From assembly GCA_965223265.1 (NCBI GenBank), contig OZ244999.1, forward strand, positions 640,001 through 704,000: a DNA stretch of 64,000 nucleotides, written 5' to 3'. The notes beneath the pieces were generated by a model, which worked only from the letters and a program-made list of their open reading frames with translations, was not told the DNA's origin and did no database searches. This document shows positions 1-64,000 of the stretch, one piece after another (the stretch's first letter is position 1; each line of letters opens with the position of its first letter). The stretch is from Planctomycetota bacterium. Lineage in GTDB: Bacteria; Planctomycetota; UBA8108; SXIK01. A program made the translations under genes and the position numbers.

Positions 1-174
1 AACGCCGCGACGGCCGGGTCTCCGCCGCCGCTCCGCGGCGCTGGTGACGAAATAATCCGCCGGCAAGCGCACGACGACGACCGGAAGGAGGATCGCCGTT
101 AGCACGAGAGAGCCTACCGAGAGGACCAGCAACCAGAAGACGACGCTGGGGTTGTCTTTGAGCCAATCGATCAT
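1..174 (-). CDS. Partial (3' end outside window) small membrane protein, PGPGW-domain-like
   Basis: Manual translation from ATG at 174 (GAAGAGG upstream): MIDWLKDNPSVVFWLLVLSVGSLVLTAILLPVVVVRLPADYFV. A hydrophobic helix followed by LPADYF is typical of this family. Not in the ORF track. Confidence 0.6.
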   Translation of the reverse strand, partial: MIDWLKDNPSVVFWLLVLSVGSLVLTAILLPVVVVRLPADYFVTSAAERRRRPGRRGV

Positions 175-225
175 CGACTCGTCACCAGCACCTCTTCGAT
201 CGAATCAGCATTCCAGTGGCGCGAC

Positions 226-507
226 TCAATCAGAGCGCTGCGTAATCTCGATGAGATGGTATCCAAACTGCGTCTGCACGGGACCATGGACTTTGCCGAC
301 CTCGGCACTGAAGACAACGTCGTCGAACTCTTTGACCATCTGTCCGGGTCGGAATTCGCCAAGTGCGCCACCTTGCTGTCCGGAGGGGCACTCCGAGTGT
401 TTCTTGGCGAGCTCGGCGAAGTCAGCGCCGGCCTCGATCTCTGCTTTGAGGTTCTCACAGGCGGCTTCGTTCTTGACGAGAATGTGACGGGCGCTGGCGG
501 TTGCCAT
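226..507 (-). CDS. ppiC: Parvulin-type peptidyl-prolyl cis-trans isomerase
   Basis: 93 aa with ARHILV, FAELAKKHSECPSG..GG.LG.F..GQMV.EFD..VF and GPVQTQFGYHLI motifs. AAGGAG RBS. Confidence 0.95.
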   Translation of the reverse strand: MATASARHILVKNEAACENLKAEIEAGADFAELAKKHSECPSGQQGGALGEFRPGQMVKEFDDVVFSAEVGKVHGPVQTQFGYHLIEITQRSD

Positions 508-822
508 GGGTTCTCCTTGGTGGCGGTGAATCGTCGCGATCTGCTTGAGTCGTCTCGACGAGTCCTTCGAGGGAAGACTGCGAGGCGAACCTTGACCGTC
601 ATCCGTCGTGGCTCCCGGCGCCGGTCGTATGGCAACGATGCGCGCAAGTCGGACGAACAGTGCCGCATGCTACCACGGAGGAAAACTGTCTGCCACTCCA
701 GGAACGAAAGGGCGACATGCTCGGGAATGGACCACTGCGCACGGTGGTGACCGACCTGATTCGTGAAAACAGGTGCTCTGACCTGTATCACAAGGGCCGC
801 GCGTCGATACGGCTTGTTGAGC

Positions 823-869
823 AAAGAAAAAGAGCCGCTGGCCGCGCGACGTGTGCGCTGCCAGCGGCT
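823..869 (-). terminator. Rho-independent terminator downstream of the dockerin-protease gene
   Basis: Stem AGCCGCTGGC (833-842) / GCCAGCGGCT (860-869). On the minus strand it is followed by CTTTTTCTTT, about 20 bp after the stop at 890. Confidence 0.7.
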
Positions 870-889
870 TCCTTGCCTGTACTGAACGT

Positions 890-3514
890 CTACTCGTGAG
901 CCTGGAACAGGATGTCGCTGCCGCCGCGGCCGTCATAGTTGCCGAGTCCGACCGTCCAATCGGTTTCTCTCACCATCCAGCTGCCGAAGAGCGTGCCGTG
1001 GCGAGTCATGTCGATATGCGTCATCGTTGGGCCGTCGCGGGTCAGGACACCATATCCCCAGCCGCTCCGGAGGAGGAGGTCGTCGGCGCCGTCGCCGTTG
1101 ACGTCGGCTATGCCGACAATGAAGTTGGCGGTGGAGTCGAAGTTCCAGTGGCCGAACCACGTTCCGTTCGCGCGCTGAACGATCGTGGCGAACGTTGTGC
1201 CGAATTCGACCAGCACGGCAATTCCCCAACTGCTCGTCACAATGATATCGTCGCGCCCGTCGCCGTTCATGTCACCGATACCGTTGAAGACGTCTCCACG
1301 GGCGTCGAACGTCCAACCGATGAACCGCGTGCCGTCACGAGCGACGACCGTGGACGTCAGGGTGCTGCCGCTCCGCGTCAGAGTGCCGATCCATAGCGCA
1401 CTTCGGATCAGGATGTCATCGCTGCCGTCACCGTTGAAGTCTCCGACACCGAGAATCGTGTTTTCGGAGCCACTGAAGTTCCAGCCGCCGAAGAACGTGC
1501 CACTCGACTTGGCGACGAGGGATGTGAAGCTGCTTCCCGCCAGCGTCAGAATGCCAATGCCGCTATTGCGCTTGACGAGGAGGTCGGTCACGCTGTCGCC
1601 GTTGAAGTCTCCGAGCCAGATGCGATCGGTCGCGGAGTTGAAGACCCAGCCTCCGAACGCCGTGCCGTTGGGCTGCACGACGAGCGACGTCAGCGTGTTA
1701 CCGCTGCGCGTCAAAACGCCGATGCCCCAGCCGCTTGTTACCACGATGTCGTCGCGGCCGTCACGGTTGAAATCGCCCACGCCGACGATCTTGTTGACTC
1801 TAGAATCGAAGTTCCAGCCACCAAACCAGCCGTTCGGCTGCGCGACCAGCGAGCGCCACCGACTGCCGTCGAAGGTGAGGATGCCGATGCCCCAGCTGCT
1901 CGTGATCAGGATGTCGTCGCGACCGTTGCCGTCGAAGTCACCGGAGTCTTCGATCGTGTTCGCTGTGCCGTAGTGCCAACCACCCGCCCAATCCTCTGCC
2001 GGCAGGATCGCCTCGTCGACGAGCTCTGATCCTTCGGCGACGATGATTCCGAGCCCCTTTTGACCCGGATCGTTCACGCACTCGCAGTCCCACGAATCGT
2101 ATCCGTCGATCAGGCGCAGTTGGTTGTCACCGGGGCACGCATCAATGTCGCCGCAGCGCTGTGCCGACAGCGAGATCACCTCGCTGATGCAGTTGCCGAT
2201 GATGTATGGCATGGTGTTGACTTGGAAGTGCCACGAGGGATCACCGCTGTAGCCGCAAGCGACGATGGCGTCATCCTGCTCGTTGGCGCCGTGGGTGTAG
2301 CCGTGGGTGTGCATGACTTCGTGCCAGACGATGCCTGCGGCCTGCGAGTACGGCCAAGGGTATGCTGCGAAGCGGCAGTCATCATCTCCCGGGTTCTCAC
2401 CGGAACCGCAAGTTCGTTTCGATAGCTGATCATGGACGGACGCCAGCCAGCCGCCCCAGCGAAACTCTTCGTCGCCGGTGTGCCCGAACGTGCCGATCCC
2501 GGTCGACGCGTTACCGCTACCGCCGCTGCAGAAGATGTTGACCGTGTTGACGCTGCGGCAAACTTCGAGGACCTTCTGGATCTGCACCTCGATGGCTTGG
2601 TCGAACCACGGATCCGTGTTGCATTGGCGATACGTCGACCGCAGCTTGGTGTCGACGCACTCTTCGAAGGCGCGCGAGACAGCGGCGATGCGGCCGTACT
2701 TCATGATGTCTTCGTTGAACTTCTGCAGGTCCGGCGAGCAGTCACCTTCAAACGTGATGTCTCCTAGAAGAGCCGCGTGAGTTGTGCCGAGAAAGTTGTT
2801 GTCAGGGTTGCAGTCGATTTCGTGCTGCGCAGAATCACCGAACAAGACCTCGAAGACGACCTCGAGCGTCACCGTGCGACTCAGGTCGTAGGAGAACTCC
2901 TGGTCGTACTCGATCGTCATGGTCTCGCCGGGGGCGAGTTCGAGGATGTTCTCGACGACTCGCATGGTTCGCGTGCCTTCGCTGTCCGTCTCGGTGAGAA
3001 TCGCCAGCGCGCTGCCCGGCACCGACGTAAACGGCACTGTCCCGTCGTTGCGAACCGTGGCGACGACACGCGTGACGCTCGTTGAGAACTCTGTCAGGTT
3101 GGCAAGCTCGAAGTCGATCGACACCGCCGCGAGATCGGCGCACAGGATTTCGACCGGACTCGAGCAGCGGTTCTTGCCACACGAGAGAGCGTCTGGGGTC
3201 GGATCGAAGCCGCAGCTGCCGAACGGCGCATTCGGTCGATCGCCGCCGACGAAGAGAAACCCGAGGAGATTCACCGGGTCGCTGATGTCGAGGACGCTGT
3301 CGTCGTTGACGTCGGCGGCCTTGTGGCAAGGCGGTTCAGCGCTGCTGTCGACGAAGAGATACGACAGCGCGCGCACCGCATCGGAGATGTCGACAGCACC
3401 GTCGTCATTGACGTCGCCGCGCTCAAATTGGTTCTGCGCCATCGCGACGTTCCCTGTTCCAAGAACGAGGCCACCGAGAAGAAAGAGCACGTAGCGAGCA
3501 TTGACCTTGAACAT
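890..3514 (-). CDS. Secreted protein: N-terminal dockerin-like domain, CARDB/Ig-like domain, metzincin zinc metalloprotease domain, C-terminal FG-GAP/VCBS repeat beta-propeller
   Basis: Likely start ATG 3514 (GAAAGGTG RBS) with signal peptide MFKVNARYVLFLLGGLVLGTGNVAMA. Duplicated loops RGDVNDDGAVDISD...ADVNDDSVLDISD. HEVMHTHGYTH fits HExxHxxGxxH. Six repeats of the form GDFNGDG.DDI...S.WGIG.L. Confidence 0.8.
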   Translation of the reverse strand: MFKVNARYVLFLLGGLVLGTGNVAMAQNQFERGDVNDDGAVDISDAVRALSYLFVDSSAEPPCHKAADVNDDSVLDISDPVNLLGFLFVGGDRPNAPFGSCGFDPTPDALSCGKNRCSSPVEILCADLAAVSIDFELANLTEFSTSVTRVVATVRNDGTVPFTSVPGSALAILTETDSEGTRTMRVVENILELAPGETMTIEYDQEFSYDLSRTVTLEVVFEVLFGDSAQHEIDCNPDNNFLGTTHAALLGDITFEGDCSPDLQKFNEDIMKYGRIAAVSRAFEECVDTKLRSTYRQCNTDPWFDQAIEVQIQKVLEVCRSVNTVNIFCSGGSGNASTGIGTFGHTGDEEFRWGGWLASVHDQLSKRTCGSGENPGDDDCRFAAYPWPYSQAAGIVWHEVMHTHGYTHGANEQDDAIVACGYSGDPSWHFQVNTMPYIIGNCISEVISLSAQRCGDIDACPGDNQLRLIDGYDSWDCECVNDPGQKGLGIIVAEGSELVDEAILPAEDWAGGWHYGTANTIEDSGDFDGNGRDDILITSSWGIGILTFDGSRWRSLVAQPNGWFGGWNFDSRVNKIVGVGDFNRDGRDDIVVTSGWGIGVLTRSGNTLTSLVVQPNGTAFGGWVFNSATDRIWLGDFNGDSVTDLLVKRNSGIGILTLAGSSFTSLVAKSSGTFFGGWNFSGSENTILGVGDFNGDGSDDILIRSALWIGTLTRSGSTLTSTVVARDGTRFIGWTFDARGDVFNGIGDMNGDGRDDIIVTSSWGIAVLVEFGTTFATIVQRANGTWFGHWNFDSTANFIVGIADVNGDGADDLLLRSGWGYGVLTRDGPTMTHIDMTRHGTLFGSWMVRETDWTVGLGNYDGRGGSDILFQAHE

Positions 3515-3764
3515 CCGAAGCACCTTTCGTGGAAGTGAGTGGTTGGCCAGGCGCGTCCATGCGCCCGTCACTGCAGAAGGGGCCACGAAAGGCCGGAGTG
3601 TGACTGGGTTTTTCGTGAGCGCCCGCTATGAAGCGGCGCTGGTGGTGCAAGTGGTTGATTCGTTGGGTCTTACGTCTTGGGCGGAGGCGGAGACAGAGGC
3701 GGAGGCGTAAATTCCGTTCCCAAGTCGGACGGATGGGTTGATGGGTTTTTCAACGGCCTGTTAA

Positions 3765-3895
3765 ACGCCGACGCACTCGCCCACGCCGACGCACTCGCCC
3801 ACGCCGACGCACTCGCCCACGCCGACGCCGACGCCCACGCCGACGCCCACGCCGACGCACTCGCCCACGCCCACGCCCACGCACTCGCAAACGCG
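3765..3895. repeat. Tandem repeat: 3 perfect copies of ACGCCGACGCACTCGCCC (18 bp) decaying into ACGCC(C/G) hexamers
   Basis: Units at 3765-3782, 3783-3800 and 3801-3818, then degenerate hexamers. Intergenic. Confidence 0.9.
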
Positions 3896-3973
3896 TATGC
3901 CCCAGCTCAGCGTTTCACCGAAATCTCCCCGCCCCTTCTCCTCGCATCGAGCGTCAATCGGCCGCACCACCCT

Positions 3974-4153
3974 GCCCGCATTGATCACCAGATTCCTACT
4001 GCGGGCCGTAAGTCGCGCTTTCGTCCTCCTCGATCGGACTCGACTGCGTCAGACTTCACGCTTCGATCCTCAGTGTGCAGGAAGCACTTTCGTCCTCCCT
4101 CCTCGGTCGGACTCAACGGTCGAATCGCAAAGTCTTCCTTGCCACGACTCGAC
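3974..4153 (-). repeat. Dispersed structured repeat element, degenerate copy of 62582-62786 in inverted orientation
   Basis: Colinear with the reverse complement of 62582-62786. Shared blocks include AGATTCCTACTGCGG, AAGTCGCGCTTTCGTCCTCC and CGGTCGAATCGCAAAG. One terminal inverted repeat is missing. Confidence 0.85.
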
Positions 4154-4206
4154 TTACGGCTCCTGGCTACGGATTTTGGTGTTAGGTTAGGCTCGCTGCC
4201 GAGCCT

Positions 4207-4884
4207 CTAGTCCCACCAGAAGTACCAGTACTCCGCATTCAAAAGACTGGCGGCGAGATGGCTTAGCGTCTCCGTGCCTTGGTGCACGAGATCCGGGCAG
4301 TACACGAACTGTTCGTCGGCGAGCGCGAGAGCTTGCTCTCGCGTATTTGGGGGTCTCGCGACGACGAACTCGACGAGCTCGCCGGTTGCGCTGACGATCT
4401 CGGCGCCATACTCCTCGTACCACTTTTTCGCCAGTGCCACGTGGACGACAGGTGGAGGGCATTCGTTCCAGTCACCGAACGTCAGGTGTGCAGGAATCTC
4501 CCATGGCGCGCGTGCGTCGATTAGAGTGAGCGACACCTGAGGCTTGGGCTTGCCCGAGAGAACGTCGCAGTGAGCGACGAGCGAATGTTGTCCTGGAGTC
4601 GGTTCCGGCCACTTCCCGGGCTCTGCTGTGTAGTAGTCCGGGTCGCTCGCCAGTCTTCGCGCCAGCCAAGCGGTGACGTCGAGATTCTGTGCCGCAGAAA
4701 TCGTTGCTTCGATGTCTGCCTGCGCGTCTGGTAAACATTCGGCGATCGCCTCGACGTCGTCTGCATCGCCGAGAAGCACGGGGTAGAGGCCGCTGTCTGC
4801 TGACTGGCGTCGCAGCTCGTCAAGTCGCCTCAGTGCGTCAGAACCTGCGAGAACTTCGACGGGGAACGAAAACTCACGAGTCAT
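4207..4884 (-). CDS. DUF4253 domain-containing protein
   Basis: C-terminal W.E.YGAE...A.EQF.YCPD.V.QG...LA..L....WYFWWD signature. Start at ATG 4884 with GGAG RBS (the ORF track extends to 4962). Confidence 0.8.
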   Translation of the reverse strand: MTREFSFPVEVLAGSDALRRLDELRRQSADSGLYPVLLGDADDVEAIAECLPDAQADIEATISAAQNLDVTAWLARRLASDPDYYTAEPGKWPEPTPGQHSLVAHCDVLSGKPKPQVSLTLIDARAPWEIPAHLTFGDWNECPPPVVHVALAKKWYEEYGAEIVSATGELVEFVVARPPNTREQALALADEQFVYCPDLVHQGTETLSHLAASLLNAEYWYFWWD

Positions 4885-5328
4885 GGCGAATCTCCGTCTT
4901 GGGTCGTCTAGAGAAACACTGCACTCCACGCCTCGGCTCTCACTAGCCGTCGTCTCTTTCAAGTTTCGGAACTAGCCGCCGCAATCTTTCATGAAACTGC
5001 GGCGGACCACCAGAGCATGTGGACCCTAAACGTCGTCAGCTGAGACCTCGTGAGTCTTCCGGAGTCCTGTCGTGCTGCCATGACCCCCCCGGCGCGCTGG
5101 GGGCCCGGAAGGGCGTCGGGACCGCCAGATGGCACGTTATCGGGAGCCTTCCACCGGCTTGGCCTTGCGCCGCGTAGTGGAACCCTTGGCGAACGATCTC
5201 TCCTCGTGGGTATCGTCACACTCGTCCCCAGTGTTGACGCTGCCCCCCTTCGCCCGTACTCTCGTTTCCTTGCGTGGCAACAGCCGTACTCGTTCGCGCG
5301 CCAATAGAACGTCCGGAGGGCCAACCCG

Positions 5329-6351
5329 ATGCTATGTCTTTCATTTCGCGCCATGTGCGCAGCCGCTGTTGCCATTTCGATTTTGACTCTGCCCTCGTGC
5401 TCGCCGTCCAACGATACTGGCAATGACACGGTCAGCGTTGCAACCATGCGGCTTGGCTCCTCTTGGTATGTCTTCGGCGCCACACTCTCTGAGATTCTCC
5501 GGCCGCAGCTTCCGGATGGCATGCGCGTTGAGGTGATGGCCAAAGGCGGAGGCATCGCCAACCCCCTCGCTGTCAACGGAGGCGATGCCACCATCGGGCT
5601 TGCTAACGTGTGTACCTCGGTTTGGGCGCAGAAAGGTTTAGAGGTCTATCAAGGGAAAGAGTGCGCGAACATTCGAGCTCTCGTCGGCGGACTCAACCCT
5701 GTCTGGTTCCTGGCGATAGCCCGTAAGGGGTACGTCGACGAACACGACATCAAATCACTCGACGAAATCCTGCTCGGCACGCAGCCGACACGTATCGTCA
5801 TGAAGCCAGCTGGTAGTTCAGTGCCGGTGATCGCTGACATGGTGATGGAAGTCCTGGGTACGAGTCGAGAGAAGATCGAGGCGAACGGCGGGCGGATCAT
5901 CCAGGTGTCCGCGAAGCAGATTCCTCCGATGATCAAGGACGGGCGCGCGGACCTCTACTTCGAGGCCGGGCCCGTCGGGCACCCTGGCGTCACTGAACTT
6001 GCGACAACAGCGGATGTTGTCTTTTTCGATCTGCCGGAGAGCGTGCGCAGTGGGCTGGAGAAGCGAGGCCTCATGCCGTCCGAGATTCCTGTCGGCTACC
6101 GAGGGCAAACAGCGCCAACGAAGTCGGTGAACCTCGGCACGTTGCTCATCGTCAATAAGGACGTTCCGGACGACTTGGTTTACCTCTTGACCAAGGCAGT
6201 GTGTGACAACCGCGATGTGATGGCCAGGGCGCACAAAGCGTGGTCGCGGTTCGATCCCTCCCAGAGCGGCCACGAGAGTCAGACGGGGATCCCGCTCCAT
6301 CCGGGCGCACGTCGATTCTTCGAGGAACGCGGTTGGTTGGCAGCTCGGTGA
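5329..6351 (+). CDS. TAXI family TRAP transporter solute-binding subunit
   Basis: GSSWYVFG, GGG..N, VPDDLVYLLTKA and GIPLHPGA.RFFEE.G motifs. Lipoprotein-like signal LPSC. Confidence 0.9.
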   Translation: MLCLSFRAMCAAAVAISILTLPSCSPSNDTGNDTVSVATMRLGSSWYVFGATLSEILRPQLPDGMRVEVMAKGGGIANPLAVNGGDATIGLANVCTSVWAQKGLEVYQGKECANIRALVGGLNPVWFLAIARKGYVDEHDIKSLDEILLGTQPTRIVMKPAGSSVPVIADMVMEVLGTSREKIEANGGRIIQVSAKQIPPMIKDGRADLYFEAGPVGHPGVTELATTADVVFFDLPESVRSGLEKRGLMPSEIPVGYRGQTAPTKSVNLGTLLIVNKDVPDDLVYLLTKAVCDNRDVMARAHKAWSRFDPSQSGHESQTGIPLHPGARRFFEERGWLAAR

Positions 6352-6439
6352 CTCACATCACGCGCCGTCGAGGGATCAGGGAGGCCCGCGGCTCGATGAC
6401 TGAGACAGAGTCGGTCGGTGCAGGCTGTTGACGGAGCGA

Positions 6440-8422
6440 ATGGCGCAACAAGAGAACTCAGCCCCCAGTTCCGCGTCTCGCACGCCAGCGTTCATTGACG
6501 TCGCGGTCCTCGTCCTCGGCCTCAGTTGGGTGGCGTTCCAGACATTGATTATGTTCTACCCGCAGCAGCCGTTGATTCAACGACCGCTGCATCTGGGGTT
6601 CGCACTGGCGCTGACGATTCTTTGGAGGCCTCTGCGGAGGACGAGGCGCGCCAAGCTCGCCCCAGTGATCGATGGCGTCCTGGTCGTCAGTGTCGTCGCG
6701 ATTGTGGCTTACTTCATGGCCGCAGCCGACCGTCTTGTCGGGCGTATGGAGTTTGTTGATCCGATTCTCGCCGTCGACGTCGCATTCGGCGTGCTGACCG
6801 TTGTGATTCTTCTCGAGTGCGTACGGCGCGTGATTGGCTGGAGTCTGCTTGGAGTTATCCTCGCGTTTCTCGTCTACGCATTTCTAGGAAAAGTGTGGTC
6901 CGGGTGGGTGCACGTGGAGTGGGTCCCCGAGCTCTTCAGGTTCAGCGGTTTCACGTTGTCGGAAGCTGCTGAGAATTTCACCATGAAGGCGAACGGTGTG
7001 CTCGGAATTACCACCTACACCTCGGTACTCTTCGTCTTTTATTTTGTCCTCTTCGGCGCGGTCTACTCGGCGATTGGCGGTGGACAGCTCTTCATTGACA
7101 TCGGGCTCACCGTTGCCGGCAGACGGCGTGCCGGCGCGTCGAAGGCCGCAGTGATTTCGAGCGGTCTCATGGGCAGCATCAGCGGCAGTGCGGTCGCCAA
7201 CGTTGCCACGACCGGGCTGTTCACGATCCCGCTCATGCGACGCACGGGTTACGCGCCAACGTTTGCGGGCGCCGTCGAGGCCATTGCCTCGACGGGTGGG
7301 CAGTTGATGCCACCGGTTATGGGAGTCGCGGCTTTCGTCATGGCGGAGTTGTTGCAAGTCTCGTACGCGCGCGTTGCACTCGCTGGTGTGATTCCTGCCG
7401 TTGCCTTTTATCTCTCGCTGTTTTTCTTACTCGACTTTCATTCCCGAAAAACTGGAGTCGGAACCGCGTCGGGTGACGCTCTCACAACCGCGCCGCTTTT
7501 ACCGAGGCTGTATCTCTTGATACCACCTGTCGTGCTCGTCACTCTCCTTGCAAATGGATTCTCGGCAGGGCTATCGGCGCTGTACGCCACGGCGATTTGC
7601 GTGCCGATCGCTTACTTGAAGCGCCAGACTCGACTTCACTTCTCGGGCTGGCTCAAGGCGCTGCGGGACGGTACTCGACAAGCGAGCGAGGTGGCGGTGC
7701 CGATCGCCGCGATCGGCATCATTATCGAAGTGTGCGTGCAGTCGAACCTGACGCTTGAGTTCTCATCGCAGCTCGCGCAGTTAAGTGGCGGGACGCTGAT
7801 CGGGGCGCTCGCGATGATCGTCGTCGGTTGCCTGATTATGGGGATGGGGTTGCCGACAGTCGCAGCCTATATCATCGGGGCGACACTCTTCGTGCCAGCT
7901 TTGCTCGGGCTGGGCGTCAAGGAGCTTCCGGCGCACTTCTTTGTTATGTATTACTGCGTGCTCTCGATGGTGACACCCCCGGTGGCACTCGCGTCGTACA
8001 CCGCTGCTGGACTCTCCGGTGCCAACAGCATGACCACGAGCTTCTACGCGTTTCGTTTCAGCCTCGTGGCGTTCTTCATCCCTTTCGCTTTCGTGCTCGA
8101 ACCAGCACTGCTCGGGCTCGGTACAGCAGGGCGCATCGTGGCGTCGACAACGGTCCTGGCCGTCGGCATCCTTGGCTGGGCAAGCGCCATGGAAGGCTAT
8201 TTTTTGCGGCGTCTCTCAGTCGCTCCCCGGGTATTGATCGGTCTTACATCGTTTGCGGTAATTCTCGCGCCGATTGTCATCCACTTCGTCGGTGATGGCA
8301 GCGACCGAGCGTCGATGGCGATTCCGTTCGCAGCGGCCGTCACGCTCCTTGTTCTACTCGGCGTCGCGACGCTTTTGAGTCGGTCGACAGAGAGAGCGGA
8401 CTCGCAAAGCGCCAAGACGTAA
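6440..8422 (+). CDS. TRAP transporter fused permease (4TM/12TM, TAXI-type)
   Basis: GSISGSAVANVATTG.FTIPLM, EA.ASTGGQLMPPVMG, MGMGLPTVAAY and HFFVMYY..LS.VTPPVALA motifs. Adjacent to the TAXI binding-protein gene. Confidence 0.92.
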   Translation: MAQQENSAPSSASRTPAFIDVAVLVLGLSWVAFQTLIMFYPQQPLIQRPLHLGFALALTILWRPLRRTRRAKLAPVIDGVLVVSVVAIVAYFMAAADRLVGRMEFVDPILAVDVAFGVLTVVILLECVRRVIGWSLLGVILAFLVYAFLGKVWSGWVHVEWVPELFRFSGFTLSEAAENFTMKANGVLGITTYTSVLFVFYFVLFGAVYSAIGGGQLFIDIGLTVAGRRRAGASKAAVISSGLMGSISGSAVANVATTGLFTIPLMRRTGYAPTFAGAVEAIASTGGQLMPPVMGVAAFVMAELLQVSYARVALAGVIPAVAFYLSLFFLLDFHSRKTGVGTASGDALTTAPLLPRLYLLIPPVVLVTLLANGFSAGLSALYATAICVPIAYLKRQTRLHFSGWLKALRDGTRQASEVAVPIAAIGIIIEVCVQSNLTLEFSSQLAQLSGGTLIGALAMIVVGCLIMGMGLPTVAAYIIGATLFVPALLGLGVKELPAHFFVMYYCVLSMVTPPVALASYTAAGLSGANSMTTSFYAFRFSLVAFFIPFAFVLEPALLGLGTAGRIVASTTVLAVGILGWASAMEGYFLRRLSVAPRVLIGLTSFAVILAPIVIHFVGDGSDRASMAIPFAAAVTLLVLLGVATLLSRSTERADSQSAKT

Positions 8423-8473
8423 GGAGCTCAGTCTGCTCGAGGCGGGGCGGCTACACCGTCACACGCGGTTGCG

Positions 8474-11400
8474 TCACTCTTGGATCGAACGACTTGCCGT
8501 TTCGGCTGCGGTCGACTTTGCGGTGCTGCGTACCAAGCGGTGGACAGCATCGATCACCCGTTCCTCAACTGTATCAGTGAACGGCCCAGGCAGAGGGCCG
8601 TAGAGCATCGCTCCTCCTGCCTCATAGCCGCCCTCGCGCAGCACGCGGCGCGACGGTAGGTAGCCAAACACGTCGTTGGCGTACGCCGAGACCCACACTG
8701 CAGGCGCGTCGAACTCGCGCTTGATGCGATGCGCATAGTCGACGACCGCTTCGCCGCCGAGAGCGACGAACAGAAGCTCGTCTCCGAAGCGCAGGACCTG
8801 GACCGGGCACGGGTAGGAGGACGGTAGGGCGTCGGGTTCTTCCAAACGCTCGAGGAGGTAGGCAGCCTTGCGCCGCTGATAGACGTTCCGCGATTCGAGC
8901 ATCGCTGCGATGGCGGCGCGCGGCGGCAGCTTCTGAAAGTCGAGGGACACCTCCTCAAACGCGACGCGCAGTGGCGCACGCAGCGACATTGTGGCTCCCC
9001 GCATGGCCGCAGTCACGGCGTTGGCAAGATTCGCTCCATGCTCTTTCGCAAGCTCGAGCGTGCCGCGCGGATAAGGGTTTTGATCACCGCCGCAGCCGGT
9101 CACGAAGAGCGCGATAGCTCCGGGGTGTGAGGCTTCGATCGCGCGCTGGGCGAAACCGGCGTAGTCGCCGCACCAATTGTAGAACGATAGCGTGGTGTTG
9201 TGGCAGGCGTAGCCGAAGAGGACCGCGCGTGCCTCGTCGTTGACGCCGTTGATCGTTAGCACAGGGACGTCATGGTCGACGCGGCCGTCATCGTAGCGGC
9301 GGTTGATGAAGCCGGAAGGCGTCGGAAAACGTCGGTTGCGGGCGAAGTCGGCGCTGCCGCGTGCAATCTGAAGATTCGCTGGTTCCATCTCCGCGAGAGC
9401 ATTTCCGATGAGCGCAACGACCTTTTGCTCGAGATTGCGACCGTAGACTTCCAGTTTCTCCGCTTCCTCTGATTTCAGGTCAAGTAGAGGCAGCTTGTCC
9501 ACACGCAGCTCAGGTCCACAGTGCGTGTGTGAGGCGCTGAGAAGAAGGGAGGCGCGAGGCAAACGGTATCGACGTTCCGCAGTCGCTGCTATCGTCCGCG
9601 TGAACTCCCGCGACACGCCGATCAGGTCGAGGGTCACAATGACAAGTCGGGTCCCAGCTTTGTCCTCGAGAGCGATGGCCTTGGCGAAGAGTTCGTGCGT
9701 CTTGCCTTGCGCAGGCTTCCTCCGCGCCGCGTAGCCCGCCATCCAGATCGGCTCGGTAGGAGTGATTTCGACCGTCGCGACACCAACGTTCCAGTCGTGA
9801 GTGTTCGCCTTTTCGGTCGAGCGGATCGCGTCGACCGCGGCTTCGATCTTCGCGACCGCTTCCCCGGTGGCGCGGCGTACGCGCGCCTGGTCGGTCGCCG
9901 CGTTGAGTTCGCGAAGGGGCGCGAGCGCTTCCGCCGCTCTGTGGCCGAGTCCACCCAGCTGCTCGGCAGCAAACACCTTTGCAAAGCGCTCGTCGCGAGA
10001 CAGGAGCTTGAGTAGGAGCGGCACTGAGGTCGGTTTGATTTTGCCGAGCGCTTCCAGCGCGAAGCGCCGTTCATAGCGGTCATTGAGTCGCTCGAACAGC
10101 AGCGGGCCGGCGCCTCGTGCTGCCGGCCCGAGTTCGCCGAGGAGTGTGATCGCTTTGATGCGCACTGTCTCCATCTGATCGCCGACGGCCGCAGAGAAAA
10201 TCGCGATCTGGCGCGCCTCGTCATCGACGACGCGTGCGATGGCGTCGAGCGCAGCGATGCGAACTTTCGTGCTGCGCGGGTGCGCGTCGTCGGCGCGAGT
10301 CGCCGCCTCGAGTGCTGGAACGGCCGCGGAGGCGATCGTACCAAGCCGCGCGAGCGCTTCGGCGCCGACGAGCTGCATCGTTTCCGACGTGTGGTTCAGC
10401 GTCGCGATGAAGACATGAACGGCGTCTGCGCCAGCCACGTCCGTGAGTGCGGCCAGCGTCTCGATGGCAGCTTTCTGCAGATCGGTGACTTCTTCGTCAG
10501 GTGGTCGCGCTGCGGGGACTTCACGCTGCGCCTTCTTGCTGTCGTTGTCATTCTTTTGAGACGAACTTCCGTCCGCTTCGGCAGCGCTTCGAGGCGAGGC
10601 GACGGTGGCCAGGGCGATGAGCGGCTCGACGGCAGGTCTCGTCGCGCTGCCGGCTGTGCGAAGTGCTGCGCAGGCGGCGACGCGGAGGTCCCGCGCCCGA
10701 GAATCGTCCTCGAAGATGCGAATAAGACCGGGAACGGCTTCAGCGACGACGTCGCCCGTGGACTGAAGTCCGCTGATCGCAGCGGCCTGGACACGCTCGT
10801 CGTCATCATCGAGACCTTGAACCAACGCCGAGGTCAGGCTCCTTCGATCGTCGTCCAGCTGACTCAAGGCTTCGAGAGCCGCAGCTCGCACGTTGGCGCT
10901 CTGATCGCCAACCATGCCTCTGAGTTGTGCGAGCGCAGCGGCCCCTTGCCAGTCGATTGCCGCCAGGGCTCGTGCCGCCGCGGCGCGAAGCTCCGTTGCG
11001 GTTTGGTATCTGAGCTTCGCCTCGGCGGCATTGCTGGCGGGTGCCGCATTGGAGACGAGTAACGCCTCGAGGTTCGGACCGAGCGCTGCCGCCTGCCGGC
11101 CAAGTCGTGCCACCGCTTCCGCAACGCCTGACTTCGTGCTTGCGCTTCCACCGTCGAGTTTCGCCGCGAAGAGCTTGAGCGTGGCGGCATCGATTTGGCC
11201 GGTCGCGCCCGCTAAAGCCGCACTCAATCTCCTCGACGAGACATCCGCCACCCTTGGATCGTCGAACGCCGCGAGAATTGTCGGTACGGCCGCGTTTCCC
11301 ATGCTGATCAGCGCTTCGGTGAGGGAGTCGGAGACCGGGGTGGCGTCGAATCGTAGCAGCGCGTCGAGAAGGTGGGGCACGGTCATCCGTGCCGCTGGGC

Positions 11401-12616
11401 CGATCCTGATGACGACGTGAGCAGCTGCGTCGACGGCCAATTGGTTTTCGCCTTGGAGCACAGCGTCGACTGCGGGGATGACGATTTCACGTGGCAACGC
11501 GAGCAAGTTGTAGGCGGCTGCGCGACGCACCCGTTTCGCCTCGTCGGCCAGAAGTGCAGTCAGAAAAGGAACCAGGTGCACCGCGTCGACGCCGACTCGT
11601 CGTAGTGCCGTGGTCGCTTCTGCACGCACAACCGCGCTAGGGTAGCTCCCTGCCGCTCGAATCACCTCAGACGCAGACAAAGCGGGAGCGCCGATGAGAC
11701 CAAGAGCCCGCACCGCGAGATGCAGCGACTCTGCAGCGGCCCCTCCACTATCTGTTTTCTCTCCCTGGGCGTTCTCCTCGCTGGTGTGCACTTTGATCGC
11801 GTCCGCTCTCGCAGTGTCGCTGGGGGGGCGGTGTGCGGCCTCGGCTGATAGGATACGTTCCACGGTGACGTGCAGCGCCGCCACGGCTGCCGTGCCGACC
11901 TTCCCGAGCGAGCGCGGCGTCTCTTCGCGTACGCGCGCGTCGGAGTCAGCAAGCGACTTCACTAGAGCATCGACTGCTGGCGCAGCATCGGCACCGATCC
12001 ACCCGAGAGCCTCCACTGCGCCGAGGCGTTTGCCGGCGTGCGCGTCGCCGAGAGCGGCGAGTAACTTCGGAACGGCTGCACCACCGATGGCGCCGAGCGC
12101 GTATGCGGAGCGATAGCGCACCTGTTCGTTGCCGGAAGCTAGAGCCTCGACAAGTGTTGGGATTGCCGGGGCGGCATCCGCTCCAATTCCCGTGATGGCG
12201 CGGACGCTGTGAAACCACACCTGTTGATCGCCAGCGCCAAGCGCCTTAACGAGCGCATCGAGAGCTGGCAGAGCTCTCTCTTTGAGGGCGTAGAGCTGCA
12301 GTGCAGCCTCGCGCCGTGTCTTCAGGTCATCTGACTCCAGTTCCAGAGCCAAGCGTTCCGCCTCCGTTGGCTCTGGAGTGTCACCGGCACCGGCGGTCTC
12401 GTCCGGGTGCGCACCGTCACGTGCTTCTTCAGCGGCAGGGCCAGGAGCTGGGTCTTCCGTCTGACGGACCTGAGCTTCTTCAGCGTGGCCGTGGTTGGAC
12501 CGCGATCCGGTGAACGCATCGCCGCCGAAAACTGCCGCGATGACTGCAATCGCGAGGAGCCGTCGCTTCAGTGAGTCCGTCACGCTGAACTGGTTCAAAT
12601 GGATTCTACGTTTCAT
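8474..12616 (-). CDS. HEAT-repeat protein fused to a C-terminal neutral/alkaline non-lysosomal ceramidase-like domain
   Basis: Signal-like N-terminus, then many 'VR..AA.ALG.IG..A..AVP.L' repeats. C-terminal ~430 aa has ITP..P..MAGYAAR, SASHTHCGP, GYACHNT, GCGGDQNP and GYLPS...EGGYE. Confidence 0.8.
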   Translation of the reverse strand: MKRRIHLNQFSVTDSLKRRLLAIAVIAAVFGGDAFTGSRSNHGHAEEAQVRQTEDPAPGPAAEEARDGAHPDETAGAGDTPEPTEAERLALELESDDLKTRREAALQLYALKERALPALDALVKALGAGDQQVWFHSVRAITGIGADAAPAIPTLVEALASGNEQVRYRSAYALGAIGGAAVPKLLAALGDAHAGKRLGAVEALGWIGADAAPAVDALVKSLADSDARVREETPRSLGKVGTAAVAALHVTVERILSAEAAHRPPSDTARADAIKVHTSEENAQGEKTDSGGAAAESLHLAVRALGLIGAPALSASEVIRAAGSYPSAVVRAEATTALRRVGVDAVHLVPFLTALLADEAKRVRRAAAYNLLALPREIVIPAVDAVLQGENQLAVDAAAHVVIRIGPAARMTVPHLLDALLRFDATPVSDSLTEALISMGNAAVPTILAAFDDPRVADVSSRRLSAALAGATGQIDAATLKLFAAKLDGGSASTKSGVAEAVARLGRQAAALGPNLEALLVSNAAPASNAAEAKLRYQTATELRAAAARALAAIDWQGAAALAQLRGMVGDQSANVRAAALEALSQLDDDRRSLTSALVQGLDDDDERVQAAAISGLQSTGDVVAEAVPGLIRIFEDDSRARDLRVAACAALRTAGSATRPAVEPLIALATVASPRSAAEADGSSSQKNDNDSKKAQREVPAARPPDEEVTDLQKAAIETLAALTDVAGADAVHVFIATLNHTSETMQLVGAEALARLGTIASAAVPALEAATRADDAHPRSTKVRIAALDAIARVVDDEARQIAIFSAAVGDQMETVRIKAITLLGELGPAARGAGPLLFERLNDRYERRFALEALGKIKPTSVPLLLKLLSRDERFAKVFAAEQLGGLGHRAAEALAPLRELNAATDQARVRRATGEAVAKIEAAVDAIRSTEKANTHDWNVGVATVEITPTEPIWMAGYAARRKPAQGKTHELFAKAIALEDKAGTRLVIVTLDLIGVSREFTRTIAATAERRYRLPRASLLLSASHTHCGPELRVDKLPLLDLKSEEAEKLEVYGRNLEQKVVALIGNALAEMEPANLQIARGSADFARNRRFPTPSGFINRRYDDGRVDHDVPVLTINGVNDEARAVLFGYACHNTTLSFYNWCGDYAGFAQRAIEASHPGAIALFVTGCGGDQNPYPRGTLELAKEHGANLANAVTAAMRGATMSLRAPLRVAFEEVSLDFQKLPPRAAIAAMLESRNVYQRRKAAYLLERLEEPDALPSSYPCPVQVLRFGDELLFVALGGEAVVDYAHRIKREFDAPAVWVSAYANDVFGYLPSRRVLREGGYEAGGAMLYGPLPGPFTDTVEERVIDAVHRLVRSTAKSTAAETASRSIQE

Positions 12617-12706
12617 CGACGTGGGGGCGCGGACAAGTGGTGCGGAATCGGTAGACGATCGAGCCGATGGAACGACCGTGATGAAGATGGTGGCCCGAAA
12701 TACCGG

Positions 12707-14074
12707 CTACGCCGTCAGGTCTGGCAGGCGCCCAGTACTATCACCGAAGGAATCGGTCTTCACACCCGCGCGATCGAACATCGACAGGAAGAGATTGCAC
12801 ATGGGTGTCTCGCGAGGGTAGACGACATGGCGGCCAGAATCGATTGATCCGCCACCGGCACCTGCCATGAGAATCGGGAGGTCTTCGTTGTTGTGACGGT
12901 TGCCATCGCTCAGTCCGCTGCCATAGACGATCATGCAGTTGTCGAGGAGACAGCCGTCGCCTTCTTCGATGGCTCTCAGCTTACGAAGTAGATACGCGAA
13001 CTGCTCGGCGTGGAACCGATTGATGCGACGGATCTTTTCGTGCTTGATCGGATCACCCTGATGGTGCGAAAGGCTGTGATGGCCGTCCGGGACGCCGAGC
13101 TCCTTGTAGCTGCGATTGCTTGCCGCGCGGGCGAACATGAATGTAGAGATTCGCGTCAGATCCGACTGAAACGCTAGAACGAGCAGGTCACACATGAGCT
13201 TGAGGTGCGTTTCGTACTGCAGACGGGCTCCTGCGGTCGACGGTAACGCCTCCGGAACATCCGTGAAGTCGAGCTTCGTCGGCGGGATCTCTTTAGCGAT
13301 CCGCTTCTCGATGGCGCGGATGCTGGTGAAGTACTCGTCGAGCTTTTGGCGGTCCTTGCCTCCCAGGTCGCGCTGCACGCGGCGCGCGTCGCTGAGTGCG
13401 AAGTCGAGAACGCTCTTTCTGCGGCGGCGACGTTTTTCACGACCTTTCGCTGCTCGCTGGCGATCCGCCTGATCCGAGAAGAGTCGGTCGAAAAGGGCAC
13501 GCGGGTCGAGTTCTTTGGCTGTCGGTGTCGTGGGCGACGACCACGAGATGTTGTTCGAGTACGCGCAGCTATACCCTGAGTCGCAATTGCCGGAGTTGCT
13601 TCCCACTTCGACACCTAGCTCAAGGGAAGGGAATCGAGTCGCTGCACCGATCTGCTGCGCTGCTGCTTGGTCGGCAGAGATGCCGAGTCGAATGTTGGCG
13701 CCGGAGGTTTTGAAGGGCTGCGCGCCGGTTAGAAACGCACCGGCCGCTCGCGCGTGGTCGCCTGCGCCGTCGCCGTTGGCGCGTCCTTTGTCCTGCGTCA
13801 ATCCGCTGAGCACGAGAAGGTCATCGCGCAGGTCGGTCAGCGGCTCGAGGATGTACGGTAGATCGTAGTCCGCACCTCTGCGCTGCGGAGTCCAGTCTGG
13901 AAGATGAACTCCGTTCGGAACGAAGACGAACGCCATCCGCACCGGCGGCTTGACGTCCGGTCGCCTCTCCGCGGCCAGAAGACCGGTCGAGAGTGTCGGA
14001 AGCAGCGGCAGAGAAATCGTCGTGCCTAGGCCACGGAGCACTTCACGACGAGAGAGTAGGCGATCTTGACTCAT
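12707..14074 (-). CDS. DUF1552 domain-containing protein (Tat-type signal)
   Basis: SRREVLRG Tat-like motif, then RMAFVFVPNG, CDSGYSCAYSNNISW, HHSLSHH and DGNRHNNEDLP. Sits downstream of its usual DUF1592 partner. Confidence 0.9.
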   Translation of the reverse strand: MSQDRLLSRREVLRGLGTTISLPLLPTLSTGLLAAERRPDVKPPVRMAFVFVPNGVHLPDWTPQRRGADYDLPYILEPLTDLRDDLLVLSGLTQDKGRANGDGAGDHARAAGAFLTGAQPFKTSGANIRLGISADQAAAQQIGAATRFPSLELGVEVGSNSGNCDSGYSCAYSNNISWSSPTTPTAKELDPRALFDRLFSDQADRQRAAKGREKRRRRRKSVLDFALSDARRVQRDLGGKDRQKLDEYFTSIRAIEKRIAKEIPPTKLDFTDVPEALPSTAGARLQYETHLKLMCDLLVLAFQSDLTRISTFMFARAASNRSYKELGVPDGHHSLSHHQGDPIKHEKIRRINRFHAEQFAYLLRKLRAIEEGDGCLLDNCMIVYGSGLSDGNRHNNEDLPILMAGAGGGSIDSGRHVVYPRETPMCNLFLSMFDRAGVKTDSFGDSTGRLPDLTA

Positions 14075-14196
14075 GGGTCCTCGCGGAAACAGCTACGGAC
14101 TGCTGATGGTTTCTGTTTGTGTTCGCGTCAACGGTCACGGCGTACTTTCCCAGCAGCGTCGTTCGTCGGCCAGGAACCGTGTGATCGCTTTGGCCT

Positions 14197-16605
14197 TCAT
14201 TTCGTCTCTTGCTGAAGTGCACGTCGACGACGAAACGGGTCAGACTCGACGACGGCGAGGATCCAGCTGTGGATGCGAAAATCGGCCGCGACAGTCTTGC
14301 GCACGATCTCGTCGACAGCACAACGATCATAGTATTCTAGACCACGCCCGAGCGCGTAGGTAAGGATTTTCTCTGACAGCGTCCGTGTGAAAGCTTCACG
14401 ATCCTCGAGCAGAAGTCGTTTGAGCTGAGCTGGTCCGGAAATCTGACGACCATCTGGAAGTGTGCCTGACGCGTCGATGAGGAATTTGCCGTCGAACTCA
14501 CGCCAACTCCCAACAGCGTCAAAGTTCTCGAAGGCGAACCCGAGTACGTCCATTTCCTGGTGGCAATTGGCGCACGTCGGGTCCGCGCGGTGCTTCTCTA
14601 AGCGCTCTCGGAGCGAGCCGGAAAGGATCGCCTCCGGCTCCTCAGAAAGCTCTTCGACGTCCGGTGGCGGTGGGGGCGGAGGCGCTCCCAAGACTTGCTC
14701 GAGGATCCATTTGCCACGTTTCACCGGCGAGGTGCGAGTTGGATTGGAAGTCAGCGTTAGGACGCTCGCCTGGGTCAAGACTCCGCCGCGGACGCTGTCG
14801 GCCAACTTGACAGGCCGATACTCGGCGCCGGCGACGCCCGCGATGCCGTAGTGCTTCGCGAGGCGTTCGTTGAGAATCGTGAAGTCGGAATCTATCAGCT
14901 GCAGTAGCGTGCGGTCTTCCCGGAGCAGTGTGTCGAAGTAAAGGATCGTCTCCGCGGCCATCGCCTCTTTGAGCTCGGCATCGAAATCCGGAAACAGATC
15001 CGGGTCGGGCACCACTGCGTTGAGTAGGCGTGTCTGTAGCCACTGTCCAGCGAAGTTCTCGGCGAGAGCTTGGGACCTCGGATGCGCCAGCATTCGCCTG
15101 AGCTGTGCTTCGAGAGTGTCCGTCTCGGACAGCCGTCCTTTCTCCGCGAGCGTGAGAAGTTCATCGTCTGGTGTGGAGCTCCAAAGAAAGTACGCCAGCC
15201 TCGTCGCTAGGGCGTAGTCGCCGAGATCGACGTGCGGTTGAGTTGACGCACCGCTCGGAGCCGGATCCATGGTTCGATGCGGCGTCACCTCAACCAGGTA
15301 AAGGAAATTGGGCGAGATGAGCATCGCCTCGAGGCACAAGATCACCGCTTCACGGAACTCGTCACCCGCTGCGACAGACTCGTGATAGAGGTCGAGGGTC
15401 GTCTCGACTTCGACGTCGCTCAACGGGCGCCGATAGAGCCGCCTGCCGAGCCGGGCGATGATCGAGCGAGCACAATTCTCCTTTGTCGCTGCATCCGACT
15501 CTGGAGATCCCGGGCGGTTCGGGTCGCATGTGAAGACACGATACGCATACCCTTCAGTCTCGGCACTGGGCAGCCGCTCAACCTCAAACCAATCGACGAC
15601 GAGGTTCCGATCGCCGTCGGTGTTGAAGTTGTTCGCGAAGTTGACCGACAGACGGTGACGACCTGCAGGGATCTCGCCACGTAGTTCATATACAGCCGCT
15701 GCGCCCTCCGTAACGTCGACCGACAGTTTGCCAAAGAGCGCATCACCAAGGCGCACCTCGAGTCGCGGAAGCTCCGGTCCCGCCTGCTCGCCGTAGGCGC
15801 GGATACGCACGACATAGTCGCTCGTCGCCCGGACGTCGCAGCTCGTGTAGACGCCGCCTTCGCGCAAAATACGCACGGCCCAGTCACCGACCGGCTCGAT
15901 GGAAACGTCGGCGCGGAGCAGTTCCGCCTCGAAGCGCCGATAGAAGAAGAGCTCGTCTTCTTTCTCGAGTGCGGCGGCCACAACTTCCGAAGCGGCGTCG
16001 AGGTACTTCTCAGCCAGCAGAACGGGCAAGCCTAGCACGTCGCCGATGTTGTCGAAGCCGTAGCCGACATCATCTTCAGGAAAGTTGCGTGATGGTCTGA
16101 TGGCGACGCCGAATATGTCGCGCACGGTATTGTCGTATTCCGCCCGATTCAGCCGCCGGAGAGTGACTGCGCCTGGGTCGACTTTGTCGTCGCAGACAAA
16201 GGAGGCGAGCTCGGCTTCGATGACTTCGACCGCGACTTGGCGCTCGAGTTCCGACGGCTGCGGCTTGCGGCGCGGCGGCATTTCCTTTTCCACAAGAACG
16301 CGGACGAATTTTTCCCACGCCTCCGGTTCCTTGAGAACGGACTCGGCACTGCCGTACTTCGAAAAATCGAGGCCGCCTCGCTGTTTCTCTGCGCCGTGGC
16401 AGCTGGCGCAGTAGCGAGCGATGAACGGGGCAACGTCGGCTTTGAAACTCGGCTCGGGCGTCTCGCCGGCCAGCGTCGGCGTCAGCGAGCACACGACGAG
16501 CACGAACGGCAGCGAACGTTGCAGCAGCGGTAAGCGCGGGCGCGTCGGCTCGGATCGGGAGAAGCCCGCGGTGGTTGTCTGATTCGGCGACTTCACCATG
16601 ATCAC
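14197..16605 (-). CDS. DUF1592/DUF1587/DUF1588/DUF1585/DUF1595 family planctomycete cytochrome c-type protein
   Basis: CASCH and CANCH heme motifs, LRRLNRAEYDNTVRD, GYGFDNIG, RLAYFLWSSTPD, TSPVKRGKW and TYALGRG. Confidence 0.9.
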   Translation of the reverse strand: MIMVKSPNQTTTAGFSRSEPTRPRLPLLQRSLPFVLVVCSLTPTLAGETPEPSFKADVAPFIARYCASCHGAEKQRGGLDFSKYGSAESVLKEPEAWEKFVRVLVEKEMPPRRKPQPSELERQVAVEVIEAELASFVCDDKVDPGAVTLRRLNRAEYDNTVRDIFGVAIRPSRNFPEDDVGYGFDNIGDVLGLPVLLAEKYLDAASEVVAAALEKEDELFFYRRFEAELLRADVSIEPVGDWAVRILREGGVYTSCDVRATSDYVVRIRAYGEQAGPELPRLEVRLGDALFGKLSVDVTEGAAAVYELRGEIPAGRHRLSVNFANNFNTDGDRNLVVDWFEVERLPSAETEGYAYRVFTCDPNRPGSPESDAATKENCARSIIARLGRRLYRRPLSDVEVETTLDLYHESVAAGDEFREAVILCLEAMLISPNFLYLVEVTPHRTMDPAPSGASTQPHVDLGDYALATRLAYFLWSSTPDDELLTLAEKGRLSETDTLEAQLRRMLAHPRSQALAENFAGQWLQTRLLNAVVPDPDLFPDFDAELKEAMAAETILYFDTLLREDRTLLQLIDSDFTILNERLAKHYGIAGVAGAEYRPVKLADSVRGGVLTQASVLTLTSNPTRTSPVKRGKWILEQVLGAPPPPPPPDVEELSEEPEAILSGSLRERLEKHRADPTCANCHQEMDVLGFAFENFDAVGSWREFDGKFLIDASGTLPDGRQISGPAQLKRLLLEDREAFTRTLSEKILTYALGRGLEYYDRCAVDEIVRKTVAADFRIHSWILAVVESDPFRRRRALQQETK

Positions 16606-16796
16606 GCCATCTTAACCAAACAACGTTGCGCCGTCCGCCGGTTTCCTGGAAGTACCGATTTGTCGTGCGAGCTAGGCGGCTTGTCCGTCTCGTGCGGTGG
16701 AGTTACACTTCCTTCGGTATCCGTACGGCTCGGACGCTTCGCTGCGCTGATCGCTGACGCGATGAGCTGTTTGGCCCCTTCCACGGAGAGGAACCG

Positions 16797-17789
16797 ATGA
16801 AGGCCGCGTACATAGACGAACAAGGACCCCCTGAGAACATCATTTACGGCGATCTTTCGACGCCGGAACCCGTCGGCTCTGAGGTGCGTGTTCGGACGAC
16901 GGCCGTCGCGGTCAACCCGATCGATACGTACATCCGCGGCGGCGCGGATTTCTGGGAGCTTCCTCACCCCTTCATCGTTGGTTGCGATGTCGCCGGCGTT
17001 GTCGACAAGATCGGTCCGGATGTCCGACGTTTTCAGGTTGGCGATCGCGTGTGGGGCAGCAACCAAGGGGTCTTGGGACGCCAAGGGAGTTTTGCTGAGT
17101 TCGTCGTCAGCGATGAGGACTGGCTTTATCCGACGCCGGAGGCTGTAGACGATCAGTCGGTGGCGGCGATCTCGCTTGTCGGGATCACCGCGCATCTCGG
17201 CCTTTTCGAAGTGGCGCGATTGAAGGCAGGTGAAACGATCTTCGTGCACGGAGGGACGGGCGGCGTTGGTTCGGTGGTTGTCCAAATGGCAAAGGTGACC
17301 GGTGCGCGCGTGATCACCACAGGCGGGAGCGACGAAAAGGTGGCGGCGGCGAAGGCGCTCGGTGCGGATGTGGCGGTCAACTACAAAACACATGATGTGA
17401 GCGAGGCGCTCGCCGAGGCGGCTCCGGAAGGCGTCGATGTTTTTTTTGAGACCTTGCGGGAACCCAACTTCGACGCCATCGTAGCCGCACTCAAGCCAAG
17501 AGGGCGCATCGTTGTCATGGCTGGACGTACGGCGCGACCCGAGTTCCCGGTGGGGCCCTTCTACGCGAAAGGCTGCTCCATGCATGGGTTCGTCATGTTC
17601 GGCGCCAGCCCGGACGAACAGCGGGCGTGCGCCCTAGACATCAACCGCTGGCTCGTCGAAGGGCAGCTCAAGGCGCAGATCAGCCATCGTTTCTCGCTGT
17701 CGGAAACCGCAGCAGCACACGCGCTGCAAGAGAGTAATACAATTGGCAAGGTGGGGACGCTTGCCGGAAAGATTGTCCTTGTACCCTAG
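16797..17789 (+). CDS. qor: NADPH:quinone oxidoreductase (zeta-crystallin/MDR family)
   Basis: AVNPIDTYIR.G, GCDVAGVV...G..V..F.VGDRV, HGGTGGVG (NADPH binding) and GKIVL. GAGAGG RBS. Confidence 0.88.
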   Translation: MKAAYIDEQGPPENIIYGDLSTPEPVGSEVRVRTTAVAVNPIDTYIRGGADFWELPHPFIVGCDVAGVVDKIGPDVRRFQVGDRVWGSNQGVLGRQGSFAEFVVSDEDWLYPTPEAVDDQSVAAISLVGITAHLGLFEVARLKAGETIFVHGGTGGVGSVVVQMAKVTGARVITTGGSDEKVAAAKALGADVAVNYKTHDVSEALAEAAPEGVDVFFETLREPNFDAIVAALKPRGRIVVMAGRTARPEFPVGPFYAKGCSMHGFVMFGASPDEQRACALDINRWLVEGQLKAQISHRFSLSETAAAHALQESNTIGKVGTLAGKIVLVP

Positions 17790-17993
17790 CGCTATGCGCG
17801 TGTGCACGAGCTGCTATTGACGATGAGCAGAGGAGAGTCTGCACAGGACGTCGCGAAGGACAGGAAGAGGAGAGGTGTCGAGGGGCTCGACTCTTCGTAC
17901 TTCGACGTTCCTCCTTCCTCGCTTCCTTCGCTATCCTTGGCTCAGGGCAGCTAACCATTCGTCTGTGACCCGCGGCACGATCTCTGACCACCT

Positions 17994-20021
17994 ATGCGAA
18001 ACTGCAAGATGTATCCTTCCCAGCGTAACTGTTGTCGAGCGCGCCCGAAGTTGCTTCTCGCTTTGACGTTGACCATCCTGTCGACGGGGACGACGCGCGC
18101 CGCGGCTGGCCGGACCCCAAACATCGTTCTGATCATGGCCGACGACCTTGGCTACGAGGGCGTTCGTGCCAACGGCGGTGTGTCATATCAGACACCACAC
18201 CTCGACCGGCTAGCACAGCAAGGTATGAGGTTCACGCACTGCTACTCGCAGCCGATCTGCACGCCGTCGCGCGTGCAGATCATGACGGGAATCTACAACC
18301 AGAGAAACTACATCCGGTTCGGGATTCTTGAACCGCGCGCGACGACTTTCGCTCACCTCCTGAAGCGATCGGGGTACGCGACGTGCGTGGCGGGGAAGTG
18401 GCAGCTCCAGGGAGGATTTGGAGCGCCGGCACATTTCGGCTTCGACGAGTATTGTCTCTGGCAGCTCACGATCCGTGAGTCACGCTACCCAAATCCGGTG
18501 CTCGAGCAGAACGGCGAGGTGCTCCGGTTTGCGGCTGGTGAATACGGTCCCGACGTCGTCAGCGACTACATTTGCGACTTCATCGAGAGGAAGAAGAACG
18601 GACCGTTTTTCGTCTACTACCCGATGATTCTGCCGCACTACCCCTTTGAACCGACGCCCGACAGTCCCGATTGGGATCCTGCAGTGCCGGGTATTGTTCG
18701 CGGGCGCGGCGATCCAAAGTACTTCCGCGACATGGTCGCGTACACCGACAAGGTCGTGGGTAAGATCGTCGAGCAGCTCGATCGTCTGCAGCTGCGTGAG
18801 AATACCCTGGTACTCTTCACATGCGACAACGGGGCGGCGCGGGAGATTACGTCGCAGTTTCGTGGTCGTGCGTTTCCAGGCGGTAAGGGGACGAGTACAG
18901 ACGCCGGGACGCACGTGCCTTTGATTGCATCTTGGCCGAGTGTCGTGCCGCCGGGGCGGGTTTCGGACACTTTGATCGACTTCAGCGATTTTTTCCCAAC
19001 GCTGCTCGCGGCTGCGGCCGTAGAGAAACCCGCGGACCTGCGGATCGACGGCAGAAGCTTCTTGCCGCAGCTGCGTGGTGAGCGAGGGACTCCGCGGGAA
19101 TGGACGTACTGTTGGTACTCGCGGAGCGGTCGCGACCTCGAGGCCGAGTTCGTCCGGACGCAGCGGTTTAAGCTTTACCGCGATGGACGCTTCTTCGATG
19201 TCGCGGAGGACTGGTTTGAGGAGCGAGATCTCGCAGGTTCTGAGTTGCCAGCGCCCTCCGCGGAGGCGCTCGCGCGATTGCAGATGGCGCTTTCGGCTTT
19301 TGATGAGACACGTACGGTGCCTCCTGAGCAGGAGAGACCGTCTGCGCATGAGATCAAAGAGTCAGTCTCCGTCCTACGGGCGCTCGGAGGGCATGTGTTC
19401 TCGAAAGACGGCAGTGTCGTCGAGGTCAACTTGAATGAGAATCAAGGTGTCAGCGATCACCATTTTCGCTACGTCGGGCGGTGTGTCGACGTCACCGATT
19501 TGTCCCTCGAGGGAACGGCCATCGGCGACGCTGGCGTGGCTCACTTGCGCAGCCTGCGGCAGCTCGAGTGGCTGAACCTCTACCGCACTCAAGTTGGTGA
19601 CGATGCGCTGAGGACGCTCGCCGAGCTTCGACGCTTGAAGTTTCTACCGATCGGTGAGACCCGCGTGACGAATCAGGGACTGGCGTACATCGCCGCGCAC
19701 CGGCGGCTCGAGTATCTTGGCCTACGCGGTAACGACGTGAGCGATGCCGGCCTGCGTCATTTAGTGCAGCTAAGATTCCTCAAGGGGCTTCACCTCGGCG
19801 GCACGCGGGTGACGGACCGTGGTGTGCGTCGGCTGCGCGACCTGACGGCGCTTGAGCGTCTGTGGCTTGACCGCACAAAAGTGACCGATGCGTCGATCGA
19901 AGTGCTGTCGGCATTCAAGGCGCTCAAGGAACTGCACCTGGTCGGAACCGAGATCTCAACCGCGGGGATCGAGAGGCTGCGTGTAGCACTACCAGCCTGC
20001 GAGATCTCGGTGCGGCTCTAG
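17994..20021 (+). CDS. Sulfatase (formylglycine-type) fused to a C-terminal leucine-rich repeat domain
   Basis: PNIVLIMADDLGY, CTPSR (FGly motif), GKW.L and DNG. From about aa 480 there are ~24-aa LRRs (L..L.L..T.V.D.G...L). Confidence 0.88.
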   Translation: MRNCKMYPSQRNCCRARPKLLLALTLTILSTGTTRAAAGRTPNIVLIMADDLGYEGVRANGGVSYQTPHLDRLAQQGMRFTHCYSQPICTPSRVQIMTGIYNQRNYIRFGILEPRATTFAHLLKRSGYATCVAGKWQLQGGFGAPAHFGFDEYCLWQLTIRESRYPNPVLEQNGEVLRFAAGEYGPDVVSDYICDFIERKKNGPFFVYYPMILPHYPFEPTPDSPDWDPAVPGIVRGRGDPKYFRDMVAYTDKVVGKIVEQLDRLQLRENTLVLFTCDNGAAREITSQFRGRAFPGGKGTSTDAGTHVPLIASWPSVVPPGRVSDTLIDFSDFFPTLLAAAAVEKPADLRIDGRSFLPQLRGERGTPREWTYCWYSRSGRDLEAEFVRTQRFKLYRDGRFFDVAEDWFEERDLAGSELPAPSAEALARLQMALSAFDETRTVPPEQERPSAHEIKESVSVLRALGGHVFSKDGSVVEVNLNENQGVSDHHFRYVGRCVDVTDLSLEGTAIGDAGVAHLRSLRQLEWLNLYRTQVGDDALRTLAELRRLKFLPIGETRVTNQGLAYIAAHRRLEYLGLRGNDVSDAGLRHLVQLRFLKGLHLGGTRVTDRGVRRLRDLTALERLWLDRTKVTDASIEVLSAFKALKELHLVGTEISTAGIERLRVALPACEISVRL

Positions 20022-20231
20022 CGTCCGAGTTGACGCCAACGGAGACGGTCTGCGACGCGAATTCGAGGCCGAGGTCGTCTCCGCCATCAACCTCCGCCAT
20101 CAACCTCCGCCAAGCGGCATACCGTAACGCTTTCGACCACCGACACGCGGGACATCATCGCTGGCGGTTGAGCATGCCCATTCGATCGGATAATTTGCTG
20201 CTCACGCGATCGAAGCTTCAACTCAGCGAGA

Positions 20232-20525
20232 ATGACAATGTTTCATATCAACGTTTGGTTAACTGTTCGCGACGCAGCGAACGTCGATGACGTGAGTCAA
20301 CTTCTGGTTCAAGCCGCAAAACTCTCTCGGCAGGAACCTGGCTGTGTACGATTCGAGGCGTATCACTCGCAAGCCGATCGTCGTCGCTTTCTCCTGTGCG
20401 AGCACTGGGAGAGTCAGGAGGCGTGGGAAGTGCACAAGAGTGCACAGGCGTTCACCGAAATCTACCAGCCCAAGGTTCTGCCACTCGTTGACCGCGAACC
20501 TCATATCTCTGATGCGCTTGGCTGA
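20232..20525 (+). CDS. Antibiotic biosynthesis monooxygenase (ABM) family protein / putative quinol monooxygenase
   Basis: SRQEPGCVRFEAY...F.L.E.WES.EAW..H signature, 97 aa. Confidence 0.85.
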   Translation: MTMFHINVWLTVRDAANVDDVSQLLVQAAKLSRQEPGCVRFEAYHSQADRRRFLLCEHWESQEAWEVHKSAQAFTEIYQPKVLPLVDREPHISDALG

Positions 20526-20640
20526 TCAGCCCGGACGTCACAGGCTGCCTGTTCGGCTCGCCGTGCCCGCGTGGCGATGTTGTTCGGCCACGTCGATCTT
20601 TGAACCAAACGTGCCCGTCAGGATGGTTGCTTGTGGGCGA

Positions 20641-23600
20641 TCATAGGCTGCACGTCGACTGCAGACACGAGATCGTGTCAGCAGTGGGATCTTCGTCGCA
20701 ATTCGCTCGCGGCTCTGGTAGCGACGTGCCGCGAAATAGGTTGAGGAGGATCGTGATCGCGTCGGTGACGTTGATTGAGCCAGAGTCATTCGCATCCGCT
20801 GCGTCAATACACTGGGGCTCCCGCTCGCCGCGGAAGAGATAGTTGAGCAGAGTGATCGCGTCGCTGATCTCGACGACGGAGTTGGCATCGACATCGCCGC
20901 GCCTGAATGTCGATGGTTCTCGATCTGAAATGGGCGCATGCACGCCTTGTCGGTAGCCGACGAAGTCGATCTGAACCGACCCGGGATTCGGACTGTCACC
21001 GAGTCCTATGGCGAGATAGTTGGCGTAGCGGGTCTCGGTCTCTCGCGGCGGGAGTGTGACCACGTCGTCGAATGTTGGCTCCGCGGCTCCGTTGAGGTAG
21101 AGCCGCACCCGATGTCCATCTTCAGCGGCCACGATCGTCGCCCAGACGCTCTGGAACTGTTGTGGGTCTGCGATGGGGACGGTGCCGCCCGGAAAGAGCA
21201 ACTCGCTGCCGTTCAGCGACAGGGAGAAAATCCGCCGCGCCGTGCGACCTCCGTCATGGACCAGCGTGATCTGGCCACGTCCGCCGACGATCTGCTGGCC
21301 GCTTGGCGCCTCAAGATCGGTGGGGTTTGGATTGACGCGCCAGCGCGCGACGAGCGTCGCCCCCTCGTCGAGCAATCGGTTCTCGTTCGTCAGACCGTCG
21401 AGCTCGAGATGCCGCAGGAGATAAATCGTGCCGTTGTCAGGAAGCGGGAGATCTGGATCTCCGGCGTCTTCGATGTTGAGTGTGGAGACCGCGGCGCCGG
21501 CTCCATCGGTGCTCGAGACTTGTTCGATGCGCACTCCACCAGGGGCACCTTCACCAGGAATCGATCCGTCCCAGCGATCGCTACGTGAGGAGCGGACCCA
21601 TTCGCCGTCGAGTGCTCCGAGCACGAGTGGAGTCACGACGTAGTCGGCCTCGTTGCCGCTGGCCTCATAAAGATAGTGAAAGCCCTCGTTCGGCGGCAGC
21701 CAGCCACCATAGTTTGGAGTCGGAAGAGCCTCGCTTGCAGCTGTCTCCTCGGCAGACTCTCCTCCTCGTGTGAGGGTTGAGATGCCGTACGTGTGAGCGA
21801 CTTCGGGCAATGCGTGCTCGTCCACGAAGAGGGAGCGCTGGAAGGCGTCGGAGGCGCGGGACAAGGTCGCAATTCTCTCGCCGTCGCGAGAGATATGAAA
21901 ACCGAGAACCTCGGCATCCGCTGCGTCTGGCGGTGACCACACAAGTTCGTGCCCTCGGGTGCTGCGCGAGCGCACGGTGAAATCCCGCGGCGCTGCGGGT
22001 GCTGGTCCCACGGCAGTACGAACGTGAAACGCGGTCGGCTCGGAAAGTAGGCTCCAGCGACCGGCGGAGTCGAGGTGGCGCACGCGAAACTCATACGATT
22101 CGCCGACGCTGAGGATCTCGTCGGGGAGGGTGACGCGATCGAGAGGCGAATCAATCTCGATCTCCCATATCGGAAAGACCCAGTCGCCCCCTTCCTTGAC
22201 CACAACCCAATGACTCCGCACGTGCGTGGATCCATCCGGTGAGAGGAGCGGCCGACTGCGTAGCTCGACAGGTAGCGTCACGTCGACGTTCGCGTCAGGA
22301 GACAGGTTGCGAGCGGGAGCCGGTCCTCTCAGATCGAGAAAAACCGTCGACTGCAGACTCGACTGCCGCCGGAACCAATCGGCAAGCAGGTCGACCACGT
22401 TGTCGAAGTCGTTGTAGCGATCGAGGCACTCCTCGCGGGGCGTCGTCAAAGGGCAGGTCAATCGTGTTTCTTTGTCCCACCGGTCGCGATCGGCGTTGGC
22501 TGCCTTCCGCAGGCGTGCGCGCTCGTCTTCGAGGATCCCGCTCAGCCGGTCCAGGTTGTAGAGAGTCTGCCACAGATAGCGGTAGCGGTTGTGATACTCC
22601 CGTTCGAACTTAGGCAAGACCTGGCGACTGATCGGATCGCTGATGTTGAGTTGGCGATCCGCGATCATCGTACTGTCGAGATCCCACGGCACTAGCTCCC
22701 ACTGCTTCGTTTCTGGGTTCTGGTAGTAGTAGAAATTGTGTCCGCCCAAGTCAGCGTGCTGTACCAGTTGCACAACGGCGCGAAACGAGAGGTAGCTCTC
22801 GAGGTTGACGTTCTCTTCGTACCACTCGCGAGTATCGATCGCGCTGTAGCCGTTGACGAACGCGTTGTAGTCGTCGAGCTCGGGCGAGCAATCCGGCGAT
22901 CTCTTGACAGGCCCACCCATTTTATAGATGCCCGCATCGATGGAAGGGCGACCTTGGTCTTCGAACATCACGTTGTCGATCTGCTGGATGTCGAGGTAGA
23001 CGCCGAAGAAGTCACCGTCATACTGCGTGTGCTCTGCAGCCGAATCGATCATGCGCAGATAGACCTGCGTCGTACGCGGGGACGGAACGCCAGCTTCACG
23101 GAAGAGCCGAAACCCCATTGTTTCGATGAGCCCGACGCCGCCGGTTGCGTCAGTGTTCGTGACGTGCTCATTGCTATTGAGGTTGAGTCTGCGGCGCGGA
23201 TTCTCATATGGGGTGCCGTCGTTGTAGCGGCCGCGAAATCGATTGCCCTTATTGAACTTGATTTTCCAATACCGCTTCTTGCGCAAGAAGCGCTGATTGC
23301 CACGGAGGCGAAACGGGACGTGATCGTAGACACGATTCTCGAAGACGAAGGAGCCGACCCAATAGTAGGTGTTGTCGTTGCTATCACGCGTCGCATCGTA
23401 GTGCGCCTCTTCAGTATCTTCGGCACGGGCGATGAGATGATAAACGGGGAGATCTGTCGGGTCAGCGTGGACGACGCCGGGATCGCCGAGGCGGCTGTCG
23501 ATGTCGGCGACGTAGTCGGGCACGCCGTCGTAAACGAAGAACGCGTAGTTCGGTTCCGGATCGCCGAGGCGCGGTGCGACGCTCTCGGCGCCGAATGTGT

Positions 23601-25137
23601 CTGTGGCGACGACCCTGTAGCGGACGAGCGTGCGATTTGGAAGTGGCGGCAGGACGATCGCATAGCGGTGTAGCTCGAGGTCGAGGCTCATCTCCACCTC
23701 CGTCCACTCTGCCTCGTAACGCGGGTCCGTGCGACGAATGTAGTCTCCCGGAGCAACCGTTTGATAGTGGAGTCGGACATTGCCAACGCGGTCCGGGTCC
23801 GTCACTCGAGCGCTGACGCGCACTGCGTCCGTAGATGCGATGGCTCGGATCTCCATGGCGCTTAGCTCATCGCTTCCCTCGCGGCTTTCGATGCCGTCCG
23901 CACGCGCTTTCGCGAGCGTGATTCCAGGTGCACTGTTGCCGGTCAATTCGAACACTTCCGTTGCGGTGTTCTTTCGCCCCGGCGAGCCACGAAAGTCCGT
24001 ACTCTCTTCCCAGCTTCTGGCGCGATCGTTGTTGGCGAACGCATCGGCCAGCTCCAGTGAACCGCGCGAACCGTCAGGGTTGATCGGCCACGGATCGCGG
24101 TCGTTGAAGTCTACATAGTCGACAGGACGCTGCTGGGCATCGACGAGGAGCAAGACTTCGCCGCCGTCACTGAGACGACCGGAGAACGGGCCCACACCCT
24201 TTGTGGTGTCGGTGATCGAACCATACTTTGACTCGAAGCCGTCGCGGTCGCTGAAAACCACGACAAAGTCGCCGGCTGGTAGCAGCGTTCCCGCGGGAAA
24301 CTCAAAGTCGATACCGCGCTCGAAGCGCCAACCCGAAATGTCGATTGCCGCGTCGCTGCGGTTGTGGAGTTCGACAAAGTCTTCACTCGCGCAGTGGAGA
24401 AGATCGTCAGCATCAGGGTCGGTGACTGGGTTGTATTGGATCTCGTTGATCACGACATGCGCGCGGCTGGGAAGGTTTCCGGCCTGTGAGTTGTCGCGCC
24501 CCGGCGTACCTGACGTTTCCATGTTGTTACTCGCTGCGAAATTGACGAAATCGCTCGCGAACTTGGCGCTGGCGTCGATCCGCTCCAAGCTGCTGCCGTT
24601 GCCGTCAGCGGCCGTCGGCCATGGCGAGTCGTCGTCATACTCGACCCAATCGATCAAGTGCCCGGCGGCGTCGTAGACGCGTACCGCATCGCCGCCGTTG
24701 GCCAGCGCGAAATCAAACGGGCCGAAGATCGTCAGCTCAGCCCCATAGGTTGCCGCGATCGCCGCCGGGTTGCGGGCTACAACGATCGCTTGGCCGGGCT
24801 GGATTTGGCTGCCGGCAGGGAATTCGTAGCGATGCGTGTCGTCGTCATCCTTCAGGATCCAGCCCTCCAGGTCGACAGCTTCGGAGCTTGAGCTGTTGAG
24901 GAGCTCGACGAATTCGAAATCAGCGTCGGCTCCGAGAGTGGGGGGAGGATTGTACTGAATCTCGTTGATGGCGATATCGCTGGGTGCTGCGACGAGAGCG
25001 ACAGGCATCGCGAACACGAGTGCAATGCGAACGAGCGAACGCACGCGTGGAATGACGCCATTCTCTGGTCGCGGTGTTCCGAGCCCGGCCTGGCTGATCG
25101 TCGAGTTCGCGTCAGACCGCTTGTTGATAGCGATCAC
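20641..25137 (-). CDS. Secreted lamin-tail-domain (x2) / CotH kinase / FN3 protein with C-terminal dockerin-like domain
   Basis: Two INEIQYNP...FVEL.N...D..GW lamin-tail domains. CotH motifs RLRGN..KKRYWKIKF, GVP.PR, GVY, HAD...NFYYY and PWDLD. FN3 segment. C-terminal FRRGDVDANSVVEISD...ADANDSGSINVTD...CDEDPTADTISC. Confidence 0.85.
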   Translation of the reverse strand: MIAINKRSDANSTISQAGLGTPRPENGVIPRVRSLVRIALVFAMPVALVAAPSDIAINEIQYNPPPTLGADADFEFVELLNSSSSEAVDLEGWILKDDDDTHRYEFPAGSQIQPGQAIVVARNPAAIAATYGAELTIFGPFDFALANGGDAVRVYDAAGHLIDWVEYDDDSPWPTAADGNGSSLERIDASAKFASDFVNFAASNNMETSGTPGRDNSQAGNLPSRAHVVINEIQYNPVTDPDADDLLHCASEDFVELHNRSDAAIDISGWRFERGIDFEFPAGTLLPAGDFVVVFSDRDGFESKYGSITDTTKGVGPFSGRLSDGGEVLLLVDAQQRPVDYVDFNDRDPWPINPDGSRGSLELADAFANNDRARSWEESTDFRGSPGRKNTATEVFELTGNSAPGITLAKARADGIESREGSDELSAMEIRAIASTDAVRVSARVTDPDRVGNVRLHYQTVAPGDYIRRTDPRYEAEWTEVEMSLDLELHRYAIVLPPLPNRTLVRYRVVATDTFGAESVAPRLGDPEPNYAFFVYDGVPDYVADIDSRLGDPGVVHADPTDLPVYHLIARAEDTEEAHYDATRDSNDNTYYWVGSFVFENRVYDHVPFRLRGNQRFLRKKRYWKIKFNKGNRFRGRYNDGTPYENPRRRLNLNSNEHVTNTDATGGVGLIETMGFRLFREAGVPSPRTTQVYLRMIDSAAEHTQYDGDFFGVYLDIQQIDNVMFEDQGRPSIDAGIYKMGGPVKRSPDCSPELDDYNAFVNGYSAIDTREWYEENVNLESYLSFRAVVQLVQHADLGGHNFYYYQNPETKQWELVPWDLDSTMIADRQLNISDPISRQVLPKFEREYHNRYRYLWQTLYNLDRLSGILEDERARLRKAANADRDRWDKETRLTCPLTTPREECLDRYNDFDNVVDLLADWFRRQSSLQSTVFLDLRGPAPARNLSPDANVDVTLPVELRSRPLLSPDGSTHVRSHWVVVKEGGDWVFPIWEIEIDSPLDRVTLPDEILSVGESYEFRVRHLDSAGRWSLLSEPTAFHVRTAVGPAPAAPRDFTVRSRSTRGHELVWSPPDAADAEVLGFHISRDGERIATLSRASDAFQRSLFVDEHALPEVAHTYGISTLTRGGESAEETAASEALPTPNYGGWLPPNEGFHYLYEASGNEADYVVTPLVLGALDGEWVRSSRSDRWDGSIPGEGAPGGVRIEQVSSTDGAGAAVSTLNIEDAGDPDLPLPDNGTIYLLRHLELDGLTNENRLLDEGATLVARWRVNPNPTDLEAPSGQQIVGGRGQITLVHDGGRTARRIFSLSLNGSELLFPGGTVPIADPQQFQSVWATIVAAEDGHRVRLYLNGAAEPTFDDVVTLPPRETETRYANYLAIGLGDSPNPGSVQIDFVGYRQGVHAPISDREPSTFRRGDVDANSVVEISDAITLLNYLFRGEREPQCIDAADANDSGSINVTDAITILLNLFRGTSLPEPRANCDEDPTADTISCLQSTCSL

Positions 25138-25255
25138 GTTTCAGACCCCCGTCTCTTTTTCTGCGGCGAGCTCCCGACTCACATTCGCAAAACGTGGCGT
25201 GTGATTCGGCGAGCCGAAGGCGTTTCTTACGGTCATTTGCTTGCAAGCGGTGAGC

Positions 25256-25385
25256 CCCGTCCGGTCGTCAGAAGAACCCGTCCGGTCGTCAGAAGAACCC
25301 GTCCGGTCGTCAGAAGAACCCGTCCGGTCGTCAGAAGAACCCGTCCGGTCGTCAGAAGAACCCGTCCGGTCGTCAGAAGAACCCG
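25256..25385. repeat. Perfect tandem array of 6 x 21 bp CCCGTCCGGTCGTCAGAAGAA
   Basis: Units start at 25256, 25277, 25298, 25319, 25340 and 25361, plus a partial CCCG. No spacers. Lies between divergent genes. Confidence 0.95.
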
Positions 25386-25630
25386 ACCTATCCATTCTCC
25401 CGGTGCGGGAGAGCGTGTCAACTAACGCGTGAACGCGCCCCAAAGTTCCCGCGAACTGATTGACCGGTGCGGCCCTGGGTTGGGCGGAGAATCGGCCTTG
25501 AGAGTTCAGCTACTCCTACTCGACGGAGCACGACCCTGGCGACACGGGGTGGCTCTGTATTGACTGAGACCGGCTTCTCGAGGTTGCATGACTCCATTCG
25601 ACGACGATTTAAGACGCGAGGAGATGAGTT

Positions 25631-28099
25631 ATGAGATTCCGGTTGCCGCGACGAAGTCCGTTGACCATCGCCCTGACGATGATGGGCGTGCCTTTCACCT
25701 GCGCGCTGAGCGCCGAATTGCCGCCACTGCCGCGGGTCGACGCCCCAGTCAAGCTTGAGGTTCCTTCGGAGGTGGGGATGCCGCGACTGCTTCGCCTCGC
25801 GATTCACTATCCCGGGGGGCGACTGGATCGTGTTGGGCCTCGAAGCGGCTTGATGCTGAGTCTCCACAATTGGGGGGGACAGGGGTGCGCCGGCAGCGCA
25901 GATCCTGAGAAGCTCGCACAGCGTTACGACGTGGTTGCCATCTGCGTCGACTATTTTCAGAGTGGACCTTGGGTCCCTGAACGAGCGGCGAAGCCCTACG
26001 ACCATGGATTCGTGCAGGCCCTCGATGCCCTGCGAGCGCTCTCGTATGTCTATCATCAACTCGACCTGGAGCGTCGAGCCTTTGATCGCGAGCGGATCTA
26101 CGCGGTGGGAGGATCGGGAGGAGGCAACGTCGCGCTCATGGCCAACAAGCTTGCGCCGCGCACCTTTGCCGCTGTCGTGTCGCTGTCTGGCATGGCGAAG
26201 CTGAGCGATGACGTAGCCTTCGGCGCGCCGTACGGCAGTCGTTTGAATGCTGGTTACAGCGCCATTCCCAGCAGTGCGCGCTATCTGACGGTTGACGCGC
26301 AGGAACTTAGGTTCATCGGACACCCCGCGCATCTCCACGTCATGCAGCGCCTTGGCAACCGCGCCAAGGTGGTTCTCATTCATGGCGCCGCTGACGACGT
26401 TTGTCCCACGCACGAGGTACGTGAGCTAGTGGGCGAGTTCAAGACTTCCGGAATTGATGTCAGCGCGCGTTTCGTGAGCACCGATGACGTCGACGGAACG
26501 CTGTTCAAGAACCCTGAACACGGGATTGGCGATCGTACACAGATTCTATTTCATGTTGCTGATGAATGGTTGCTGCCGCGCCAAGAGTTCGACGCGAAGG
26601 CCGACGATCGAGCTCAACGCGGCGCTCGAATTCGACCGAACGATTTCGATTTGCCGGACGCACCGGTCGTCTACCCGACGACGCAAGGTCGGTACGTGAT
26701 CTCGTTCAAGAGTCGATTCCCTACGGCCAGGTTCGAATTCAGCCGGCCACGACCTGCCGGGGCGACGCGGTTGCCGCCGCCTCAGGCAGACGTCGAGGCG
26801 GCATCATTCCGCGTCTCTGCTTTCAAGGCCGATGTAACACCGCCACTGGGGCATGCACTCCATGCTGGTGCGATCACTGCTGCGCGTGAGATCGTTGACC
26901 GACTCGAAGCGCGAGGCCTGGTTCTTCTAGGGGCCGGGGAGCCCATCGTGATCGTCGCGATCGATTGGCTTGAGATCCGAAACGACGCTCACGAGCGCTG
27001 GCGTCAAGCCGTGGCAGACGCCGCGTCGACGACGCGCGCGCGAGTCCTCGTCAGCAGCGTCCATCAGCACGACGCTCCGTTGGCGGATCTCACCGCGCAG
27101 CGGCTTCTCGACGAGCATGCACCCGGCGTACAGATCATCGATCTCGAATTTCATGAACGCGCGGTTGAACGTGTCGCCAACGCGGTGCGCGACAGCTTGT
27201 CTCATGCTTTACCGGTGACTCACTTCGGCGTTGGTCGTGCCCGCGTCGAGCAGATCGCATCGAATCGCCGTGTCGTCGACGCGGATGATCGCGTGACGTT
27301 TTCGCGTGGCAGCTCCAGCGGCGGCGACGCCTCGCTGCGGGATGCCCCGGAAGGTGAAGTCGACCCTTGGCTGAGGACGCTGAGCTTTTGGAACGGCAGC
27401 GCACCTGTCGCAGCGCTTCACGTCTTCGCATCGCATCCCATGTCCTACTACGGGCGCGGCGGCGTCAGTTACGACTTCGTTGGCATGGCGCGCGCCCGTC
27501 GTCAAGCGGATCAACCGCGCGTCCACCAGGTCTACTTCTCTGGCTGCGCCGGTGATGTTACCGCCGGGAAGTACAACGACGGGTCGCCCGCCAACCGTGC
27601 CATCCTGGCACGACGTCTCTACGCAGCGATGTGTCGCGCATGGAATAGAACGGAGCTCAGCCCACTGGAGCAGATCGCGTGGAGATCGATTCCCCTGAGG
27701 TTGGAACCACGCCGCGGCCCAGGTTTCTCGCTGGCCGAGATGGAGGCTCGATTGCGCGACGACACCGCGCGGCCGTTCGATCGCGCGCTCGCTGCGATGG
27801 GATTGAGCTGGAGAAAGCGTGTCGACACCGGCGTGCCGTTGGATGTCCCTGTTGTCGATTTCGGCCGCGCTCGCATCGTGCTCATGCCGGCGGAGACGTT
27901 CGTCGGTTATCAGTTGCGCGCTCAGAGGCTGCGGCCGGAACTGTTTCTATTCATGATCGGCTATGGCGAGTGCGCCCCTGGGTACATCCCCACGGCCGCT
28001 CGGACGCGCGAGCGATTTAATGAGACGCACTCGTGGCTATGGGTAGCGCCGGAGTCCGAAGCGGCGATGCTGGGTGCGATTGAGGCGGCCGTGCAGTGA
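25631..28099 (+). CDS. Secreted alpha/beta-hydrolase (DUF2920-like) fused to a ceramidase-like amidohydrolase domain
   Basis: N-domain: LHNWGG, GGSGGG nucleophile elbow, HG..DD and a later His. C-domain: ADVTPPLGH, SSVHQHDAP, ASHPMSYYG, GCAGDVTAGKYNDG and YGECAPGYIPT. Confidence 0.75.
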   Translation: MRFRLPRRSPLTIALTMMGVPFTCALSAELPPLPRVDAPVKLEVPSEVGMPRLLRLAIHYPGGRLDRVGPRSGLMLSLHNWGGQGCAGSADPEKLAQRYDVVAICVDYFQSGPWVPERAAKPYDHGFVQALDALRALSYVYHQLDLERRAFDRERIYAVGGSGGGNVALMANKLAPRTFAAVVSLSGMAKLSDDVAFGAPYGSRLNAGYSAIPSSARYLTVDAQELRFIGHPAHLHVMQRLGNRAKVVLIHGAADDVCPTHEVRELVGEFKTSGIDVSARFVSTDDVDGTLFKNPEHGIGDRTQILFHVADEWLLPRQEFDAKADDRAQRGARIRPNDFDLPDAPVVYPTTQGRYVISFKSRFPTARFEFSRPRPAGATRLPPPQADVEAASFRVSAFKADVTPPLGHALHAGAITAAREIVDRLEARGLVLLGAGEPIVIVAIDWLEIRNDAHERWRQAVADAASTTRARVLVSSVHQHDAPLADLTAQRLLDEHAPGVQIIDLEFHERAVERVANAVRDSLSHALPVTHFGVGRARVEQIASNRRVVDADDRVTFSRGSSSGGDASLRDAPEGEVDPWLRTLSFWNGSAPVAALHVFASHPMSYYGRGGVSYDFVGMARARRQADQPRVHQVYFSGCAGDVTAGKYNDGSPANRAILARRLYAAMCRAWNRTELSPLEQIAWRSIPLRLEPRRGPGFSLAEMEARLRDDTARPFDRALAAMGLSWRKRVDTGVPLDVPVVDFGRARIVLMPAETFVGYQLRAQRLRPELFLFMIGYGECAPGYIPTAARTRERFNETHSWLWVAPESEAAMLGAIEAAVQ

Positions 28100-28305
28100 A
28101 CTGACCCCGAACGTGGTTTGTTAGTGCGGACGGCGCAGCGGGTGGCGGGATCGACAATCGTTGCGACCGCGATGTAGAATCGCTCGCGAGTCGATCCTTT
28201 CGCTCGGCGCTCTGGCGAGAGCTCAACGGTCCGAAACGCCAGTTTCAGAGTCTTCATGCAGGCGCTTTGGGGAAGACTTTTGGGGAAGACAGCACTGAGG
28301 CAAAC

Positions 28306-30705
28306 ATGATGAGACAAAGAGGTATCGTTTGCGGTGTTGTCGGAGTGAGGCTCGGGTTGATTGTTCCGTTTTGCGCCGTGCTCGGTCTCACCGGAGCAGT
28401 TCAAGCTCAGCCCGTTTTGAACTACTCCGTGCCGACGGCCGCGCCGCGTGGGCAAACGATCGAGGTGCGCCTTCACGGTGAGAAGCTGAACGACGTGAAG
28501 GCGCTTTGGTGCAGCTTTGGTGGGCACCTTGAGCGCCTCGTTCCTGATGATCAAGCGGTGCAGACGGCCACCGGGGGCGATGAGAAAGCTGCGGTCGACA
28601 CCACCGTACTCTCATGTCGGCTGAATGTGCCTCTGCACGCTCCGCCTGGACGTGGCGCCATCCGCGTGGCGACGCGCGAAGGCGTCTCGAATCCTCTCCT
28701 CTTTTTCATCGACGATCTCCCGACGGTTACGGCTACGGCTGAGTCGACGCAGCTGGATCGTGCGATGCCCATCAAACCACCGCTGGCTGTTGACGGCAGC
28801 GCGGTGTCGCGGAACTATACGTACTTCGCTCTCGACATCGAGGCCAAGCAGAAGCTGTCGTTCGAAGTGATTGCGAGCCGTCTCGCTTCGCAGCTCGATC
28901 CAGTCGTGCGCCTTCTCGACGCGGATGGTCGCGAGCTCGCGTTCGCCGACGATGATCAAAGTATTGGCGTCGATCCGCGGCTCGTGTACACGTTCGAGCA
29001 GCCGGGGCGATACTTTCTCTCGCTTCACGACGTCCGCTATCGCGGTGGAGATGGTTTTCGCTACCGCTTGCGAGTCGGGGACTTCCCCCTGGTCAGCAGC
29101 ACGTTCCCACTCGGGGCGCGGTTGGGCACGGTGGCGGAGGTGTCGTTCGTCGGTCCAGATGTAGCCGATGTGGAGCCGCTGCAGCTCGCGCTGCCTCGCG
29201 AGCTTTCGACCTCGTCGCCGTTGACGCTTGGCGTCAAGCGCCGTACCGGAGTCTACTCGGGATTCGTCACGCTCGCGGCGACCACGCTCCCCGAGCTCTT
29301 GGAAGTGGAGCCGAACGAGAAGGTCGAAGAGTCACAGCGCTTCTCGATCCCATGCGTCATCAACGGCCGTTTCCAGAGCGCTCGAGACATGGATCACTAT
29401 CGTTTCGCCGGCAAGAAAGGGGAGCAGATCTTGTTCACCGGTCTGACTCGGTCTCTCGGTTCGCCGACGGATCTCTTGCTGCGATGCTTGCGCGCCGATG
29501 GCTCGCAGCTCGGACGCGTCGACGACAGCGGTGACGACGAGGGACGACTGCAGATCACGCTTCCTGACGACGGCGAGTATGTGCTTGCCGTCGAGGACCT
29601 GCACTATCGCGGCGGACCAGAATTCGGTTATCGCATCGAGGCACGCAGGGCTGCCGTCGAGTTCGCGCTTCGCTACAAGGTAGAGCGACTGAACGTGCCA
29701 CGCGGCGGCGTCGCTGCTCTCGACGTCGAATGCGAGCGGCGCGGATATGGAGGGCCGATTCGTCTGGAACCCGACGGACTTCCTGGAGCGAGAGTGATCG
29801 ACGGCGGCACGTTGGCTGCCGGCGCGAACCAAACGCGACTACGCCTTCGCGTCCCTCATGGCATGGAGGAGGGACGGTTGTTGCGATTGCGTGTGCGCGG
29901 CTGGCCAGAGGGTGCGGGTTCCGCATCGGCCCAGCTTGCCAGCGCGAGTGCTGCGCTGCGGGCTCTGGATCCCCGCCGCGAGTACCCGCCATCGGGCTTG
30001 GAGGATCACGTCGCGATCGGCATCACGCCGCCTTTTGCCGATTTCTACGCGCTCAGCATTGAGCCCGATGTCGTCCTCTATCCTCGAGGCGGCGCGGGTG
30101 CAAAACTGAAGGTGACCCGGACGCGCCTCAACGAGGCGTGCGAAGAAGCAGTCGCGCTCACGGTCCACGGCCTGCCGCCTGGTTTGCGCGCCGTTGTCGC
30201 CGGGATCGAGAAGGAGGAGGAGAAGATTCGCCTGCAGATACCCAAGGGGAAAGACGAAGTCGACTTGCTCCTTGAAGGCAACGCAGCGAGCCTCACAGAG
30301 GCGGCCACACTTACGATCGACGCAGCGGCAACGTTTCAAGATCAGCCGCAGCGGTACGTCGTTAGCGGCATCGACTTTCGGCTCGTGCCACCGCTCCATG
30401 TGAGTCCGAAACCGGTTCCCTTTGTGCGCGGCGGTCGAACGGCGATAGCGATTCGAGTTGAGCGCTTCGGCGCTGAAGCGTCGGTTGTGAAGTTGAGCTG
30501 GATCGACCTACCAGCGGGGATGACTCCGGCCTCACCGCATGAGATCGCTGCTGACAAGAGTGAAGGCAGTTTCTCCCTTGACGTGGCTCTCAGCGTCGCC
30601 TCGGGAAAGTACAGCGGGGTGCGGATCATCGCCACGACGCGTGTCGGCGACCGAGACGTCGTCGTCAGAACAGAGCCGTTCGCGATCGAGGTCAAGTCAA
30701 AGTGA
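28306..30705 (+). CDS. Planctomycete PPC (pre-peptidase C-terminal) domain-containing secreted protein
   Basis: P.A..RG.T.EV...G..L, IRVAT.EGVSN, A.RL.S.LDP...L.D.DGREL...DD, EVEPNE and YRGG..F.YR. Start at ATG 28306 after GAGG. Confidence 0.8.
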   Translation: MMRQRGIVCGVVGVRLGLIVPFCAVLGLTGAVQAQPVLNYSVPTAAPRGQTIEVRLHGEKLNDVKALWCSFGGHLERLVPDDQAVQTATGGDEKAAVDTTVLSCRLNVPLHAPPGRGAIRVATREGVSNPLLFFIDDLPTVTATAESTQLDRAMPIKPPLAVDGSAVSRNYTYFALDIEAKQKLSFEVIASRLASQLDPVVRLLDADGRELAFADDDQSIGVDPRLVYTFEQPGRYFLSLHDVRYRGGDGFRYRLRVGDFPLVSSTFPLGARLGTVAEVSFVGPDVADVEPLQLALPRELSTSSPLTLGVKRRTGVYSGFVTLAATTLPELLEVEPNEKVEESQRFSIPCVINGRFQSARDMDHYRFAGKKGEQILFTGLTRSLGSPTDLLLRCLRADGSQLGRVDDSGDDEGRLQITLPDDGEYVLAVEDLHYRGGPEFGYRIEARRAAVEFALRYKVERLNVPRGGVAALDVECERRGYGGPIRLEPDGLPGARVIDGGTLAAGANQTRLRLRVPHGMEEGRLLRLRVRGWPEGAGSASAQLASASAALRALDPRREYPPSGLEDHVAIGITPPFADFYALSIEPDVVLYPRGGAGAKLKVTRTRLNEACEEAVALTVHGLPPGLRAVVAGIEKEEEKIRLQIPKGKDEVDLLLEGNAASLTEAATLTIDAAATFQDQPQRYVVSGIDFRLVPPLHVSPKPVPFVRGGRTAIAIRVERFGAEASVVKLSWIDLPAGMTPASPHEIAADKSEGSFSLDVALSVASGKYSGVRIIATTRVGDRDVVVRTEPFAIEVKSK

Positions 30706-30751
30706 ACGAAACGAACGCCGGCCGAACTGATGCGCGGCGAAGGAGAGGACG

Positions 30752-31903
30752 ATGAAAACGATACGAAGTACGACGATTACGCTGACCTTGCTCGCTGGGC
30801 TCTTGGTGTCGCCGCAGGTCATAGGTACTGAAGGCGAATGGAAGCGTCACGTGGTTCATTCGGGGTTTCATACCTCCACAGCAGTGGCTGCGGATTTCAC
30901 CGGTGACGGCAAAGTCGACGTCATCGCCAATAGCGGCAGCAAGACGCGCCTGTTGATCGCTCCGGACTGGCGGGAGCTTGTGATCGATAACCGACCTGGG
31001 CACGACTTCATCCATAGTGAGGTCTGGGACATTGACGGCGACGGCGATCCTGACTTCGTCGGTGCGCGTTACAGCCCAGGGCTCATCGTTTGGCTGGAGC
31101 GGCCGCAACGCCCCGAGATCGAACCATGGCCGTGTCATAAGATCGACGAACAGGTCAACGGTGTCCACGGTGTCATCAAGGGTGACATCGACGGTGACGG
31201 TCGTATCGACTTGCTCGCCAACAGTGGCCAACCAAAAGGGCCGTTCGCGAATTCGCTCGTCTGGTACAAAGCACCCAAGTTTCCCTCTGGTGCGAGCTCC
31301 TGGAAACGAACGGTATTCGCCAAGGGCGACGCGCCAGGCCTAAGCCACTATCTCGGCTATGGAGACATCAACGGCGACGGACGCCCTGACGCGGCGAGCG
31401 CGGCGAAAGGCGGCCCGTATGCTGACCCGGGAACCGGTGACTGGTTCGCCTGGTGGGAGGCGCCCGAGAATCCGCACCAGGTGTGGAAGAAGCATCGCGT
31501 CGGCGGCAAACAACCCGGTGCCACAAACATTCACCCAGTCGACGTCAACGGCGATGGACGTGTTGATCTTCTCGCGTCGAGAGGACACGGCCGTGGCGTG
31601 GTATGGTTTGAGGCTCCGGACTGGATTGAGCACGTGATCCACGCGTCGTTTCACGGCCCGCACTGCCTTGTCGTTGTCGACATGGACGGTGACGGCGACA
31701 TTGACGCCGCAAGTTGCGCCAAGGACGACAAAGTCGCGGCTTGGTTCGAGAATGACGGGCGGGGCAATTTCACCACCCATGTTGTCGGACGGGAACAAGC
31801 TGCTTACGACATTAGAGCTGTCGACATGGATGGCGACGACGACCTCGACCTCCTCATCGCGGGGCAGGCGAGCAAGAACGTCGTTTGGTACGAACACCCG
31901 TAG
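30752..31903 (+). CDS. Secreted FG-GAP/VCBS repeat beta-propeller protein
   Basis: Signal peptide plus seven D(I/V/M/F)xGDGxxD repeats with W.E.P / W..H linkers. Confidence 0.85.
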   Translation: MKTIRSTTITLTLLAGLLVSPQVIGTEGEWKRHVVHSGFHTSTAVAADFTGDGKVDVIANSGSKTRLLIAPDWRELVIDNRPGHDFIHSEVWDIDGDGDPDFVGARYSPGLIVWLERPQRPEIEPWPCHKIDEQVNGVHGVIKGDIDGDGRIDLLANSGQPKGPFANSLVWYKAPKFPSGASSWKRTVFAKGDAPGLSHYLGYGDINGDGRPDAASAAKGGPYADPGTGDWFAWWEAPENPHQVWKKHRVGGKQPGATNIHPVDVNGDGRVDLLASRGHGRGVVWFEAPDWIEHVIHASFHGPHCLVVVDMDGDGDIDAASCAKDDKVAAWFENDGRGNFTTHVVGREQAAYDIRAVDMDGDDDLDLLIAGQASKNVVWYEHP

Positions 31904-31923
31904 GACGTCACGGCGCCTTGGCG

Positions 31924-32742
31924 CTATCTCGTCTTCGCTTGCGAGTTCAAGCTCCAGTCGTACTTCAGGTAGCGCACGCGCACGCGGTTCTTTTCAAGGA
32001 AGGCGCGGTCGTCGTCGGTCGCGAATCGTCGCACGAACGCCAACACTCCCGCGTCGCTATCGCCGAAGTCCTCCTCGAACCAGTCGAAGATTTTTGAGAC
32101 GTACATCGTTTTGCGTTCGCGGTCGAGGTGATTCTTTCTCTGCCGGCTCTTCGTCAGCCCGGCGCGAATCCAGCGGCGACATTCCTCGTCGAGCTGCGCG
32201 TCGAGTTGTGCGCCGGTGTAGGCTTCAGGTCGCAGTCTTGGGCAACTCGACGCGCCGCAGACGAGTGCCGCGTGAATGCGGTTGTCGTCGAACTTCTTGC
32301 GCAAGATCTCGTGCTCAATTTCATTGAGGGTGCGGATCTTTCCCGCGATTTTGTAGTTCTTCTCTTTGAAGATGTTTTTACCGAAAAGCGCCGCGTTCGG
32401 CACCACTTTCGGTAGGTCGGCATCGACGAGCGTCTGTGCGCAAACTGCGTTGTAAGCGTTGATCCAGAACGCTTTCTCTTCCGCCGCGCTGCCGAGGCTG
32501 CGAACGTCGACCGCAGCGAGCGCGGCTAAGTACGTTTTCAGCTCACGGCTCCATTGTCCGCTGAGCGCCTTGTAGTCGACCCAGCCGTCATCGGTCACCG
32601 TCTCCTTGAGGATTTTGTCCCAGCGGCTGTGATCGAACTCTTCACCTTGGACGCTGCTGATCAGCGTCGCACCGACAAGTACGACACATAGCGACTGAGT
32701 CAGCCAATTCAAACGACGACGGTCCAGCGATCGATTCTGCAT
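31924..32742 (-). CDS. DUF547 domain-containing protein
   Basis: FDHSRWD..L...V...G.VDY, AFWINAYNA, LNEIEH.ILR, RIH.ALVCGA.SCP.L, SKIFDWF.EDF and YDWSLN. ATG 32742 with GAGGAG RBS. Confidence 0.9.
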   Translation of the reverse strand: MQNRSLDRRRLNWLTQSLCVVLVGATLISSVQGEEFDHSRWDKILKETVTDDGWVDYKALSGQWSRELKTYLAALAAVDVRSLGSAAEEKAFWINAYNAVCAQTLVDADLPKVVPNAALFGKNIFKEKNYKIAGKIRTLNEIEHEILRKKFDDNRIHAALVCGASSCPRLRPEAYTGAQLDAQLDEECRRWIRAGLTKSRQRKNHLDRERKTMYVSKIFDWFEEDFGDSDAGVLAFVRRFATDDDRAFLEKNRVRVRYLKYDWSLNSQAKTR

Positions 32743-32986
32743 GGTGAGAGCTCCTCTACGTGCGGACACTTCAACACGGAGTTCGGTCCGACATTCGTCG
32801 CAGCGTTAGTTGAGGACGCCACGCAAATACGGGTGCGCCTTTGCTTCCGCCTCGATCCTCTTCAATAACGGCTGAGAAGGGTTCTTTGCTCCGTGTTTTT
32901 TTGCACGGGGCTGCAGGCACAAGAGTGCCGTCGGCGTAGGCATTTACGACGCGGGGTTGGAGATCGCCGACCCACGATTGAGGCCA

Positions 32987-34498
32987 TCAGGCGATGAGGT
33001 CTGCGATGGGCTCGGCGTGATAGATATGGTGCGGCCGATCCGTCGCGTCGTACCAAGCAGCACTGGGTGGAATGCCGAGCGCCTGGTAGATCGTCGCCGC
33101 CATGTTCTCGACTTTTTGCGGGTCGGAATCCGGATAGGCGCCGGCTGCATCGGAGGAGCCGATGACGGTACCGCCACGCACGCCACCGCCGGCGAAGAAA
33201 ACGGTTTGGACTGGGCCCCAGTGATCGCGTCCCGCAAGAGGAGCGCCGGGGATCTTGAAAATGCGCGGCGTGCGTCCGAATTCACCGGCCATGACGACCA
33301 GCGTTTCATCCAGAAGGCCCGTCGCAGCGAGGTCGTCCAGGAACGCAGAGAGCGATTGGTCCAGCGGTGGAAGCAAGTGATCCTTAAGATTTCGAAACGC
33401 GGCTTGGTGCGTGTCCCACGTCTCGTTGTTGCCCAGGTTAACCTGAACGAGTCGCGCGCCAACTTCTAGAAGCTGCCGCGTCATGAGAAGTGACCGCCCG
33501 AACTGATGACGTCCATAGCGATCGAGAGTTACAGGGTCGACATTCGAAACGTCGAACGCTCGCTGCACACGCGCGTCAGCCAAGAGCGACGCGGCCTGTT
33601 CGCGGTGACGGCTCAATTTCCTCGCGTCGCTGAATTTGTCGAGATCCCGCTGCTGATCTTCGATCACCTTGAGGAACCCGAGGCGCCGACCTAACCGGCG
33701 AGTGGTCAATCCTTCGGGCAAGCGAAGGCTTGGCGCTTCGAACGCGGGCTCGATCGCGTGGTCGAAAGCGCCGCTGGCATGATGAAAGCAGTCCGGGCAG
33801 GCGCCATAGGAGCCCTTGCAGTCGACGGCTGCTTTCACGAGCCAAGGGTCCCACTGCGATCCCATGATGCCGGCGTACTGCCCAGGGATCACCCGGCCGC
33901 TGCGATGCACCAGTGCGTGGGGGAGCACGATTGACTGCGGCAGAGGGGATTTCGGACTCGAACCCCCAGGCGCCGGGGCGGCGTCCTTCACTCCAAAGAT
34001 TTTGTCTGGGTTTTCGAACGCATAACCCGCGACCGCACCAATCGCCGGCCAGTCCGTTGGCTTTGGCCGGTTGAAGTCGAACCCTTCCGGCAGCTGCGTC
34101 CGCCCCGACAGCATCACCATATGCCCTTGCGAGTGCTCGTTGAACGGATGGGTGAGTGAGCGAACGAGCGCCCAGCGCTCACTCTGCGTCGCCAGTCGCG
34201 GCAAGTGCTCGCAGATTTGGATGCCGGGAGTGCGCGTTGGAATCGGCTTGAACTCGCCGCGGATCGCTGCGGGACCGTCGGGCTTCATGTCGAAGCTCTC
34301 GTGCTGCGCGAGACCACCGGACAGGAAGATGTAGACGACAGATTTGGCTTTGATCGCCGAGGAGTTCGGCTGCGCCGCCTGGAGTCGAGCTAAATCGCCC
34401 ATGCCGAGCCCGACAAGCCCGACGGCTCCGACTTGAATCGCTGCTCGACGACTCACAGTGGAGTCGCGACCACGGAGATCCCTGCCTTGATTGGACAT
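32987..34498 (-). CDS. DUF1501 domain-containing protein (Tat-type signal)
   Basis: SRR...VG, FLSGGLAQHESFDMKP, RGEFKPIPT..PG..ICEHLP, WDTH, GEFGRTP and GRDHW. Confidence 0.92.
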   Translation of the reverse strand: MSNQGRDLRGRDSTVSRRAAIQVGAVGLVGLGMGDLARLQAAQPNSSAIKAKSVVYIFLSGGLAQHESFDMKPDGPAAIRGEFKPIPTRTPGIQICEHLPRLATQSERWALVRSLTHPFNEHSQGHMVMLSGRTQLPEGFDFNRPKPTDWPAIGAVAGYAFENPDKIFGVKDAAPAPGGSSPKSPLPQSIVLPHALVHRSGRVIPGQYAGIMGSQWDPWLVKAAVDCKGSYGACPDCFHHASGAFDHAIEPAFEAPSLRLPEGLTTRRLGRRLGFLKVIEDQQRDLDKFSDARKLSRHREQAASLLADARVQRAFDVSNVDPVTLDRYGRHQFGRSLLMTRQLLEVGARLVQVNLGNNETWDTHQAAFRNLKDHLLPPLDQSLSAFLDDLAATGLLDETLVVMAGEFGRTPRIFKIPGAPLAGRDHWGPVQTVFFAGGGVRGGTVIGSSDAAGAYPDSDPQKVENMAATIYQALGIPPSAAWYDATDRPHHIYHAEPIADLIA

Positions 34499-34625
34499 GA
34501 GCTCGTTGCCTCCGCTCGCTCAACCGTGACTGACGATGACTACTCACTTCAACGTACCGGATCGCGGCGGGTGGGGGAAGCGTCTATTGGCGCGGGGATG
34601 GATTCTGAGACGGGCGGATTCAGAG

Positions 34626-34850
34626 GGCGGAGACGGAGAGACAGATTCCACTCCCGCAAGTCGGACGGCACACGAGGCTGTGAAGTTCTCAAAACGTGCT
34701 GTCGAAACTCGTGGTCCACGGCCACGGCCACTGCCACGGTCCACGGTCACGCTCCACGCTCCACGCTCCACAATCACCTCCGGAACGGCACACGGCGTGT
34801 GCCTGCTACTTTGGGAAACGCCACGCCCACGCATTCGCCCACGCCCACGC
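34626..34850. repeat. Composite low-complexity intergenic repeat (GGCGGAGAC tract, CAAGTCGGACGG core, CCACG(G/C)-type and CACGCC repeats)
   Basis: CCACGG/CCACGCT runs at about 34716-34771 and CACGCC runs at about 34820-34850. Shares the exact 12-mer CAAGTCGGACGG (34657-34668) with 3721-3732. Confidence 0.7.
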
Positions 34851-34895
34851 AAACCGGTTCGGCAGCGGCGACCGAACTCCTACGTATGGCGACCG

Positions 34896-37475
34896 CTAGC
34901 GACGGAAGAGGAACTCGCGTGAGTTGAGGAGCGCCCAGAGAATGTCTTCGAGCGCGGCTCTGGGGCTTTCAGCTGCGCCTTCGAGCAGCGCCGTGGCGGC
35001 CGCGCGCTCAGGCCCGCTGGGCGATCTGGCGAGGGCGGCTAAATAGAGCTCGTCCACGATGGAGCTCGACTGCTCACCCGCTGACAGGAGTCGATCGAGG
35101 CGGGCTCCGCGGCGCCGGAGCTTCTCGTTGAACGCTGATCCGCCGAGAAGCTCCAGTGACTGCGCGAAGTTGGAGGTGCTCGGACGTTCACACTCGCATG
35201 CCAGCTGGCGCTGCGGCTTCCCGAACTTTTTCAGGAACTCGCCCGCCGCGTCGTCGTCTGGGAGTTGAACCGCTCGTGCGCCGAGCGGAATGCCCGCGTA
35301 TGACTCCTGCAAATCGAGCACGCTATCGACGGCGTCTGCTAGTTGCTCTGCGCTCAAGCGTCGCGGCAAAGCGTACGCAAAGTAACGGTCGTAGCGTTCG
35401 GGCTCATTCGTCGACGCTCTCAGTTGATAGGTGCTGGAATTCAGAATCGTGCGCACGAGGTGGCGAAGGTCAAAGTCGTGCTCGCGTAGATCTGTAGCCA
35501 GGGCGTCGAGAAGCGGCTTGTTGGAGGGTGGGTTAGAGTCACGGAAGTCGTCGACGGGATCGACAATCCCCTGACCAAGAATGTGGTACCAGATGCGATT
35601 GGCGAGTGCCGCAGCGAAGTAAGGGTTATCCGCCGACGTGAGCCACTGAGCGAACAACTCACGGCGATCGGGATGGTCGACGGCGCCATCAACCGTTCGT
35701 GGCCCGCTGTTCGTTAGATACACCGGGAGTGCAGGCCGTCCGCTCCTGGGATTATCGAGGAGCGGGGCGCTCGGGTCGTTCCAGACCACCTGACGGTCGA
35801 CGCTGAGACGTGCGTTGTTGCGACCACGCCGCGGACCGCTGCCCTTGATGCGGACTCCGGAGAAAAAGGATGCGAGCCCATAGTAATCGTTTTGCGTCCA
35901 CCGCTCGAACGGATGGTTGTGGCAACGGGCACAGCCGATGCGGATGCCGAGAAAGAGTTGTGAAACTGTCTCAGCGCGCTCCTCTGGACTGGTCGTGACA
36001 CGGTAGAAGTTCGCCTCCGGATGGACGTTGACGTCGCCGGTGGCGAGCACGAGCCGCTGTGCCATAACGTCGATCGGCAATTTCGCAGCCATCGCGTGGC
36101 GCACCCAACGCTGCAGTTTGAACACTGCCGCAGGCCCAATCGTCTTGCGGTTTGACCGCAGCACGTCAAGCCATTTGAGCGCCCAAAAATCGTTGAACTC
36201 CGGGCGCGCGAGCAGCTCTTCGATCAAGCGCGCACGTTTCTTCGGATCGTCACTGGCGACGAATGCTCGAACGCGGTCCGGGGACGGCAGAAGGGCGATG
36301 GTATCTAAGTAAACGCGGCGGATGAACTCACCGTCGTCTGTCAACCTTGCAGCAGAGATGCCGAGGCGGCGCAGTTTGGCGAAAACATGGCGGTCGACAT
36401 AGTTGCGTTCAGGTGGAAAGACGAGGTCTTCGGGAGTCGATTTAGGCAAGAACGCGATCTCGGAAGTGGCAAGCTGGTCCAAGTACCGCGCGAGCACCAC
36501 CACTTCGCCTTTGCCGCGGCGCGACAGGAGGCCTTGTGCGTCGAGTCCTGCTACTTGTGTGTCGTCGATGGTGAGAACTGCTAGGCGCGTCACATCGCGG
36601 CGAGTACCATCTGCAAAGTGCGCCGTGACGACGAGCTGTTGGCGTGAGTCTGCTCCCCGCAGTGAACGCTGTTTGGGGAACACGTCGATGCCGACCAAGG
36701 GGGCGTCCTGTCGGTCCGTCAGGCCTTCGCGAATCCAGTCACGAATGATCGTGTGTTCTGATCCACCGCGGCGAAAGAGTTTTCCTCCTTGGTGCGGTAC
36801 TTCGCCGAGCGGTTTGCGCAAGACCAGACTGACGTCAGGATCGAGAAACGTGGTCCGCCGCGCTAGGAACTCGCGCGTCAACGAGTCGTAGTCGAGAACA
36901 GGATCGTGTCCGCGTAGGGAGAGACGAAAGCCGTTCTTTCCGCTGGGGGAACCGTGACAGGCGCCGGAGCTACAACCATGCCGCGCAAACACGGCCACCA
37001 CTTCGCGGCGAAAGCTGACCGGGTCAGGCGCCTGCGTTCCCTTCACCCGCAGCGGCGCAGAGATCGATTGGCCTTCGTGCTCGACGGTTATGATTGTCAC
37101 GCCATCGCTCCGCGCAGCGATCCTGCCACCCTCGACGACCGAAGCGACGTTTGCATCGCCAACACGGATGACACTCTCTCGCGTGACGTCGATCCATTCC
37201 GAATCGAGCTCAGGCTCGTCAGCGTTTGAGACTTCGACGACGATTTGCTGGACTGCGCGAGCGCCGTGCAGTTGAACCACTTCGGGATAGATCCGCAGAT
37301 CCGCTGCCAGCAGCGACACGGGCGCAAGGAGCGCGCACAGTAAGAGGCCATTCAGACGGCGTGAACAGATGCGGTCTCGTCGCCGAAGTTTGACGTAGAA
37401 CGATCGTTGGTGCTTCACGGGGTCCACGGAGCTCATTGTCTTGCTGATTGGGGTTCGAAGCAAGTGCGCTGTCAC
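34896..37475 (-). CDS. DUF1549/DUF1553 protein with Ig-like (Big_2) domains
   Basis: CSSGACHG..GKNGFRLSL.G, EFIRRVYLD, QLFLG.RIGCARCHNHPFERWTQ.DYY, NRIW....G.GIVDPVDD and WALLNSREF. Start codon uncertain. Confidence 0.9.
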   Translation of the reverse strand: MTAHLLRTPISKTMSSVDPVKHQRSFYVKLRRRDRICSRRLNGLLLCALLAPVSLLAADLRIYPEVVQLHGARAVQQIVVEVSNADEPELDSEWIDVTRESVIRVGDANVASVVEGGRIAARSDGVTIITVEHEGQSISAPLRVKGTQAPDPVSFRREVVAVFARHGCSSGACHGSPSGKNGFRLSLRGHDPVLDYDSLTREFLARRTTFLDPDVSLVLRKPLGEVPHQGGKLFRRGGSEHTIIRDWIREGLTDRQDAPLVGIDVFPKQRSLRGADSRQQLVVTAHFADGTRRDVTRLAVLTIDDTQVAGLDAQGLLSRRGKGEVVVLARYLDQLATSEIAFLPKSTPEDLVFPPERNYVDRHVFAKLRRLGISAARLTDDGEFIRRVYLDTIALLPSPDRVRAFVASDDPKKRARLIEELLARPEFNDFWALKWLDVLRSNRKTIGPAAVFKLQRWVRHAMAAKLPIDVMAQRLVLATGDVNVHPEANFYRVTTSPEERAETVSQLFLGIRIGCARCHNHPFERWTQNDYYGLASFFSGVRIKGSGPRRGRNNARLSVDRQVVWNDPSAPLLDNPRSGRPALPVYLTNSGPRTVDGAVDHPDRRELFAQWLTSADNPYFAAALANRIWYHILGQGIVDPVDDFRDSNPPSNKPLLDALATDLREHDFDLRHLVRTILNSSTYQLRASTNEPERYDRYFAYALPRRLSAEQLADAVDSVLDLQESYAGIPLGARAVQLPDDDAAGEFLKKFGKPQRQLACECERPSTSNFAQSLELLGGSAFNEKLRRRGARLDRLLSAGEQSSSIVDELYLAALARSPSGPERAAATALLEGAAESPRAALEDILWALLNSREFLFRR

Positions 37476-37556
37476 GGCCCCGGCGGGCCGTCGCCCGCCC
37501 GCGCCCCCTTGTGCGGTGCCATTGTCACGCCATCGTCGGCACGATTTGCAAGTCGA

Positions 37557-39347
37557 TCACGGCGCGGGGGTCGATGGTTTTAGTGTCTCGACGCGAGATG
37601 CGCCGCCTTCTTCGACTTCCAACAGCCTTTGCGGCTCAACGCCTGATACCGTCACCTTTCGCCCACTTGGAAATGTGACCTCGACATCGACGCTCGTCGG
37701 TGCCGCGCCGAGCCCGAAGTGGAGTCGCGGGTCGTGCGAACCGAAGTACCCTTCGCCACGTTTGACCTCGCGCACTTGGACTAGAGTCTCTGACCCTCGG
37801 TGGATCGTCACGCGGACCTTAGCTCCGACGGCGTCTCGGTTGCGACCCGTGCCGATCGGCAGAACCTTCAGCCACTCGCCCATGGGCGCTGTGCGGTTTT
37901 GAAGAACGATCGGCTGGGCGTCCAAGGGGATCAGGACGATGTCGAGGCCGCCGTCGTTGTCGATGTCGAGCTGCAAAACTCCGCGCCCGCAGTGGCGCTG
38001 CGACAAACCGGCGCTGCTCGCGATTTCGTTGAACCGTCCGCTGCCGTCGTTGACGAACAGGAAGTCGCGCTGTTCGTAGCCCGAGAACCGTTCGTCTTGG
38101 GAGACCTGCGGAAAGACATGACCGTTGACGCTGTAGAGGTCCGTGTCGCCGTCGTTGTCGATGTCGCATGCCGCCGCGCCCCAGCCCATGAAGCGATGAG
38201 ATACGGCTGCGAGGCGCGCGAAGCGTGTGCGGTCCTCAGCGATTCCGTCCGCCGCATTGATGTAGAGCGTATTGGTGTCGAGATCGAAATTCGTCACGTA
38301 GATGTCAGGGCGCAAGTCGCCGTTGAGGTCTTCGGTGACGACGCCCATTCCGGCCTGCGCGAGACCCCTACGGTTGTACGCAACACCGGCGAGCAGCGCC
38401 TCGTCATGGAACACTCCTTTGCCATCGTTTAAGAAAAGCGCGTTGGCGTTGGAGTCGTTGGCGACGTATAGATCTACGTCTCCATCGAGGTCGTAGTCGA
38501 AAAACACCGGCTGCAGCCCGTAGCGGCGATCGACATCGTGGAGCCCGACCTCGCGGCTCGCGTCATGGAATGTGCCGTCGTCGTCCTGGCGGTAGAACCA
38601 GTCGCGCTCGCCGGCGAGACCGGCTGGTCCGCAGAACACCGGCAAGCCGCTCCAGGTACATGAGCGCCCGGATGCGCTCAACTCGTCGAAGAGACCCGCC
38701 GCGACGTATCCGGCGACGAAAAGGTCGAGGTCGCCGTCGCGGTCGACGTCGGCGAAGGCCGCGCCCGTCGACCACGACTGCACCGCCGACGTCTTGTCGG
38801 CCAGGCCTGCGCGCACCGTAACGTCGGTGAATGTGCCGTCGCCGTTGTTCTTCAGCAAGGAGTTGCTGCCGATGTTGGTGACGAAGAGATCGGCGTCGCC
38901 GTCGCCGTTGTAGTCGACCGCAACGGCTGCCTGTCCCCAACCAAGGTCGCCGGCGCCGCTTTCTGCCGTGACGTCTGCGAACGTGCCGTCGCCGCGGTTC
39001 CTATAGAGCCGATTCGCTGCCTCGTCGTCGGCGTCGCTCGGGGAAGCCGCCGTCGGCGTCGCGCTCGCCTTCAGTGTGCGACGTCCTCGCGCGAAATAGA
39101 GATCCATCCAACCATCGCCGTCGAAATCGAGCACCGCTCCACCGCACCCCGTCGAACCAAAGATTGTCCGCTTCTCAGTCGTGCCGCACATCGTCGCATG
39201 CGTGATTCCAGCGCTCGCTGAGATATCAACGAACAGAGGCTCCGGGCCGGGCTCCCTGTCTGCGGTTCGATCGCACGCCACGAAGACGATTAGCGAGCCG
39301 GCGGCCACGAGCACGAGCATGCCGGTTTGTCGGGTCAAACGTGTCAT
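37557..39347 (-). CDS. CRTAC1 / ASPIC-UnbV family protein (FG-GAP repeats), probable lipoprotein
   Basis: FVAC lipobox-like site, DFDGDGWMDLY, NRLYRNRGDGTF.DVT, AGMG and NRDAVGAKV. C-terminal G.GY.G..D.RLHFGLG is typical of ASPIC/UnbV. Confidence 0.88.
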   Translation of the reverse strand: MTRLTRQTGMLVLVAAGSLIVFVACDRTADREPGPEPLFVDISASAGITHATMCGTTEKRTIFGSTGCGGAVLDFDGDGWMDLYFARGRRTLKASATPTAASPSDADDEAANRLYRNRGDGTFADVTAESGAGDLGWGQAAVAVDYNGDGDADLFVTNIGSNSLLKNNGDGTFTDVTVRAGLADKTSAVQSWSTGAAFADVDRDGDLDLFVAGYVAAGLFDELSASGRSCTWSGLPVFCGPAGLAGERDWFYRQDDDGTFHDASREVGLHDVDRRYGLQPVFFDYDLDGDVDLYVANDSNANALFLNDGKGVFHDEALLAGVAYNRRGLAQAGMGVVTEDLNGDLRPDIYVTNFDLDTNTLYINAADGIAEDRTRFARLAAVSHRFMGWGAAACDIDNDGDTDLYSVNGHVFPQVSQDERFSGYEQRDFLFVNDGSGRFNEIASSAGLSQRHCGRGVLQLDIDNDGGLDIVLIPLDAQPIVLQNRTAPMGEWLKVLPIGTGRNRDAVGAKVRVTIHRGSETLVQVREVKRGEGYFGSHDPRLHFGLGAAPTSVDVEVTFPSGRKVTVSGVEPQRLLEVEEGGASRVETLKPSTPAP

Positions 39348-41167
39348 GGCGCGGCGGCATCCACCAGGCCGAGGCGGCGGTACGCACGCTGGATTTCTAC
39401 CGTTGCCGCTGTTTCGACAGGCGCAATCTCTTTAAGTCGGCGCCAAGCCCGCAAGCGAAAGAACACGTCCTCCGGATCAGTGAGCAAGGCCGTGTAGGCC
39501 TCATGCACCTCTCGTCGATTCGGCATCAACCCGCGGGCCATGTCCAGAAGACGGCGCGCCTTTTCCGACGAGCCCACGGCGGCGTGATTGTGTGCAAGTG
39601 CCAGGTAGAGCTCACCCGCCTCGTCGAGGCGGGTCGACGACAACCGCATCTCCAGCTCACGCCGAGCGGTCACGAGTCTCTCCAGTTCCGACGCTCTGGC
39701 TTGGGCACGCGCCGCTCCGGCTGCGTCGTTTGTCTGCTCAGCGACTGCAGCCAGAAGTCTCTGGGCCTCTGGTAGAGCCGGAAATCTCTCCGCGAACGAC
39801 CGCGCGCGGCGAAGAAGGCGTTCGATAGAGTCCTCGGACTGCTCGTCTGTGTCTGCGGCGCCTAGTCGGTCGCTGTCGCGTTCGGGAAAGTCGTCGCTCC
39901 GGAGCAGGGCGAGCGCTTGATCGACGCGCTCGCTGTGGAGAAGCAGGCGCAGCGTCAACAGAGCAACCCTGCTACGAGGGCCTTCGGCGCCCAAAGTGAG
40001 AAGTTCCACTGCGATGTCGCGCGCCGCGACGCGATCTCGCCACGCGTCGAGTACGTGCTCAGCGACGAAGAGGTCGAAGCGAAGGCGCTCGTCTGCGGCT
40101 AGAATCGACTGTCGTAGCGCGTTGATCCGTACGCGTGCTCCATCGATGTCGTCTTGCAACAGGGAGAGTATTGCGGCAGCCAGGTCGCGTCGTACGAGAG
40201 CGGCGCTCGGAAGAGGGCCGGCGCTGGGATCGCCAGCGAGCTCGAGTGCGCGTTCGAGTAGCGGCACGGCTTCGCGGGTGCGCCCGAGGCGGCGGTAGAG
40301 AGTGCCGAGACTGGCGCAAAGCAGTGCCGTCGGTGACTCCATGCTTTCGTATGCTTTGCTGAACCGCTGCACGGCGGCGAAGACGGCGCCTCGATCGGCG
40401 AGGGTCATCGCCACCTTGAGCTCGGCTGCGATCGGCTCCGACGTATGGCCGCGCGGCGTTCCCTGACGCCGACTCGTCGCAGATTCGATGTTGCTTGCCG
40501 CCCGCAGGAAAATCGCGACCTCGATCTCGCGACCGAGACGACGACGGTTCCGTGCGAGCTCTTCGTAGGCGTCGGCATGGTGTGGGTCGAACTCCAAGAT
40601 CCTGGCGAGAAGGAGCGCCGCTCTGCGGTGTGCGCCGCGGTGGGCGTGGGCACGTGCCGCAAGGAGGAGTGCGGGAGACTCCGGCGGTGAGACGTCAATC
40701 AGTGGTCGAAGTACTTCCAGAGTCTGCTCGAATTCGCCTTCTTCGTAGAGGCGACTGCCAACATCAATTCGAGTTCGACTGTCTGCGCTAGGCGGCAGCG
40801 TGATCGCTCCACGCGCGCCGCTCGCCCCGAGTGGATCCACGGCGGTGTTGTTGTCGCACGCGGAGACGAAGCAGAACGCTACGGCCGCTGGAGTGGCTGC
40901 CGCAAACAGAACTGCGAGAAGGCGCGGGTTCGTTTGCCGTTCGTGCCGTAGCTCGCATGGCCCGCACGGATGAATTCGCGTGGAGGTGCCATTCCCCTGT
41001 GCTAAAGTGAGGAGGTTAGGTCGAAGTCGACGCGCTGTGGTTACGAGCATCGTGATCATTATGCCCATAGAGACCATCATCCCCGCACTCAAAACGTTGT
41101 CGGGTGATTGTCCTTGAGTCGGGGTCGCGCGGCAGGGGTGCGCACTCTTTTTTTCTTTGGCGCGCAT
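39344..41167 (-). CDS. Tetratricopeptide-repeat protein (start codon uncertain)
   Basis: Ala/Leu/Arg-rich helical repeats such as LG.LYRRLGR..EA..LLERALEL. Stop overlaps the start of the CRTAC1-family gene (ATGA at 39344-39347). Internal hydrophobic segment ends in FVSAC. Confidence 0.65.
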   Translation of the reverse strand: MRAKEKKSAHPCRATPTQGQSPDNVLSAGMMVSMGIMITMLVTTARRLRPNLLTLAQGNGTSTRIHPCGPCELRHERQTNPRLLAVLFAAATPAAVAFCFVSACDNNTAVDPLGASGARGAITLPPSADSRTRIDVGSRLYEEGEFEQTLEVLRPLIDVSPPESPALLLAARAHAHRGAHRRAALLLARILEFDPHHADAYEELARNRRRLGREIEVAIFLRAASNIESATSRRQGTPRGHTSEPIAAELKVAMTLADRGAVFAAVQRFSKAYESMESPTALLCASLGTLYRRLGRTREAVPLLERALELAGDPSAGPLPSAALVRRDLAAAILSLLQDDIDGARVRINALRQSILAADERLRFDLFVAEHVLDAWRDRVAARDIAVELLTLGAEGPRSRVALLTLRLLLHSERVDQALALLRSDDFPERDSDRLGAADTDEQSEDSIERLLRRARSFAERFPALPEAQRLLAAVAEQTNDAAGAARAQARASELERLVTARRELEMRLSSTRLDEAGELYLALAHNHAAVGSSEKARRLLDMARGLMPNRREVHEAYTALLTDPEDVFFRLRAWRRLKEIAPVETAATVEIQRAYRRLGLVDAAAP

Positions 41168-41327
41168 GCCGCCATACTGCGAGCCGGGAGTGAGTCAAAG
41201 TCAACCGCATGCAGCCGTAGAGTAGGGTCGACAAGTGCTGGGACATGACGGCTCGAGTCTGGCGACGTCGGACCGTTCTCAGCGGACCCGGTCGCTCAGC
41301 GGGCCATGCGCCGCGGAGTAGAGACGG

Positions 41328-44300
41328 ATGAAGTTCTTACACGAAACGAAGCGAAAGACTCTGAGTAGGTCCTCGTTGCGCTCGATCCCCACGACGCTCG
41401 GACTCGTCGCTGCGATCGTGCTCGACGCTGGCATTGCCGTCGAATCAAATGCCGCCGACTCCGATGTCGTCATCAGTGAGATCCACTACCATCCCAGCTT
41501 CAGTAGCGAACGGAGTGAATACATCGAGCTTTGCAACCGCGGCTCGGAGCTCGTCGATCTCAGTGGCTGGGCGTTCACGCGGGGAATCACGTTCACCTTC
41601 GATCTGGGTGTTTTGCTTGAGCCAAAGAGCTGCCTTGTCGTCGTCGCCGATGAGGACGGTTTTCGGGCCGCGCGACCGAGACCTGATGTCCACATCGCCG
41701 GGACATATTCTGGTCGTTTGCGCAATAGCGGCGAGCGTGTCGAACTGGCGAACGCTAGTGGCGAGACGATCGAGCGATTAACCTATTCGGACACCTTTCC
41801 GTACCCGACGCTGCCGGACGGCGGTGGCCCGCCTCTCGAGCGCCGTAGCCTGGCGGCTGATAACGACCGCGCAAACAACTGGCGTGTGGGCTCACCGCAG
41901 TGGCAGTTTTACGACCTCACAGCGGCGCCAACCGAATCGACGTTGGTCCTTCGTCTTCTCGGAGCGGGAGAGGCGTTGATCGACGAGCTCTCGATGACGC
42001 TCGAAGGCGACTCGACACCGTTGATCCCCGATGGCGGCTTCGAGGCGGGAATTGAGGGCTGGGTTTTCTTCCCGGGGCATGACGATTCGCGTCATGAGAC
42101 GGAAGAGACCTATGCAGGGGAAGGAGCCTTGCGACTGACGTCGGTGGGGTCCGCTTCTCGTTCGTCGAACGCCCGTTTTTCGATTGAGCCGCCGCTGCCT
42201 GAAGGCGCCGTCGTGCGGTTGTCGTTCTGGGTGCGTTCCCTCAGCGGTGTCGGCCTCCTCGAAGTCGGAAGCCGCCGAGAGTCGTTTGGAGCGCTTGAAC
42301 TCCTCGGAAGTCCGGGGGCGCTCAATTCGGACAACCTCTCGGAGCTTCCCCCGGGAATTCTCGCAGCCCGAACAATTCCGAAGATGCCGACGTCCTCAGA
42401 GCCAGTCACCCTATTGGTCCAGGTAGAAAGTGATGCCGACGGCGCCGCTGTCGCAGCGTTGACGGCGCAGCTTCACGATGGCACGAGCACATCGGAAGTG
42501 ACGCTGGCAGACGATGGCCTGTCGGGCGACGGTGAAGCAGACGACGGCATCTGGGCTGGCGAGCTGCCGCCCCGCCCTCACGGGACGTTCGTCCGCTATC
42601 GACTTGTCGTCGAAGACGCCAACGGACTTCAAGATCAGTTCCCGATACCAGGGGAACCCACGCCGAGTCGCGCGTACTACGTAAACGACACGCCTTCCGA
42701 TTCGAATCTGCCGACGTTCGGCCTGTTCCTCTCCGCGGCGTCCCTCGAACGGCTCAACCGCACGCCAGATGTCTATCAGCCTGGCTCATTTCTTTTCGAC
42801 GGCGAAGTTTATGATCTCGCGATTGGCTTCGATGGCGAGCCGCTGCAGCCGATCAATGCTACGAGCAACAGCGGTAGATACGGCATTCGGCACCGCGGCA
42901 GCAACTCTTTAGGCAACCCTAAACGACCGTGGAAGGTCAAGTTTCCCAAGGATCACCCGTTCGAGCGCGGGGAGGATCCCGAGCGGTTCGGAACGAGTCG
43001 GCGCCGCATCAATTTCAACGCGCTTTGGACCAACAAAGACTTGATCCGTGAGGTGTTGGCGCACGTCACGTTTCAGGATCTCGGCAACACCCATTGTTAC
43101 ACCGAACACTGCCGCATCGAGCTCAACGGAGATTTCCATGGGCTCTACATGCATATCGAACAGCCCGACACGGAATTTTTGTCGCGTAACGGTCTGAACG
43201 ACGATGGCGAGCTTTGGAAATCGATCGAGGGCGGCGAGGCGAAGTCACCAGGAAACTACGAGAAAGAGACGCGCGAAGACTTAGGCCTGACAAATCTTGC
43301 CGATTTCGTCAGGGAGCTCAACCGCACGCAAAACGACACTGAGAGGCGAGAGTTCATCGACAGCCGCGTCGACGTCCCCAACTTTCGTGACTATCTTGTT
43401 GGGACGGCGCTCATCTCGAATGCCGACCATCCGCACAAGAACCACTATATGTACCACGATGTCGAGACCGGCCTGTGGACACAAACGCCGTGGGATCTCG
43501 ACTTGACCTGGGGGCAAAACCACGAGTGCGACGGCGGCTGTATAGGCGGGATGCTCCCCGAGGGAGGATCGGGTCGCGACTGCCTGCGCTGGAAGAATCA
43601 CATCCTCTTGGGGAGTCGTCGCCACCAGAAGTGCGACGGCAAGTGGAACGCGATGATCGAGGCTTTTTTCACGAGTGAAAAACATAATGGCCTCTTTCGT
43701 GACCGTGTCCTGAGCCTGTTGGAGCAGTATTTCACCGTCGCCAACCTTGAACCGATCATCGACGATTTGCGTGACGAGATCCGCGTCGACGCCGAGCTCG
43801 ATCGCGAGAAGTGGGGATCGTGGGGCGATTCGAGGACGTGGGATATCGACGAGCGAGTCGCGGAGCTGAAATGGTGGATCGATCAGCGTCGACAGTTTCT
43901 GCTCGATTCGATTCCCGCTCCACTCACCGATCTGAGTTGTGGGGTGACAGAGCAGCGCGAAATCGAGTTGACGTGGTCGGGCGATGGAGACTACCGCACC
44001 ATCTTGGTTCGCGTCGGCTCTCCCGGTGAGTGGGGAGAGCGCTTTGAGAGCTTTCGCGGCGATGCCAGATCGGAGTTGGTGCCGGTGCCTAGTTCGATGA
44101 GCGGCACCGTGGTCGTGCACGTCTCAGCGCTCGGGCGTGCGGACGTATATACACCGGAGCTTACGTGCACACTCGAGCTCGCGCCTGTGACTTTTGTTCG
44201 CGCCGACGTCACCCGAGACGGTTCCCTCGCGCTCGACGACGCCGTTGAAATGATCCGTTTCCTCTTCTCTTCGCGCGATCCTCTCCCATGTCTCGAGGCT

Positions 44301-44465
44301 GGGGACGCCAACGCGGACGCTGAGATCGATGTTTCGGATCCGATCTTCATTCTCAACCACGTCTTCGGCTCGGGTGAAGCCCCGGCGTCTCCCTACCCGA
44401 CATGCGGGCCTGTCACTGGCGCGTTCGCCTGTAGCCTCGGCGGGTTCTGCGAGAATTCTCGCTGA
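41328..44465 (+). CDS. Secreted lamin-tail / CBM-like / CotH kinase protein with C-terminal dockerin-like domain
   Basis: VISEIHYHP...EYIEL.N lamin-tail domain, IPDGGFEAG.EGW CBM4/9-like segment, LADDG..GDG.ADDGIW motif. CotH motifs RHRGS..KRPWKVKF, NAD..HKNHYMY and PWDLD. C-terminal FVRADVTRDG...AGDANADAEIDVSD. Confidence 0.85.
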   Translation: MKFLHETKRKTLSRSSLRSIPTTLGLVAAIVLDAGIAVESNAADSDVVISEIHYHPSFSSERSEYIELCNRGSELVDLSGWAFTRGITFTFDLGVLLEPKSCLVVVADEDGFRAARPRPDVHIAGTYSGRLRNSGERVELANASGETIERLTYSDTFPYPTLPDGGGPPLERRSLAADNDRANNWRVGSPQWQFYDLTAAPTESTLVLRLLGAGEALIDELSMTLEGDSTPLIPDGGFEAGIEGWVFFPGHDDSRHETEETYAGEGALRLTSVGSASRSSNARFSIEPPLPEGAVVRLSFWVRSLSGVGLLEVGSRRESFGALELLGSPGALNSDNLSELPPGILAARTIPKMPTSSEPVTLLVQVESDADGAAVAALTAQLHDGTSTSEVTLADDGLSGDGEADDGIWAGELPPRPHGTFVRYRLVVEDANGLQDQFPIPGEPTPSRAYYVNDTPSDSNLPTFGLFLSAASLERLNRTPDVYQPGSFLFDGEVYDLAIGFDGEPLQPINATSNSGRYGIRHRGSNSLGNPKRPWKVKFPKDHPFERGEDPERFGTSRRRINFNALWTNKDLIREVLAHVTFQDLGNTHCYTEHCRIELNGDFHGLYMHIEQPDTEFLSRNGLNDDGELWKSIEGGEAKSPGNYEKETREDLGLTNLADFVRELNRTQNDTERREFIDSRVDVPNFRDYLVGTALISNADHPHKNHYMYHDVETGLWTQTPWDLDLTWGQNHECDGGCIGGMLPEGGSGRDCLRWKNHILLGSRRHQKCDGKWNAMIEAFFTSEKHNGLFRDRVLSLLEQYFTVANLEPIIDDLRDEIRVDAELDREKWGSWGDSRTWDIDERVAELKWWIDQRRQFLLDSIPAPLTDLSCGVTEQREIELTWSGDGDYRTILVRVGSPGEWGERFESFRGDARSELVPVPSSMSGTVVVHVSALGRADVYTPELTCTLELAPVTFVRADVTRDGSLALDDAVEMIRFLFSSRDPLPCLEAGDANADAEIDVSDPIFILNHVFGSGEAPASPYPTCGPVTGAFACSLGGFCENSR

Positions 44466-44548
44466 TTCACCTCGCGCCTATAGCTCCGACTTTCAACCGC
44501 CTCGAGATCACACCGCAGCAACAAACGCAACGAAGGAGAAAAACTCCC

Positions 44549-46369
44549 ATGAGGCACTCTGCCGCGATCTGGCTTGTTTTCTTTGTTCTCTCAGCGCAGC
44601 TTCGCGCTGCTGACGTCGTTGTCTCTGTCGACTCACCGATGTCACCGCCAAACTGGGCGCTGCTAGAGCGCGAGCTGCTTCGCGCGCACGTTCCTGCCTG
44701 TCAGGAGTTCTTCGGGCGCTACTTTGACGACCGCGGCTACCTTCTTTGCGTCGAGCGCTGGGGGGGGAACGACGGGCCCGACGACGCGATCGAGAACGTC
44801 AACAATTGGCCGATTCTTCATGCCCTCGGTGCAGATGATTCGATCCTGCACATGTACAAGAAGGCCTGGGAGGGCCACCTGCGCCAGTACACCGAAGCGA
44901 AGACTGTACAGGTTCCCTTCGCGCGTGATGGCATGTACTACAAGGAGTTCCCAGTCATGTTTGACTGGGTCCACAACGGCGAAGGACTCACAGTTTTTAA
45001 CTTGCAGGGGCTCTCGGATCCTCTAGATCGGAGGTTCCAGCGCCGCGTCAGGCGGTTCGCAGGTTTCTACATGAACGAAGACCCGCAGGCGCCAAACTAC
45101 GACCCCGAGCACAAGATCATCCGTAGCCTCTTCAATGGCAGCCGTGGTCCTCTTCTGCGCAAGGCGACAGGGCTCGACTGGGCTGGTGATCCGATCGAAG
45201 TGAAGGACCGGTTCAACGCCCTGCACGGCGAGGACACCTACGCGCAGTTCATCGAGCACTTCAAAGACTACAACGACATCGTCGGCGATCACCCTCAGAA
45301 CCTCGCCGCGACTTCCCTAGCGCTCAACGCCTACATGCTGACGGGCGAAGAAAAGTATAAAGCGTGGCTCCTTGAGTATGTCGATGCTTGGGTGCAGCGG
45401 GTCTACGACAACGGTGGAATCATTCCGACCAATGTCGGCCTTGACGGGGTGATTGGCAGCGCCGCTGGCGGTAAATGGTACGGCGGTGTTTACGGTTGGG
45501 GCTTCACGGTTGCGGTTCCTCAGACTCCCGGGCGCTACGACAATCGCAATACGCATGGGCTCGGGCTGACGGGGTTCGGAAACGCCTATATGCTCACAGG
45601 AGATGATCGCTACCTGCAGGTGTGGCGGCAGATGATCGACCGGATCAACTCCAACCACAAGATCGTCGACGGCAAGGTCATGTATCCTCGCATGTACGGT
45701 GACGATGGATGGTACGCCTACTCGCCTTCGAAATACTCGAGTGGCGCGTTCGAGATCTACTATTGGTCGCAAAAACCCGCCGACCGAGCGCGCGTCACAT
45801 CCGCACATCTGGACTATCTTGAAGGAAGGAACGACGGTTATCCGGAAGCGGCGCTACAGGGCGAGCTCGAGACGATCCGCCGTAAAGTGCAGGCGATGCG
45901 AGCCGATCGCACAACTCCTGATACCCGACTGGCTGACGAGCCGATGGGATACAACCCCGCGACGACCTCCGCGCTCATTCAGCTCATGCTTGGAGGCTTC
46001 CACCCCGGACATGGTGGCCGCGTGCTTCATAGTCGCTTGCGATATTTTGACCCGGTCTCGCGCCGAGCGGGAGTGCCGAGCGACGTTGGCGCGCTTGTCG
46101 AAAAGATGGACGCAGATTCCGTCACTGTCACGCTCGTGAACGTGAGTCAGACAGAGGCGCGACAGCTGGTCGTCCAAGCCGGATCGTATGCCGAACATCA
46201 ATTCGTCGGTTTGGTGCACGGGGAAGAAACGGTCGCGGTCGATGCGCCCTGTTTTACCGTGCGGCTAGCCCCGGGCTGCGGGACGCAGCTCAGCATAAAG
46301 ATGAAACGGTACGCGAATCAGCCGACCATGGCGCTGCCGTGGGACCGGGCGTGGATGTTGAGCAGGTAG
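44549..46369 (+). CDS. Secreted conserved hypothetical protein, aromatic-rich, possibly a helical-barrel enzyme
   Basis: AAGGAG RBS, signal peptide ending AQLRA, strong codon bias. Motifs CVERWGGNDGPDDAIEN, YYKEF...FDWVHNGEG and GKWYGGVYGWGF. I do not recognise the family. Confidence 0.75.
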   Translation: MRHSAAIWLVFFVLSAQLRAADVVVSVDSPMSPPNWALLERELLRAHVPACQEFFGRYFDDRGYLLCVERWGGNDGPDDAIENVNNWPILHALGADDSILHMYKKAWEGHLRQYTEAKTVQVPFARDGMYYKEFPVMFDWVHNGEGLTVFNLQGLSDPLDRRFQRRVRRFAGFYMNEDPQAPNYDPEHKIIRSLFNGSRGPLLRKATGLDWAGDPIEVKDRFNALHGEDTYAQFIEHFKDYNDIVGDHPQNLAATSLALNAYMLTGEEKYKAWLLEYVDAWVQRVYDNGGIIPTNVGLDGVIGSAAGGKWYGGVYGWGFTVAVPQTPGRYDNRNTHGLGLTGFGNAYMLTGDDRYLQVWRQMIDRINSNHKIVDGKVMYPRMYGDDGWYAYSPSKYSSGAFEIYYWSQKPADRARVTSAHLDYLEGRNDGYPEAALQGELETIRRKVQAMRADRTTPDTRLADEPMGYNPATTSALIQLMLGGFHPGHGGRVLHSRLRYFDPVSRRAGVPSDVGALVEKMDADSVTVTLVNVSQTEARQLVVQAGSYAEHQFVGLVHGEETVAVDAPCFTVRLAPGCGTQLSIKMKRYANQPTMALPWDRAWMLSR

Positions 46370-46410
46370 CGACACCGCGCGCATGCAAAAAGTGGCGCGG
46401 ATTCAGTTCC

Positions 46411-47403
46411 TCAGCTCCCTTCCTGTCGACGCTGTTCCCGGCGGCGCGCCTTGCGGCGCAGGTACGTCGCAAGCTTTTGTTGGCGGCGTTCGAAGTCTTC
46501 GACGTAGTCGCAGAACGGACACCGTGCTTGGCGAGCGTCTTTGAGGTACGCGTAGCCGTGCACCGCACAGGTGTCGTAGCGGAACTGCACGGGGTCCCAA
46601 GAGTCGATCGCGTCGAGCGCGGCAGACACCTCAGCCATCGTTTGCGGTCGGGAGTCGGGATCACAGTCGAGGCACTGAAGAACGATTTCCTGAACGCCGA
46701 GGGGAATCTCCGTGATGATGGCCTGCGGCGGCACGACTCTGTCGAGGTCCTTGGTTGACAGCTTGACCGCGTATCGGCCAGTCAGGAGATAGTAGAGAGT
46801 GGCGCCGTACGAAAAGATGTCGGAGCGGAAGTCCGTCTCCCCGCGGTGCACCTCGGGAGCCATGAAGTTGTAGGTACCGATCACGGTGTGGCTGGCTGCT
46901 TCTGGGTCGAAGGGTTTACCGATCCCAAGGTCGGAAATCTTCGCACGTAGATTGCATGAGGGGTCGATGAGAACGTTCTCGGGGCGGAGATCGCGGTGGA
47001 GAAACTCTTGTTCGTGGAGGAAACCCAGTCCAGCGGCGATCTCGAGTGCCCAGTTGAGGAAGTGTTGCGGGTGGATGGGGCCCCGCTGGGCCACCTCACG
47101 CAAATTCGGTCCGGGAACGAACTCGAGTACCAGGAGCTGGTGCACCGTGTCGGCGTCGCGCGCCTGGACGACATTAGGGTGAGGGGGCAAGGCCACCCAG
47201 TACGCGAGCTCGCCGTCGAACAAACGCTGTGTTGCCTTGCCCTTGCGGAAGGTTTTGATCGCCTTGAAGACGTGCCGGCCGCGCGGTAAGTCCTGGCGAC
47301 ATATGTAGACAACACCGAGAAAGCCGCGGTACGCAGCTAGGACGTGATGGTCGCCCCGAATGACTTCGCCGATTGGGCTATCTTGGGCCGGAGTGTCAGT
47401 CAT
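46411..47403 (-). CDS. Hanks-type Ser/Thr protein kinase with C-terminal Cys/His cluster
   Basis: KAIK, HPNVV, LEFVPG, HRDLRPEN, KISDLG, GTYNFMAPE, SDIFSYG, C...DP..RP and tail CAVH...CPFC. Start is ATG 47403 or TTG 47436. Confidence 0.9.
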   Translation of the reverse strand: MTDTPAQDSPIGEVIRGDHHVLAAYRGFLGVVYICRQDLPRGRHVFKAIKTFRKGKATQRLFDGELAYWVALPPHPNVVQARDADTVHQLLVLEFVPGPNLREVAQRGPIHPQHFLNWALEIAAGLGFLHEQEFLHRDLRPENVLIDPSCNLRAKISDLGIGKPFDPEAASHTVIGTYNFMAPEVHRGETDFRSDIFSYGATLYYLLTGRYAVKLSTKDLDRVVPPQAIITEIPLGVQEIVLQCLDCDPDSRPQTMAEVSAALDAIDSWDPVQFRYDTCAVHGYAYLKDARQARCPFCDYVEDFERRQQKLATYLRRKARRREQRRQEGS

Positions 47404-47671
47404 GTGCTCGTGCGTCGAAGCTACTGTCGCCGTCAATGTTCAAGGACGCTGCAGCCTGTCTTTCTCGTGCTAGTGTCGCTTAGGAGATGTGTCGAAGCAA
47501 AGCTGAATTGGCTATATATCGCTTGCCAAAGCTTCAATCTTCGTTACGCTTTGGCTCAGTCGAGAAGCGGCTTGGTGCTTCTCTGATTGTTCCCTATCGA
47601 CACCCGCCGAGAACGTTCGTCCACTTCCACTGCGTTAGACGTCACCGCTCGTCGAGTCGATGCTGCCCTGA

Positions 47672-47830
47672 CAGCCCGTTGAAAAAGTGCTTCGAGCCGA
47701 AAACTGGTCTCTTCACGCCCAGATCGACCGCGTCAATACTCGATAATCCCGAAGATTGCCTGCGTTTGCCGCGGCCGATCTGGACGCGAAGAGACCAGTT
47801 TTCGGCTCGAAGCACTTTTTCAACAGGCTG
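47672..47830. mobile_element. Non-autonomous hairpin MITE-like element (159 bp, ~63 bp inverted arms)
   Basis: Left arm CAGCCCGTTGAAAAAGTGCTTCGAGCCGAAAACTGGTCTCTTC is near-perfectly complementary to the right arm ending ...TTTTTCAACAGGCTG. No coding capacity. Ends resemble IS terminal repeats (inference). Confidence 0.75.
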
Positions 47831-47888
47831 CTAAGACGGAGTAGAAGCAGCTGCTCTACTGTCTCGAGTGAGGAGAAGGTCATAACCG

Positions 47889-49157
47889 GTGGCATTCGAG
47901 CAACGGCCTATGTACATCGCGGTGACTGGGGTGGGGTGTGTAACCCCGTGTGGCAACAACGTCGACGCCTCGTGGGAGGCGCTCGTCGCTGGACAATCGG
48001 GTGTAGATCGCATCACCCGATTTCCTACTGAAGGGCTCCCGGTTGGGATCGCGGCAGAGGTCCAGGGCTTCGACGCGAGCGTCTCCGGCCTCGAGCGCAA
48101 AGATGCCCGACGGCTCGCGAGCTATGTTCTCTACGCTCTCGTCGCTGCTCGCGAAGCTCTCGACCAAGCAGGCGTTCTGAACGCCGAGTTCGATCCACGG
48201 CGAGTCGGCAGCATTGTCGGCTCCGGAGTCGGTTGTTTAAGGCCCATCGAGCTTGAGGTCGACGTGCTTCGCAAGAAGGGGCCGCGGCGCGTCAATCCGC
48301 TTCTTGTTCCAAGCGGTACGCCGGAGGTCGCGCCGAGCGAGATCTGTCGACAGTACGGGTTCAAGGGGCCGTCGTTCGCGGTCTGCACAGCGTGCTCCTC
48401 GGGCAGCGATGCGATCATCGCAGGGGCGCGTTGCCTCATGGCGCGGGAGCTTGATGTGGTCGTCGTTGGCGGCACCGAGGATTGCATCTCGGAATTGTCG
48501 CTCGCTACGTTCGGCAATCTCGGGGCGCTTGCGAGTGAGCGCGAGGACCCGAAGACATCGTCGCGCCCGTTCGACAGGGACCGGAGCGGTTTTGTGATGG
48601 GGCAGGGCGCTGGGATTCTTGTTCTCGAGACGCTTGAGCACGCCGAGCAGCGGGGTGCTGAGGTGCTCGCTCTGCTCAGCGGTTACGGGCAGACGACCGA
48701 TGCCTATCATAAGACTGCACCGGACCCGTCCGGTGAGGAAGCTGCGCACGCGATGCAGATGGCGCTGGGGATGGCAGGCGTGTCGGCGGAAGAGATCGGA
48801 TACATCAACGCGCACGGGACCGGTACGCTCCAGAACGATCCCGTCGAGACTTTGGTGATTAGAAAGGCCCTCGGCAAACTAGCGGAGCGCATCCCTATCA
48901 GCTCGACGAAGTCGATGACAGGTCACATGATCGGTGCGGCGGGGGCCGTGGAAGCGATCATCGCGATTCTGGCCATGCGGTCTGGGCGGATTCCTCCGAC
49001 GATCAACCTCGACAACCCTGACCCGGCGTGCGACCTATTCTACGTACCCAATGCGGCGATCGAGGCTTCTGTCGAAACGTCGGTGTCCAACAGTTTTGGA
49101 TTCGGAGGACACAACTCCTGTCTGGTGTTTCAGTCACCGCAGTCCTTGCACCGTTGA
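47889..49157 (+). CDS. fabF: Beta-ketoacyl-ACP synthase II
   Basis: IAVTGVG, catalytic triad in TACSSG (Cys), INAHGTGT (His) and KSMTGHMIGAAG (His), plus SRPFDRDRSGFVMG and SNSFGFGGHN. Confidence 0.92.
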   Translation: MAFEQRPMYIAVTGVGCVTPCGNNVDASWEALVAGQSGVDRITRFPTEGLPVGIAAEVQGFDASVSGLERKDARRLASYVLYALVAAREALDQAGVLNAEFDPRRVGSIVGSGVGCLRPIELEVDVLRKKGPRRVNPLLVPSGTPEVAPSEICRQYGFKGPSFAVCTACSSGSDAIIAGARCLMARELDVVVVGGTEDCISELSLATFGNLGALASEREDPKTSSRPFDRDRSGFVMGQGAGILVLETLEHAEQRGAEVLALLSGYGQTTDAYHKTAPDPSGEEAAHAMQMALGMAGVSAEEIGYINAHGTGTLQNDPVETLVIRKALGKLAERIPISSTKSMTGHMIGAAGAVEAIIAILAMRSGRIPPTINLDNPDPACDLFYVPNAAIEASVETSVSNSFGFGGHNSCLVFQSPQSLHR

Positions 49158-49169
49158 GTCGTTTCCGAG

Positions 49170-50462
49170 GTGGAGAGAGGTTTGGCGCTGTACGGTACAT
49201 TGGCGATCTTCGTCAAGGAGCTACGCTCCCTGATTCGGGACCCGCACACGATCGTCCATTCCGTCCTGATTCCGCTTTTCTTGTACCCCGCGCTGCTGTG
49301 GTGTGTCATTCAGGGACTAGCATACGTCGGAGAAATCGCCGAGCGACAGGTCTCGCGTGTCAGGGTACTCGAGTCTGCTGAAGGGACCCGCGTCACGCAA
49401 GTACTCGCCGACGACGAGCGTTTTGACGTGTTGGGGGTGGGGGACGTCTCTGCCGTTTCGGACGAAGAAAGCGCCACTCTCGCACATCAGGAATTCATCC
49501 ACGACATAGCCGACGCATGGATTCTGGCGCGTCCTGCTGCCGCCGGTGACTCCGGTGGCGTCAAGAAGCCCGAGTTTGTTCTGCTCTGGACAAGTGCCCG
49601 TGATGCCTCCTTGCGAGCTAAGGAGCGGCTGGTTCGGATTCTGAACGACTACGACCGCGAGGAGCTCGCGAGATACGCGCGTGATGTAGGTGCGAAAGAG
49701 TCGTTTATCGTTCCTATCACGTCAAGTGATCGTGATCTTTCGACGGGGACGGAACGCGGCAACTATCTAGCATCGCTCATTCTGCCTCTTCTCATGTTGA
49801 TCATGATCGCCATCGGGGCACTTTACCCCGCGCTCGACGTTTCGGTCGGCGAGCGCGAGCGCGGCAGTCTCGAAACGACGCTCATTGCCCCTGTCGGACG
49901 CACTGCGACCGTCGTCGGCAAATACCTCGCGGTCGTCAGTTTTTCGCTGCTGGCCTTTTTGCTCAACTTTGTCAGCATGGCGCTCACGCTCCTTCACCTC
50001 GGCGCGTTGCTACGGACTACGGAAATCGGAATCAGTCTCTCCTCGTTCCTGATCATCTTTTGCGCTGCCCTTCTGTTGAGCGGTTTCTTTAGCGCCATCA
50101 TGATGCTGCTAGCGTTTCAAGCACGGACTTTCAAAGAAGGACAGTCCTACGTCATGTCCGTCTATATTCTTGCGGCAGTTCCGGCACTGCTCATGTCGCA
50201 GCCGGACATCGAATTCGGCGTGCGCATGGCGTGGATTCCGGTGGTGAATGTCGCGTTTCTGTTTCGCCAGGCGCTCAATGGCGCGCTCGTCTCAGAGGTC
50301 ACCTTGGTGACGCTCGGATCGACGTTTGTATACACCTCCGCAGTGATCGCACTTTCGGTTTGGTGTCTTCGCGGCACCCAACTCATAGCAGACAGTGCCG
50401 ATGCGCCACGAAGCGGATGGATCGATCGATGGTTTCAACGGCGAAAGGGGGCGTCGCGGTGA
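49170..50462 (+). CDS. ABC-2 type permease, NatB-like
   Basis: KEL..LIRD..T, P..LYP, extracytoplasmic loop, GERERGSLETTLIAPV.R...V.GK and ARTFKEGQSY. Confidence 0.85.
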   Translation: MERGLALYGTLAIFVKELRSLIRDPHTIVHSVLIPLFLYPALLWCVIQGLAYVGEIAERQVSRVRVLESAEGTRVTQVLADDERFDVLGVGDVSAVSDEESATLAHQEFIHDIADAWILARPAAAGDSGGVKKPEFVLLWTSARDASLRAKERLVRILNDYDREELARYARDVGAKESFIVPITSSDRDLSTGTERGNYLASLILPLLMLIMIAIGALYPALDVSVGERERGSLETTLIAPVGRTATVVGKYLAVVSFSLLAFLLNFVSMALTLLHLGALLRTTEIGISLSSFLIIFCAALLLSGFFSAIMMLLAFQARTFKEGQSYVMSVYILAAVPALLMSQPDIEFGVRMAWIPVVNVAFLFRQALNGALVSEVTLVTLGSTFVYTSAVIALSVWCLRGTQLIADSADAPRSGWIDRWFQRRKGASR

Positions 50463-51253
50463 GCGAAACCTCTGGTATCGAAGCTCAACATCTGCACAAG
50501 AACTTCCGCGACCCGAAGCGTGGAGAGATCGTCGCGGTCAACGACGTGAGCTTTCGTTGTGCGCCCGGCGAGATCTTTGGTTTGTTGGGACCTAACGGTG
50601 CCGGCAAGACGACGACGCTTAGGATGCTGTCGACGGTGCTCAAACCGTCTGCCGGTACCGCCTCGGTGGCTGGGTTCGATGTCGTCTCAGAGCCGCTTGC
50701 GGTGCGGCGTTCTATCGGCTTTCTGTCAGCAAACACCGGACTCTACGGGCGTTTGACAGCTCGCGAGACGCTCGAATATTTCGGCAAACTCCACGGCCTC
50801 CAAGGGGCGACCCTTCAGGCGAGATTAGACGAGTTGTTCGAGCTGTTCGGAATGAGAGATTTCACCGACGTGCGCTGCGAGAAACTATCGACCGGAATGC
50901 GTCAGAAAGTGTCGATTGCGCGGGCGATCGTTCACGATCCTTCCGTCTTGATTCTCGATGAGCCGACGCTCGGGCTCGATATCTTGGTGGCAAGCACGAT
51001 GATTAAGTTCATCGAACTGAGTCGCGAGCGGGGCAAGTGTATTCTCTTCTCGACGCACATCATGAGCGAAGTGGATCGACTTTGCGACCGAGTCGGGATC
51101 GTTCACGAAGGCCGCCTTTGCGCTGTTGGCTCGCTCGACGAATTGCGTGCGTTGACCGGCAAGCAGTACTTGGAAGAGATCTTCCTTGCGCTGGTTGCCG
51201 ATCCTAACCCAATGAGTTCGGAACCCGACGAAGAGGGGGCCGCGCGTGGTTGA
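50459..51253 (+). CDS. ABC transporter ATP-binding protein, NatA-like
   Basis: Walker A GPNGAGKTT, signature LSTGMRQK, Walker B ILDEPT and STH. GTG start overlaps the upstream stop (GTGA at 50459-50462). Confidence 0.92.
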   Translation: MSETSGIEAQHLHKNFRDPKRGEIVAVNDVSFRCAPGEIFGLLGPNGAGKTTTLRMLSTVLKPSAGTASVAGFDVVSEPLAVRRSIGFLSANTGLYGRLTARETLEYFGKLHGLQGATLQARLDELFELFGMRDFTDVRCEKLSTGMRQKVSIARAIVHDPSVLILDEPTLGLDILVASTMIKFIELSRERGKCILFSTHIMSEVDRLCDRVGIVHEGRLCAVGSLDELRALTGKQYLEEIFLALVADPNPMSSEPDEEGAARG

Positions 51254-53369
51254 CCGCTTCGCGAATGTGACTCGGACGATTTTCTTCAAGGATCTCAAAG
51301 AGTTGCTGCGGGATCGGCGAGCCGTAGTGTTCGCGTTCCTCGTGCCGCTTCTCCTCTACCCGATCCTGTTTTTTATCGTCTCCATCCTGCCGCGCGTTCG
51401 CAGTGCTGAACTAGAGAGTCTCCAGCTTGAAGTGGGTGTCACTGGGAATTTCCCTTACGCCAACCGTTTCCTTCAGCAGGAAGGTCTTCAAGTCAGCGAG
51501 TTTGAAGATCCAACCGCCGCGATTCGCAGCGAGACTTTGACCGTCGCGGTCGCATTTTATCGAGCCATCGAGAAGCAAGAGAGCGAGAACGAAAACCAAG
51601 ACGGAGCTGGCGCCGATGGTCCCGACGACACTCAGAGTCCCCAAGACTCAAGTGACGGAGACAATAGGAACTACGACGTGCCTCTCGAGGCTGTGTTGCG
51701 CGGCGAGATCAATTTGGCGGTCGAAGTTTCCTACCTTGGTACCTCTCGCAAGAGCTTCGAAGGACGGGAGAGAGTTGCTTCTGCTCTCAAGAGCCTACGG
51801 GAGAATCTTCTCACGATGCGTTTCTCGCCGTACGGCCATGATCGAGACCCTCTGCAATTGACGCATCGGATCGTGCGCGATGTTGCGACCAAAAGCGAAG
51901 CGGCAAGCGCGAAGTTTGGGCGTCTCCTGCCGGTCCTGGTTGTGCTGCTCTTGCTGACCGGAGGCTCGTTCGCTGCGATTGATCTCGTGGCTGGAGAGAA
52001 AGAGCGCGGCACCCTTGAAACGCTCTACCTCCATCCCGTGCCGACTGGCGCCATCGTTACGGCAAAGCTACTCGTCGTGTTGGCTACGTCGCTCGTCTCT
52101 GTCTCTCTCAACTACGCGGGCATGGTTGTTGGAGTCAAGTTGTGTAGTTGGCTGAGCCTCAACATTGAGGACCAAACCGCGTTTCCCGTTTTCGTCCCGC
52201 CGATCGGCGTGGCGCTGCAGATTCTGCTCCTTTTATTGCCGTTGGCGGTGTTCACAAGTTCACTTCTTCTGGCGGTCTCGACACGCTCCAACTCTTTTCG
52301 CGAGGCACAGACGTATCTGTTGCCGCTCACGCTCATTTGCATGGTCTGCATCGGACTCGGCTTGGCGCCGCAGCTCTCCTTGGCGAGCGTTGTCGCACTC
52401 GTACCGATCGCCAACGTTACGCTTGGAATGCGTGAAGCGCTGGAGGGGCGTCTCGAAGCGGTTCCTTACCTCGTGACCCTCGCCTTCTCGACTCTCTATG
52501 CGTGGTTGACGCTACGCTTCGCAGCCAAGCTTCTGCACCGGGAAGAGGTCGTCCTGGGGATCGAACCGCCGGTGGGAATGTTGCGGCAGGATCCGGAGCA
52601 TCGTGCGCGTCGTGTCCTTCTTTTCGGCTGTTTCGCCCTCCTTGGGGTTTACTACGTGGGACAACTCCTACAGAGTTGGAACTTGGTCGGTGGGCTCGCT
52701 CTGACGCTCTGGGTGGTCGTCCTCGCGCCACCGATCGCATATCTCATCTACTTTCAACTTCCAGTGCGGGAAGTCCTTGGCTGGAGAGCTACTCGGCTGC
52801 GCAACTATTTGTGGATGGTGCCGATCTCCCTCGGCACGACCGTCGTTGTGGTGGCTTACACGAGTCTGCAGCGGCGATTTTTGCCAATGCCGACCTTTGG
52901 CGCGGAACTTATCGCAGAGACGTTTCGCAATCTGGGCTACCCGTTAGCGATTCTGCTTGTTGCCGTTTCACCCGCTGTCTGCGAAGAGATCTTGTGGCGG
53001 GGTACGTTCCAAGGCGAGCTGTCGCAGCGCCAGCGTCCGCTGCGAACGGCGCTTGTCGTGGCGTTCTTTTTCGGACTCTTTCATCTGAGCATCGAGCGCC
53101 TCATTCCAACTGCGCTTGCCGGGTTTGCATTGGCAATGGTTCGCGAACGCTCGGGGTCGATCTTTCCAGCGATGATTCTTCACGGACTTTACAACTTCAC
53201 CGCGCTCACGTTGATTCATCACATGCCACCCGAACGAGAAGAGTCGCTGACGCGTCTCGCATCGCAGCCCCTCGTATGGGGGGGAGCCCTCGTGATCGTC
53301 GCCTTCGGGATTTCTCAGCTTCGCGGGCCGTTGGCTGCCGAGGGCGGAGGCCCAGATCGCACTGAATAG
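51246..53369 (+). CDS. NatB-like ABC permease fused to a CPBP (Abi/CAAX-type) intramembrane metalloprotease
   Basis: N-part: KELLRDRR and AGEKERGTLETL. C-part has the CPBP motifs EEILWRG, FGLFH and HGLYN. Confidence 0.88.
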   Translation: MVDRFANVTRTIFFKDLKELLRDRRAVVFAFLVPLLLYPILFFIVSILPRVRSAELESLQLEVGVTGNFPYANRFLQQEGLQVSEFEDPTAAIRSETLTVAVAFYRAIEKQESENENQDGAGADGPDDTQSPQDSSDGDNRNYDVPLEAVLRGEINLAVEVSYLGTSRKSFEGRERVASALKSLRENLLTMRFSPYGHDRDPLQLTHRIVRDVATKSEAASAKFGRLLPVLVVLLLLTGGSFAAIDLVAGEKERGTLETLYLHPVPTGAIVTAKLLVVLATSLVSVSLNYAGMVVGVKLCSWLSLNIEDQTAFPVFVPPIGVALQILLLLLPLAVFTSSLLLAVSTRSNSFREAQTYLLPLTLICMVCIGLGLAPQLSLASVVALVPIANVTLGMREALEGRLEAVPYLVTLAFSTLYAWLTLRFAAKLLHREEVVLGIEPPVGMLRQDPEHRARRVLLFGCFALLGVYYVGQLLQSWNLVGGLALTLWVVVLAPPIAYLIYFQLPVREVLGWRATRLRNYLWMVPISLGTTVVVVAYTSLQRRFLPMPTFGAELIAETFRNLGYPLAILLVAVSPAVCEEILWRGTFQGELSQRQRPLRTALVVAFFFGLFHLSIERLIPTALAGFALAMVRERSGSIFPAMILHGLYNFTALTLIHHMPPEREESLTRLASQPLVWGGALVIVAFGISQLRGPLAAEGGGPDRTE

Positions 53370-53602
53370 CGCGTGGGTGGGGAGCGTCAAAAGGGTGGAA
53401 ATCTTCAGCCGCAGCGGTTAATTTCAGACGTCTGCGACCGCCACCCTCAGGCAGATCGGCATCCGGCGTGTGAATCGTCGGAGGCAGCGACTCGCGACCA
53501 CCTGCCGGGTGCGCTCCGCAATCAGCCGCGGCAACGCTGCGATTCTCCATGCATCTACCTGACGACGAGCGAACCCGCCGAGCGCCAACCGAGGCCGAAA
53601 GC

Positions 53603-54025
53603 ATGCCAGCCCCCGATACCCACGAGACTCTGAGCACGGCGACTGCCCCAGCGGCTGCATCGGTTGCGTCGCCATCTGAGAGCCGCGCGGACACCGAGCG
53701 ACCAAATGGTAGCGTCGCCGCGGTCTCGGGTGTTGGGTTGGATGCGGCCATTGAGGCGGGAGCAGTCGAGCTCCGGATCGAGTTTTGCGAACCGAGCAAC
53801 TTCCGGCCGATTGTGCTGGCGCTTGTTCGCTTCTTGACTCAAGAAGCGAACATTTCGGTTCAGCTGGTGCCATCACGCGGCGGTGTGTTCGAGGTCGAGG
53901 TCGACGGACGGACGATTTTCTCGAAACGGGCGACCGCGCGCATTCCTGATCCGGATGAAGTGCGTTATCACGTCGTCCAAGCCGCTAAGCAGCGCGCTGC
54001 GCAGGGTGTCAAATCGGCGTCGTGA
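53603..54025 (+). CDS. Rdx family (SelT/SelW/SelH-like) protein with low-complexity N-terminal extension
   Basis: IEFCEPSNF.P and V.LVPS.GGVFEVEVDG..IFSK....RIPD..EV. Start is ATG 53603 (GAGG RBS) or ATG 53549. Confidence 0.8.
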   Translation: MPAPDTHETLSTATAPAAASVASPSESRADTERPNGSVAAVSGVGLDAAIEAGAVELRIEFCEPSNFRPIVLALVRFLTQEANISVQLVPSRGGVFEVEVDGRTIFSKRATARIPDPDEVRYHVVQAAKQRAAQGVKSAS

Positions 54026-54491
54026 CAAGTCGCCATGGGCCGGTTGGACGGGCGGCGCTTCCGACGGGGATGTAGCGTTTGACTTGGCGTCGTCGGTACT
54101 TTACTTTTTTCGAACTCGGCGTAGCGGGGTCCGTCGACGAGCCGTAAGATGGGCGACATGAATCCGTGAAATGAGCGGTAGAGGAAGTGTGAAGTCAGCG
54201 AGGTGTTCGCCTCGTGTACCTGGTCCCAGCGCGCCGGATGTACCTTGCCGGATGTAACTTGGCAGTAGCCTGGTGAATTCGCTGAGTGAGAGTGCGCGGA
54301 TCGAGTCGTCTTCGCGCGCATCTGTGGATTGACTGTTCTGCTGTTGCGTCTGAAGCTGTTCGAACGGACGCCCTGATCCTGAAGGGTCCGTGTGCAGCTG
54401 AGCGCAGGACCAGATCGTCGGTCCGGCGACTTCTGCAGCGCCGCTCCGCGGATGCGATTCGTTCCCGCCGATCTGCGCGGCGTGTCGCGAG

Positions 54492-54591
54492 GAACTCCGA
54501 TTGAGTTCAGCAGAATTCAACCGTGAACTCAGAACTGAGTTCAGGATTGGAATTCAGTTCATAATCGGAATTCAGTTGAGAATCGGAATTC
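54492..54591. promoter_or_regulatory. Array of GARYTC palindromes including a perfect inverted repeat and 3 x 18 bp direct repeats, upstream of the tandem CotH genes
   Basis: GA(A/G)(C/T)TC at 54492, 54503, 54513, 54525, 54537, 54550, 54568 and 54586. Palindrome TGAACTCAG-AA-CTGAGTTCA at 54524-54543. The regulatory role is inferred. Confidence 0.5.
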
Positions 54592-54613
54592 ATCGCGCCG
54601 CCGAAAAGGGGTC

Positions 54614-57600
54614 ATGAAGAGTCTCCTCCCTATGGCCGCGCCTATTCGACATCCTGCGACACGAGCAAAACGGACACGGTTGACCGCCGCTGTGTTGCTC
54701 CTGTTGACGTGTCCGTCGACAGACTCGCTGCACGCGTCCGTGGTCATCAGCGAAGTCCACTATCATCCGCCGGCGCCGCACGACGTCGCGGACGAGTTTG
54801 TCGAGCTCTACAACTCGGGACCAACCGTTGCCGATCTCAGCGGCTGGAGACTTGTGGGCGGTGTTGAGTACACCTTTCCGGATGGGGCGAGCATCGAGGC
54901 TGCAGGCTGCGTTATCGTGACTCGAACTACGGGAGCCGCCGACGAGCTTGGGGTGACAACCGTTGAGTCAGTGTTTGCGCACTACTCAGGGGCACTCGCG
55001 AACGATGACGATCACTTTGTGCTCGTCGATGCGCATGAGCGCTACGTCGATGACGTGGTCTACGGTGACCGCGGATTCTGGCCCGAAACGGCGGACGGGG
55101 GCGGAGATTCGCTTCAGCGTCAGTGCGTGGACGCAAGTGGTCGTAACGTGGCGAATTGGCTCGCGGCGCCACCGACGCCACTTGTTCACGTCGTCGGAGG
55201 TATTTGTCCGCCGCCCGAGCTTCCAACGCCGCGCCTCGTGATCAACGAGATTCATTACCATCCGTTCGGCAGCGACAGCGATCGACCGATTGGCGATGAC
55301 GGCGAGGTGGCTGAGTTCCTTGAGCTGAGGAACCCCAGCTCTTCGGCGCTCGACGTGGGTGGGTGGCGCTTGAGTGAGGGCGTCGAGTATGAGTTCCCCC
55401 CGCAGAGCGTCATTCCACCGGGCGGGTTCGTCGTGCTGGCACGCGATCCCGAGTCTCTGCGGGATAGCTTTGAGTTGCCACCCGACGTCGTCGTAGCGAA
55501 GTACGAAGGTCGACTTTCCAATCGCGGCGAGCGACTGACGGTTGTGGACGCGTCTGGCGACGTGGTCGAGAGCCTCCGCTATGACGACAGCGGTCAGTGG
55601 CCCTACATGGCGGACGGTTTCGGTCGAAGCCTCGAGCGCATCAGCGCCTTTGGTGCCAGTGGGGACCCGGTCAATTGGCGAGCCGGAGAGGTCGGCGAAC
55701 ATCGCTTTCGAACACTCTTCGGCGAGGGTCCCAAGAGCAACGGGTTTTCGCAGATCTTGATCTTGGCTCTGCCGGGAACCGGCGAGGCCATCATCGATGA
55801 GGTGGTTCTGCAGGATCTCAGCGACGGCGACCGTCGCAATCTCATCGTGAACGGTGGATTCGAAAGCGGTCTCGAGGGCTGGAGGCTGAGAGGGAGCGCG
55901 TCGAACTCGGTTTGGGATCCGGCGGCTGGTGTCGACGGAGGGGGAGCCCTTCGGCTTGTCGTTGATGGCCCCTGTTCATTTTCCCAGTGCGGTGTCAACG
56001 ACGCCGTGTCGATTCCGGTGTCGATTCCGTTCAATAGTCAGTCGACATTCCGGTTGACGCTCAGTGTCCGTTACGTCTCAGGAAGCCAAGAACTGTTTGC
56101 GGGTCTCTTCGATGGCGTCCAGGCGACAGTCACCCGCACCATGACGCCGGGCCGCACGAATGTCGTTGCCTCCGATGAAATCCCGCCGTCGGTTGACTAC
56201 GTCGGCCGCAGTCCACGACGTCCCACTTCGAGTGACAGGACCACCATCTCGGTCCGCGTCCGCGGCGATCCTACAGAAGTCACGCTGCACTACGCTCCCG
56301 GCGAGGCCGGCGACTTTGGTGTGCTGCAGCTCTTCGACGATGGTGCGCACGACGACCGCGACGCAGGAGATGGCGTTTTCGCCAACGAGATTCCCCCCTT
56401 CGAGCACAACACGCAGGTGCGTTATTGGGTGCAGGCAGCTCGCGGTCCCGTCGCGACCCAGTTTCCGCGCTCGAGTGTTTTCGCGGATCCACGTGGCGAC
56501 GAGTTGCGCGGCTACTACGTCAACGACCTGCAGGAGTCCGAATCGATTCCCACTTATCATCTCCTGATCGACGGCATTGACGGCAGCGATTGGGTCGCTG
56601 TCAACGACTTCCTTAGGTGCTCGGAGCTGAAGCGAGCATCGTTCGCCTTCGATGGAGAGCTCTATCCCGACATCGGGCTGCGGTGGCGAGGTAATACAGC
56701 GTGCGTCATCGACAAGCGAAACTTTAAAGTGCGGTTCAACAAGGCGCTCCCGTTTCGTAGTCTGCGTAAACTCAACTTCAACGGCCTTTGGACCGACAAA
56801 TCTCTTGTTCGTGAACGTCTGGCGTGGGATTTCATCGACCAGTTGGGGGCGCCTCAAATCCGTACGGAGTATGCACGCATACACGTCAGCGGCTCCTACT
56901 ATGGGCTGTATCTCTGCCTTGAACATCCGGATGAGCGATTTCTCCGACGCAACGGCCTGGATGTCTCCGGCAGCTTTTACAAAGCTCGGCAGCCGCCGCC
57001 GCGCCGCATAAACGAGCCTATTGAATCGGCGCTTTCGATCCAGCCGTCTGGAACCTACGATGCGAGGTGGGAAGAAGAGATCAACGAAGGCGGGGATTTT
57101 TCTGATGTCGAGTCGTTCGTCGTCTCCATGCACGCTGCCGCGCGATCGGTCGCCGATGTTACGTTTTTTCTCGACAACACGTTTCCCAACACGGTGATCG
57201 ATTTTCAGTTGACGCAGGTGCTGTTGAACAACATCGACAGCGCCATCAAGAACCATTTCCTCTACCACAGCCTCGAGCAAGGGCGTTGGGGTTTCTTTAC
57301 TTGGGATATGGATCTCGTGTTTGGCAAGTTCTTCCTCCGCGACGCGGCCGACATCGAAGCCGGCCGACAGACAGGCACACTCAACGACTTGATGCTGAGT
57401 GATTTGATGGGAGACCTGCGGCCGTTCTTCATGACGACGCTCGACGGCGATCGCGAGTTCAATTGGCTGGTGGAGTATTTCTTTACCGCAGGCGAAGGCT
57501 ACTTCCAGCGCGCCTATCTCGTAAGGCTTTGCCGGATTCTAGAGGAGAAGCTAAAGGAAACCTCCTATGCGCCGCAGCTCGATTCGCTCGCGAGTTTGTT

Positions 57601-58498
57601 GTGGGAGGAGCAGACCATCGATTTTGAGCGCTGGGGACGGTATCCGTCGAACGTCGAGAACTTCCCGGAGGATATGCTGAGCAACCTTGAGATTGTTGAA
57701 GACCAAATCTCGAAGCATCGTCGCTTCCTCGCAGGGTTTGTTCGGCAAGAGCACGCTGACATCATGAACGCGCCGGTGCTGCGTATCTCGGAGATCATGT
57801 ATCGTCCCATGCGAGACGAACTGGAGTTCCTCGAGCTCGTGAACGTTTCGCCTCAGGACGTTGACGTTGGTGGCTGGGCGGTCGTTGGCATCGGCTACAC
57901 TTTTCCCGCGCGAACCGTCGTTGCGGCAGGTGAGACGGTCGTCTTAGCTAAGTCACCGCGCGCGCTGCGTGAAGAGGCAGGGCTGGGTGCTGAAGTGGCA
58001 GTGTTCGGGCCGTATCCAGGGAGGCTCGCGAACGACGGCGAGCTTCTCCGCGTCGAGGATTCCGGACCGGGATTCCCTGCGACCGTCGATCTTGTCAGAT
58101 ACCGTCCCGGTGAGGACTGGCCTGAGACTCGCCCGGGCTATAGTCTTCAGCTCTTGCGCGTCTCGCGATCCACTGACAACGACTCCGCGTCTGCGTGGAC
58201 CGTGTCCTCTGCGCTCGGCGGTGACCCAGGGAGCGGTGTGCAGCACTTCGTCCGCGGTGATGCCAACGCGGACGAGCGCCTGAACGTGTCCGACGCGATT
58301 TTCGTTCTGCTCTTTGTGTATCGCGGCGGCCAGGAGCCGATCTGCCTCGACGCGGCGGACGCAAACGACGACGGTTTGCTCGATCTTGGGGACGCCGTAA
58401 CCCTTCTCGGACACCTTTTTGGTGCCACCGAAGTGCTTCCAGAGCCATATCCTGAGATTGGGCCCGATCCGACAAGTGACACGTTAGGTTGCCGATGA
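54614..58498 (+). CDS. Secreted lamin-tail (x3) / CBM-like / CotH kinase protein with C-terminal dockerin-like domain
   Basis: Lamin-tail starts ISEVHYHP, INEIHYHP and ISEIMYRP. LIVNGGFESGLEGW. LFDDG.HDDRDAGDGVF. CotH motifs RWRGNT..KRNFKVRF, NID..KNHFLY and WDMD. Dockerin FVRGDANAD...ADANDDG...GPDPTSDTLGC. Confidence 0.87.
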   Translation: MKSLLPMAAPIRHPATRAKRTRLTAAVLLLLTCPSTDSLHASVVISEVHYHPPAPHDVADEFVELYNSGPTVADLSGWRLVGGVEYTFPDGASIEAAGCVIVTRTTGAADELGVTTVESVFAHYSGALANDDDHFVLVDAHERYVDDVVYGDRGFWPETADGGGDSLQRQCVDASGRNVANWLAAPPTPLVHVVGGICPPPELPTPRLVINEIHYHPFGSDSDRPIGDDGEVAEFLELRNPSSSALDVGGWRLSEGVEYEFPPQSVIPPGGFVVLARDPESLRDSFELPPDVVVAKYEGRLSNRGERLTVVDASGDVVESLRYDDSGQWPYMADGFGRSLERISAFGASGDPVNWRAGEVGEHRFRTLFGEGPKSNGFSQILILALPGTGEAIIDEVVLQDLSDGDRRNLIVNGGFESGLEGWRLRGSASNSVWDPAAGVDGGGALRLVVDGPCSFSQCGVNDAVSIPVSIPFNSQSTFRLTLSVRYVSGSQELFAGLFDGVQATVTRTMTPGRTNVVASDEIPPSVDYVGRSPRRPTSSDRTTISVRVRGDPTEVTLHYAPGEAGDFGVLQLFDDGAHDDRDAGDGVFANEIPPFEHNTQVRYWVQAARGPVATQFPRSSVFADPRGDELRGYYVNDLQESESIPTYHLLIDGIDGSDWVAVNDFLRCSELKRASFAFDGELYPDIGLRWRGNTACVIDKRNFKVRFNKALPFRSLRKLNFNGLWTDKSLVRERLAWDFIDQLGAPQIRTEYARIHVSGSYYGLYLCLEHPDERFLRRNGLDVSGSFYKARQPPPRRINEPIESALSIQPSGTYDARWEEEINEGGDFSDVESFVVSMHAAARSVADVTFFLDNTFPNTVIDFQLTQVLLNNIDSAIKNHFLYHSLEQGRWGFFTWDMDLVFGKFFLRDAADIEAGRQTGTLNDLMLSDLMGDLRPFFMTTLDGDREFNWLVEYFFTAGEGYFQRAYLVRLCRILEEKLKETSYAPQLDSLASLLWEEQTIDFERWGRYPSNVENFPEDMLSNLEIVEDQISKHRRFLAGFVRQEHADIMNAPVLRISEIMYRPMRDELEFLELVNVSPQDVDVGGWAVVGIGYTFPARTVVAAGETVVLAKSPRALREEAGLGAEVAVFGPYPGRLANDGELLRVEDSGPGFPATVDLVRYRPGEDWPETRPGYSLQLLRVSRSTDNDSASAWTVSSALGGDPGSGVQHFVRGDANADERLNVSDAIFVLLFVYRGGQEPICLDAADANDDGLLDLGDAVTLLGHLFGATEVLPEPYPEIGPDPTSDTLGCR

Positions 58499-61400
58499 AA
58501 CTGACGCAGGTATTCACGTTGGCCAAACTCGCACTTCAACCTTGGCGAGCTCGAGCGACACCGAGAGCGTCGTCACTGGGGATGTTCATCGCCTTGTTCT
58601 GCGCAATCGAGGTCCCTGCCGTCGTGATCACCGAAATTCACTACCAGCCGCCCGCCCCCGAGGCGAAGCGACTTGAGTTCGTCGAGCTCTACAACCCTTC
58701 GGCCCTTGCCGTCGATCTTGCTGGTTGGCGCCTTGAGCGGGGCGTCCGCTTCGAGTTCCCCGCCGGTGCCGTCATCCCTGCAGGGGGGTATGTCGTCGTT
58801 GCCAGGAATCGTGCAGCATTGGCGGCGGAATCGGAACTCGAAACCGACTCACTGTTCGGTGACTTCAAGGGGTCGCTCGCCAACGAGGGGGAAGAGATTC
58901 TTGTCGTCGATCACCTGGGCGTCTATGTCGACAGCGTGATGTACGACAACTCTCGACCGTGGCCGTCGGCCGCTGCGGGGGACGGCAGTTCTCTACACCG
59001 GATTTGCGGCGAGGAAGACGGATTTCTGCACACGAATTGGACTGGGTTGTCGCCGACGCCGGGTGCCGGACACGCGTTCGCCCGCTGTCCAGCGCCCGCC
59101 TTACCTATACCTCCCCTCGCGATCAACGAGATCTTTTACCACCCGGTGCAAGGCAGCGAGCTGATCGTCGTCGGCGATGACGGCGAGGCGAGCGAGTTTA
59201 TCGAACTCGTCAATACGAGCGGTGCGGCGCTCGACGTCGGTGGTTGGCGATTCTCGAATGGAATTCGTTATGAGTTCCCAGCTGGGACGATCATTCCAGC
59301 GGACGGCGTCGTGGTCTTGGCTAGGGACGCGACTGCGGCCTCTGTTGAGCTCGTAGACCCGGGAGTTTTTCTCGATCAGTACGAGGGGCGCCTCTCGAAC
59401 CGCGGCGAACGTGTCACCCTCCTAGACGCAGCTGAGACCGTGGTCGACAGCGTCAAGTACCTTGACCATGGAAAGTGGGCTTACGGCCCGGATGGGTTTG
59501 GACGATCGCTTGTGCGTATGAGTGTCGATCGACCGACGGACGATCCTGCCAACTGGGTCGGCTCGACGGTGAAAACCGGTGGATTTCAGGTTTTGCAAGG
59601 GACGGGAGGCCGAAGTCCTGGACTCGCGCCGCAGCAACTGGTGATCGCTATCGATGGAGAAGGAGAGGCGATCGTTGACGGTGTTGTCCTTGAAGACGTG
59701 GCCAACCCCGGCGTCAATCTGATCGACAACGGTGATTTCGTCGGTGGAATGCAGGGCTGGACAGCTGAGGGGGCTGCGGCGTTGTCTGAGTGGTCGCCTA
59801 CCGGCGGCGTCGATGGTGGTGGCGCTCTGCGACTGGTCTCGACGGGGCCATGCGGCGACGAGCAGTGCCGATCGGCTCAAGGTGTGTGGGCGGCTCCCAA
59901 TGCGCTTCTTAGCTCGACTGCGACGTATCGCTTGCGCCTCTCAGTCAAGCATATCAGCGGCAGTGTCGCGGTGCAGTCGGGCCTCGTCCTTGGCGTGCGA
60001 GCGACGACCCTACACTCGGCCGGGGAAGCGAGCGCCGTCGATTCTGCGGCACCCTTCATCGACCACGTCGCGAGGTTTCCGCGACAACCCTCGTCGGTCG
60101 ACAAGACTTGGTTGGTCGCTCGAGTTCGCGGCGTCGACCCAGGAGCGCCGACGGTGCGCATGGAGTACAGAGTCGGAGTCGACGGTGTCCTTCAAGAGCT
60201 GTTGCTGGTGGACGACGGTAACCATTTGGACCGAGATCCCGGCGACGGAATCTTCGGTGTCGAGTTGCCAGCGTTCGCGGGCGACACGCAGCTGCGTTAT
60301 CGATTCGAGCTCACGTCGACGAGTGGCACCCGTGAGTATCCCGAGCCGCTGACACCAGGCGCCGCGCTTGGCGAGGAGCACCTCGGATACTATGTCAGTG
60401 ACGCGGAAAACCCGACTGATCTGCCGACGTTTCACATCTTGCTGCCTGGTGTCGACGGGACTGATTTTCGCGCCGTCAACGCCCATCTGCTGTGCGATTT
60501 TCTGCAGCCTGCCTCTTTCGCCTTCGAGGGCGATCTTTACCCCGACGTGGGGGTGCGATGGCGCGGCAACACAGCGTGTGGCATCGACAAACGAAACTTT
60601 AAGATCCGCTTCAGTAAAGCGCAGCCATTTCGCGGTCTGCGCAAGATGAACTTCAACGGCCTCTGGACCGACAAGTCACTCATGCGTGAACGTGTCGCGT
60701 GGCAGTTTACGCGTGAGCTTGGGATGCCCTACGTCGAAACCGAGTATGGTCGCGTTCTGATCAACAGTGACTACTATGGCTTGTTTCTTTGTCTTGAGCA
60801 TCCTGATACGCGCTTCATGAGGCGTCTCGGCCTTGACACGAATGGGAGTCTCTACAAGGCGAAGCAACCGCCGTTTAACCCTGATCCAGCGGTGGTCATA
60901 CCAGGCGTCGTGGAGCGCGAGGTGGGTGCGTACCCGGACGGCTGGGAGGAAGAGGTCAACGAAGGTCGAGATTTCTCGGACATCGAGGAGTTCGTTGGCT
61001 CGATGCACGCCGCGGGGGTTGGGCCGATGTCACTCGATTTTTGGCAGACACGCTCTTTTCCCGAACTGATGATTGGATTCCAGGTCGCACAGGTCGTGCT
61101 TGGTAATTTCGACAGCGCGACGAAGAACCACTTCCTGTACCACGATGTCGATGAGGGGCGATGGGCTATCCTGAGCTGGGATCTTGATTTGGTTCTCGGG
61201 AAGTTTTTCGATCTGAATGCCATAAATCCCAACGAAGGCCGTCAACAGGGAACGCTGAACGACGTCATGATGAGCCAGAACTCGGAGGTTCAGGGGCTCC
61301 TCACGCCGTGGTACATGTCGACCGTCAATCGCAATCCGAGGCGCAATTGGGCGATCGATTTTTTCTTTCGCGCTGGCGATGGCTTCTATCAACGAGCTTA

Positions 61401-62400
61401 TCTTGTTCGCCTGCTCCAGATCCTCGAAGAGAAGTTCCGGCTCCCCGAATTCTCCGATCGGCTCGATGAATTGTTCGAATTTCTGTTCGTGGCGCAGGCG
61501 GAAGACTTCGACCTTTGGGGGCGTTACCCGTCCAATGTCCAAGGCTTCCCGGAGGACATGGCGGGCAACCTGTTGATCATCGAGCGCGAGCTCGACGCGC
61601 GTCGGGACTTTCTTCTCAACTACATCGCGACAAATCACGCCGAGATCTTGTCTACACCGCGCGTCAAGATCAGCGAAATCCTTTTTCTCTCGCCGCGCGA
61701 CGCGGAGCTTGAATTCGTCGAGCTGACGAATGTCTCCGCTGCGAGTGTGAACCTTCGCGGTTGGACGATCGACGGAATCGGATATCAGTTCCCCACAGAC
61801 GAAGACGTTGTGTTGCCAGCTGGTGGAGTCGTCGTCGTCGCAAGGGATCCGCAAGCTCTGGAGGCGGCGGCCCGGGACGGCGACATGCCGGCCCTTTTTG
61901 GGCCCTACAGCGGGCGCCTCAACGATGCAGGAGAAGAACTCAGGCTGCTTGACGCTGGACCGGGGTTTCCGGCCACCGTTGACTACGTCGCATATTCCTG
62001 CGGTGGTGATTGGCCCGAGATTGAGCCCGGATTCAGCGTGCAAATGGTCGACGTCGCTGCCGGGCGTGACAACGACCTGCCGACGGCATGGGTGCAGTCG
62101 GCGAGTCGGGCTGGAAACCCGGGCAGGACGCAGCCGGAGTTTCGGCGCGGGGATGCCAACAGCGATGAGCAGATCGATATCTCCGACGCGATCTTCGTGC
62201 TGCTTCATCTCTTCGTCGTTCCTCAGGATCTCCGCTGTTTCGACGCGGCGGATAGCAACGACTCCGGAAACGTCGATCTTTCGGATCCCATAGCGCTCCT
62301 GAATCACCTGTTTCGCGGCGAAGCGAGCCCGCCGCCGCCGGCGCCCTATCCGGGGCGTGGCGTCGACCCGACGGCGGACGACCTCACCTGCGGCGACTGA
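58495..62400 (+). CDS. Paralog of the upstream gene: lamin-tail (x3) / CBM-like / CotH kinase / dockerin-like protein
   Basis: ATG 58495 overlaps the upstream TGA (ATGA). Same domain order, with shared blocks RWRGNTAC.IDKRNFK.RF, NFNGLWTDKSL.RER, GEG/GDG..QRAYLVRL and WGRYPSNV..FPEDM. Dockerin FRRGDANSD...GVDPTADDLTC. Confidence 0.87.
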   Translation: MKLTQVFTLAKLALQPWRARATPRASSLGMFIALFCAIEVPAVVITEIHYQPPAPEAKRLEFVELYNPSALAVDLAGWRLERGVRFEFPAGAVIPAGGYVVVARNRAALAAESELETDSLFGDFKGSLANEGEEILVVDHLGVYVDSVMYDNSRPWPSAAAGDGSSLHRICGEEDGFLHTNWTGLSPTPGAGHAFARCPAPALPIPPLAINEIFYHPVQGSELIVVGDDGEASEFIELVNTSGAALDVGGWRFSNGIRYEFPAGTIIPADGVVVLARDATAASVELVDPGVFLDQYEGRLSNRGERVTLLDAAETVVDSVKYLDHGKWAYGPDGFGRSLVRMSVDRPTDDPANWVGSTVKTGGFQVLQGTGGRSPGLAPQQLVIAIDGEGEAIVDGVVLEDVANPGVNLIDNGDFVGGMQGWTAEGAAALSEWSPTGGVDGGGALRLVSTGPCGDEQCRSAQGVWAAPNALLSSTATYRLRLSVKHISGSVAVQSGLVLGVRATTLHSAGEASAVDSAAPFIDHVARFPRQPSSVDKTWLVARVRGVDPGAPTVRMEYRVGVDGVLQELLLVDDGNHLDRDPGDGIFGVELPAFAGDTQLRYRFELTSTSGTREYPEPLTPGAALGEEHLGYYVSDAENPTDLPTFHILLPGVDGTDFRAVNAHLLCDFLQPASFAFEGDLYPDVGVRWRGNTACGIDKRNFKIRFSKAQPFRGLRKMNFNGLWTDKSLMRERVAWQFTRELGMPYVETEYGRVLINSDYYGLFLCLEHPDTRFMRRLGLDTNGSLYKAKQPPFNPDPAVVIPGVVEREVGAYPDGWEEEVNEGRDFSDIEEFVGSMHAAGVGPMSLDFWQTRSFPELMIGFQVAQVVLGNFDSATKNHFLYHDVDEGRWAILSWDLDLVLGKFFDLNAINPNEGRQQGTLNDVMMSQNSEVQGLLTPWYMSTVNRNPRRNWAIDFFFRAGDGFYQRAYLVRLLQILEEKFRLPEFSDRLDELFEFLFVAQAEDFDLWGRYPSNVQGFPEDMAGNLLIIERELDARRDFLLNYIATNHAEILSTPRVKISEILFLSPRDAELEFVELTNVSAASVNLRGWTIDGIGYQFPTDEDVVLPAGGVVVVARDPQALEAAARDGDMPALFGPYSGRLNDAGEELRLLDAGPGFPATVDYVAYSCGGDWPEIEPGFSVQMVDVAAGRDNDLPTAWVQSASRAGNPGRTQPEFRRGDANSDEQIDISDAIFVLLHLFVVPQDLRCFDAADSNDSGNVDLSDPIALLNHLFRGEASPPPPAPYPGRGVDPTADDLTCGD

Positions 62401-62581
62401 GGCGAGGCGCACCCGTGGCAGCGGGGGCAGGGCACCGGGCGCGTTCCGACGCCGTTCGTTGTCTCGTAATGTGTGGTTTTCGAATGGTTTTTTGATCGAT
62501 TTTCGAACAGGCTGTCAGGGGTTGGGTTTTCGGGCAGATTGCTGATTCAGCAGCGGCTATGTGATCTGAGACAACTCCACA

Positions 62582-62786
62582 TAGCCCGCATTTCTCACGA
62601 GCGTCGTGTCGTGGCACGGCTTTGCGATTCGACCGCTGAGTCCGACCCAGAAGCGAGGACGAAAGGGCTTCTACCACATTGAGGATCGAATCGTGAAGCC
62701 TGACGTAGTTGAGTCCGACCGAGGAGGGAGGACGAAAGCGCGACTTGACGGTGCCGCAGTAGGAATCTTGTGAGAAATGCGGGCTA
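62582..62786 (+). repeat. 205 bp structured element bounded by perfect 17 bp inverted repeats (MITE/REP-like or structured ncRNA)
   Basis: TAGCCCGCATTTCTCAC (62582-62598) / GTGAGAAATGCGGGCTA (62770-62786). Internal direct repeat TGAGTCCGACC-N7-GAGGACGAAAG at 62637 and 62710. Second copy at 3974-4153. Confidence 0.85.
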
Positions 62787-62803
62787 GGGTCGATGGGAGA
62801 TGC

Positions 62804-64000
62804 GTGACCGGTCCGGGAGGCATCGGCCGCTTCCGGATTCTCGCGGACCTCGGCGCCGGTCGCTACGGTCGCGTTTGGAAGGTCGCTGACCCTCTGCGTT
62901 TGAATCAGCCGTTTGCCTTGAAGGTCCTTCATCGCCCACGGCGAGGGGGGGGCCGCGGCGGCGGCTTTAACGCCGAACTAACGGCGGGAGTCGAGATCCG
63001 CCACGCAGCTCTCGTTGAGGTGTATGAGGCCGGAATCGTCGACCATGAAGGTCAAAGCCAGCCGTACTTGCTGCTTGAGTTCGTCGAAGGCAGAGCGCTG
63101 CTGCCCCGGTGGCGTCCCGCGTCGTTGGTACCACTGGCGCTCGAGCTGCTGTCGGCGCTCGACGCGATCCACCGGGCCGGCTGGTGTCACGGCGATTTGC
63201 ACCCGGCGAATGTTCTCGTGACGACGCAGCCTGACGCCGACGTTCGTTTGCTCGACTTTGGTCTCGCGTATCGCCCCGATCAGCAGCAGGCCCCGGCGAT
63301 TGGTACGCCGCGCTTCGCCGCGCCGGAGCTTCTTTACGGGGCGAACGTCTCCCCCGCTTCGGATCTCTATTCTCTTGCGATGATCCTGCTCGAAGCGCTC
63401 GCGGTTTTGCCTCACGCGGAAACCGGTGAGCGCCTTCTCGCGACTCGCCAAGGAACGTTCTATCGACAGGTGTCAGATCTCGATTGGGGGTCGTCTCAAA
63501 TGGCCGAAAGCTGGGGGCTGTTCTTTCGCCGTCTCCTCGATCCCGATCCCGCTTGCAGGGCGCAGACTGCCGAGGAGGCCGCGACGATCCTAAGCGCTAG
63601 AGAGTGGGAGGGCTCGCGCCCACGACGGCGAGCGCCACCGCGTTTCGAAGTCGCGCGTCTGGAGCGAACCGACGCTGCGAGTGAGTACCTGCGGGATATG
63701 CCCGAGCTGCTCAAGTCTCTTCCACGGCGCCCCGCGTTGTGTATTCTTCGCGGGCCACCGGGAGCTGGGAAGACTCGTTGGTTGCGTGATGCACAGCTCT
63801 GTGCTGCCGCGTCCGGGGTCCGATCCGTCAGGTTCGAATTTGCCAGGGCGGTGTTCGAGTCGCGCGCTGAGACTGGGGCTGAGCGCAGCGCGCAGGATCT
63901 GTTCTACCTGTCTGAGTCGGGCGCTGGTGCCCAGGGGACTCCGCGTTTGCAGGTGGCGGCGGCGGTTGCGACCGAGATGCTCAACTCCCTGGCCGCGGTG
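62804..64000 (+). CDS. Partial Ser/Thr protein kinase fused to a P-loop (AAA-like) ATPase domain
   Basis: Manual translation from GTG 62804 (GGGAG RBS), open to the window end: LGAGRYGRVW, FALK, HGDLHPAN, DFG, GTPRFAAPE, SDLYSL, then Walker A GPPGAGKT. Not in the ORF track because it is truncated. Confidence 0.88.
   Translation, partial: MTGPGGIGRFRILADLGAGRYGRVWKVADPLRLNQPFALKVLHRPRRGGGRGGGFNAELTAGVEIRHAALVEVYEAGIVDHEGQSQPYLLLEFVEGRALLPRWRPASLVPLALELLSALDAIHRAGWCHGDLHPANVLVTTQPDADVRLLDFGLAYRPDQQQAPAIGTPRFAAPELLYGANVSPASDLYSLAMILLEALAVLPHAETGERLLATRQGTFYRQVSDLDWGSSQMAESWGLFFRRLLDPDPACRAQTAEEAATILSAREWEGSRPRRRAPPRFEVARLERTDAASEYLRDMPELLKSLPRRPALCILRGPPGAGKTRWLRDAQLCAAASGVRSVRFEFARAVFESRAETGAERSAQDLFYLSESGAGAQGTPRLQVAAAVATEMLNSLAAV

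Follow-up and report, generated by a model that had tools for sequence, protein, structure and literature searches.

The window, here the whole analysed stretch of 64,000 nucleotides from a Planctomycetota bacterium (contig OZ244999.1, positions 640,001 to 704,000), encodes five proteins that carry a module of ~90 aa. Translations and alignment place the module in all five, at the N-terminus of the first protein and at the C-terminus of the other four, as the preliminary description had claimed. The genes and their modules are the following:

890..3514, minus strand: gene 1, with signal peptide, N-terminal dockerin, linker domain of ~125 aa, HExxHxxGYTHG (metzincin-like) domain and FG-GAP propeller (translation; Pfam FG-GAP and weak Dockerin_1; hydrophobic N-terminus)
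3152..3436, minus strand: dockerin module 1, four-Cys form, N-terminal, directly after the signal-peptide-like stretch (HMM i-E 5.1e-40)
20641..25137, minus strand: gene 2, with two LTD, CotH, a long C-terminal region and a dockerin; the true start codon is uncertain (translation; Pfam LTD, CotH and Dockerin_1)
20644..20925, minus strand: dockerin module 2, four-Cys form, extreme C-terminus; the sequence used for the structure model (alignment; model; Foldseek)
41328..44465, plus strand: gene 3, with LTD, CBM-like region, CotH (full-length match) and dockerin (translation; Pfam CotH 2.4e-47)
44166..44462, plus strand: dockerin module 3, four-Cys form, extreme C-terminus, the most divergent (RAD for RGD, without DPT; HMM i-E 1.1e-35)
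54614..58498, plus strand: gene 4, with two LTD, CotH, LTD and dockerin; tandem paralogue of gene 5 (translation; Pfam)
58229..58495, plus strand: dockerin module 4, two-Cys form, extreme C-terminus (alignment)
58489..62400, plus strand: gene 5, with two LTD, CotH, LTD and dockerin; its 5' end overlaps the 3' end of gene 4 (translation; Pfam)
62116..62397, plus strand: dockerin module 5, two-Cys form, extreme C-terminus (alignment)

A search of the 64-kb window with an HMM of the five modules gives no further copy. Five copies only mildly exceed the genomic density, which predicts 2.14 in 64 kb (Poisson P(>=5)=0.066). Searched against the genome, the same HMM returns 369 domain matches in 337 stop-to-stop ORFs at E<=1e-3; at i-E<1e-5, 320 module domains in 307 ORFs are retained, 276 of them full length. 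Because hundreds of genomic copies are recovered, the likeness of the five modules reflects homology and not chance. The five proteins had been presented as a special unit, but they are 5 of ~307 carriers. Their modules are no closer to each other than random pairs (pairwise identity of 42%, against a genome background of 42%) and, in the tree, the nearest neighbours of the five sit on different cargo classes. Within this genome-wide system, the five window proteins are unexceptional.

The assignment of the module as a dockerin is upheld by profile and by model. All five modules, like the genome-wide consensus, show two EF-hand-like Ca-binding loops in tandem (D-x-[ND]-x-[DN]-G...D), with a helix behind each. 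The module profile matches solved dockerins (4fl4_A at 2.6e-6, also 2y3n_B and 1daq) and has additional contacts with general EF-hand proteins, among them SCaMC-1 and polcalcin. Pfam Dockerin_1 (PF00404) matches two of the five window proteins, the gene 2 protein with 23.9 bits (gathering score 22.9) and a second one with 21.4 bits, just below the cut-off; the other three have no Dockerin_1 match at E<=0.01. Genome-wide, 137 matches at E<=0.01 are obtained among the 150 of 481 candidates scored. The AF2 model of module 2 (pLDDT 81 overall, 92-98 in the core) predicts two helices, at residues 20-32 and 53-65, placed after two Ca-type loops. All 26 Foldseek matches listed for this model down to rank 31 are dockerins (TM(target) 0.75-0.79). 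The top match, 4uyp_B, superposes with an rmsd of 1.6 A over 64 columns and a probability of 1.00; the best E-value is 2.4e-3, none being at E<=0.001. By profile and predicted fold, the module is a type-I dockerin.

The residues at positions 10/11 of the Ca-binding loops are IS/IS, IS/VT, LD/VS, VS/LG and IS/LS in the module alignment, exactly as first reported. They had been taken as similar specificity residues that indicate one common partner. However, a hydrophobic residue plus Ser or Ala is the consensus of the whole family. Since they are shared family-wide, these positions do not discriminate between partners.

The module lies at most 30 aa from the stop codon in 239 of the 307 carriers. 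This strong positional bias, and the marking of hundreds of exported proteins with unrelated cargo, speak for a sorting or secretion signal that addresses proteins to an export or attachment machinery (like the T9SS C-terminal domain or PEP-CTERM) and is not a cohesin ligand. Such a role is decidedly unlikely. The module is N-proximal, right after the signal peptide, in 48 carriers and internal in 10; a further argument against it is given by the 10 carriers that hold two to three copies interleaved with cohesins. Moreover, the dockerin core is a folded unit of 60 residues and not a short signal, and cellulosomal dockerins are likewise mostly C-terminal.

Outside the core, this lineage-specific subfamily is marked by two additions. 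A conserved F-x-R-G motif stands at the N-terminus, and the second addition is a Pro-rich tail, P-x-P-x-C-G-x-D-P-T-x-D-x-L-x-C(-x5-6-C). The tail was correctly set apart from the classical core, the solved dockerins matching profile positions 10-65 only. Four Cys are found in 178 of the 276 full-length modules and the pair C39 and C88 alone in 62. In the same set, C77 and the trailing Cys are present together in 188 modules, singly in 6 and 16, and both missing in 66. The Cys covary in pairs, the linker Cys with the Cys of L-x-C and the optional C-G Cys with the trailing Cys. These pairs would form disulfides and tie the tail back onto the domain, and a beta-bridge (6-7/85-86) in the model of module 2 gives a hint of this clasp. 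Because the Cys tail is modelled at pLDDT ~50 only, the clasp and the disulfides are deduced from covariation among non-independent paralogues. A disulfide-tied tail would be a covalent version of the dockerin 'intramolecular clasp', suited to an oxidising extracytoplasmic compartment. In that clasp, according to the available excerpt of Slutzki et al. 2013 (PMC3821032), contacts between residues at both termini stabilise the Ca-bound fold. The conserved N-terminal Phe and the tail, which in the model returns towards the N-terminus, may take the corresponding roles in the present modules. Known clasps are formed by non-covalent stacking, whereas here the clasp would be an added tail of ~30 residues with one or two probable disulfides.

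The window contains no cohesin, as previously noted; cohesins are encoded elsewhere in the genome. The proposal of a cohesin partner is plausible, as many cohesins are present and were checked against solved ones by profile and fold. Pfam Cohesin (PF00963) gives 14 matches in the genome at E<=1, with 3 over the cut-off, and in all 14 cases the module co-occurs in the same ORF. An iterated cohesin HMM recovers 68 cohesin-like domains in 39 ORFs (54 strong, in 34 ORFs), the strongest cohesins of this iterated family not being recognised directly by the Pfam model. The profile of 20 of the cohesin modules matches solved cohesins (3l8q_A at 1.2e-9). The cohesin model (pLDDT 92.5) has a best Foldseek match at 4.7e-8, and all matches listed are cohesins. 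Scaffoldins with five, three and two cohesins are present. At 35% identity the cohesins form ~30 clusters, which points to many specificities and not to one. The counts of the two families are unbalanced (~320 dockerins and ~68 cohesins), and a single plausible anchor is seen.

A dockerin is also present in 37 of the 39 cohesin proteins. Nearly all cohesin proteins thus bear their own dockerin, which would allow hierarchical or networked assemblies. In one cohesin protein, which has no dockerin and is encoded at genome positions 572938-574458, residues 409-427 are hydrophobic (Kyte-Doolittle 2.59). Judged from its sequence, this protein with its C-terminal hydrophobic helix is a candidate membrane anchor and would hold the assembly in the membrane. 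No SLH domain occurs among the proteins scanned, and a sortase anchor is likewise not seen. The presence of one candidate anchoring cohesin only, and the conservation of R9, G10 and D11 at 93-98% in the genome-wide module consensus, would be in line with docking onto a non-cohesin target, either a cell-envelope glycan or another repeated surface protein, with R-G-D perhaps acting as an adhesion motif. We regard this as very improbable. The conservation of RGD is explained structurally because, in sequence and model, D11 serves loop 1 as its first Ca ligand, and the co-expanded cohesins are the simpler partner.

Kinases and a protease had been named as the cargo. The kinases are supported to the extent that Pfam places CotH and LTD domains in the four proteins of genes 2 to 5, with CotH (PF08757) over the cut-off in all of them (E 2.4e-47 to 2.9e-21). 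For the gene 1 protein the HExxHxxGYTHG motif stands, but a Pfam peptidase match is absent. The zinc-type motif occupies residues 422-432 and is unchanged in all 11 aligned homologues. No sequence match to this protein was found in the PDB, and M35 peptidases give the best ESM-Atlas score (0.76), to be taken only as a lead. The gene 1 product is a putative metzincin-like FG-GAP protein. Its homologues in other phyla lack a dockerin, and the dockerin appears to be an add-on to this protein.

Across the genome, dikinase-propellers (63) and CotH kinases (45) form the biggest cargo families, and 47 of the 53 CotH ORFs carry the tag. Cargo was sampled through 40 representatives, comprising all 15 clusters with at least 3 members and 25 random ones of the 121 small non-cohesin clusters. 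None of the 40 sampled families has a glycoside-hydrolase catalytic domain, in agreement with the non-cellulosomal character first proposed; 16 representatives lack any Pfam family. CotH kinases and PPDK-like dikinases depend on ATP, and such enzymes make up much of the cargo; this would be unusual for an assembly outside the cell.

All 41 genomes in the class sample hold the module, 37 of them reaching the scoring limit of 125, and 38 of the 41 have the three-cohesin scaffoldin. In the phylum sample, the module occurs in 5/5 same-class genomes versus 2/115 others, and cohesins in 5/5 versus 1/115. All same-class genomes searched show a joint expansion of dockerins and cohesins, and both families are almost missing from the remainder of the phylum. 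In public data, ~26,000 protein-cluster representatives match the module at E<=1e-10. The module could also be a Ca-binding appendage, stabilising or solubilising and without a protein partner, with the cohesin-like modules serving another purpose. The excess of dockerins over cohesins (~5 to 1) and the contacts of the module profile with generic EF-hand proteins lean this way. This role is nevertheless unlikely in view of the joint expansion in the same class, of the location of all 14 Pfam cohesin matches in module-bearing proteins, and of a fold that matches dockerins solved in complex with cohesins (rmsd 1.6 A).

The best explanation, which we consider likely, is that a type-I-like, Cys-tailed dockerin subfamily tags ~300 exported proteins for cohesin docking. 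These proteins would dock in a Ca-dependent manner onto the cohesins of ~39 scaffoldin or adaptor proteins. The identities and numbers of dockerins and cohesins, their co-distribution and the Cys covariation are observed, while binding, disulfides, anchoring and cellular location are the deduced parts of this picture. A broader reading, put forward only tentatively, is that of a proteome-scale address system. In such a system, each large genome would place a disulfide-clasped dockerin on at least 300 exported proteins, and even genomes of 2.8 Mb on >100. The ~30 cohesin types on inter-docking scaffoldins would then give combinatorial envelope assemblies, in which ATP-dependent kinases and dikinases dominate and not hydrolases. 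If true, no larger cohesin-dockerin interactome would be known, and phosphorylation would have to proceed in an organised way outside the cytoplasm.

Cellulosomes are, by textbook account, built by cohesin-dockerin assembly, which has also found wide use in synthetic biology. The docking of tagged proteins proposed here would represent a natural cohesin-dockerin system unrelated to plant-cell-wall degradation and conserved throughout an entire planctomycete class whose members are mostly uncultured. Docking parts that are orthogonal and more robust could be developed from the cysteine-clasped dockerin. With CotH kinases and PPDK-like dikinases so dominant in the cargo, the question arises what role ATP-dependent enzymes have in an exported, scaffolded assembly.

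The type I cellulosomal pairs (PF00404/PF00963; PDB 4uyp, 4dh2 and 1ohz) share with the present system the duplicated 12-residue Ca loop plus helix, with the dockerin fold at an rmsd of 1.6 A, and the beta-sandwich fold of the cohesin. Multi-cohesin scaffoldins and cohesin-plus-dockerin adaptors are also common to both. These cellulosomes belong to clostridia and ruminococci, whereas the host here is a Gram-negative-type planctomycete. Also in contrast to cellulosomes, a glycoside hydrolase is found in 0/40 sampled cargo families and an SLH or sortase anchor is not seen in the proteins scanned. The F-x-RG head and the Pro-rich tail with 2-4 Cys are matched by none of the solved dockerins. A 2009 paper reportedly described cohesin and dockerin modules outside cellulosomes, mostly as isolated single modules per genome; here the pair of families is co-expanded at proteome scale. 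The 307 carriers found here exceed the published counts, available in excerpt, of 222 dockerin proteins in R. flavefaciens FD-1 (the most elaborate of the reported cellulosome producers), 143 for A. cellulolyticus and 73 for C. thermocellum.

CotH-like domains fused to dockerins are described in bacterial and fungal cohesin-dockerin assemblies, where the available excerpt gives their role as unclear (PMC12484212). Compared with these, CotH is here one of the two dominant cargo types, joined to LTD and without a cellulolytic context. The closest idea in print is the 'planctosome' hypothesis for Nemodlikiaceae, which posits that Planctomycetes have a cohesin/dockerin system without cellulolytic function (Andrei et al. 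2019, ISME J, PMC6461901). As far as the excerpted text goes, both systems have LTD-containing proteins, peptidases (here a putative one) and dockerin-plus-cohesin adaptors. The planctosome is presented there as a simple complex of one LTD-cohesin anchor, one adaptor and two peptidases (PMC6461901). In the genome analysed here, LTD lies on dockerin-bearing CotH proteins and not on cohesin proteins, and there are hundreds of carriers and ~30 cohesin types; neither the Cys tail nor such a scale is mentioned in that excerpt. In its basic form the idea has been published as a hypothesis; what is added here is not a new principle but the scale, anatomy and distribution of the system.

The five proteins of the window that carry the dockerin tag are encoded by gene 1 (890-3514) and gene 2 (20641-25137) on the minus strand and by genes 3, 4 and 5 (41328-44465, 54614-58498 and 58489-62400) on the plus strand. 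Their translations and local alignment confirm the observation from which the preliminary description started: one module of about 90 residues is common to all five, N-terminal in the gene 1 protein, after a signal-peptide-like stretch, and C-terminal in the other four, 0-4 residues from the stop codon. The residues quoted there for loop positions 10/11 are identical in the actual sequences. Each of the five N-termini has a hydrophobic stretch of 12 residues (Kyte-Doolittle 2.2-2.8), which is consistent with export. Pfam assigns LTD and CotH domains to four of the proteins and FG-GAP to the fifth, and Dockerin_1 matches two of the five (23.9 bits, with a cut-off of 22.9, and 21.4 bits). NCBIfam has no family for the module in these proteins and elsewhere in them identifies only choice-of-anchor X and XAC2610 fragments.

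Genes 4 and 5, tandem LTD-CotH-dockerin paralogues, overlap at 58489-58498. The possible starts of gene 5 are the TTG at 58489 or an ATG a few bases ahead of the gene 4 stop, and the overlap suggests translational coupling. Other proteins of the window include an FG-GAP protein (30752-31903) with a short Dockerin_1 match at residues 254-272, distinct from the module and probably a Ca-loop resemblance inside the FG-GAP repeats, a sulfatase fused to leucine-rich repeats in one ORF (17994-20021) and a 1380-aa ORF with HEAT repeats and a neutral-ceramidase N-terminal domain (8474-12616).

The dockerin-like character of the module, proposed in the preliminary description, is borne out by sequence profile and by predicted fold. 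An alignment (A2) of the five window modules with 19 full-length modules drawn at random from the rest of the genome was compared as a profile with the PDB and matched solved dockerins (4fl4_A at 2.6e-6, also 2y3n_B, 1daq_A and 2mte_A), together with some generic EF-hand proteins. These matches cover profile positions 10-65 only and the last 30 positions have no match, which places the Cys-bearing tail outside the classical dockerin core, as had been claimed. The AlphaFold2 model of the gene 2 module has a mean pLDDT of 81 (92-98 for residues 11-70 and about 50 for the tail), with helices at residues 20-32 and 53-65 and a beta-bridge between residues 6-7 and 85-86. In a Foldseek comparison of this model with the PDB the best E-value was 2.4e-3 (4uyp_B), none being below 1e-3. 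Each of the 26 rows listed as far as rank 31 is a dockerin chain, and for the type-I dockerins in this set the rmsd is typically about 1.6-2 Å over 57-68 columns, with a TM score (target) of 0.75-0.79. Because of the profile, the model and the structural matches, the module core is assigned to the type-I-like dockerins, and the F-x-R-G head and the Pro/Cys tail are viewed as additions to it.

An HMM built from the five window modules was run on the stop-to-stop ORFs of the genome, a single contig of 9.18 Mb. It returned 369 domain matches in 337 ORFs at E<=1e-3 and, at i-E<1e-5, 320 domains in 307 ORFs (the carriers), of which 276 are full length. In 239 carriers the module is no more than 30 residues away from the stop codon, in 48 it is near the N-terminus and in 10 it is internal; two or three copies are present in each of 10 carriers. 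The window contains no sixth module detectable by this HMM, and further carriers are found nearby, two within 7 kb upstream and two within 19 kb downstream. The five carriers of the window compare with 2.14 expected per 64 kb (P=0.066), so that clustering is weakly indicated, and the excess is due in part to the tandem CotH paralogues.

The preliminary description had read the hydrophobic and Ser residues at loop positions 10/11 as the mark of one shared partner. The data lend this reading no support, because the two positions are near-invariant across the whole family. The five window dockerins do not form one specificity group either: their mean pairwise identity (42%) equals that of random pairs, and in a FastTree phylogeny of 276 modules each of them lies nearest to a dikinase-borne, CotH-borne, scaffoldin-borne or other module. 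Two small proteins of the genome, of 322 aa (4316641-4317606) and 399 aa (5614303-5615499), contain two full dockerin modules and one or two partial repeat matches each; no cohesin or other domain was detected in them, and they are possible cross-linkers.

The genome-wide consensus of the module is F-x-RGD-x-N-x-DG-x-[VLI]-D-[ILV]-S-D-A...LF...P-x-C-x-D-A-A-D-x-NDDG in its first half and continues as ...S-D-A...LF-x-GG-x-PPPAP-x-P-x-C-G-x-DPT-x-D-x-L-x-C. Of the modules, 99% have the linker Cys, 90% have the L-x-C Cys and 70% have the C-G Cys. Four Cys occur in 178 of the 276 full-length modules, including modules 1-3 of the window, and the linker and L-x-C pair alone in 62, modules 4-5 being two-Cys forms. 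A trailing Cys located 5-6 residues past L-x-C accompanies the C-G Cys in 188 modules; either one stands alone in 6 and 16 modules, and 66 have neither. Columns 12 and 43, in the two Ca loops, provide an optional third pair: both Cys are present in 36 modules and only one of them in 8 and 1. The Fisher P for the Cys pairing (8e-41) is overstated, because paralogues are not independent. This joint presence and absence is the pattern expected of disulfide partners. Some dockerins, among them that of R. flavefaciens ScaA, have been reported to possess an "intramolecular clasp" (PMC3821032), and the tail, whose model has a pLDDT of only about 50, would be a covalent elaboration of such a clasp, with the Cys pairs as disulfides, the linker Cys bonded to the L-x-C Cys and the C-G Cys to the trailing one. 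Among the papers returned by searches of one literature library, none mentions a Cys-extended dockerin or a system of the present scale in its title or the opening of its abstract.

The cargo of the 307 carriers falls into 156 clusters. Pfam was run on 40 representatives, covering all 15 clusters with at least three members and 25 chosen at random from the 121 small non-cohesin clusters. The largest class comprises 63 paralogues of about 1800 aa with FG-GAP propellers, PPDK_N (the ATP-binding domain of pyruvate phosphate dikinase) and a C-terminal dockerin, for example:

Genome 5608540-5613951: a member of the 63-paralogue FG-GAP, PPDK_N and dockerin family.

The second-largest family has 45 members with LTD and CotH. 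The genome encodes an unusually large complement of CotH ORFs, 47 of the 53 being tagged with a dockerin; CotH-dockerin fusions are known from some cellulosomes, as stated in PMC12484212. The other sampled cargo includes a subtilase, a purple-acid-type phosphatase, a glucose/sorbosone dehydrogenase, a lysyl oxidase, an FGE-sulfatase, cytochrome c554, VWA, Spondin_N, CHRD, DUF1800, several propellers and an RHS-repeat protein, and 16 of the 40 representatives have no Pfam family. None of the 40 matched a glycoside-hydrolase catalytic family in Pfam, in agreement with the non-glycosidase cargo first proposed from the window. Glucodextran_B domains occur in a 2920-aa RHS-repeat protein (genome 7934564-7943323), whose dockerin is N-proximal (residues 114-198).

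For the window proteins themselves, the kinase part of the cargo proposed earlier is supported by the four Pfam CotH assignments. The protease part concerns the middle of the gene 1 protein:

Window 1997-3151, minus strand: HExxHxxGYTHG domain with many conserved Cys, inside the 890-3514 gene.

This domain has no Pfam match, no PDB sequence match, no homologue at 1e-10 in 40 relatives and no class-level relative; its best ESM-Atlas score, to M35 peptidases, is only 0.76 and serves as a lead. It has 67 global homologues, most of about 665 aa, in which the usual fusion partners are FG-GAP or ricin-type lectin domains, and the source names of three of them point to Bacteroidota and Myxococcota. 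The HExxHxxGYTHG motif is invariant in an alignment of 11 homologues, although Pfam and PDB relatives are lacking, and therefore "protease" is a reasonable but putative label; the domain likely represents a new zinc-metallopeptidase-like family. Of the 11, the N-terminal dockerin is confined to the window protein and a relative 61% identical to it, which shows by example that the dockerin is an add-on specific to a lineage.

The cohesin searches found no cohesin in the window, where the first reading had recognised none either, and the cohesins sit elsewhere in the genome. PF00963 gave 14 genome-wide matches at E<=1, of which three exceed the cut-off; all 14 are in ORFs that also carry a dockerin. 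An iterated HMM seeded with six of these segments converged on 68 domains in 39 ORFs (54 domains in 34 ORFs in the strong set), and 37 of the 39 ORFs have at least a partial dockerin match. Since Pfam Cohesin does not match the strongest of the iterated proteins, the cohesins were checked by PDB profile and by fold. The profile of 20 cohesin modules from 10 ORFs (A1) matched solved cohesins (3l8q_A at 1.2e-9), its top 14 rows being all cohesins or scaffoldins. The scaffoldin ORF at genome 4090498-4092531 is confirmed by the iterated HMM and by this profile. The cohesin model has a pLDDT of 92.5, and every row listed by Foldseek is a cohesin (best 4.7e-8, TM about 0.7).

The cohesins form about 30 clusters at 35% identity. 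Among the architectures, a protein of 1292 aa combines five cohesins with a dockerin, and two paralogues have three cohesins and a dockerin each; a three-cohesin scaffoldin is encoded at genome 4547203-4549164. Others are dockerin-cohesin-dockerin and dockerin-cohesin-dockerin-cohesin-dockerin. The multi-cohesin scaffoldins present three distinct cohesin subtypes followed by a terminal dockerin of a distinctive subtype with an extra Cys pair. The sole cohesin protein without a dockerin is encoded at genome 572938-574458, 66 kb upstream of the window. Besides a signal peptide, this protein has a cohesin and a PKD domain, and its C-terminal part contains a hydrophobic helix (Kyte-Doolittle 2.59) with Arg residues after it; it is the only evident candidate for a membrane anchor. 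Another protein (genome 3876097-3877062) has, after its cohesin, a divergent segment with two Ca loops (..NLDGGVDISDP.. / ..NGDGTHDISDP..), which scores only 0.15 with the module HMM and may be a second dockerin type.

In the proposed mechanism the tags would dock onto the cohesins in a Ca-dependent manner. The assembly would be hierarchical or networked, because the scaffoldins carry dockerins themselves, and its anchoring would proceed via the single dockerin-less cohesin protein. The modules would be clasped by disulfides and located in an oxidising, extracytoplasmic compartment.

The window contains the Pfam hallmark families PSCyt1-3, PSD1-5, DUF1501 and DUF1552, by which the organism belongs to Planctomycetota. 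Across a sample of the family, order and class, the A2 profile matched all 41 genomes at E<=1e-6, with at least 125 matches in 37 of them, some of these being genomes of only 2.8-3 Mb. A further 120 genomes, each at least 80% complete, were sampled evenly across the phylum and searched at E<=1e-10. Among these A2 matched all five same-order or same-class genomes, with the maximum number of matches listed, whereas only two of the 115 others matched, with one and two matches; the cohesin profile matched the same five (24 to at least 32 matches) versus one of the 115. Homologues of the three-cohesin scaffoldin were present at E<=1e-30 in 38 of the 41 class genomes, the full-length orthologues being 40-56% identical. 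The A2 profile also matches 26,176 of 1.84 billion protein-cluster representatives at E<=1e-10. The dockerin and cohesin families are thus a joint hallmark of this class, and kinship confounds any statistical reading of their co-distribution.

Overall, the original observation holds, and the interpretation given to it finds partial support. The system is real and large, with dockerin-cohesin binding as its putative core, and a hypothesis of this kind is already in print. A "planctosome", with cohesin and dockerin outside a cellulolytic context, was proposed in Nemodlikiaceae (Andrei et al. 2019, PMC6461901) and is modelled there as a small complex with an LTD-cohesin anchor. Published cellulosome systems comprise 222 dockerin proteins in R. 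flavefaciens FD-1, 143 with 41 cohesins in A. cellulolyticus and 73 with 29 cohesins in C. thermocellum, compared with the 307 carriers found here. Since a non-cellulolytic planctosome and large cellulosome systems have been published, the kind of system is already known, and what is new is a dockerin subtype with a putative clasp, the size of the system, its conservation throughout the class and a cargo dominated by kinases and dikinases.
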